49,502 nucleotides of DNA from Nemertoderma westbladi (lineage: Eukaryota; Animalia; Xenacoelomorpha). The notes below the pieces were generated by a model. That model was not told where the DNA came from. It saw only the letters and a list, made by a program, of their open reading frames with translations, and did not search any database. The stretch is from the NCBI GenBank assembly GCA_032718475.1, contig JAUCBJ010005889.1, positions 1-49,502 of the forward strand. The letters run 5' to 3'. The position numbers were made by a program, and so were the translations under genes. This document shows, piece by piece, positions 1-49,502 of the stretch. The number at the start of each line of letters is the position of its first letter. Position 1 is the stretch's first letter.

Positions 1-611
1 AATAGGAATTAATGTAAGGTTTACCTTAAATATTTGTGATAATATCTAAAATGATGTTGTTGTAGATATAGACAATTTTGGTGACCAGTAAACCTAAAAA
101 CAGTCATATTGACTTTGCGTGCTGTTCTTGTTTTATTATCGTTTTAGTTTTATTGATTGACGGTCGAGTATTTGTATAAGATAATATGCATTACTGTAGT
201 ATTATTTGTATAATGACCACTGGTCAAGGAGGGTTAAAGTGCTTGAAACATTTTAATTTGTAGTATTTACTTTAGAGGTAATATTGCTAAATCCTTTTTC
301 GATAGGTAAAAGCAATATAATGAACTCAACATTCCGATATTGGCCTTTTAATGTTCAATCAGTATTCCACACGACATCTTTGTGTCAACAAGAAATCAAA
401 GTCTATCCCACAGGATGCCACAGTTGCTATGGCTGGTATAGAGAGCACACCATCCTTGACATTACATAAATACTTAAGTTAACACGGTGACCTCTGGCAA
501 GTACGCCTTCATTTTGGTTACTAAATAATTGCAGTGGTAATTTATTGTCTATCACAAAATATTCACAAAGTTATTTCAAATCAGACCTACAGTATCTACC
601 TGAGTAGTACA

Positions 612-1787
612 ATGTACCAATCCGTATTAAGCGCACTAATTCTGTGCTCAGTAATCTGCAGCTCTGTAGCTTTGCACCGCATCCCGCTGTTCAAGGTTGA
701 GAGTATCCGACACCATTTACTGAGGAAAGGCGTCAACCCGTCTGCCTACGAGGATGCATTCAAAGGCCCCGAACCCCTCACTAACTACATGGACGCCCAG
801 TACTATGGACCCATCACCATAGGAACGCCGCCGCAGCCATTCAACGTGGTCTTTGATACCGGATCGTCCAATCTCTGGGTTCCAAGCAAGAAGTGTCCGA
901 TTACCGATATCGCCTGTCTGCTACATAACAAGTACGACAGCAGTAAATCGTCTACATACAGACCAGACGGTCGGACCATCGAAATCAAATACGGAACTGG
1001 AAGTATGAAAGGCTTTCTCAGTACCGACACGGTTGCCATAGCAGCAACAGTTGTAACCAATCAGACATTCGGAGAAGCAACGTCTGAACCAGGGATCACA
1101 TTCATTGCGGCGAAGTTTGACGGTCTTCTGGGAATGGGGTATCCGACAATAGCTGTAGACCAAGTAACGCCGGTGTTCCAGAACGCAGTAAAACAAAAGG
1201 CTGTGGATAAACCAGTGTTCTCATTCTATCTGAACCGAAAACCAAACGCAAAACCGGGAGGAGAATTAATGTTAGGAGGCACCGACCCCAAGTACTACAC
1301 AGGGGACTTCCATTACGTGAATGTGACGAGGCAAGCCTACTGGCAGTTTAAGATGGATGGAGTTAAGGTTGGCCTTGTCGCGAAATATTGTCAAGGGGGA
1401 TGTAATGCGATAGCCGACACGGGTACCAGTCTCATAGCCGGTCCCAAGGATGAGGTCAACGCTTTGAATAAAGCTATTGGGGCGAAACCTCTCATAGGTG
1501 GAGAATACACTGTGGATTGTTCAAAAATCCCCAGTCTACCAGTGATCACATTCCAGATCGCTGGTTCAATGTTCAACCTGACAGGGGAAGACTACGTCTT
1601 GCAGGTGAGCGAGATGGGGCAGACTATCTGTCTGTCTGGGTTTATCGGAATGGACATTCCCCCACCCATGGGGCCACTCTGGATCTTGGGTGACGTGTTT
1701 CTGGGAAAGTATTACACAGTCTTCGATCTCGGTAACAATCGTGTTGGATTTGCTGATGCAAAGAACGGCGTTACCATCGACTTATAA
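612..1787 (+). CDS. CTSD: Cathepsin D-like lysosomal aspartic protease, single coding exon (391 aa)
   Basis: ATG at 612 (the track's start at 534 is GTG) begins a hydrophobic signal peptide [20 protein letters not shown]. Both catalytic motifs are present ([17 protein letters not shown]), plus [11 protein letters not shown] and the cathepsin D-type proline loop [14 protein letters not shown]. The ORF is uninterrupted. Confidence 0.93.
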
Positions 1788-2813
1788 ATTGACAACATTT
1801 TGTGGCGGATTATTGAATGTAATTTAAGACTTTTAATTAACACCCCACTGAAACATAATGCCACATATTTATCTTTAACACAAAATATAATAGGGATACG
1901 ATGTGAATAATAATAATATTGTGAATTATATTACTACGTATATATATACTATTTTATGTATTATATTATTATCATATAATCAGTTACAAATCATACAATC
2001 AATGATTTACACGACATCATGAAAATAACAGTTTTCTCTCGAGTAATTAATATTATAGTGGATACTGGATAGGGCATCTTTAAAACACGTATTGATAAAC
2101 TAAATATCATATGAAAAAGTTATTTTCTCCGTTAGTTTCAATAACGGCCACTTATGTTGTACATTATATTCTCATACTTTATGTCACTCACGAAACCTTA
2201 TATGACGCTCAATCATCTCTATACTCAAAATTCTAAGATGGTGCGACTGACAGCGAATTATTGGTAATTGATGAAGAAGACACTTTTTCAAACGTAGTAG
2301 TAAAAGTTGGAAGGTGAAAATAGTGATTCTCACTCACTCATTGGAAAATAGAGAGATTAAAGGCGGGTGGGGGGGTCTACTGTCTATGTCACTAAATTAA
2401 GTCATTATTCCCCAGATAATGGTGTAGGCATGTATAGGGAGTGTACCGGTATCTGCTTGGAAAGTGATAGCGTATATGATATAGCGTATTGTCGTATAAG
2501 ATAGATAATGGAAATGGGATACACTGAATCTTGAGACTGAATTCGTCTCTCACTGTGTCTAAATTATTTTAATATTAATTTGTTCAGAAGTGGAAAATGA
2601 AGAAGTACGTCACCAGGGGTTGAACCAGCCACTGTACCGTTTCTACCTATTAGGCCTCTTCAGTAGCGCTAAATAGTTCAGACACCCCCCCCCCCCCCTC
2701 CCCTAACGCCCTTCCTTAATTTTCACTTCCGAAGAAAATCCTATTAAAATAGTACAGTTTTTAGCATTATCAGCTCAACCCCGACTCGTTTAATTTATTT
2801 CTGAACTTTTCAG

Positions 2814-2994
2814 GCAGGAAGGTGAGAGATTTATTTGATTGGATAATTGGTACCAGCACCGGAGCCTTCCTGGCCTTAGGGATTGTTTACAGTACGGATT
2901 GTTTACAGTTCCAGAATCTCTACTTTAACTTGAAGGATTCAGTTTTCCAAGGGAACCGTCCATACGATCCCAAGCCGTTACAGGATATAATTAA
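2814..2994 (+). CDS. PLA2G6: iPLA2-beta/PLA2G6-like phospholipase, internal exon with the catalytic serine motif GTSTG
   Basis: Acceptor ttttcag| and donor |gtgagt. Translates RKVRDLFDWIIGTSTGAFLALGIVYSTDCLQFQNLYFNLKDSVFQGNRPYDPKPLQDII(K), collinear with the iPLA2-beta segment DLFDWVAGTSTGGILAL...VFRGSRPY. Ends in phase 2. Not in the ORF track. Confidence 0.9.
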
Positions 2995-3607
2995 GTGAGT
3001 GAAACTTATATGGTACAATAGTGAGCCGAAGAGGTCTGCAGTCAATTGTCTAATATTAAACTTTTCCCGTAATTCACTTAAAAAACAATATCATTTTAAA
3101 TTATTTTGACATAACATACAACTTTACATTTATTTAAGGTGGGACCTCCTACTTGGGTAAAGAGGTCACATTTTTGTTTCATCTGAAGCAGAATTTAATA
3201 AGGATTTCAAATCTTTTAACGGCTTAACAACGTCTATTTTAGTTCTCGAGTTATCGCTGCCTATCAAAAGTCCGTCAAAATGTAAAAAGAAAGAAAGACA
3301 GACAGATCGACAGCCAAGATTCCACCTAACATTTTAAACACTGACGTCGGAAATTAAATCACAGACTAAGAAAACTTCCGTAATGAAATTTTAGCACGGT
3401 GGTCTGCAGCCTTACTACCAGAACTGCAGAACTGATTAACAGACCCCAGACAGACAGTATTGAGCGGGAAATTTCAAACTGTGAAGATATTTATACATTT
3501 ATTATAGGAAGGGATAAATGTATAATAATAATCACCACGAAAAACACAGCTTGCCAATACATTGATGCTATCAAGATAATTATGTAGGAATGACATTTTT
3601 GAAACTA

Positions 3608-5280
3608 CAAATAAATATACATTGTGTGTACTGTGTACACAATAAATAGGCATTGTGTGTACTGTGTACACAATAAATATAGGCATTGTGTGTACTGTGT
3701 ACACAATAAATAGGCATTGTGTGTACTGTGTACACAATAAATAGGCATTGTGTGTACTGTGTACACAATAAATATAGGCATTGTGTGTACTGTGTACACA
3801 ATAAATAGGCATTGTGTGTACTGTGTACACAATAAATAGGCATTGTGTGAACTGTGTACACAATAAATAGGCATTGTGTGCACTGTGTACACAATAAATA
3901 GGCATTGTGTGTACTGTGTACACAATAAATAGGCATTGTGTGTACTGTGTACACAATAAATAGGCATTGTGTGTACTGTGTACACAATAAATAGGCATTG
4001 TGTGTACTGTGTACACAATAAATAGGCATTGTGTGTACTGTGTACACAATAAATAGGCATTGTGTGTACTGTGTACACAATAAATAGGCATTGTGTGTAC
4101 TGTGTACACAATAAATAGGCATTGTGTGTACTGTGTACACAATAAATAGGCATTGTGTGTACTGTGTACACAATAAATAGGCATTGTGTGTACTGTGTAC
4201 ACAATAAATATAGGCATTGTTGTGTGTACTGTGTACACAATAAATAGGCATTGTGTGTACTGTGTACACAATAAATAGGCATTGTGTGTACTGTGTACAC
4301 AATAAATAGGCATTGTGTGTACTGTGTACACAATAAATAGGCATTGTGTGTACTGTGTACACAATAAATAGGCATTGTGTGTACTGTGTACACAATAAAT
4401 AGGCATTGTGTGTACTGTGTACACAATAAATAGGCATTGTGTGTACTGTGTACACAATAAATAGGCATTGTGTGTACTGTGTACACAATAAATAGGCATT
4501 GTGTGTACTGTGTACACAATAAATAGGCATTGTGTGTACTGTGTACACAATAAATAGGCATTGTGTGTACTGTGTACACAATAAATATAGGCATTGTGTG
4601 TACTGTGTACACAATAAATAGGCATTGTGTGTACTGTGCACACAATAGATACGCATTGTGTGTACTGTGTACACAATAAATATAGGCATTGTGTGTACTG
4701 TATACACAATAAATATAGGCATTGTGTGTACTGTGTACACAATAAATAGGCATTGTGTGTACTGTGTACTCAATAAATAGGCATTGTGTGTACTGTGTAC
4801 ACAATAAATAGGCATTGTGTGTACTGTGTACACAATAAATAGGCATTGTGTGTACTGTGTACACAATAAATAGGCATTGTGTGTACACAATAAATAGGCA
4901 TTGTGTGTACTGTGTACACAATAAATAGGCATTGTGTGTACTGTGTACACAATAAATAGGCATTGTGTGTACTGTGTACACAATAAATAGGCATTGTGTG
5001 TACTGTGTACACAATAAATATAGGCATTGTGTGTACTGTGTACACAATAAATAGGCATTGTGTGTACTCTGTACACAATAAATAGGCATTGTGTGTACTG
5101 TGTACACAATAAATAGGCATTGTGTGTACTGTGTACACAATAAATAGGCATTGTGTGTACTGTGTACACAATAAATAGGCATTGTGTGTACTGTGTACAC
5201 AATAAATAGGCATTGTGTGTACTGTGTACACAATAAATAGGCTTTGTGTGTACTGTGTACACAATAAATATAGGCATTGT
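3608..5280. repeat. 31-bp minisatellite (GGCATTGTGTGTACTGTGTACACAATAAATA)n, about 53 copies
   Basis: Directly visible tandem array. Variants include 33-bp units (extra TA) and one deleted unit near 4875. It explains the 31-aa periodic minus-strand ORFs. Confidence 0.97.
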
Positions 5281-5890
5281 AGTTGTTGCCGGATGGTAAT
5301 ATAAATAAATAAAGTGGGGTTGAGCTGTGAAAAGAACTGTAATAAGTATGAATGTTGAAAGCCGTGGTTCGAACCAAGGTTCAATACATTTTCTTAATGG
5401 AACAAGATACGGACTTTAAACGGTAACAGGTAGTGCGCATATCACATCATGAGTAATGTTGGTTCAAAAAATATTGTTGTTTTGGTTTACAGTTCTGGCT
5501 CAAGTAGCTTAATTTAATTAGCTTAAAACATAAACCAGTTTGACCTGTAAATAAACCATGAAAAACTAAAAATTATCGAAATCGATAGCTGCATTAAAAT
5601 AATAAGTTAATAATAACCGTTTTAACTTCGAAATATCTCGAGTAACATCAGAATTCGATTCACCGTTACAGGGTCATTACAATTATCTCCACAATCCGAC
5701 CCCCACAAACTCACTATATTTGATTATTGTTGTTATACCAATAAGTTAAATTTCTGCGAGCACCTCAGAAACTGAAAGAAGTTGGACTAAACGATGCAAC
5801 ATTGAAATTATTATTCAAACAAACTTTTGTATACCAGTATAGGGTAAAAAGCTATGCTGGAGTTTATGGAAGAAATCTTAAAGTATATAA

Positions 5891-7705
5891 CTAAAACATT
5901 TTGCGACAACCTCTAGGAGGAGGTGACGGTGATTTGGTAAGGAAGTCGGGTTTATCGTAACATCTGTTGCGTTTTCTTCGCAACTTCTTCCTCAACACCA
6001 TCAACCTGAGTAGGGCGAGGTCGTCGTCCGATGCGCTAGAACTGGCGGTGGCTTCGCGAGGGGGTTCAGCTACAGCGTGTTGGCTAGCAGACCCCACGGT
6101 ATCCATGCCGACTATCTCCTGCAGGTAGTCCAGCTGTGGGTCCGTGGGAACAGACGGATGGCCCCATCGGTTGTAGCCGTGGTTGAAGTGACTCATTGTG
6201 TTATTGGGGAGGATGTTGGAGAAGTTGTACTGGGGGGTGTCGCTGGCTCGGGTAGTCGGGAAGGTGGTTGGGTTGTAGTGGGAGGTGGAGGGTGCAGTGT
6301 GGGAGTAGGGACGTAGTGGTTGTGAGTAGGGAGGCACTGTGTGGGAGTAGGGAGGTACTGCTTGGGAGTAAGGGGGTGCTGGAAGGAATGATATTGCTTC
6401 CCACGTCCCTAATTCGTAGTTCCAATGGAACTGTTGAGTAATGCCGGATTGGTGAGGAACTGCGGATTGGTGAGGAACTGCGGATTGGTGTGGAACACCG
6501 GATTGGTGTGGAACACCGGATTGGTGTGGAACACCGGATTGATGTGGAACACCGGATTGGTGTGGAACACTAGATTGGTGTGGAACACCGGATTGGTGTG
6601 GAACACCGGATTGGTGTGGAACACCGGATTGGTGTGGAACACCGGATTGGTGTGGAACACCGGATTTCTGTGGAACACCGGATTGGAGGGGAATTCCGGG
6701 GTGATGGAGAGCGTTGGGTTGTGGCGGGTGGATGGACGCAGTTTGTCCGCCCCCTATGTCTGTGTGGTAGAAGTTGGTTATCCCGGAGTTACTGAACCCA
6801 GTGTGTGGGTGGTTAGTCTGGGGCAATCTCTCCGATGTCTGGTTGACCTCTGGAACCTCTGTCTGACTGTTTACCCCCCTCCCATGTGGCGCGGACTCTC
6901 TCCCAGGTGGCGCGGACCCACTTCCATGTGGCGCGGAACCACTCCCATGTGGCGCGGACTCTCTCCTCGCTGTTACACTCGTTATCCCCTTGCTGGCACT
7001 CAACCTAGCTGTGGCTGGAGTCCTCACGGAGGCTAGCGGGGTGGAGGAGACCAAATGGGCCCTCTTGGCTCCGCTCGTTTCCGCTATGCCTCGGATCTTG
7101 GTGAGGGCCTCTTCGGACCAGTCCCGTTGCTTCGGGAACAGACGGACCCCTTGCAGACCTTCCAACACGGTTTGGGACACCTCCGCTATGTTCGGCGACT
7201 CTGGGAGGGTGTCTGTCTCCGGTGTCACGCATCTAAGGGACTCCGTCTCCGACGAAATGTTAAAATTCGCCGGCATTAATGCGGACTTCAACCGGTATTC
7301 GGTTAACGGTGATAGCGGAGTGGCGCTTCGAGTTCTAGAATTCTCCTTATTGTGTTTCGGCGTAGATGTACCGCCATCGCCACGTCCCCTAGTCCGTTTG
7401 TAATTGGATGGGCCAGCATCCCCCGAGCCCACCTTGTGTTTGAATTCCCCCACCCGAATTATTCGCCGAATCTCTTCGCTAATTCCACGACATCCCGTCT
7501 CAGATATTTTACTTTTTCCGAACATCCCATATCCGTGGCTGATCCGTTTAGACGAACAGACTTCTGGTGAGAGTTTCTCTTTCTCTAGGCCGACCGGGAT
7601 TCGTTGTTTCTTTTTAGTTTCCCTAGAAACGGCAAATGCGCCGGTTCTTTTATGTTTAGATTCCATTTCGGTGTTTCTCGTTTTGATAACTTTCTTACGA
7701 TCCAT
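5891..7705 (-). CDS. Orphan 604-aa low-complexity protein with basic termini and (PHQSGV)n repeats
   Basis: ATG-initiated 1.8-kb ORF, more GC-rich than its flanks. Most of its length is non-repetitive, and its internal repeats (18 and 21 bp) preserve frame. No family recognised. Confidence 0.5.
   Translation of the reverse strand: MDRKKVIKTRNTEMESKHKRTGAFAVSRETKKKQRIPVGLEKEKLSPEVCSSKRISHGYGMFGKSKISETGCRGISEEIRRIIRVGEFKHKVGSGDAGPSNYKRTRGRGDGGTSTPKHNKENSRTRSATPLSPLTEYRLKSALMPANFNISSETESLRCVTPETDTLPESPNIAEVSQTVLEGLQGVRLFPKQRDWSEEALTKIRGIAETSGAKRAHLVSSTPLASVRTPATARLSASKGITSVTARRESAPHGSGSAPHGSGSAPPGRESAPHGRGVNSQTEVPEVNQTSERLPQTNHPHTGFSNSGITNFYHTDIGGGQTASIHPPQPNALHHPGIPLQSGVPQKSGVPHQSGVPHQSGVPHQSGVPHQSGVPHQSSVPHQSGVPHQSGVPHQSGVPHQSGVPHQSAVPHQSAVPHQSGITQQFHWNYELGTWEAISFLPAPPYSQAVPPYSHTVPPYSQPLRPYSHTAPSTSHYNPTTFPTTRASDTPQYNFSNILPNNTMSHFNHGYNRWGHPSVPTDPQLDYLQEIVGMDTVGSASQHAVAEPPREATASSSASDDDLALLRLMVLRKKLRRKRNRCYDKPDFLTKSPSPPPRGCRKMF
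6447..6686. repeat. 18-bp tandem repeat (GGATTGGTGTGGAACACC)n, about 13 copies, inside the orphan ORF
   Basis: Visible array encoding PHQSGV on the minus strand. Confidence 0.9.
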
Positions 7706-9639
7706 TATTATTCGACTATCCGGTATATAACTTACAAGTTAAACAACCTCAAATTAATTTTCTGGAGTAAAATGTCCAACGACTTTGTACCACATTTTAG
7801 ATACAAAACTGAAAGTAAGTCTCAAAACATTTCTGCCCAAAGGCATATCGGTAAGCGAGTGTGCTGTGCAGCTAAAGTTATGTTATTGGAACTTCGCCGA
7901 CACGAAATCAATGAACCTTAGCATAGAGTTTTACTATACCAGCTCGGTAATTTGGCATTGTTGTACGCCAAAGTGTGAACACTCAGGTAAACTTCAACCG
8001 TGTTTGTGAAGCCCCACTCCACTACGCACTGCACATTACACGTAACCAATTGCTAATTATCATCAAATTAGAATTGTTGCGTTGAGCCATACAGACAGAC
8101 AAAGGAATTACGTAATACAGTATTCCGATTTGGCCGTAGAGTATAAACTACATCCGATAAGGGCTTCCCCACAAACGCAGGGCCTTTAAGGGACTGAACC
8201 ACATTATTTTTTGGAGAAGATATTTTTTGGTGAATTCTTGGATTATGCCAAAGACGTAGTGATTAAATTTTACACTGCAAATTAACTTTGTATAGGTCTA
8301 CAAAACCAATAAGAATTTACAGTAGATTCATTCGTGGTGTTCCAGAACATTTTTTACTCACAATTGTTTGAACGGTTCCAATCTAAGTTTTGGCGATATT
8401 TACAGTACCCTGTACTTACTGTATGCTATGTGCCATCTTAGCGATGATGCCTAATGAAGATTCGTAACTTGTAGGATAGGCCTAAACCAACTTACCGGTA
8501 GTCTTAAAAATGAAATAATGAATTAAATTACATACTGCGAGCTGGTATATCATTTTATTGATCTCAATTTTATATTGCTTCCACAAATGGAGCACCTAGC
8601 TAGACCAAGCAATTGAACTTCACTTCAAATAATCTCCATTCTCCAGCAGAAACGTTGGTAAGGGGTTAAAAATGGAAAGGGGTAAAATAGGAAAGCGTAC
8701 CAGCAATCATGATGTACAGTAGGTTCTTAAATGAACCGTATCTAATTTGCAAGCAGTCAAATTCCGAAATCCCATCCCGGTATAGCATCGGACTGGTGGT
8801 AGGTAAAGCATAACTACAGTAACGGATTAAACTTTTCCACGTATGTGCGTACGTATCCACGTATCTACAGTATACATTACATTGAGCGATTTGACATACG
8901 CGTATGCATACGCGTTGGCGAATACTGTGTTCTGATTGGTCCAGATGATATCAAGGACTTCTAGAACATAGTATATATTCAGGACGCGATGCTCGCATTA
9001 ATTTTATTAGAGGCCGGTTTTTTTCTATTCAGTGTAGCCCTAATTTTTTTAATTTACAGAAGCATACTTTTCAATTTCTTTTCATTGTTTTTAATGTGAG
9101 ACTGTATTATGTATTGCTAACAACCTAAGGTACATTCTTTTAATGTAAATATTTTACGAAAATTTGCTAGCGATAATTTATTAGTATATACAAAATAACT
9201 GTTGAAAGATATTCGAAATAACCCTTGTAATAAGTTGTGTGAAATAACTGACTGTATCTACTACTGAAACCGAACTCCTAATATATTATACGAGTCACAA
9301 TAATTTTTCTTTTCGAAATATGTATAATCTGCACGGAGGAAGTTTTAATATGTTTATCCCAGAGTACAGTTAGACTTATTGTTGTTTACTGGAAATGTAC
9401 TGTTTATTTACTGAAAATAAACAATCTCTAAGTTCTGAAACATCAATGGACAGTTGTTCCTTGAAAGTGATATATCCGCATGCATAGTAGTAGTGGAACG
9501 GTTATACGGCCCGTCCAGCCTATACTTAATTCAATATACCCCTGTACTGTAATATATATACAGTAGGTGCTCAAAATCAATTTCTCTCGATACAAGGTTT
9601 TCAACAGACGAATATCCATTAATAAAATAGAAGGAAAAA

Positions 9640-10730
9640 TAGACATTATTAATTTCTATAAACTGTTATTCAAATAGCTTCAATAAAGCTGAAATATAAT
9701 TGCATAAGCTCTTTAGGTCCTTAACCTGAAACAAATTTATCATGCTTGAAAAATCTAGGGATGGGTTGGGTAGTTATGTCGGAAACTTTCAGACATCGGA
9801 AAGGTGATCAAGACGTGCTGTTCCTTTTGGATCGATGTATTGTCACATGCGCATACTCTTTGATCAGCTGGTATACGGCTCCAACGACTAGTTTCAACTT
9901 TCGGTTTGTGGGCCATTAACCGTAGCCGGGACATGCTAACCCTTAGATAATCTGGAATGGACGCTTTAAGGCAGCTGTATACGGGATGGACCGATAGATC
10001 TGGAATTATTGGAGTACGGTATGTCACTAACTTTGTCGCTGTAGACGGTTTATTTAGAATTCGTTTGCAAACGACTTCAAAAGGATCAGAGTAGTTATAC
10101 TCAATCAGCTAATAAACGGAAACCAGGAGTGTTTGCTGTTCGACACATTTGTAAGTTCTGGTATAGGGGAATATCAGGATCGCTAATTTTAGGATATTCT
10201 TCATGTAACGTTTCCTGGCTGCGAGGATCTAATTTTTAAATGGTGGAATACCAGCCTCAACGAGGCAGACATCTGTTGGCGTCTGGCAACGTACCGAAAG
10301 AAGGGTTTTCACAAGTCTTGTATAGTTCTTTTCCATTATTTTTATATTATCAACCAGCCAGGCTTCAGATCCATAAAGAGTTTAAGCAATCACACATGAA
10401 TCAAACACTTGTCTCTTTAACGCAAAAGGTATGGAAGTGTTCTTCGAACAGAATATATTGAACATGAACTTGTTCACCGTCCGTTCGCATAGGGCCTCAT
10501 GTATTTTTAGAACACTTTTCATTTTACCATCTGCAGTGAATAGAGAACCGATGTATGTATAATGTTCACAATGATTGATAGTAACATAACGGAGAATAAA
10601 TGGCTGTTTACCCTCGCCATTGCCATTAATGGTAAAGAATTTGCTTTTCTTTACATTGATGACCATGCCAAAAATATCACAAAAATTCACTAATGCTTGG
10701 ATAGTTTAAATATACAATTATTTCTCAATG
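9640..10730 (-). mobile_element. 3' fragment of an L2/CR1-group non-LTR retrotransposon, nested in the P-like element
   Basis: Frameshifted pieces FCDIFGMVINVKKSKF...YTYIGSLFT (RT C-terminal region) and SRLRLMAHKPKVETSRW...RVCAC...EQHVL (typical LINE ORF2 C-terminal motif). Confidence 0.7.
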
Positions 10731-10739
10731 TCGAAATCG

Positions 10740-11064
10740 GCATACATCAAAGCGCTTTGCTCTGTGTCACTAATGCTGTGTTCTTCATTTTCAAGGACGT
10801 AGTCAATATCTTCCAGTTCACCTCAAGTTAATTCGCTTGTGCATCATTGGTTCTTATCGTTACTACTAGGTTCGATGTCAAAACTGTGATAAATCTTAAT
10901 TCGTCGCAATCTCTTGAGTACATCACCTGTTCTAGAGAGATGTTATAATTTACGCCACTCATTTGCATGTATACTCCAAACTCTCCTTCGATCGGATCAG
11001 ACTGTAGTAAGCCTAGCAAGACATAATTATATCCATTGACTCTTAAGAAAAAAAGTAGCCACAA
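10740..11064 (-). pseudogene. P-element/THAP9-like transposase C-terminal remnant
   Basis: YVLLGLLQSDPIEGEFGVYMQMSGVNYNISLEQV resembles the QxDxxExxFxxxRxxxGxN motif around the third catalytic acid of P transposases. Frameshifted afterwards. Confidence 0.65.
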
Positions 11065-13039
11065 CTAGCTAGTACGTACGTACATGATCTTTTAACTTGA
11101 TGAAACAAGTTCTAGAATAAAAAGTTAGATTAAAACCAAGGCGACCTAAACTATTTGATTTTCGTGAAATTTCCACTGTGTTTATGGGTGTCTATACCCA
11201 TAGTGTGTGTATCCATAAACGAATTTTTGCTACTTTTGTATTAAGTAATTTTCGTAATAATTTAAAAAATTTATTAAATTTTTTAAACTTTTTAAATAAT
11301 TTTGTTAAATTGAGAGCGAGGGAGCTACCAGGGCCCCACTATTAATGTGATTGCTTGAAAACTCAGTATTTTAATATGGTTTTATTCGACAATATTATAT
11401 TCTATGTTCTTCTCATTTTTAATCAGTCAGTGCTAGCGCCGTCCAACGCGTTTTTAATGCTATTTTATTTGTGCTAATTAAAATTAATAATTAAACCGCC
11501 GGTGGAATCCGGACATGAAATAAAATAAATTGTAGTATAATTTTCGCCAATAGTATTGCAACTGCATTTCTTTTATTTAGCTAGGCCTACAATGTATAAT
11601 TAAGAAACTAAGATAATAAAAACCGACCTCCATAAAAATTAACACTGTATGCGAGCATCGCGTCCTGAAATACAGTCCTGAATATATATACTATGTTCTA
11701 ATAGTCCTTGATGATACACGAGATAAATGTCATGCAAAATGCTTAGGCCGAGCAAAATGCTTGGGATCGGTACATACAGACATAGGCCTACAGTATAATA
11801 ATGCTAAAGAGCGGAAACAACTGGAAATACATTTTCGTAGCCGTGTACAGGTGTAGATACGATTTGAAATACTATTCCCGAAAAGGTAATGGAATCATGA
11901 CACGATCTATCAATGTGTTTAAAAATAAATTGAAAGAGTTGGATTTCTAGGAAATTATTACCGGTACAGTACTTTTGACAAATTTATGGTCTATGAGAAT
12001 TATTTTTCCTTGTGCGTACACTTTTATTTAAATTTTTCAGTTTGTTACATTGATATGCAGCGCAGCCCAGCATTCTACTGTATTTATCAAATCTGCCTTT
12101 TATAGTTGGCAAGTCCGAATTAAATTAAATTAATAACACCATGGTAGGCATAACACCATGACACCTACTGTAATTAAAGGCCTACAGCTACAGAGAAGCC
12201 GTAGACTTGACAATAATCTCTTATCTCATCTGGATCAATCATGAAACAGTATTCATCTTCGCGTATGCATACGCGTATGTCAAATCCAAATCGCTCAATG
12301 TATGTACAGTAGGCCTAATGTCTAGATACGTGGATACCAGGATACGTACGTACGCACATACGTGGATACGTTACGTACGACGTACGTCTGTACGTGGAAA
12401 CGTTTAACTCTACCAGTCTACAGTAGGCCTAACTGTATAGGTATATAGGCCCCTATACCGGTAGGTTCATCCGATTTTCCTTTTTAAAATATAGTAGTAG
12501 TCTCTGCAGTATGCACATAAGCTGCATTGAGAAGCCGGTAGCGGTACTGCACTTGAAACCAAATGTACCGGTATATTACAGTAATTTGATATTAAATACT
12601 GAAACAATATTTCGTCAGACTGGCCAGATTGCAGAAGTACCGGTAGGATTACATCGCAACAGTGCTTAAGTGATTTTTTAGTAGGCCTACGCCTTTATTG
12701 TAAAGAAAAAGTACCATGGTAAGTTTGGTTGGTTCCGTGTTCGTGGCGTACTGTAGCTACTCTTTTACTTGTGGGGTGAGACACGTCAGGGCAGAGCCTT
12801 TTTAGCAAATGAAAATTATAATTATTAAAGTAGAATACTAGTGACTAGCGGGGATTATGGCTGTTGAGGTGGGGTGTGTGTTTGTGTTCAATGATGTGAA
12901 AAAAATTCATTTGAATGATGTGTTTCAAAAAAACGTATGTGGGCGGAAGGGCAATCTTAAGTAATCTTACCGTAGGCCTAGTAGAAAAATTAGGGGGGGG
13001 GGGGGGGGGGGGGGGGGTCGTGTCATTGAATTACGACAC

Positions 13040-14310
13040 GACACTATTTTCCAGGACATGTTGTAAGTAAAGAGCCATCTAAAAACCAATAACTTATGAG
13101 ACCAACATGATGTATGCAAACGTGACCCATATGTGAAGTATACCAGATTTCTGCTGTTATATTATTAACTTTGCAGTTTATACGGAACTGTTTATACTGC
13201 ATAGATATACAGTAGGGCATACCATCATAAAATAAAACACCGCCCCAATAGGATATAACTGTCAAGTTTCAACTTAAGCGGATTGTAAATAACATTTTGA
13301 GAAAATGTTCACTTTCAGAAATTTCACCCTCTACCTGCAGACTGGTGAAATGTATTTCGCCCTCTAGCGGTAGACTGGGGAACTGTTGACGACTCTGCGA
13401 CTCCGTAAAGATACATCCTATGCTGTAGTAGATATTTGCCAACTTTTAGCTCAACTACTCCTCTATGGGAGTCCATGCTGGGCTCTAACAGCTGAGGCAC
13501 CAAATCTCTGGATGGCACATTCACAAGAATGCTACGCCGGGTTCATTGTGTCAAGTACAATGCACACATCTACAACCAGACACTATATAACATTGGAGGT
13601 GTCTCATTGGTTCCCCCAAGCTTGACACTAGAGCAAAATCGCCTCCGCTTTGCAGGACATTGCTTTCGCCGTGAGGACCAACCAGTGCATAATTTTGTAC
13701 TGTGGCAGCCTCATGGAATGAATAAGCATGGTGGACAGCCGATGACTTTCTTGAGACGCATCTTAAAGGACACTGGCCTTGAAGATGCGGATGATCTAGC
13801 AAATGTCATGGGTGATAGGGAGTTGTGGCGGTGCAATTTTGTCGATAAGCCGGCACAGCATTCTTAAAAATGCAGCTGCGATGCAGCATGTCGATCCTAG
13901 TAGTAGTAGTAGTAGCTCAAAAGGATTAAAAACAACAAAATGAGATCAGGTTTTCTTTATCAGAAAATTCGCCCACTAGCGGCGGACGGGGGAACTGTAG
14001 ACGATTCTACGACTCAGTAAAGATATAGCCTAAGATGCTGTAATATATGACTACCAAGTTTCAGTTTAAACGGATTGTACAATAAATAGCTAACTTGGAG
14101 GAGATATTCACTTTCAGACATTTCGCCCTCTAGCGGCAGACGGGGGGAACTTCAGACAGTATTACGTTGCACAACGAGTTAGGTTGAGACCTTTCTAACA
14201 AGCTATAGTAAGCGAGATTTCATCGAGATGGGTTCGATTGTATAGCCGATGACAAACAGACAGACAGACACACAGACAGACAATTGATTTTTATATACTG
14301 TATATAGGAG
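13040..14310. repeat. Non-autonomous repeat with internal sub-repeats and a (CAGA)n-AATTGATTTTTATATA end; possibly Helitron/Helentron-associated
   Basis: Sub-repeat TTCACTTTCAGA.ATTTCGCCCTCTAGCGG.AGAC.GGGGAACT recurs at about 13307, 13355, 13965 and 14107. The end motif recurs at 14521 (inverted) and 14990. Boundaries approximate; class is inference. Confidence 0.5.
13455..13912 (+). mobile_element. 5'-truncated RTE-like LINE with (TAG)n tail and 8-bp TSD
   Basis: Encodes LRFAGHCFRREDQPVHNFVLWQPHG...DRELWR. Flanked by TAGCTCAA at 13447-13454 and 13913-13920. Highly similar to 43013-43468. Confidence 0.88.
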
Positions 14311-14540
14311 TTGTGAGAAAAGTTAGTGAGAAAATATGAAAACATAAATTTCTTGTAGAAGATAAAATTTAAGAATAAAATTACAAATGACAAGAAAAAA
14401 AATGGCTTTATTCTTCCGCCGATCTCAAGTTGTATAATTCGGAGTGATATCGAGCGAGGCCAATTAACACATCAAGGAATAAGACGAAAAAAAGCTATTT
14501 GTTATCTAATACTGTAGGCCCCCTATATATACAAATAAAT

Positions 14541-14998
<458 letters not shown>

Positions 14999-15171
14999 TT
15001 GATTTTTATAGATTTCACCACACATATTCATATATCATCTGCACGTGCACTAGAAAGCTGTGGCCCGAAGGGCCATAGGCTTTCTAGTTCATGTAATAAA
15101 TGTGGATGGTATGTTTTCTCTGTATTAGCGATACACCCTACCCTGTACTGTCCGTAGTGTACTCCTACCCA

Positions 15172-16182
15172 CTAACACGCCCTCATCTGTTTAACATAAT
15201 TATACACTCTATCACCACTGTACCCTTTTTCTATAGTCCGGAACTGAGAAGCTTTGACTTTAAATGGCCCATACTTCCCGACAGCCTGTTGGAGGATAAC
15301 TTTTCTATGGGGTGGAACCGCAGCGCAAACTTCGATTGTTGTTTCCAGAGACCAGGTCTTAGATGAGGTTGTAGACCACTCCATACCAATTGAGGAAGCA
15401 ACACTGGCAGAGAAATATTCCTTAAAGCCAACTCCCAAACTGAGGTCTACACCAATAGATAATGTGTATGATTCTTCATCAGTAACACTCGTTCCTACAG
15501 TCTCCGAATACACGCATGAGCCTTCACCTGAGCTTTGCGTGTTGTCGAGGCTGCAAACTGTTTCCCAAAAATCGTTGGCCCCCCAGTCTTCCTTTGTACC
15601 AATCTTCCAACCATGGAACTCGGTGTAGCTGGGATCGTAAAGAGTCAGGGACGCTGCATTCACTTTTCCACTTGGATGAGCCGTGATGTATTTAAAATAA
15701 TTTTGCATCGATACAATCCATAGTTTGTCTTCATTAGCATTGATGTACAATTTCCATTTCTGATTATCATTTGTTATAGAAAGAGCGTCTCCCTTCACAC
15801 AATCTTCTTCTTCCAAACATGGTAACACGGTAAACATGGTATGGCGTTCCAAATACTTTCCTCGACTCGTTTTTATTGATACACGATTATTAATTCCCTC
15901 TAAGAGGAATGTTACTTCGAATCTCTCATATCCAGTCACACAGTTACCACATGAATTATACAGGAACAAATCGTCATTTGAGGCTGATACGACTCTTTCG
16001 TGGTGGGAGATTAAAATTATTTTATCATCACCCAAGTTTAATGAGGATCCTGAGGCGTCGGCATTGCCAATATGGAACCGCCACAGTTGTTTTTGGCTGG
16101 TTACAGGAACTGCCCCTTCTGGATATGGATATCCGAACCCAGGCACAAAGAGGCCGATTAGTATGAAAGCAATATTGTGCAT
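15172..16182 (-). CDS. Secreted 336-aa protein: fascin-like beta-trefoil plus aerolysin-like beta-pore-forming domain (putative), intronless
   Basis: Signal peptide MHNIAFILIGLFVPGFG. Fascin-type repeats (ERFEV...VSIKTSRGKYL; KYITAHPSGKVNA). S/T-rich C-terminus with an alternating amphipathic hairpin YTLSIGVDLSLGVGFKEYFSASVASSIGMEWS, followed by VPP...QQAVG. Coding status is likely; the fold is inferred. Confidence 0.72.
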   Translation of the reverse strand: MHNIAFILIGLFVPGFGYPYPEGAVPVTSQKQLWRFHIGNADASGSSLNLGDDKIILISHHERVVSASNDDLFLYNSCGNCVTGYERFEVTFLLEGINNRVSIKTSRGKYLERHTMFTVLPCLEEEDCVKGDALSITNDNQKWKLYINANEDKLWIVSMQNYFKYITAHPSGKVNAASLTLYDPSYTEFHGWKIGTKEDWGANDFWETVCSLDNTQSSGEGSCVYSETVGTSVTDEESYTLSIGVDLSLGVGFKEYFSASVASSIGMEWSTTSSKTWSLETTIEVCAAVPPHRKVILQQAVGKYGPFKVKASQFRTIEKGYSGDRVYNYVKQMRAC

Positions 16183-16979
16183 TTTATAATATGTGTCGCT
16201 GATGTGGTTAGTATCTTACAGTATAGTTATTGTATGTGATATGGTTGACCTTGCTTACATAGCTGTATATGGCAGTGGGATGGGATGCCACTGTAATGGA
16301 CAGAGTTAAACGTGTAATTACAAAGTTAAACAAAAGCACAAATAAATAATGAAACAACCCTAGTTACAGGAAAATTAAATATAGATATTGACCTTAATTT
16401 TGTGATAAAAAATTTGTAATTGTAACAAACATTTAAAAAATTGCTAACTGGATAATATCACTATGAAAGATCACCAGAAAGGTCACCAGGAAAGGGATTT
16501 GAAAAAATGTCTTGTCAACAATCTATTCTGTATAAGGGGTTTGTATGACGCTGTTGGTTTGAATGTATGATATTTATAGAAACTTTCTGAGAACGGCTAA
16601 GCTGGTACAATAATTGTATTTTATTGTTTGACAATTCGCCAAATACTCTCTCAAAAATCAGCGGGCAATAATCTTACATTCACAACACATGGCATATTTC
16701 CACAAGCTTCGCAACGCATGAAGAATGAGGAGTAATGCAATTGATTTCTTGAAATTACTATTTGTTTTTCACAATTGCGGAAATAACTTATATATTAAGT
16801 TTTAATCTCAAGCAAAAATATCAATCTTCAAACTTATTTTCATCGATATTCCTTTACTTAACCTTCACTTGGGTCCACATTCACACTCGAGTACCTCATA
16901 GAGCTGTTCCTTCACTATCTTCGTCAAGCCAAGTCAACTATGTCGTCGTGCACTTCAGGGATATCGATTAGGTAAGGAG

Positions 16980-17295
16980 AGGTGAACAATTTATTGATGA
17001 ATGTGTGAAACACGAAACACAGGGAGCAACCCGAAGGCTACTCTCTTTTGGCTGTCCCTATATGACAGGGAGGACGCAACACTAACTACCATTTTCACAC
17101 TCAATAACAGAACTATTTAACCCATTTGTAATCCCCCGCAGAATCCAGGTGCCCATTGTACCACTGGATTTGTGTGAGTCTAAATAAAGTTAAAGTAACT
17201 TTTTGTTGGGAACAACTTTTGCAAATTCGACAATGACCTCCAGGTGGGATCGAACGGGTTGAGTCTGACGTTCTAACCATTCAGCTAGCGGCCCA
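16980..17295 (-). mobile_element. tRNA-derived SINE
   Basis: The minus strand begins GGGCCGCTAGCTGAATGGTTAGAACG...GTTCGATCCCACCTGG (A-box and B-box), followed by a body with AATGGGCACCTGG and a terminal AATAAA. Related heads occur at about 48270-48330 and 48630-48685. Confidence 0.7.
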
Positions 17296-17333
17296 GGTAA
17301 AAGATAGACCTGGAAATACCATCTGATACCTTG

Positions 17334-17640
17334 TATGTCCGCAATTTAGCTCCTCATGGCCTCCCATCTGTCAATACCATCATATACTGCCACTGTGCTC
17401 AACCCTACCGTACTTGGCCGTCTTTATCAACTCACTACAAATGAAAGGGTAGTGTATATTAACCATGAACCATCACGGCCACAATGATTAATTAAACACT
17501 CTAGCTACTAATTTAGGCAGGACAGTTACACCCATAGAGAATTGCGACCGGTATATTTATAATTTATTATTGGTGTTATGGGTGAATGAATGGTTTCATA
17601 TTATTATAACCTTTTGTTGTGCACACCTTTTGCAAAGTCG
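17334..17640. repeat. Dispersed ~300-bp repeat, copy 1, adjacent to a SINE head
   Basis: ATGTCCGCAATTTA.CTCCTCATGGCCTCCCATCTG...GGGTGAATGAATGGTTTCATATTATTATAAC is nearly identical to 48328-48610. Confidence 0.85.
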
Positions 17641-17863
17641 GCAATTAAGTAGATTCGATATTAGGATCATTTATTTGCATGTTTTATTTAGCACCAAAGT
17701 ATTTAGCTTCTGAGTGCTGACTGCAGATGTTCTTGCTATGTGACAATACTTAAATATAGTCAGTTGGGGCCCTACAATATTTCGAGTTCAAGCATAGGAT
17801 GTTATGCTTTCTATAAATTGTGCATTTTGTGTGGATCGATAAGCATACATTCGGTCGGCTACA

Positions 17864-18075
17864 GGGTCGGTGTAAAACGCGGATCCGGATTCCAAAATTA
17901 TCAATAAGGGAAAGGAGCAGGTTACAGTGGCACGTTATTTTAACCAAAACAATAAACTAAAGTCAATAGAACAGGTTATAGTTTTATTTTTGGGAGTTCT
18001 AAAAATGTAAAAAAAATCGACTTCCGTAGGGACAATGTTAAATGTAGAATCCGGATCCGCGTTTTACTCTGACCC
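17864..18075. mobile_element. ~210-bp MITE, possibly Mutator-like
   Basis: TIR GGGTC.G.GTAAAACGCGGATCCGGATTC at both ends. 9-bp flanks TCGGCTACA/TCGCCTAGA match at 7 of 9 positions. Internal motifs are shared with about 48750-49025. Confidence 0.7.
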
Positions 18076-19585
18076 TCGCCTAGATACAACAACTGTGAAA
18101 TGGTCGTTATTGATGCCCCAATGAGATCATGAGTCATTCATGTACCTGGTGATTATCAACAATAACTTCTAGTCTAGTAATACAGTAGTTGTCGACTCCA
18201 TGGTGGGAGTATGATATGAATTATGAGGCGAGGCGAATGAACAATATCTGGTATGCTGATAATCTGTGACAATTAAATTCGTAGCTGACGACTCCACAGA
18301 GGCTGTTACGTTTCATCCTTCCGGCTGTATCATCTTCCCGTTTATGAAACGTTGTAAAGATTTGTATGGAAACAATGTATGGAGAAGGCCGTAGGTAGGC
18401 GTCGTATTTCTCTATTAATGGTCCATTTATATTGAGATGTGTGGTTGCAGTAATATGAGGCGAGATGAGATTAACATCCTGTCATTTACTGTAACTGTAT
18501 ATCATTAACTGCCGTTTCAAATTAGTTTTCATTCTGTGGCCAGGCAATATCGCTTTTAACAAACAGTTGTTCTATAAGGAGTGCATTGTGAGTGTAATGG
18601 GTGTTAAGGATGGATTGAGATCGTCTTATTTTACTTAAATCGGCAAACGGAAATGACCAACATGGGCGGCTCATATGCAATGGCAACAAATCAAATAGAT
18701 TAATTAGGTATGATTATATTATTGTATAGTGCTACTCGGCCCTTATATTCCAAAACCGTGTATCTCGATTTTTGACGAAAATGACATATTTATATATTTG
18801 GAATCAGAATTTCAAGGCGCATCTTTCTATCCAGGTCCCGAAGCTTGAAAATCAAATGCAAAGAAAATAGTTTGCGACCAAAACCGTGTATCTCGATATT
18901 TTTTGAAGCAATTTTTAATCAAAACCATTTATCTGAGAAAAATTAACCGAAAAAAATTAACTGACCAATAGGATGCAAGATCTCCATGATTATTAATTTA
19001 TCAAAACAGTGTATCTCTGTTTCGGAAATTCGTTTAATTTATCAAAACCATCTATCTGGAGATAGACGGTTTTGGACCACCTCTAGAACAAATCTTTCTC
19101 AGATAGACGGTTTTGATTACAAATTCAATGTTCAATAAATGTTCTAGATATATTTCAAAACACAGTTAACCGGTCATTTAGTCTGAACAATTCATTTGCA
19201 ATTGTCGCGGCCAGCTACCGTTTACCGGTAGTTAATTCATAAATCAACAATTCAGGCATTAACAAACTACACAAAGCGTTATGATAACATATTGTAAAGT
19301 TTCAGTTTAGGTAAACAACCATGAGAGTTTAGGTAACAAGAGTTTACCAGTAGGTTGTGTTACTGTACCATACCGTTTTGTCATCTATAAGCAATTCATC
19401 GATCAAAGAATCAGAACAACAGTTTTTTTAAACACTTTCTTGACTCTTGGTAGCAAGCCAGTTTGTTTATTTTATATAAAGCATAGCACTGATATTCGTG
19501 TAAGTAAACAATGTCAGCCACACGCAAACAATATCCTCTACGGAGGAAGGCTATACCCCCTAATGATTCCAATGCTTCTGGTAAA

Positions 19586-19910
19586 TGGTGACGTTGGAGG
19601 GGGACATACAGAGCGGAGTGGAAGTGGTGACGTTGGAGGGGGACATACAGAGGGGAGTGGGAGTGGTGACGTTGGAGGGGGACATATTGAGGAGAGTGGG
19701 AGTGGTGACGTTGGAGGGGGACATACAGAGGGGAGTGGGAGTGGTGACGTTGGAGGGGGACATACAGAGGAGAGTGGGAGTGGTGACGTTTGAGGGGGGC
19801 ATACAGAGGGGAGTGGGAGTGGTGACGTTGGAGGGGGACATATTGAGGGGAGTGGTGACATTGGAGGGGGACATACTGAGGGGTTTGGGAGTGGTGACGT
19901 TGGAGGGGGG
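19586..19910. repeat. 39-bp G-rich minisatellite inside the Sola1 element, about 8 copies
   Basis: Unit GAGTGGTGACGTTGGAGGGGGACATACAGAGGGGAGTGG. Confidence 0.9.
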
Positions 19911-20586
19911 ATGAATGACTATTGTGTGGTGTGGCATGAGGGGCTGCAAGGTCGGGATGCTGACTCATTGGCCGATTGTATGTTAAGGATCATCAGAGAA
20001 GAGCGGGATTCCAAAGAGTTTATATTTTGGCTGGATAATTGTACGGGTCAAAATAAAAACTGGTTGCTCTTTGGCGCATGTGTAGCGATTGTCAATGCCA
20101 CAGGGGGGCCACAGTCAATCACATTGAAGTACCTCACCAAGGGCTCACATGTTAGCCGATTCGGTTCATGGAAATATAGAGAGGAGTATTAAAAGACAAC
20201 CAGCAATGTATGATTTGAAATACGTCACTATGGTTATGGCCAACAGTAGAAAAGATTTGGTTGTATTAACCCCGGAATTCCACAAGTGGTTGAAGAAACT
20301 AACGTATTCCAAGAAGCTGAAAGAGGCGCTTCCCTATATTACAGAGGTAGTCCAGGTGAGATTTAACAAAGGGTGTCGCAAGATGGTGTATAAAAGAGAC
20401 TTCAAAGAAGCAGAGAAGTGTGTAGAATTCCTTCAAGAGAGGTATCACCCAGAAATTCCACAGAAGAAAGAAGGTGTACGGGGAATTAACACAGCAAAGA
20501 AGGAGATTATCCTAAAGAAACTTGTTAATCTCATGCCAGGAAACAGATCGTCTTTCTGGTTATCGATGACATCGAAACAATCATAA
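19911..20586 (+). pseudogene. Sola1 DDD/E transposase remnant
   Basis: Two track ORFs (19911-20192 and 20149-20586) are joined by a frameshift at the KGH motif. The N-terminal part is missing. Confidence 0.8.
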
Positions 20587-23437
20587 ACAGACCTTAATAG
20601 TGGCTACGATCACTCTTTAGCTAATGAGTAGATCTGTATTGAATACAACTTATCGATTTATTAAACTCATTATTCTATAAAACGGATCAATGTATTAAAC
20701 TCATATTTGTTTAAACTGAACTGTTTAATTAACTATAAATTGTATTAAACTGATCGTTACATTAAACTGACTGTTCATTTTATTTTATTCCCTTACCACA
20801 AATTGTAGTTTATTAGTTAATGGTTTTCAATATTAATGGTAATTATTAATTAATAAAATAAAAGTTTATATTCAAACATAGAGATAAACGGTTTTGTTAA
20901 AAAATAAAATATAAAAGATAGCTGGTTTTGAAGAATAAAAAATGAGTTAGCCGATTTTGATCCAAAAAAAGTTACATGTTTGCGGCGCAAGTATATTGAC
21001 CAATACCTGCTATGGTGTACTATCGGTGTACTATGGTGTTTTTAACATATTTCCCTTTATTTTCATGCCTTAATTTTGCCTCAGGTGGATTCGGCACATG
21101 CGTTTACCCTATATAGAATATTAATATGGAAATTTCCCGAATTAATCCCAGTAAGAATTTAAAATGAATAACCATAAAAAACCGGAATGGTTTTTGGCCA
21201 TTTTCTCAAAATGCCAAAAATTGAGATACACGGTTTTGGAATATAAGGGCCGTACTGTAGTACGTGAAGCTTCAGAAGAAAGGAGACAGAGTTTATATGG
21301 GACGTACAAAGATAAGAAGATCCAGCGAAAAATAACGCCCACTTCGCTGCAGGATATTAATCACAAATACACCCATGGCTCATCATTTCAGATTAGTTGA
21401 TTTCAATAGTTCAATAGATTACAGTATTAATGGTGGATCCGCAGTGAATTATGTTCCAGCTGAGACCTGTTACAAGCATACCCGTACGATGGGGGAGGGG
21501 GGGGGGGGGGGGGGGGCTCCTGCCCTCCCAGTGAACCAAATGAGGGGGGCGAAAAACAGAGAGTGGAGCAAAAACCCAAAAAGGGTGCATGGAGCAAAAA
21601 ATGTAATCAAGAATGAGAGGGAGAGAGTGGAAAGAATATTGAAATCCAAATTCAAAATAATAATTCAATAAATTTCTAATAGTCACTTACACGTACTGTA
21701 TATGGGACGTACGAGGGACCTAAGCGCATACGTAAGACCAGATGAGCCTTTGTGTAAAGGTACAATTAGTGGACCTAGTCGTTCGCCCCCTAGCGGTCGA
21801 CATATGAACTAGAAGTCTGTCTGTAATTTCCTGTTTTGTTTTGTAATTTCCTTCATTATCATCACGTTAACATTTCTGTTCCTACAGAATATTTTCATAA
21901 CAAAAATTTGAAATCAGGCACCGAGAAGTTACTTACTGTAAGAATTGCTCGAGAATGGCTGGCTGGCTGGCTGGCCGTTAATAAGCAATCTCATGAACCG
22001 CTCTAACGATAGCATGATCGGCTACTCCGTCCATAGCCTCTGGGCTCGAAAAATATACATAAACTAAAAAAACGCCATAGGCGCAATGATAAAAACACCA
22101 GCTGGCGCTCATCAAAAATGGCCTAGTAATGATATTCAATAGGCAGGCCGCAACTAACAAGGAAGTACTTTTTGTGCTAAGTTTAATCACTCCCTCTTTC
22201 AAACCTGACTATAAGCAAAAATTAACTGGTTTAGGTGGCTATTACAGCCTCAGCTGAATGCTCTTCCCAATGCATCCTATGGGAAGATTTACAAGGATAC
22301 TCATTCTGGCGTGCAAGCTGAATGACTGGTTGGATACTATTGCACTGTACTGTACTCTCATCTAATAATAATTGTTTTATTTATAAATCTTTGGGCCAAC
22401 ATTAATACTGTGGAGACTGTATGTTTATAAAGCTGTAAGTTTAATACATTTTGTACATTTTAAATGTAAAAATCACTGCTTATTATCTATCTGTATCATG
22501 TTACTCACTGTGGCATACATTCAAATGTTTTATAGGTGTCCAGACCATGATAGGCAAACATTAAGCCTCTGCGTGTTTGTAATTTTTTGCATGCCAGATG
22601 ATAGGACTCTCACACTCACTGATTCAAATGAGATCGAATGTCTATTCAATGGGGGCGGTCGCACCTCACAGACCCCACTTACTAACTCGGCCGCGCCACT
22701 TCCTTTCTAACTCATGCACTCCACTTGAACATTAATAATTCAGAGGTGACAAAGGTCAGAGTAACGAATGTAAAATAAAGATTCTAACAATGATAAATTA
22801 ATCACATTGCACTGTAATTTAATTCAACATAAGGCCAAATATGGGGAACATGTTGTAATTGTAACACATTTATTTAACTACACATTAGAAATGTCAACAA
22901 CTTTTTTTGCTTTTATTGAAATATGATTTTTCACAGAGAACAATTGAAGAAAAAACGAACTGTACCACTAAAAACTCAACAGCAGGCAGCTGATATTCAG
23001 GTGTGCTATATGATCGCCAAGAGAGTATATAGTGGACTATAAGATGATCGAACTAATCAAAGGGGAACCGCCAAATTGTATTGACGCGTAATGAAGAACC
23101 GGTGTTTTTATTTAAAACATTTTCGGCTTTTGTTAATATAGAAAGTCAGTCTGTTAACTGCCACATACGCTTATTCACTCCGACCAGTTTTGTTGCAGTT
23201 CTTCCCTTTTCAATTTGCATATAATCCAGCGGCTTAGCACAGGTTGGGCTGCTTTAGTCCTCCACCGCTAAACATTAAATAAAACATTTATAAACTTTGT
23301 AGTTAGTATCGAGATCAGCTGTCAGTGGTGTTTAAATCGTTTGACTGTCACTGTGAAAAAAATAATAGGATATACAATACTTTATTTAACAAGGCAATAT
23401 GACAAAGGAACGATTATGGAAATAAACATATTTAGTA

Positions 23438-25534
23438 TTACAGTCCGATCTGAACCTTTAGTGAGTTGAGACGGTCTCTCATGTTAGCAATCTCATTGGC
23501 TTCGTTGTAGAGAAGCTCCTTGAGGTTGTTTGCATGAACCTCCGGTAATCCAGTCGGTTTACTCATTACAATTTGGATCGGTCCGGAGTCGCCACCACCA
23601 ACACTGCCACCAGAAACTTTGAGTTTCAGAGAATCTAAAGCCTCTCGTAGTCTCCCAAGGTTCTCCTGCAAGTCGCTGAGACTTCGAGCAGCTTTCATTT
23701 CGTCGTCAGAAACGACGTCTACCTTCCAACTGACTTTATTGAGGAGCGCTGTCAGTCTGGCCTCGAGGAGATCCTGTAGATCTCTACACTGATCGTATCT
23801 CTCGGCCAACTGCTCGGCTCGATCACACAACCCCTCTCTCGCCTCCATGTACTCAACCAACTGCTCCGTCTGCCCGTCCTGTTGCTTCACCAGTATACCG
23901 ACTCTCTCCTCAACCTCCAGCCTCGCCATGTTCTGTTTCTCCATGTATTCCTCTCTGTACACACCGATTACCTTCCCCACCATATCCAGACACTCACCCC
24001 GTCTACTCCCCAACTCCGCCCCCCAATCCCGCCCTTTAACGATCGGGTTACCGGCTTTCCGCTGTAATATGTTGCGAATTTTCTCTAGAAACGAAACGTT
24101 CTGTATTTTTCGCAACGGCGACACGGCGGTTGTGTTGGGATCCGCAACAGTGGAAGTGGCGAGGTTGAGTTTGTCGAAGTTATAACTGTAATCGGCAAGA
24201 GGGACGTGGATACAGTCGATATCCTGGGTGAGGATTAGTAGAGAGGATCCGGCAATGGGGTCGCCTAGGACGGATAGACCCACAATGGGGTTGCTAGGCG
24301 CCGAGGGGGTCGTCCTCGTGCACAGTATGTAGTCTACCAGACAGGGCTGGTCCTGTTCACTGGGGTCCGTCTCGCAGTAGGTCTGGTAGTCCAGGGCCCA
24401 GGGGAGGAAGACAGAGTGAACCCCCGCTGAGTGGACCACGTGGTAGAGACAGGTGGTCACCGGGTCCGGCTCCACTCTGATTGGTTGAGTGGGGTCGTCC
24501 AGCTCCAGGTCTACCGCCTCGTAGACGTAGAGGACGGGCTCCTCGTCGTCCTCGTCGTCGTCGCTGTCTGCGGTAGAGACGGAGTCGTTGGCGTCCGAGA
24601 GGACCACGCAGTGGTACAGTCTGCCGCCCGTGGTCGCCAGGAGCAACACCTCGGGTCGGCATTGCAACGCGACTACCGCGCAGTAGTCCAACCCATAGTT
24701 GTCTACCGCTGGGGGGCGCATCGTCAGCGGGCCGACGACGGGTGCGCGGGACCGTCGCATGGGGGCGTCGTCTAGTCTCAGCGTCGTCATGACGACCTCC
24801 CCGTTGCCTTTGAGCACGTAGACGGGGTTGACGCCGCCGTTAGAGGCGGCGGGGTTGACGCCGCTGGTAGAGGCGACGCAATGGGATATGGACATTGCGA
24901 CCACGGATTCCCCCATGGCCCGTTGGATGGCGCTGTTAGGCGGCGAGATAGACACGGTGTCTACCGGGGTCTCCGGCTCGCTGCTGCAGTACAAGCTGAC
25001 GGAGTTGTCGGTGGTCAGTAGCAGCAGATGGGTCCCGGTGGGGGAGTCTGGGAGCCACTCGGTTTGTACGACGTCGGTAGACTGAAGATGTCGGGTGGCT
25101 AGTCGGACAGTCCGACAGGTGGTGCGGGGTTTACGTGAGACGAGACGACCCCATGAGAGCGGTAGGTCGACCGCTAGGAGTCCCCGGGGGCCGGAGAGGG
25201 CGAGGTGCTGGCCGCCGGGGCTGGGGAGCACACGTGTCACCGGGAAGTTCGGCGGCTCCGTTAGCAGCAGTTGGATCACGTGTTCCGACGGTTCCTCCTC
25301 CTCCAGGACGGAACGTACCGACGGCTGCGGGAGGCGACAGAACAACGATTTACTACTCCCGTCCCACACGAACAGCGCCCCGTCGCAGTAGCACATTATA
25401 TTGTCCGGGGTTGCTTTGCTTTCGGAATCGTCGCTTTGACTTCCTTCCTTCTCTTTTTGTTCGTTTGATTCTTTTAGTTTAGCGAACAGGTCGCTCCTGT
25501 GTAAATTCTGCGCGAATCCCAAATTATTGGCCAT
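23438..25534 (-). CDS. NUP88: Nuclear pore complex protein Nup88, single coding exon (698 aa)
   Basis: PPNFPVTRVLPSPGGQHLALSGPRGLLAVDLPLSWG and GPLTMRPPAVDNYGLDYCAV...LATTGGRLYHCVVL match the Nup88 beta-propeller. C-terminal coiled coil. AATAAA on the minus strand at 23381-23386. Confidence 0.9.
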   Translation of the reverse strand: MANNLGFAQNLHRSDLFAKLKESNEQKEKEGSQSDDSESKATPDNIMCYCDGALFVWDGSSKSLFCRLPQPSVRSVLEEEEPSEHVIQLLLTEPPNFPVTRVLPSPGGQHLALSGPRGLLAVDLPLSWGRLVSRKPRTTCRTVRLATRHLQSTDVVQTEWLPDSPTGTHLLLLTTDNSVSLYCSSEPETPVDTVSISPPNSAIQRAMGESVVAMSISHCVASTSGVNPAASNGGVNPVYVLKGNGEVVMTTLRLDDAPMRRSRAPVVGPLTMRPPAVDNYGLDYCAVVALQCRPEVLLLATTGGRLYHCVVLSDANDSVSTADSDDDEDDEEPVLYVYEAVDLELDDPTQPIRVEPDPVTTCLYHVVHSAGVHSVFLPWALDYQTYCETDPSEQDQPCLVDYILCTRTTPSAPSNPIVGLSVLGDPIAGSSLLILTQDIDCIHVPLADYSYNFDKLNLATSTVADPNTTAVSPLRKIQNVSFLEKIRNILQRKAGNPIVKGRDWGAELGSRRGECLDMVGKVIGVYREEYMEKQNMARLEVEERVGILVKQQDGQTEQLVEYMEAREGLCDRAEQLAERYDQCRDLQDLLEARLTALLNKVSWKVDVVSDDEMKAARSLSDLQENLGRLREALDSLKLKVSGGSVGGGDSGPIQIVMSKPTGLPEVHANNLKELLYNEANEIANMRDRLNSLKVQIGL

Positions 25535-25896
25535 AATGCAGTAGCGGTAATGTGTAAGTAACGTATACAGGTATAGCTGTATAGATAGATATGAGATATT
25601 AGCAAAATTATATTATTATATTGCAGTGAGATATGCAATTAAATTTAGAGCGTTACAGCAATATGTGTTTAAATTGTAAAGTGCCGAGTAGTACCGGTAG
25701 GTCTGTAGGTCAGTCAATACAATAATTACGTAATTCAATAAATGGCTAATCCCCAGTTCAGCAGTTGAACTCCTAAATACGGTACATGCATCGATGCAGG
25801 CAGCCGAATAATGTCTGTACGTAATACAGCAATATATGTCGATATGAGGATTGGGCCGCCGCTACCGGTGCCAGTTAATTATACATAAGATTTTTT

Positions 25897-26268
25897 CTAA
25901 CGAGAGAATCCGTGAACTGCGGTGTAAACGAGAATCCAGGACACAAGAAATGTTGCGAATGAAGTCATAAAGCCTTCCTTTGTTATTTCCCAAGCTCCTC
26001 CGTATTCGTCTTCATCAACGCATTGGAAATTCGAGAAATACAAATAAGAAACACCGGCGTTAACCGCAGCAAATAAAGCGATAGCTAGAATACCGTAGAG
26101 GGGAACAATTCCCCAGAACGCTCCGAGAATTATCGCTATAATTTGTCGACCCCAATAGATTACGTCGAGAAATTCGTCTTTATCTGGCCATAACGATTTG
26201 GGAGTTATAATTCTTTGGAAAAGAGAAGAGTTGTCAGTTTCATTGGTTTTATGTTGGTCGACACGCAT
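25897..26268 (-). CDS. RAB5IF: RAB5IF/C20orf24 (OPTI, Rab5-interacting/EMC6-like family), single coding exon (123 aa)
   Basis: WPDKDEFLDVIYWGRQII...VDEDEYGGAWEITKEGFMTSFATFLVSWILVYT is the family signature. Confidence 0.92.
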   Translation of the reverse strand: MRVDQHKTNETDNSSLFQRIITPKSLWPDKDEFLDVIYWGRQIIAIILGAFWGIVPLYGILAIALFAAVNAGVSYLYFSNFQCVDEDEYGGAWEITKEGFMTSFATFLVSWILVYTAVHGFSR

Positions 26269-27465
26269 TATCTAGGCCTATAACAGCTGAACAGTATAAC
26301 TCTAACTGCAGAACTGTCTAATTAACACAAGCTTGCAGGCCTAATCAATGCCCAGCTTCAGAGCTTAACAAACAGTGAAACAGACAATCACATCACACTA
26401 CAGCCGGACAGCACTGAGCACTATGCACTAGTCAGCTTTCAGCTAGGCCTGCAGGGGCACCCTGTTCAGCTGTTTGGTAAATTATGAATTACAGAATTAA
26501 CACAGATAGCACCGTAGTACAGCAGTACCTGGTACCAGTACCTACCGGTTTTATCACGGCCACGGGTGTGCGTGTGGGGTGTCCAGGTATCCAAGTACTG
26601 ATGTAGTCCTACCGGTAGGCCTACTGCAATGTATGTACCGTATGGTACTGCACCGTACCACAGACTGACAGATAATCTTTCAGTTTATTTGTGCTGCTTG
26701 TCAGCTTGTGGCTGCTGTGTGGGGCGAGACACGTATGGCGAGCCATCAGCGTAATATTCACTAGTATAAAAAAAGCACTCAAAATCACAAAAAATAAAGG
26801 TTAAAAAACTCATTCGGGACCCTTTTGCTTCAGGAGTCAAAATTGTAGAATAAATTCCCGAAGTTTGCGACGTTTGCGAAATTCGCGAAGAATCCGTCAG
26901 TTTCTGTGCCCTAATGGGTTCGTGACGAAACAATCAAATCTTACACACTTAACACACGCGAACTAATTTAGTGTAATAGTATGCATGAATCATTAAATAG
27001 AAATTAAATTAATGAACGCTATTTCAACATGAAATCTACGGAATCAATACACAACACACCCACACTACTGAATTTAAAAATTTATATAGATTGCAACTTA
27101 TATTTGGCTACCTTTTAGGCCTAAATGGGTGACTAATTTAATTATTCACCCCTATATATTTGTAGCCTTTTTAATTTGTGCCTCTAATTGAATCAAACAT
27201 TAAACTAAAATATATGTCACAATATTGGTCTGTCGGTAGCTGGTCAATGAATCTCTCATAAATTTGTTAATTAGTCGCTGCTCAGTCATTGAACATTTGA
27301 ACACGTGCTGCTCGAAGACCCCACAACGTGTACTATAGTAGGTATAGTTGTAGTATGCTGTAATGACTGAAACATCATAATTCACAAGAATGAAAACAGG
27401 AAAAGCCTGTTATAACAAAGAGGTACTGTAGGTACCGTAATACTGTATGGTCTCGAAATACTATA

Positions 27466-28397
27466 CGTACTATATACAAGGCCATGCCATCGAGTTAACT
27501 GGGGGCGGTGACTGGGGGCAAGATTTTTTTTACAACAATTTGATATTTTGATATGGGGAGAGTTCTATAAATTTTCATTTGCTGCAATTTAGTCAATGGA
27601 CGTAATTGAAGCATCCTCGTTAAGTAAGATAAAATATTTTATGGTAGCTATAGTGTTTTAGGTAGGTTTAGCTAGTAATTTCGACACTGGATCCGACATC
27701 CTACTTCCCTCTATAAATATTGTGTAGTACAGTAGCTAGTTCTTTTTACTATTTGTATAGAAAATGTTCCAGAACATTTTACAGTAGCTATTCATTTTTA
27801 AAAAAAATTATGTTTTAGAACAAATATTTTTTGTTCTAGAACATTTTTTAGAAAAAAATCTGGATTATATTTAAACGCATCTAAAACGTGTTTAAATTCA
27901 ATAAAAAAATTTTCACAATTTTTAAAAATTTCACAATATTTTTTTTTCACAATTTTTTTTATTGATTTTAAACACGTTTTAAAACGATTCCACGCGTTTT
28001 AAATAGAATCCAGATTTTTTTCTAAAAAATGTTCTAGAACAAAAAATATTTGTTCTAGAACATAATATTTTTTAAAAATGAATAGCTAACATGTTCTGGA
28101 ACATTTTCTATACAAATAGTAAAAAGAACTAGCTACTACAAAATATTTATAGAAGGAAGTAGCATGTCGGAACCAGTGTCGAAATTACTAGCTAAACCTA
28201 TCTAAAACACTATAGCTACCATAACTATTTTTATCTTACTCTACGAGGATGCTTCAATTACGTCCATTGACCAAATTGCAGCAAATGAAAATTTATAGTA
28301 CTCTCCCCATATCAAAATACCAAATTGTTGTAAAAAAAATCTTGCCCCCAGTCACCGCCCCCAGTTAACTCGATGGCATGGCCTTGTATATAGTACG
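27466..28397. mobile_element. ~930-bp foldback element (near-perfect palindrome, arms about 450 bp)
   Basis: CGTACTATATACAAGGCCATGCCATCGAGTTAACTGGGGGCGGTGACTGGGGGCAAG... is mirrored at 28397 and stays complementary inward to a centre near 27930. Confidence 0.92.
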
Positions 28398-28701
28398 CCT
28401 TGGTTACTGTGCAATTGTTTAAAAAAATGAGATACAGTATGATAAGATATATTGAACAATTCCTATACTGTACATGGTAAATGTGAGTGAAGTATGCACT
28501 GCATGCATGCAAGTACATAATGTAATTCAACTATAATATAATGAACAATCTTACTTACAACACATTTCCTGTATAGTTGGTGGCCAAACAAGTAATCCCA
28601 TTATTATGGCCACCAAGTAAACAAGGGCAAACGAGAACAGATTAAAGTAAATGTTGAAATGAAACACCTCACTGAACTACTAAACTACCGGTACTGTAAA
28701 A

Positions 28702-28862
28702 CAGCCCATGACTTTCTTGAGGACACTGGCCTTGAAGATGCGGATGATCTAGCAAATGTCATCGGTGATAGGGAGTTGTGGCGGCGCAATTTTGTCGACA
28801 AGCCGGCACAGCATTCTTAAAAATGCAGCAGCAATGCAGCATGCAGATTCTAGTAGTACACA
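28702..28862 (+). mobile_element. Short 3' end of the same RTE-like LINE
   Basis: Matches 13736-13905 with a small deletion. It has a TAG tail and a direct repeat GTACTGTAAAA on both sides (28691-28701, 28863-28873). Confidence 0.85.
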
Positions 28863-29993
28863 GTACTGTAAAATAAAACAAAATCACTAAATTATACTAC
28901 ATTAAATTAACTAAACCGGTAGCAAGGTAAAACTGAAACTATTAGATGTAACAGTACAATACACAATTTAAAAATACGTTTTGATTTTGACTGGATTTTA
29001 GCCATACATATACTTAATAAATACATTTGTGCAAATAACATACTCAATCGTCAATAAACATACACAGATTAGAAAATCGGTAACGTTTTGTGGCGGAAAT
29101 ACTTCCATCGTTCCATCTACTGCTCCAAAGAAGTAAAACGATTACAAAATAATATAACGACTGGAGTTTGTTTGACTTGGAATAATAAAAACTGTATGTA
29201 GGCCTAACTAGTATTATTCTTAACGCAAATCCAATCTCGGCGGGTTAATATCTCGTCTCATATGCTATAATAAATTATCAATTTAGATACTGTGTAGGTA
29301 ACAGGCAAGTACAGTACAACTTGGTAGCAGTGATACGTTATTCTAACCAACACAATAAAATAACGCATTAACCCTTCTTGTTAGAGACCTTTTACTTTTT
29401 AAATATTAAACAGTTAGGGAAGGGCGGGATTCCTTTAACTTTTATTAAATTATAATTAATAAATATACGGTTGTTTGATCCCTACTGTGGCAGAATTTCG
29501 CCATATTTATTTAAAAAAATATAAAAAGCAGGAATTTTTGGACGTCCAAAAATTAATTTATGGACGTCCAAAAATTAATTTATGGAGGTACTGCCGTATG
29601 ATGGTTACTTTTTAGTAATCAGTGTGCTGTATTTCAATTATTGTTATTAGCAATTTTAATATTATTTATTTGTATGTTCCGATTTTAATTAATATAGATC
29701 TGGGATCGTAATTCTGTACCCGGTACCGGAAGAGACCGGCAGTTCTGTAATTGATATTTCAGCATTTTGATAATCGGTCATCTGTCATCCATCCATCATC
29801 CTGTAACTTCTGCCAGGCCTATTTCAGTAGGCCTATTTCAGTATTTTTATTTACATCGCCGTGACGTGACGCCGTACCAATAGGCCTATCAGAATATAGG
29901 TACAACTGTACAAGGCTGCAGGGTGCCGGTAGCAAGGTAGCGCCTCGCCTATTTAATTAAGTAAAGGAGTAATTCAGCTGAGCAATAAATTAA

Positions 29994-31601
<1,608 letters not shown>

Positions 31602-33468
31602 ATTGTTCTTGAAGCACTCTACCTACACTCTAGTTGTGAGTTTGTTTGTGTTTAATGTATTCTTAAATGGCCACTGTGCTCAGCTCAGTGCAATCCGAAT
31701 CAGGATAAGCCAAAGTCGGAATAGGTTGTTCTGTTCCTACAGTGTACCGTCAGTGATATTATATTTTGAAGCCAAAACTAAAACTAAATGATGTGATGAT
31801 GTTTATATCCTCATGACGCACTCATTATGGTACGATATTATCTGTATGCTGTGCGGCTCATTACGGAAACTCACTTTATGGTACCATAACATTATGTGAT
31901 ACCATATTGCGAGTTCACCCGAGAATTCATGTTTTTTTTCATTTTTTTCATGAAGGGGGGCAGAAAATTAGAATTTTTTGTTTCAATGTGAATTTGAAGT
32001 CATAAATATTTACACTAAACATCGTAATATTTTTATTTCGATTTTCAGTTTTCGCTGCCAAATATATTAGTATTTTTTGCGAATTTAATTTCTGCATCCC
32101 GATGATGAAAGCGTATAATATTAATTTAATTTTTAATATCGACATTAATAATGGGACTTCACTTTAATTACCTTTCGATTGCATTGACGCAGTTTGTGTT
32201 CGTTTAAGAATATTCATATACATATTTTATTATTACATTTCGACAACTTAATTCCTTTACGTTATATTGGATGATATCTATTCGCCTTCAATTAACTTTC
32301 GGGGCAATAGAAATGCCGCAATGTCTATGTAGCAATCGGATATTCGTATGGCGCCATTCCAATAGGAGAACACTATAGTGATTGGGAACAATTTCAGTTG
32401 TTCCGGAAGAGAAAAGCAAAAGGGCTGTTGTTTTTTTATAAGTTTTTAATGTGAATGACGTCTGTTGGTCGCTAAGTAATTTGAACTAAAGTTGTCTAAA
32501 TGTATTATTAATCCATGCTGCATTGCCCCTGAAGAGTAATTGAATGCATTCGACGATCCCCGTTTTGTTATCGTCACGAATGTACTTCAGGGCAACGCAG
32601 TATTTTATATATTACAGTACTTTTTAGTTTTCTACTCAATTATTTTATCAGGGCATTATTTATGACTGGTGGTTTTAGTACTTCAGAAAGTTGAACAGCC
32701 AATTATTATCAGCTAAAGCGACCCAAATTTCTTTATCAAATAACATTTATTTTGCATCGCTTATTGAGTTTGTTTTATATTATTTTAGTTACTAGTTATT
32801 TTGCCCAATAATTATGTGCTAGTCTATTCTAATTGTACTTTAGTATTTAGTATAATTAAATTTGAATGTGAAATTATAATTATTACTGCTAAAAAATGAC
32901 CGCCATTGTTATTTTATTAATAAGATAAAAAACCCAAACAATGAAATGGGTGGAATGAAAAGAAATACTTATTTTCAACCAAATATCAGTGTCGATGTAC
33001 CAACAGCTACCACCATAATATTGCTATTTGGGTGTCGTTAATCCGTTATCTCCTATATTATCTGGATGTTGAATTTCTGCTCAAATTTCCCTGGAATTAA
33101 TAAAGCGATGGGGGGGGGGGGGGGGGGGGGGGCAGACCTCACGTTCAAGTACTAGAAGACAAATACTGGCAGTAATATTTTGCAGCGTGGCTGCTGATAT
33201 ATTTAAATCTAAACATGTGGTGACTCACTAACCTGATTCTGTTGGCGACAACCGGGTACCACACGAGACGGGGGTTTTATGTAAAACCGTCTTCTTTTAA
33301 AAAATATGTGATTTTATCCTTCGAATTCTACTTTTTATTAAACAATGAACATGTCACAATAACCCGTCAACCAATTCAACTATCAATCAATTATTATTAG
33401 CTTAACAAATAGCCTGCAATAAAAAGTAACTGCCAAGAGAATCGGGAAGTGTAATGTACTGAGTCTCG

Positions 33469-36400
33469 CTACACGTACCTCGGCGAATTAATCTGCGTTC
33501 TACCCCGACCCCCTGAGTATCCAGAGTAGCCTCCGCCCCCTTGGCGTTGTTGGTACCCCCCAGATCGGCCCCCTCTCTGCTGGTATCCCCCCCTCTGCTG
33601 GTATCCCATCACGCTGCCCCCTCCACCGCCGTACCGATCCCCCCTATTATACTGGCCCCCCGACCTGTACCCCCCTTGGTTTCCCCCTCCCCGCTCTCTT
33701 TGCCCCCCTCCGTACTGTCCCCCCTGTTGTTTGTCCCGCTGATAGAAATGCGTCCCCTGCCGCAGATGCCGCTGTTCCAACAACTTCTCGTTCTGCTCGA
33801 CTAGATTATTCACCTTCTCGCTGAGCTGCAGGGCGAGCTGTTGCAACCGAGTCGGCTCGGCTTTGTGAACCACGAGCGTTTGAGTCGGTTCGTCCCACGA
33901 GGCCTGGATGTCGTCGTTGATTATCATTTTACTGATTATCCTGTGGACAACTCCGGCGTCCAACTGAAACATCTCGCCGAGAAACTGCTGCGAGAAACTA
34001 TCGTAGAACTTCCCGTACGTAAACAGATACGTCCTCAACCCTTCTTCTTGAATCTTCCTCGTCAACATATCGCGAACTCTGTCAGCCCGCGGGAATAGAT
34101 CCCAAATCTTTTTGTTCATTTTCTCGTTGATAATAAAGTCCCGACAGCCCTTCCAGTCGCCTACTTTGAGCGCCTTCGACGCGGCTACTACGTGCTCCCG
34201 CATGTTCTCCGGTGGGCCCACTAACGTCTGCTTCTCGCTCAACTTCAACTGGTGATGGAAACTCTTCGAGATCATCCGCTTTCTGGCGTCGAATTCTCGC
34301 GCCGACATGTACGGAATCTCCAGCAACATTGCCGACGTCAGGTAAATACATTCTAGAACGTCCAGGTTGATATGGAGATGGAACGGCATCTGACGTTGTC
34401 TCTCCACCTGATAATACAAATATATCAAATTACATTTTTATTTCTTAAAAATTAAATGTTAAACATTAAATTTCAATATCCCGAAGCGGTTATATTTGAC
34501 TAGTAGCCACAGTATACTGATCGCTTAGGCCCACTCTCACAGGCACAGTTGCACCGATACTTTATGCAGCATGCAGGTTAGACTGTAAACTGAAACTAAG
34601 TGGTGGTCGACCCGTACCAGATGAACCGGTAGTGGGCCTAACTCATACGCTGTGTCCTATGACGCTACTGGAATCCAACTAGCCGTGAACAGTTATACAA
34701 TTATATGTCCTTCTCTACCTACAAAAGCAAGCAAAACACACACACCCACCCCGACTTACCTTTTCCTGCTTGGCGTCTCTCTCAGACTGCCTCTGCATGG
34801 CCAACCCTTGCGCCAAGAACACCTTGGCCTTCCCACTACTCTGTATGTCGAGTAAGGCGTTATGCGCCTCCTTTATGTTGCCATGACGGAAGGCGCACAA
34901 CCCCAGCTGCACCAGAGTCCGGTTGTACAGAATCTCGGTTGGGATGTCCGAGAACTGGATGTTGTCCTGCAGATGGGACATTAACATGAGGTCCCGCGCC
35001 TCGTACCACCGGTCGTGTACCGCGTGGTGGTAGATGTGGGCGAGAATGGCCCGAGTTCGAATCCTGTCGGTGGCGTCTTGCGAGTAGATATATTTGGCTA
35101 GTTGGTCTATAATGTCCTCGGCGCGGTCTTCAGCGTCTTCTTTGTCGTCTTTGTAATCGAACTTGTAGTAAAGCAGCTCGATGCGCTTCAGGTAAACACG
35201 ACAAAGGAGTTGGGGAGATGATTTATTCATCTCAAGATATTCCTGCGGGTGTAAATGTTTCATTAGACGTAATAGTTGTTGGAAACAACGATACTACATC
35301 AACACAACTACGAGGAAGAAACTAGCTGAATACAAAATAAAACATACTTTTATACACATCAATATTGTATTATTATACTTAGGAACTTGGTAATTTATAT
35401 TATCTAAAAAGTTCACGAAATCTCAATTTGATTTCTCATTATAACAAATCATGATAACATTATTATATTGCGCAATCCAACTGAATCTTTTGCAAATGTA
35501 AACCGATCATGATAACATTATTATATTGCGCAATCCAACTGAATCTTTTGCAAATGTAAACCGACCTGCAGTCGCTCGACTATCTTCACTACTTTGGGTT
35601 CGTCTTTAAGTCGGTCCACATACTCGGTAGAGTGAGCGTCGGCGTTCTGCAGTATCTTGGTGAACTCCTCGCTCATCTTCTCGACCAGACTCAGCGCGCA
35701 ACCTCGAACCAACAGCGGCCGTTCCGTCGACTCCTCCAGGTTCTCTTCGTCCTCCGCCACATCGGCTCCTACCTGCACCTCGGGGTGTTCCATCAACACG
35801 TCCAGTAACACGTTCAGGTAGCGGATACACTTGGACCACACGTCCGCCTTCATGCAGTCGGCGAGGTTGGGATTGTAGTCGAATACAGCCGATACCAGAC
35901 CTGTAAGGTGGAATCGTGGAGATAGATGGAATGTTGTAATAGCCACGAATCTAACAGCTATGTATTATCCTATCGGCAATGTCGTGGGATCGAACTAGTG
36001 TTCTTCATGTTGTAATTCTGAGGTTTTGACCATCTCAGTTAGCAGTACAGGCTAAATGTTGATCTGTAAACACCACATTATTCTGGGTGCGTTGTATACC
36101 AGCCATTATGCTCGCTCCCCCCTCAACTCTACTTCAAAAGACTTCCAAACTGGAGCTTTGCCAAGCTTTGCACAACGAAAATTTAAATGTTTAATTCATC
36201 CACAGCCACAATATTTTCGCTCACCACAAAATCAAAAATGATCACATTTGTGTTTGAAGGTTAATTTATGAGACTAAATTCAATAACCGGCTTCCTAATA
36301 TCTTAATGACGTTGTTTTGCAATAGGACGTCTGCATGTGCCGTTCCGTTTTAAATAAAATAATTCTGAACTGCGAAAATATTGAGTTCCAAAACTGGATC

Positions 36401-37562
36401 TTATCCAGTTGTCCTTACAAGGAACTGTTGGAAAACGTAAATTGTGTTTAATTTTGGAATATGTGAGTATTTATATTTGAATATGTTGGTAATGTTACGG
36501 CTCACCTAGTAATATCTTTATGGCGATCGCAGCACCAAGGGAGTGGCGGTACGATAGATCCAGGAGTTCGTTGAGTAAACTAATCTGCTCCCTTCGATCG
36601 GTCCCCCTCTTCCCGCGCGCAGCCACGATCTCAACCATCTTCTTGGCGACGTTCTCCACGTTAATCTCCACGTCCTTATCGAATAGAACCGTGACCACAC
36701 CGCCGACGCGACCCTTAACTTCGCTCCAACTCTCATCTTCTTCGTCGTCTGCATCGCGTCGCTTCACCCGCTGGACTCGCTCGCGTTTACGCGACTTCTC
36801 CGATTTGTCGCCCGGCGCTTTCTTTAGGAAATAGGCGGCGGTGAGCTGCTCCAGGTCGCCCTCAACGTCCGACAAACTCGAACTGGAGTCGCTCTCCGCG
36901 CCCCAGTCCATGTCGGAGTCGCTGTCCTCATCCATAGCCTCCCGCGACGGTTTCCCTCTGCTTTTCTCCTCCGAACGAACTTCCACTTTATCTTCGCTGA
37001 TCTCCGATTCCAGGTTGGACGCATCGTCATCCACATCCTCTTCCTCTTCATCCGACGGATTCTCCCGGTAGACGATTAAATCCTCCTCGAATTCTTTGTT
37101 ATAGCGCTTTAGTTTCTGTCTCAATGAACCCAAACACCTCGCGTTTATTTTGCTCAGTTTCTTGCGGTAATCCGTGTCCGCCCAGCATTCGTTAACTAAA
37201 CTTTCAGTTTCATCCAAACAACGCAAGTAGAATTTGGGAACAACTCCGTTCTTATCAACTACCGCCTTCGATTTACTGTATACTTTCCCTAATTCTTCAA
37301 ACGTATCGAGAGCCGATTTAAAATCGCGAATCTTTCTTTGGTTGCGAAGATTCTTTATCAAGGTATTGAGTTCGTCGTAACGTTTATCGAAAGCGCTCTT
37401 GAGTATTCGCTTGGGTTCTATGTCGTCATCGTCGGCCATGTGGAAACCTTTACTGGTGAAGGTGGCCTTGGTGGGAACGAGGGCCGGACCCTCATCCTCC
37501 TCGCTAAAAGAGTTGTCCGACTCGCTATCGGACCCTCCGATGGCGAAAAATCGAGACGACAT
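33469..37562 (-). CDS. EIF3C: Eukaryotic translation initiation factor 3 subunit C; exons complement(36506-37562, 35566-35900, 34760-35242, 33469-34407), 937 aa
   Basis: [15 protein letters not shown] start, [43 protein letters not shown] and a PCI domain. Three GT-AG introns have matching phases (1, 0, 0). The joined length of 2814 nt is an intact frame. Confidence 0.95.
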
Positions 37563-38874
37563 TGTTTGGTTTGCTCTTTAGTTTCCTCAGTTTGTAGTTA
37601 CCGTGTACCGGTACGACGTGGCACGTGGTTGTTACTGGAGTTCAGATGTACTATGTAGTACTAGGCCTAAGTCCTGTTAATGCTGTACTGTGATATGGAC
37701 GTCCGATTTATAATAGACTAGAGGCTACAAGGAAGGACTGAAGGACATACAGTCAGAAAGTTACCTATCTCAGTCTGAGTCTGAGTCTAATCTCCATCAG
37801 TCCGTGTAGCAGAACTGTTAGTAGCACTGTAGGGTGAGTGAGTGGACAAGTGGACTTGACTTTTTAGGGGAAACTTGATTTTTTTTAAATAAATGAAAAA
37901 CGATTGTAAATTATTTCACAATACCACACAATAATGTTCAAAATACTTGTAGGCTGTTACACCCGCGCTGGCCGCGCAATAATGTTGTATTACCTTTTGG
38001 TTATTTTTTGTTTTATTGCCAATAAACGTTTTCTGGGTTCAAACGTAAATTTTTACCCTTTTTACTGTTTTAAAACGAATGAAAATTCGCACCCTTATTT
38101 TATGTCAACTGTCATATATTGATTTCCAGTTTTGTTTCAGCCGTTTTCAAATTGATCAATAGATTCATATACTTAGAGAACCATTACACCAGGGAACTCC
38201 AACTTAGGTGATTGACACTTACACAGACCAAACCCTCAATGGAACGGGAATACAATGGAGAAAGTAAAGGCACTTTTCTTTAACATTACCTTCCCTGCCT
38301 GCTTTATGTAGTAGCCGTAGCCCATCTATTAGAAGCCAAGCCAAATCAACCAACACTTTCTTCCCTCTTTGCAACTGTGCTTAGCATATAATACCGACAT
38401 CTGGGTCATTGACAGTTTAAAGTAAATGCCTCTGCCTCAGATGGCGGCATACATCAATTGAATTACAGGAAAATAATTAAAATGCTCCTGGATTGAAAAT
38501 TATACATGATATTTATTATGAAAAAGTGCCTTACCGCGTTAAAGTTTATTGCTGTTTCAATGAATGATATATTAATTATTTCGTCGTTGTTAGGAGAACC
38601 CAATTGAAAGACCACTTAAATTGGTATAAAATTTGGGTCAATAATTTGACAAATTAATAATCGCATTTGTTTCCCTTTTTCCCTGCTCTATTATAAAATA
38701 GACATGTTGAACATAGTTTTGATATTGATAATTTGAATGATAGTTTTGTTATTATACATAACAGTATTATAGGAACTGTTCTAGGGGTCGGGTCTTAACC
38801 TCAAATGATAAGTTAATTTGCCGATAATATATTTTAATATACATTAAATATTGTAATGATTTATTGTTTTGCAG

Positions 38875-39031
38875 ATCTGAGTTTGGGAACAAGAAGATGT
38901 CTTCTGTGACTCACCCCAAAGTGATGGTGACGGCCTGTCTGTGCGACAGGGTTCCCGCTCAATTACATCTTTTCCGTAACTTTAAGACGGCTGCTCGGAC
39001 CCGGCCATTCGCTTCCCAAGCAGCATTTCTG
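38875..39031 (+). CDS. PLA2G6: iPLA2-beta-like exon (SEFG...PKVMVTACLCDRVPAQLHLFRNF...)
   Basis: Acceptor ttttgcag|. Matches iPLA2-beta [23 protein letters not shown]. The best in-phase donor is the non-canonical GC site CTG|gcaagt. Confidence 0.88.
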
Positions 39032-39302
39032 GCAAGTAGCCTAATACTGTATATATATTTAATATTTCTACTTCAGTCGAAAGACGTCTTTTTGGAAGTT
39101 TCTAGGAAACATACTACTGGGAAAGAAATGGGGCGACTTAACAAATGGAATACGAATACCGTACACTACCGTTGAAGTATTCAACGTTCTTGAACCCTAT
39201 TTCCGAAAAATAATTCGCATATTTGAGCATCCTTCAATTGTGTTATAAATGATTAATAATTAATTAACTTTATATTTCGTACAATTTCATAATAATTAAT
39301 TA

Positions 39303-42300
39303 ACTCATAGTGGACCCAGTGGTCACAAGTCCTAGATAGACCATATTCTGTTTCGTAGGAAATACAGGAGCTCTATACAAGACTGTAGACGTAATGCATT
39401 TACACTTCGACCCTTCTCCAGTGATCACCGCTTCATTGTGGCCTAGGTAAGACTTAGTCAGCGTGCTAGCAAAACAACGAAATCTGCCTTGCCGCGGCAT
39501 GACTGGTCCTCTATTATGCAACAGCCAAGTGTGAGATCCAGCTTCACACTACAGCTGAGCAACAGGTATGAGGTTCTTGCCTCTGAGGCAGCAGATAACT
39601 GCGAGGGCTATACTGCCTTCACAGAAGCGGTTAAGCTAGCAGATGCAGAAACAGTTCCTGTATACCCACGAAACAGGAAAAGGCCCCCTGGACTGACCAC
39701 AAAATTCAGAAGTGCCGAAACGAACTCTATAAGGCGCAGAAAGAGTCCCGACTCAAACAGACTACAGCGCACAAGAATGCAGTTAAGGTTGCATCTAGGT
39801 CCCTGAACGAACAGGCAGTACTCTGTTAATCTACAGGAGCTAATATTTCAATTCAACGTTAAACTGGTCAAGCCGGCACATTAATAGTAAATGGGTCGGG
39901 CCATGATGTCGAATATACACAATAATTAAATAAAATAGCAACAGTAACAAACCATCACCAAAATCAATGACAAATAGTCAATAGTGACTAAGGTAGGCGC
40001 CAAGGATACCAGTGTAGGTCGGATCACGTGTAGTGTTATTCGAGCGTAGTGGTAGTGATGATTTGTGGTATGATAGCTGTGTGTCTCATGGGATGTTGTA
40101 AAATTCCAGAATTCGTTTCCTCCTAACGTCAAGGGACTTCGATTGGTGACTCAGGCAACTGGCGACAAACATACCGTTGAACTGGTCCGTAAGTGTCGGT
40201 TGGCAAATGTTTATGCTCGAGCAGAGGGCGCGGGGGTCATAAGCAAATACCATGATCGAGTACCACTTGGGCAATTCAAAGGTACGAGTGGCTTGGTGGT
40301 AGCCACCGAGCAAACCTGCATGGGGACCAACCTTGTTATCGTAGTTGTGTTGTGAGGAGAGGCGGAAGGCCAGTTGCAATGGAGTGTGTGCCCATACACT
40401 GTCTGATTGCAGTGACAGACATCGTTAGACAGCCGGATATATGATACAGGGTCGAGTTACTTATATATAATCCAAGGTGAAGGAGACCGCGTAGAGTCTT
40501 CCGGTAGTAGGCCTCTAGTTTATCGGTGTATGTTCCTGTTAGTCTCCCTATGTCAAGTTTGAGTCGGTACAGCACAACTGGGACAGCCAGGGTTCTCCAG
40601 AGCATGAATACTACGTCAGGATGCAGCCATTGTTGCGCCAGAATTTGTATGGAGTCTGCTAGTACACTGGAGTGTGGTGAGAGTTTATACCCTAAGAAAA
40701 TCAAGTGATTGCTGCTCGGTATTAGATATCCGTTAATGTTGATGAAGCGTGGTAGGTGTGCCGAGCCCCGTCTCATCATGATCCATTTTGTTTTGGATAG
40801 TTCTAGTTTCATGTCGACTTTCAACGCTTCAGCTTTGGTTATGTCTGCCATGTTCTCAATGTCTTTAGGGGTGGTCGCTAGCAGAATGAAGTCATCAGCA
40901 TATGCGAAAGCCCCCAACCAAATCGAGTCTACCCAGCAGCCAAGCTGCGAGTTCTTTAGGGCTTTGATCATGTCCATGGTGTACAGGTTAAAGAGGGTCG
41001 GAGATAGTAGCGATCCCTGTTTAATTCCTTTGTGTAGGCCTACTGAGATTGGTGTACAGTCTATGTTCGAGCCGAACTTGAGGAAGAATTTGCTTGAGAG
41101 GTAGTAGGACAGTATGGTCCTGACGATATGGGGATTCACGTACTCAAGGAGCTTCTTAGTCAGTAGTGCGTAGTCAACATCGTCAAACGCCGATTGTATG
41201 TCTATTTGGCAGGCGAACAAAGGGGAACCGTTAGATAGGTGATACTCGATACACTCTAGGATTGTGCTGACGACGATGTCCGCGCCAATATTCTTCTTAT
41301 GGGCAGTCTGGTATTCATGGGGTAGGACTGGATCCAGGAAGTGTACTAGGAGGATGTGTTCGAATATTTTTGCAAATATGGTAATCGATGCGATCGGACG
41401 ATACGAAGTAGGTTTTAGTTTGTCCCAGTCAGTTCAGAAGTTCGAAGCTCAGTTCGAAGCAGTTGTTGATGATGTTGGCTAGAATGTCACAAGTGGATTC
41501 AGGTTCCAAGTGGAGTAGATGTTCAAGAGTGAGGGATGCAGCGTCTGGGGCTTTGCCAGTTGAGAGACTCCGAATATCTTTCTTCACAGCCAGCGGAGAT
41601 ATTGTGGGAGTTTTATATGTTTACATTTGTCTGCAAGCTCTTTCTGAATTTGTTCGATGCCGCTCTTATTCAGATCACCTGAAAATTTGTCATTGTAGTG
41701 TTCTCTTAATGTAGCTTGCATGCTGGTCCAAACCAACAGGTTGATGCCATCAATGATGCTGACGACAGCAGGCAATCATCCCTGGCATGGAAATCAATCA
41801 ACTTGCTTACTCGGCGGAAAAGCCAACCAACCACCAAGGTTAAGGCAGAATCACCAGCCGATCGCCTCAATGGTTGGAAGGCCCACTTTGAATAGTTCCT
41901 CAATATTGACAGGGTATTGTCCGATAACTTTATAGAAGTAAAGGTGTCTGAGTCTGTACTCCCAGATATTTCCATTGCCGATATCTCCTTTGCAAAAGTG
42001 AAGGATGCTGCAAAGAGCATTAAGACCAATCGTGCCAGTGGAGTATATGGTGTTCCCCCTGAGGTCTTTATAAATTACAAAAGTGTTTAAAGCTCATCTA
42101 TCCCATCATAGTAGACATGTACAGAACAACAAGAGTCCCACAAGAAATGAAAACAAATAAGTTGGGGCCAGTTCCCAAGAAGGGCAACTAACTCCCTATG
42201 CCTAACACTCTATGGTTCTTTTCGGGGAATCTCATTGATCTTGATTGCTGCAAAGCTATACAATAGAATTCTATTAAATCGCATCAGGTATCCCATTGAG

Positions 42301-43468
42301 AGACTGCTCCGTGGAAATCAGAATGGGTTCCGTAAAGGTCGTTGGACCATGGAGCCAATTTTGGCACTTAGAAGGGTAATTGAAGAGTTATCAAAAAAGA
42401 AAGACAGGCATCTGGCTGTTATCTTTGTTGACTTCTTCAAGGCCTTTGATTCAGTCTCTCGCTTACGTATGTTCAGCATACTTTCATTATATGGGATTCC
42501 TGAAGAAATTATTGCAGCAATCAGATCAATATACGATGGTTCGACAACATTTGTGTCTACTGTTGATGGTGACAGAACCATTTGAAGTGTTATGGGGAGT
42601 CCTCCAAGGAGACACACTTGCGCCATTCGTGTTCATAATTGTGGTTGACTATGTTCTACGCATGTCCTTAGATCATCATAATGATGATGGGGTGATGATA
42701 ACTCCATCTACTGGCTCCAGAAGTCGAGGAAATCCTGCCAACTACCTAACTGATCTCGACTTTGCTGATGATTTAGGAGTACTCTCAGAATCACTAGAGG
42801 GAGCCCAACGGCTCCTCAGCTCATTAGAACAGGCTGCTTCTAGTTTTGGTCTTTTTATTAACTCCAAAAGGACCAAAATTTCGAATACGTAAGGGAAAGG
42901 CATGGGCAGCCTTGAATAGGCTTTCCAGGATTTGGAAGTCACACAGAATTAATCGTCCGGTTATAAATAAAGTTAACTTAAGGTCCGATTATTTCGAGCA
43001 GCAATAGTTCCAGTACTCCTCTATGGGAGTCCATGCAGGGCTCTAACTGCTGAGGACACCAAATCTCTGGATGCCACATTCACAAGAATGCTACGCCGGG
43101 TTCATTGTGTCAAGTACAATGCACACATCTCCAACCAGACACTATATAACATTGGATGTGTCTCATTGGTTCCCCAAAGCTTGATACTAGAACAAAGTCG
43201 CCTCCGCTTTGCAGGACATTGCTTTCGCCGTGAGGACCAGCCAGTGCATAATCTTGTGCTTTGGCAGCCTCATGGAGTGAATAAGCATGGTGGACACCCC
43301 ACGACTTTCTTGAGACGCATGTTAAGGGACATTGGCCTTGAAAATGCGGATGAACTAGCAAATGTCATGGGCGATAGGGAGTTGTGGCGGCGCAATTTTG
43401 ACGACAAGCCGGCACAGCATTCTTAAAAATGCAGCTGCAATGCAGCATGCCGATCCTAGTAGTAGTAG
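39303..43468 (+). mobile_element. Long decayed RTE-like LINE, interrupted by a second LINE
   Basis: APE endonuclease end (IDHIL...SDHR) at about 39335-39430. RT motifs QNGFRKGR, FVDFFKAFDS, GVLQGDTLAP and LDFADD. (TAG)n tail at 43457-43468. Multiple stops and frameshifts. Confidence 0.88.
39845..41711 (-). mobile_element. L2/CR1-group LINE fragment inserted antisense within the RTE-like LINE
   Basis: RT motifs DIQSAFD, GIKQGSLLSPTLFNLY, YADD and upstream LSTGKAPD. TTGAA-type tail near 39846-39860. RTE coding sequence resumes at about 41712. Confidence 0.82.
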
Positions 43469-43495
43469 CGTTTAAGTACCTGTGCTATTTCACAG

Positions 43496-43712
43496 CCTAC
43501 ATATGATCCAGATGAGCAAGAGGTCTGGTCTGCCGGTATGGCATCGGGGGCCGCGCCAACTTACTTCCCGCCAATGGGCCGTTTCCTTGACGGCGGTCTG
43601 CTAGCAAACAACCCGACGATGGACGCCCTCACCGAGATTCACGACCACTACAAGGAACTCCGTTGCCGAGGTGACACCCAATCGCCACGGTTGGGTCTAG
43701 TGCTAAGTATTG
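43496..43712 (+). CDS. PLA2G6: iPLA2-beta-like exon with the catalytic aspartate motif DGG
   Basis: Acceptor ttcacag|, translation PTYDPDEQEVWSAGMASGAAPTYFPPMGRFLDGGLLANNPTMDALTEIH...LVLSI, donor |gtgagt (phase 1). Confidence 0.93.
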
Positions 43713-44110
43713 GTGAGTAATGCAGTATATGTGGATATACCGCGCTATATTATTAATACTCAATTGTCTGTCTCCGTATGTGGTCAAACCGATAATGAAA
43801 TCCCTTCAGGTTGTATCTGACTTACTCGAGTCAGTATAGCGGACGGATGGAAATTGTAATGAATTTAATGAAACTACTGCACTTATCTCGGCGAAAACTA
43901 ACCTCATGTAATGCAAAGGAAGCGCCAGCCAGACAATAGTTTTTTTCTCCGTTTTATCCTTCCTTCGGTGCTTCTAGGATTGGTAAAATAGTCTAAAATT
44001 ACTAAAGTTTCTAATATATTCAGTTTGTATGATTGGATACTATTAATTGTCAAAGTTGATGAAATTATAATGTGCGACGTAATTTAATTTTACGACCTAC
44101 TCTAGAGGTA

Positions 44111-46060
44111 GATGTGCGGATCTAGGACACTTCCCCCCCGGACAGTTCCCCCCTGACACATCCCCCCTGACACTTCCCCCCTGACACTTCCCCCCTGACA
44201 CTTCCCCCCTGACACTTCCCCCCTGACACTTCCCCCCTGACACTTCCCCCCTGACACTTCCCCCCTGACACTTCCCCCCTGACACTTCCCCCCTGACACT
44301 TCCCCCCTGACACTTCCCCCCTGACACTTCCCCCCTGACACTTCCCCCCTGACACTTCCCCCCTGACACTTCCCCCTGACACTTCCCCCCTGACACTTCC
44401 CCCCTGACACTTCCACCCTGACACTTCCCCCCTGACACTTCCCCCCTGACACTTCCCCCCTGACACTTCCCCCCTGACACTTCCCCCCTGACACTTCCCC
44501 CCCGCCCAAGTAGGACACTTCCCCCCTGACACTTCCCCCCTGACACTTCCCCCTGACACTTCCCCCCTGACACTTCCCCCCTGACACTTCCCCCCCGCCC
44601 AAGTAGGACACTTCCCCCCTGACACTTCCCCCCTGACACTTCCCCCCTGACACTTCCCCCCTGACACTTCCCCCTGACACTTCCCCCCTGACACTTCCCC
44701 CTGACACTTCCCCCCTGACACTTCCCCCCTGACACTTCCACCCTGACACTTCCCCCCTGACACTTCCCCCCTGACACTTCCCCCCTGACACTTCCCCCCT
44801 GACACTTCCCCCCTGACACTTCCCCACTGACACTTCCCCCCTGACACTTCCCCCTGACACTTCCCCCCTGACACTTCCCCCCTGACACTTCCACCCTGAC
44901 ACTTCCCCCCTGACACTTCCCCCCTGACACTTCCCCCCTGACACTTCCCCCCTGACACTTCCCCCTGACACTTCCCCCCTGACACTTCCCCCCTGACACT
45001 TCCCCCCTGACACTTCCCCCCTGACACTTCCCCCCTGACACTTCCACCCTGACACTTCCCCCCTGACACTTCCCCCCTGACACTTCCCCCCTGACACTTC
45101 CCCCCTGACACTTCCACCCTGACACTTCCCCCCTGACACTTCCCCCCTGACACTTCCCCCCTGACACTTCCCCCTGACACTTCCCCCCTGACACTTCCCC
45201 CCTGACACTTCCCCCCTGACACTTCCCCCCTGACACTTCCCCCCTGACACTTCCCCCCTGACACTTCCACCCTGACACTTCCCCCCTGACACTTCCCCCC
45301 TGACACTTCCCCCCTGACACTTCCCCCTGACACTTCCCCCCTGACACTTCCCCCCTGACACTTCCCCCCCGCCCAAGTAGGACACTTCCCCCCTGACACT
45401 TCCCCCCTGACACTTCCCCCCTGACACTTCCCCCCCTGACACTTCCCCCCCTGACACTTCCCCCCTGACACTTCCCCCCCGCCCAAGTAGGACACTTCCC
45501 CTCCCCCCAGGAAATTTAATTAATTTATCAATATGTAATGCTGAACACAGAATACATGTCGACGCATGTCGATTTTACCCTGGAGAGGTATAATTTTGAT
45601 TGCAACAATAATATTCATCCCCATCTGCTACAACTTGAAGAAGACTATTACATAATAATACCTATAATTAAAACAATTTATTATTATAATTCTATAGTTA
45701 ATAAAAACAGTATATCTTTCGGGGGATGGAATTTATAGGTCATCTAATTAATTGTTTAAAGATTAGCAAACAATACGATGTAATTGCATTGATAAAATCA
45801 ATAAATAAAACTTGGATACAAAATGTAAAATCGGGATGCAAAAGATCACTTTCTGAGCTAAGAAAGGAAAATTGTTTACAACTTGTCTGGATACAAGCGG
45901 TCCGTTTAACATACAAAATGAAAAATAAGAATGTGCGAAGTTAAGAACAGTCGGGGGGGAAGTGTCCGGGGGGGGGGGGGTGTCTGGGGGGAAGTGTCCG
46001 GGGGGTAAGTGTCCTACTTGAACGGGGGGTAACTGTCCGGAAGGAAGAGTCCGCACACCG
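44111..46060. mobile_element. Non-autonomous TIR element with a greatly expanded subterminal repeat
   Basis: The left array units GACACTTCCCCCCT and CAAGTAGGACACTT reappear inverted at 45951-46060 (AAGTGTCCGGGGGG, AAGTGTCCTACTTG). No clear TSD. Confidence 0.6.
44125..45510. repeat. 14-bp C-rich minisatellite (GACACTTCCCCCCT)n, roughly 95-100 copies
   Basis: Directly visible. It gives 14-aa periodic artefact ORFs in all three minus frames. Confidence 0.97.
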
Positions 46061-46202
46061 GTTGGTTATTTACCACTCACGCACCGGTGAGGGTGAACAG
46101 GCCTTAAGCTTCATTCTGAGTTTCCTCTGTTTGTTAGCTTTGTAACTTTATCTTCTATCTCCACTCACAGATAATGTACTGTATTTATGAACTCCTCCAC
46201 AG

Positions 46203-46416
46203 GGACTGGACGTATGCCGACGGAGAGACTTTGTACTCCCAACATCACAATGCCCTCATCTATGATCGATATATTTGCGGGGACCATGGGGCTGGTTACC
46301 AGCGCCAAGGATCTTACCAAGATACTTACTGAAGCGATGACCGATTCTGAAGGTCGTGTTGTCGAGAGATCTAGGGCGTGGTGTGATTCTATGCAAGTTC
46401 CTTATTTCCGGTTGAG
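46203..46416 (+). CDS. PLA2G6: iPLA2-beta-like exon (GTGRMP...DSEGRVVERSRAWCDSMQVPYFRL)
   Basis: Acceptor ctccacag| in phase 1. Matches iPLA2-beta GTGRSP...[22 protein letters not shown]. Donor AG|gtcagt in phase 2. Confidence 0.92.
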
Positions 46417-46490
46417 GTCAGTCAGTCAGTCAGTCAGTCAGTCAGTCAGTCAGTCAGTCAGTCAGTCAGTCAGTCAGTCAGTCAGTCAGT
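46417..46490. repeat. (GTCA)n microsatellite beginning at the splice donor
   Basis: Directly visible, about 18 units. Confidence 0.95.
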
Positions 46491-47223
46491 ATTTAACTAA
46501 CCTTCTTCATGCTCAGTCTAAGTATTAGTATCAGAGTTAAAGGTTAGCTGATCAACCCAGATGATTAGATGACATTTTTAATCCTACTACCGTAACTGCT
46601 TTACTGATTGATATAAGTTTCTTATGGGAAGAAAGTAATCTTAATTTAGCGATGCTACTGAATTATAAATGTATTGAAAACCGAATTTTTTTAAATTAAT
46701 ATTTATTTTTACCTGAGTGCTTGGATGCTTGTTTTTAAATTATCTTTCTTTGGCGGTCCAGTTCACCGTGTTATCCATCCAGTTCGGTTTACTTCGGCCC
46801 AGTTCGCACTATGTAATGGTATTGTTACATGTTGTATGCATTTTTAAAACTAAACCCTTTAAATTATACAGATCCCACTTAATCCCGTCAAAATTGTCAG
46901 TCCTTTAAATATATATATCGCTTTTATTACTTGGAATTGCTGCCACCCAATGGAATAATATCGAGTAAGTGTTCTGGAACACACACCCACCAAATATTGA
47001 AACTTATTAGAATTGCATATAAAGTCAATATGTCGCATAATTTGTTGACTTTTGTGAAAATCCCCAATGATGCTAACTGGGTATCCCCGCATAATAATTC
47101 TTAACATTAACACACATGCACTCGCACTCACATGCAAGCTCCAACGCAATATTTGTCGACTATAAAGTTTTCGCATTCGTTATGATTATGAATTATAACT
47201 AAAGATACATTTTTTTGTTGCAG

Positions 47224-47395
47224 CCCAATTATGTCAACTGATGTCCCATTGAACACATCAGATAATGAAACTTTGCTGCGTATGATATGGGAAACGCAAG
47301 TCTACCTCCATCAACACAGAGAACAATTAGTTATCCTAGCTGATCTTCTGTGTGACAGAAACCCAAAGAATTTTACTACAGTTGTTACAGTGTAG
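47224..47395 (+). CDS. PLA2G6: iPLA2-beta-like terminal exon
   Basis: Acceptor ttgcag| in phase 2. Translates SPIMSTDVPLNTSDNETLLRMIWETQVYLHQHREQL...TTVVTV*, matching ...LWETEVYIYEHREEF. AATAAA at 47549-47554. Not in the ORF track. Confidence 0.9.
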
Positions 47396-47622
47396 TTTAA
47401 AAAAATTTAATTACGATTACTCTCGAACACATGCATTTTGTCCACCGTTATGTGACTTTGTGCTATAAATTATTTGTTAATGCAACTAATGCCAATCCTT
47501 TTTACAGTGATATTAGCATACATTAATTTATATTTAATTCGTAGAGTAAATAAAATAAAAATAAATATAATATAAATGGCCTTGCGGCAGAATAAAGTCA
47601 TTTTCATCAGGGACTATGTTAA

Positions 47623-48013
47623 CCCTTTATCGCACCGAACAGGCGATTTGATTTTAATGAAAAAAATTTAATTTATGTTTTTTGGTAATAAAATGCTGCC
47701 AGTTCTGTCAATTATAACAAAAAAAGCCAACATTTTATAATTGTGTGTGTTTCACATCACTGTTTTTAGAAGTACTAAAGTGCTAACAAACAGCAGTCCT
47801 GCAATGGTAAAGTTAACTGTTTTAAAGTGCCAACAATCCCTGAAAAACGTTGTTAAGAGAAGTTGACTAATTCCGGGTTCCGATTGGCTCATTTCCAAGT
47901 GACCCCTTTGCAAACAGAAATTAAAAGTACTATTTTTAGTGGTGACAAAAAAAGCAAATAAAGGCCCGACCAAAAAAATAAAAGCCAATTCAGTTCAGGA
48001 TTATTGAAAAGGG
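47623..48013. mobile_element. Possible piggyBac-like MITE
   Basis: TTAA-CCCTTT...AAAGGG-TAAA ends only; the TIR is very short and the right TSD is imperfect. Confidence 0.3.
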
Positions 48014-48229
48014 TAAAGTGCTAACTGTTAGCACTAAAGAGTTTCTTCATAAGACATTTTGTTAGCTAATTTTGTTGTATAATTATTGCATAGCAATCCA
48101 GACCAGATGTTAGAGTTTTATAACTAACAAATTGAAATAAATTGATTATTAATCGGCCAACAGAAAGCATAAAGTGCTAACATTAATTAGGCCTATCCAT
48201 ATATTAAATGTCTTTGCAAATAGTTCATT

Positions 48230-48690
48230 ATTATAACTTTTGTTAGGCACAGCTTTGCAAAGTCGGCAATGACGTCCAGGTGGGATCGAACTGGTGACCT
48301 CCGGGTTGGATGTCTGACGCTCTAACCATGTCCGCAATTTACCTCCTCATGGCCTCCCATCTGCCAATACCATCATATGCTGCCACTGTACTCAACCCTA
48401 TCGTACTTGGCCGTCTTTAACCACTCGCTACAATGAAGGGGTAGTGTATATTAACCATGAACCATCACGGCCACAACGATTAATTATACACTTTAACTAC
48501 TAATTTCGGTAGGACAGTTACACCCAGAGATAAATGCGACCGGTATATTTATAGTTTATTATTGGTGTTATGGGTGAATGAATGGTTTCATATTATTATA
48601 ACTTTTGTTGGGAGCTTTGAAAACTCGGTATTGACGTCCAGGTGGGATCGAATTGGTGACCTCCGGGTTGGAAATCTGACGCTCTGAAGA
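48230..48690 (-). mobile_element. SINE-head/dispersed-repeat composite, copy 2
   Basis: Two tRNA-like heads (minus strand GTTAGAGCGTCAGA...GTTCGATCCCACCTGG) flank the ~300-bp repeat shared with 17334-17640. Confidence 0.7.
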
Positions 48691-49502
48691 CAGCCAAGTA
48701 ATGTATGGTTGAGCTCAGTGGCAGCAGATGATGGTAGGCAAGTAAATGGTAGGCAAACGCGACTGACCGGACCCGTTGACAGGACGCATTGATCGGACCT
48801 ATTGCCATTTAAAGGGGCAGGTTAGTAAAGGAGCAGGTTACATAGGCGAGTTGGGGGGACCAAAACAATAAACGAAAGTTACCACATGTTACACGTTTTA
48901 TGGGTCCGGTCACAAAAGTTGAGGTAATAAGAGTCAGCTCAAATCAATAATACACAAGTAAAATATAAATCAAATATAAAGACGGTATTTAGAGGGTCCG
49001 GTCAATGGGTCAGGTCAGTAGCCACCCCCCGAATCCGCAACTTCCATTGTCGATTGTCAGCCAATAACGATAATTAACATTTACCATAATTACAATACCA
49101 TAATTACCGGGCGGTAATATTATTTTCTAGCCGGGTGCCGGCAGTTTACAGTTACTGCTTTATTCGTTAATCGTGTCATTAAGTTAAATTATCATATATT
49201 GATATAGGCTACTGCAGCTGAGTGCAGCAATGACTATTATTAAAATCAATTACGTGAAGTGGCAATTTACTGTTGCAAGCAAGCAAGCACGCAAGTATCT
49301 GAGGTATGTTTTCAGTGTATGTAATGATGTATTTTTTTATACATAACTCAACTGCATAATGTACTGATGTATAAATCTGGAATCTGGCTCTATCAGACTA
49401 CAGGCGCAACATTTTATATGGAAAACATGAGACAGGGGGGGAAACTCGACGCAAAACCCGCCTTGGCGAATTAATATCCCGCCTCAATGTTACATTTTCA
49501 AT

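Follow-up and report, generated by a model that had tools for sequence, protein, structure and literature searches.

The window, that is, the whole analysed stretch of 49,502 nt, carries five exons of an iPLA2-beta gene on the plus strand, the last two of them predicted, as listed in Table 1. Six nested open reading frames lie at 5891-37562, wholly between exons A and B; AMPK-alpha is read in the sense of the host and the other five are antisense. The five exons comprise 312 codons with a sole, terminal stop and are 47% identical to residues 453-750 of fish iPLA2-beta. Against the fish protein and 6AUN, identity is 47-48% across 302-304 alignment columns, and the patatin domain is collinear. 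Both catalytic motifs are intact, the GXSXG nucleophile as GTSTG and the aspartate motif as DGG. The sole PDB match of exons A and B is 6AUN (iPLA2-beta), and among the best 120 of 514 matches those with a name are chiefly 85/88 kDa iPLA2 or phospholipase A2. When exon A was compared with longer proteins, none of 16 candidates was significant, so that a full-length protein of the organism was not recovered. A tblastn search with fish iPLA2-beta returned five significant pieces in the window, each single-copy, on one strand and in order, and a six-frame motif scan of the window found GTSTG once on the plus strand (2849) and DGGL once (43589). A second GTSTG exon near 38875 was ruled out by the same scan and search.

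Table 1. Features of the iPLA2-beta locus, in order of position, with the evidence for each.
Feature	Position	Strand	Evidence
Cathepsin D-like aspartic protease, unbroken CDS, 391 aa	612-1787	+	Pfam Asp, E 2.6e-123
iPLA2-beta exon A, catalytic GTSTG	2814-2994	+	6AUN 455-509, E 2e-14; X4 contig positions 956-1142 (window 2808-2994)
iPLA2-beta intron, GT-AG, phase 2, 35,880 nt	2995-38874	+	X4 loose end; splice sites
31-bp satellite, ~54 copies	3606-5280	.	carries 53 AATAAA on host sense strand
Orphan ORF, putative gene, 604 aa, low-complexity repeats	5891-7705	-	ORF intact; no Pfam match
Toxin-like ORF, intact, predicted, 336 aa	15172-16182	-	may resemble lectin-plus-aerolysin/ETX_MTX2 pore-forming proteins
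Nup88, unbroken CDS, 698 aa	23438-25534	-	Pfam Nup88 profile 4-701 of 702; X4 contigs 24110-24839, 24861-26286
RAB5IF-like (EMC6 family), unbroken CDS, 123 aa	25897-26268	-	Pfam EMC6; X4 contig
AMPK catalytic alpha subunit, unbroken CDS, 534 aa	29997-31601	+	Pfam Pkinase, AMPK_alpha_AID, AdenylateSensor; X4 contig 29799-31195
eIF3c, 937 aa, four coding exons	33469-37562	-	Pfam eIF-3c_N and PCI; spliced 3,173-nt X4 contig
eIF3c coding exons	37562-36506, 35900-35566, 35242-34760, 34407-33469	-	exon-set fit
iPLA2-beta exon B	38875-39031	+	6AUN 513-550; X4 contig positions 800-955 (window 38875-39030), joint 39030/43495
iPLA2-beta exon C, catalytic DGG	43496-43712	+	63% to fish iPLA2-beta; X4 contig positions 581-799 (window 43495-43713)
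iPLA2-beta predicted exon D	46203-46416	+	tblastn 639-707; splice sites
iPLA2-beta predicted last exon and 3' UTR	47224-47590, stop at 47395	+	tblastn 708-750

Exon A is preceded by AG and followed by GTGAGT. The intron between exons B and C is of the GC-AG type, measures 4,464 nt and contains LINE fragments (RVT_1 matches in Pfam). The end of the last exon, placed at 47590 by arithmetic on the 1,651-nt contig described below, would adjoin AATAAA at 47549-47560. The large intron falls at approximately human codon 565, in the interior of an exon on the human exon map. The position of the intron that follows c.1591 in human PLA2G6 (PMC12593947) falls within exon A here, and the position of the 35,880-nt intron seems to be specific to this lineage.

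Neither tblastn nor the X4 contig revealed an iPLA2-beta exon upstream of 2814 in the window, and 509 nt of that contig lie 5' of position 2808; the 5' exons of the gene, which would encode the N-terminal ankyrin repeats and the glycine-rich nucleotide motif, are outside the window. Since the upstream exon is absent from the window, the cathepsin D gene, which is on the same strand as the host, sits in the intron preceding exon A. It is polyadenylated near 2154, as given by a poly(A) loose end in X4, and a DNA contig of run X1 (1730-3600, without a single difference) links it to exon A. A second, head-to-head copy of cathepsin D probably lies in the same preceding intron. No genomic A-tract follows the 3' ends of cathepsin D or eIF3c, the two 3' ends that were checked.

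Among the nested genes, four of the six (Nup88, RAB5IF, AMPK-alpha, and spliced eIF3c) are transcribed as mRNAs of their own, covered by X4 contigs that show few differences and include the UTRs. The relatives of Nup88 are at most 34% identical, the best among 7,996 scored candidates being from Saccoglossus and Littorina, which indicates an animal without close relatives among those candidates. The EMC6-family gene, which we presume to be RAB5IF, lies 362 nt upstream of the Nup88 ATG, and AMPK-alpha and eIF3c are convergent. The best of 15 exon sets fitting the length of the eIF3c contig gives three coding introns of 605, 323, and 352 nt. This contig reaches 37728, so that the 5' end of eIF3c stands head-to-head with exon B at a distance of ~1.15 kb. 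In metagenome contigs, eIF3c exon 1 gave 113 pattern matches and no relatives. Regarding the remaining two frames, the orphan gave 119 phmmer matches, almost always with the best stretch in its repeat region, and no usable Atlas match. The toxin-like frame has an Atlas feature score of 0.94 to an LSLa-like cluster, a weak PDB toxin match (E 0.09) and no Pfam match, and its structure model is unusably low in confidence (pLDDT 29.6). None of 106 further ORFs of at least 52 aa has a Pfam match, and there are no Rfam matches.

The transcript evidence was obtained by comparing run contigs with the window over 1-3600 and 24110-44100. Run X4 was taken as RNA on account of contigs spliced at canonical sites, the poly(A) end at 2154, and gaps in cover at 121-600, 2161-2520, and 3001-3600. 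Exons A, B, and C all lie on a single minus-strand X4 contig, which is 1,651 nt long and has a depth of 241.6. Its halves were paired by length, depth, strand, and adjoining coordinates, and the loose end past 2994 is 38875-38904, the first 30 nt of exon B. The host exons on either side of the cluster are joined in one mRNA. The junction was observed in one of the four runs in which exon A was compared; X1 and X3 are unspliced at exon A and X5 has no cover there. Across the junction, exons A and B are collinear with fish iPLA2-beta and 6AUN without a gap and in frame (phase 2). An assignment of the exons to different paralogues is ruled out, as one contig carries A, B, and C. The original prediction had described two exons 35,880 nt apart that join in phase, within a single iPLA2-beta gene that spans a multi-gene cluster, and had named a spliced 2994 to 38875 transcript as the test; the transcript is present in the X4 contig, the in-phase joint is borne out as phase 2 with GT-AG sites, and the spanning gene is supported by that contig. 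Its reading of five stop-free exons with both catalytic residues (Ser and Asp) in place, without a second GTSTG exon, agrees with our data, the exon count it proposed gave each piece once within the window, and the three introns of eIF3c were recovered. Its list of cluster genes stood for Nup88, the EMC6/RAB5IF family, AMPK-alpha, and eIF3c, for which Pfam matches were found; the toxin-like and orphan genes are intact ORFs only. That the preceding intron harbours cathepsin D as well had escaped the original prediction.

We regard it as probable that the 35.9 kb containing transcribed Nup88, RAB5IF, AMPK-alpha, and eIF3c is a real multi-gene intron, removed by cis-splicing. In that process the host polymerase would traverse the whole cluster, and each nested gene would rely on a promoter and a poly(A) site of its own. 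Because five of the six nested ORFs are antisense, their signals would be invisible in the host pre-mRNA; AMPK-alpha, in sense, is without coding introns and should therefore present few decoy splice sites. U1 telescripting may silence the AMPK-alpha poly(A) site and the satellite AATAAA run in host transcripts. It should be noted that the nested genes on the sense strand (AMPK-alpha and cathepsin D) have unbroken coding sequences and that the spliced eIF3c is antisense, which is the pattern predicted by avoidance of missplicing. The case for cis-splicing is weakened by a junction found in a single contig of a single run, by X1 cover of 35% of the intron, and by the absence of AATAAA depletion on the host strand (51 versus 50 outside the satellite, plus the 53 within). 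As to origin, an intron-poor, gene-dense block could have moved into the iPLA2 intron via rearrangement, rather than by six separate retropositions. A block origin is favoured by the RAB5IF-Nup88 spacing, the convergent AMPK-alpha and eIF3c, the eIF3c introns, and the missing A-tracts. Serial retroposition as the main origin was set aside on weak grounds, namely that eIF3c retains introns and that two 3' ends lack A-tracts.

Gene-internal trans-splicing is rare in animals. Separate 5' and 3' pre-mRNAs may be joined without transcription of the cluster, in the manner of mod(mdg4) in Drosophila, where exons from independent promoters are reported to be joined (PMC6237743, PMC12692577). Here, the AATAAA-rich satellite or its vicinity would mark the end of the 5' half, soon past exon A, and exons B to E would be transcribed from a promoter divergent to eIF3c. 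This fits the 53 sense AATAAA that begin ~0.6 kb 3' of exon A and the nearby head-to-head 5' end of eIF3c, and it sidesteps interference with four active genes. Read-through past these core genes would be costly, since active nested transcription is shown to terminate the host at mouse H13/Mcts2 (PMC13309782). However, collinear exons on a single strand with ordinary GT-AG sites are accounted for by cis-splicing, and X4 cover is nil directly past exon A (3001-3600) with a depth of only 7.9 in the repeat-containing bin before exon B (38117-38783), although contigs are blind to unstable precursors and would look alike under either mode of joining. We consider such joining unlikely. The wider form of this idea is equally unlikely: halves of iPLA2-beta that are separate transcription units, stopping in the satellite and starting from the reverse side of the eIF3c promoter, with obligatory trans-splicing and a genome-wide interleaving of gene blocks with split genes. 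Recursive splicing, like trans-splicing an alternative raised in the original prediction, would remove the intron stepwise through internal AG-GT ratchet points and could be expected from its length; the window's remaining six coding introns measure 323-4,464 nt, and this one is about 8 to 110 times as long. The plus strand contains no YYNYAG-GTRAG motif, nor does the minus strand used as control, and the two AGGTRAG sites (16970, 20354) are without a pyrimidine tract; recursion is therefore the least credible of the readings and very improbable.

The continuity of the assembly is the other point on which the multi-gene intron depends. The cluster could have been wholly or partly misplaced by misjoins at repeats, leaving a true intron that is shorter or holds fewer genes, and repeats do lie within it, namely RTE-like 3' ends, the satellite of 1.7 kb, and, at 27466-28397, a palindromic element of 930 nt. 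No independent contig crosses the whole intron. The listed X1 contigs cover 12,482 of 35,880 intron bases (35%), leaving 65% outside, and among the contigs listed none bridges 26717-28814 or 37956-38505. Moreover, X1 may be the source sample, in which case it is not independent. Against this, consecutive exons could have stayed in order on one strand only through a pair of misjoins, the window contains no N, and no repeat is common to both ends of the intron. X1 DNA contigs tile AMPK-alpha, eIF3c, and exon B with gaps of 42-550 nt, and the level depth of eIF3c exon 1 and exon B (29 versus 27.6 in X1; 20.7 versus 24.6 in X2) argues weakly in the same direction. Cathepsin D stands next to exon A within a single DNA contig, and resolved arrays of 54 and 98 copies suggest a long-read assembly. 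An artefact of this kind thus appears to have a small chance of being correct, and the cis-spliced multi-gene intron is retained as the preferred reading.

In nested-gene theory, constitutive nested transcription should interfere with the host and be counter-selected, leaving young, tissue-specific nested genes. Nested genes are usually small and tissue-specific, and the iPLA2 locus presents the reverse. A single intron that interrupts the catalytic domain is filled with four core genes, all of which appear in the RNA-like run that also contains the spliced host, and cathepsin D occupies the preceding intron in like manner. Multi-gene nesting is already known in flies, ctenophores, and mammals; what is unusual here is that the nested genes are core housekeeping genes. 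The original prediction somewhat overstated the rarity of several genes in one host, given up to 13 nested genes in Drosophila and four in one Hormiphora host. The locus offers a natural setting in which to ask how a host polymerase passes active genes and ~100 sense-strand AATAAA, and whether cis- or trans-splicing is at work. Annotation software that does not allow nesting would fragment such hosts, and the fragments can resemble gene loss in little-studied animal lineages. Under the wider, unlikely form of trans-splicing, intron-poor housekeeping blocks interleaved with split genes would be a general architecture in this genome.

Literature searches in which few subscription papers were covered returned, among the papers listed, no description of the iPLA2 locus and no case of a single intron holding a block of housekeeping genes. 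Among the systems described, mammalian host and nested pairs resemble this locus in that nested genes occupy the largest intron and interference with the host is expected (PMC11694760, PMC8467205, PMC13309782). In the ctenophore Hormiphora californensis, 2,357 nested genes are reported in 1,654 hosts, with four in one host, and nested genes parallel to the host are common (PMC8527503); the glass sponge Aphrocallistes vastus is given 2,432 nested genes and many single-exon genes (PMC10282587). Both share with the iPLA2 locus heavy nesting, their nested genes often being flanked by transposons (PMC8527503, PMC10282587). In contrast, the iPLA2 locus shows no double nesting, and the main-text passages on these two animals, gene-list supplements aside, do not describe a core housekeeping block in one intron. 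In Drosophila, as many as 13 nested genes occur per host (PMC5174743), ~71% of nested genes are antisense (PMC5174743, PMC3814207), and those on the same strand are mostly single-exon (72.5% versus 37.4%; PMC3814207). The present locus is similar, with several genes in one host, mostly antisense, and a gene without coding introns on the same strand. The nested genes of Drosophila are, however, described as young, fast-evolving, and narrowly expressed, often with a testis bias, in broadly expressed hosts (PMC5174743, PMC3814207), whereas those within iPLA2-beta belong to the conserved core of translation initiation, the nuclear pore, and energy sensing.

The junction between exons A and B of the iPLA2-beta host gene, whose five exons in the window are designated A to E, is real in RNA-like data. 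Eight sequencing runs were listed, five of them with part of the query and none recorded as RNA; across 24110-44100, contigs from X1, X2 and X3 were unspliced, and those from X4, treated as RNA-like, were spliced. An X4 contig of 1,651 nt (depth 241.6, minus strand) carries 38875-39030 at contig positions 800-955 and 43495-43713 at 581-799. Within 1-3600, an X4 contig of equal length, depth and strand has 2808-2994 at 956-1142 with zero differences, and its loose end behind 2994 corresponds to the first 30 bases at 38875. From the matching length, depth and strand and the adjoining coordinates, we infer that the two records represent one contig. The 580 nt of it lying downstream would be accounted for by exon D together with a final exon that stops at 47590, an end predicted by length arithmetic on the contig and adjoining AATAAA at 47549-47560. 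Splicing from 2994 to 38875, which the original prediction had proposed to seek in RNA reads, is therefore present in one spliced contig, in one of the four runs examined on exon A; X1 and X3 are unspliced past this exon, and X5 has no cover there. The GC-AG intron between exons B and C is also confirmed by an X4 joint.

Fish iPLA2-beta matched the window in five pieces (E <1e-4), each of them found a single time, all on the + strand and collinear. In a six-frame motif search of the window, GTSTG on the + strand and DGGL each occurred once, in agreement with the claim that no second GTSTG exon exists near 38875. The joined exons comprise 312 codons followed by a single stop, so that five stop-free exons with intact catalytic Ser (GTSTG) and Asp (DGG) were correctly described. 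The joined protein shares 47-48% identity, across 302-304 aligned columns, with three vertebrate iPLA2-beta proteins taken from 120 listed matches. On the solved structure 6AUN, exon A represents residues 455-509 and exon B residues 513-550; the host halves therefore abut, and contiguous iPLA2-beta is restored on joining across 35,880 nt, as had been proposed.

Features of the host gene, the genes and ORFs in its introns, and the repeats
Feature	Position	Strand	Length	Remarks
Exon A	2814-2994	+		GTSTG at 2849; fish residues 451-512 align at 2810-2995
Exon B	38875-39031	+		fish residues 510-566 align at 38867-39028
Exon C	43496-43712	+		DGG (DGGL) at 43589
Exon D	46203-46416	+		fish alignment
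Exon E (last)	47224 onward	+		fish alignment
Fish residues 561-641, 639-707, 708-750	downstream of 39028, in order	+
Intron A-B	2995-38874		35,880 nt	GT-AG
Intron B-C	39032-43495		4,464 nt	GC-AG; contains two oppositely oriented LINE reverse-transcriptase fragments, one of which (39844-41730) seems to have inserted into a high-copy element
Intron C-D			2,490 nt	GT-AG
Intron D-E			807 nt	GT-AG
Cathepsin D	612-1787	sense		poly(A) at 2154
Nup88		antisense	698 aa	Pfam profile 4-701 of 702
EMC6-family protein		antisense	123 aa	Pfam
AMPK-alpha		sense	534 aa	Pfam
eIF3c		antisense	937 aa	Pfam; four coding exons
Lectin-aerolysin-like predicted ORF		antisense	336 aa	Atlas features 0.94
Orphan ORF		antisense	604 aa	matches almost solely via its repeats
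31-bp satellite	3606-5280			~54 copies; 53 AATAAA, all on host sense strand; 0.6 kb behind giant-intron donor
Diverged inverted repeats	8830-8978, 11618-12372			flank degenerate ORFs (9.7-10.7 kb); perhaps an old transposon
Broken ORFs	19311-20586			39-bp tandem array; weak DUF7869 match (E 0.002); perhaps a decayed transposon
Near-perfect palindrome	27466-28397		930 nt	many copies in DNA runs; probably a MITE or fold-back element
14-bp C-rich satellite (intron C-D)	44126-45479			~98 copies
Short inverted G-rich partner (intron C-D)	45952-46014

X4 contigs cover Nup88, RAB5IF, AMPK-alpha and eIF3c with few differences and extend into UTRs, indicating that these copies are transcribed in the host's sample, which does not imply the same cells. 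Nup88 and eIF3c (antisense) and AMPK-alpha (sense) lie inside the cluster as predicted, eIF3c with its three introns. The predicted RAB5IF is placed by Pfam in the EMC6 family; the name itself is that of the original prediction. The supposed toxin-like gene retains its Atlas likeness, but it has no Pfam match and its PDB match reaches only E 0.09. The 604-aa ORF gave no usable Atlas match, and 0 of 106 other ORFs matched Pfam. Five of the six nested ORFs are antisense to the host; nested coding sequence occupies ~27% of the giant intron, the remainder containing satellite, palindromic element and LINE fragments. A single X4 contig (24861-26286) starts directly after an AG, 18 nt before the RAB5IF ATG, and continues through a 362-nt spacer, free of AATAAA and ATTAAA, into Nup88. 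This could reflect a dicistronic mRNA, UTRs that overlap or a spliced leader; a contig spanning two genes is no proof of one transcript. At 37724-37770, 23 unplaced 5' letters of the eIF3c contig beside a pyrimidine-rich AG could reflect a 40-nt 5' UTR intron, a spliced leader or adapter.

The X4 host contig continues for 509 nt upstream of 2808; within 1-3600 only 2808-2994 aligns, and a 24-nt piece of the loose end fits nowhere in the window with fewer than 8 mismatches. The previous host exon therefore precedes the window, and cathepsin D lies within the preceding intron. Since one X1 DNA contig (1730-3600, zero differences) links the 3' end of cathepsin D to exon A, gene nesting adjoining this exon is demonstrated, and two successive host introns carry genes. 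In X1 and X3, a joint on the opposite strand runs from 1 to 611; we interpret it as another, near-identical copy of cathepsin D, oriented head-to-head and starting ~67 nt before the window; the contigs imply ~680 nt from ATG to ATG, and both copies would lie within the upstream intron.

An assembly misjoin that placed the cluster between the two host exons appears unlikely. X1 is possibly the source sample, and its listed contigs cover 12,482 of the 35,880 giant-intron bases. The gaps separating these contigs measure 42-97 nt from AMPK to eIF3c, 550 nt ahead of exon B and 2,098 nt from RAB5IF to AMPK; contigs were placed on 1-3600 and 24110-44100. However, two misjoins would be needed, the window contains no gaps (N count = 0), long arrays are resolved, and no repeat is common to both ends of the intron. 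Cis-splicing of one giant intron is likely, as the simplest reading. The original prediction had proposed one host gene spanning the cluster, or trans- or recursive splicing; the spliced contig bears out the joining, whereas recursive removal finds no motif support in the giant intron. Trans-splicing of the host halves, by analogy with mod(mdg4), is improbable, although a 5' host transcript could terminate in the satellite and transcription towards exon B could start from the eIF3c promoter; if it were true, the locus would be of much greater interest.

For cis-splicing, the host transcript would have to pass the AMPK poly(A) site and 104 AATAAA on the host strand of the giant intron, 53 of them in the satellite; outside it no depletion was observed (51 on the host strand vs 50 on the other). 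U1 telescripting, described as the known safeguard (PMC5499120), would presumably protect it. Nested transcription is reported to be able to terminate a host (PMC13309782), and some loss of host transcript is therefore expected. The coding sequence is unbroken in both sense-strand genes, AMPK-alpha and cathepsin D, and the sole spliced gene, eIF3c, is antisense, which agrees with the missplicing-avoidance pattern described for Drosophila nested genes (PMC3814207).

AMPK-alpha, Nup88, RAB5IF and cathepsin D have several introns in vertebrates; here their coding sequences contain none. The giant intron presumably lacks a human counterpart, judging from the human exon map. The 6AUN-to-human offset is taken to be 54, consistent with the fish alignment and with Arg759 in PMC12593947. 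An intron of human PLA2G6 is described after c.1591 (PMC12593947); this is codon 531, 6AUN Ser477, where exon A is unbroken. The differing intron positions and intron-free coding sequences point to intron turnover in the lineage. Exon A also contains an exact 14-nt direct repeat of period 16 (2880-2909), present in DNA and the X4 contig and equalled in 0 of 300 shuffles; its first copy ends at the codon of that human intron, protein length is unchanged, and it is possibly a scar of intron loss. As to origin, we infer that a gene block moved into the host, a reading favoured over serial retroposition by the tight spacing, convergent AMPK/eIF3c, the eIF3c introns and the absence of a genomic A-tract at the two 3' ends checked.

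The literature found gave no account of this locus or of such a housekeeping block, and supplementary nested-gene lists could contain similar cases. The finding is real, but several genes per host, predicted to be unusual, are already documented: as many as 13 occur in one Drosophila host (PMC5174743); four share a single host in Hormiphora, where parallel cases are numerous (PMC8527503); and a glass sponge has 2,432 nested genes (PMC10282587). Of mammalian hosts, 95% are reported to contain no more than three or four (PMC11694760). The difference lies in the kind of gene: nested genes of flies and mammals are described as tending to be short, young and tissue-specific (PMC3814207, PMC11694760), whereas here four or more conserved core genes occupy a single intron interrupting a catalytic domain.
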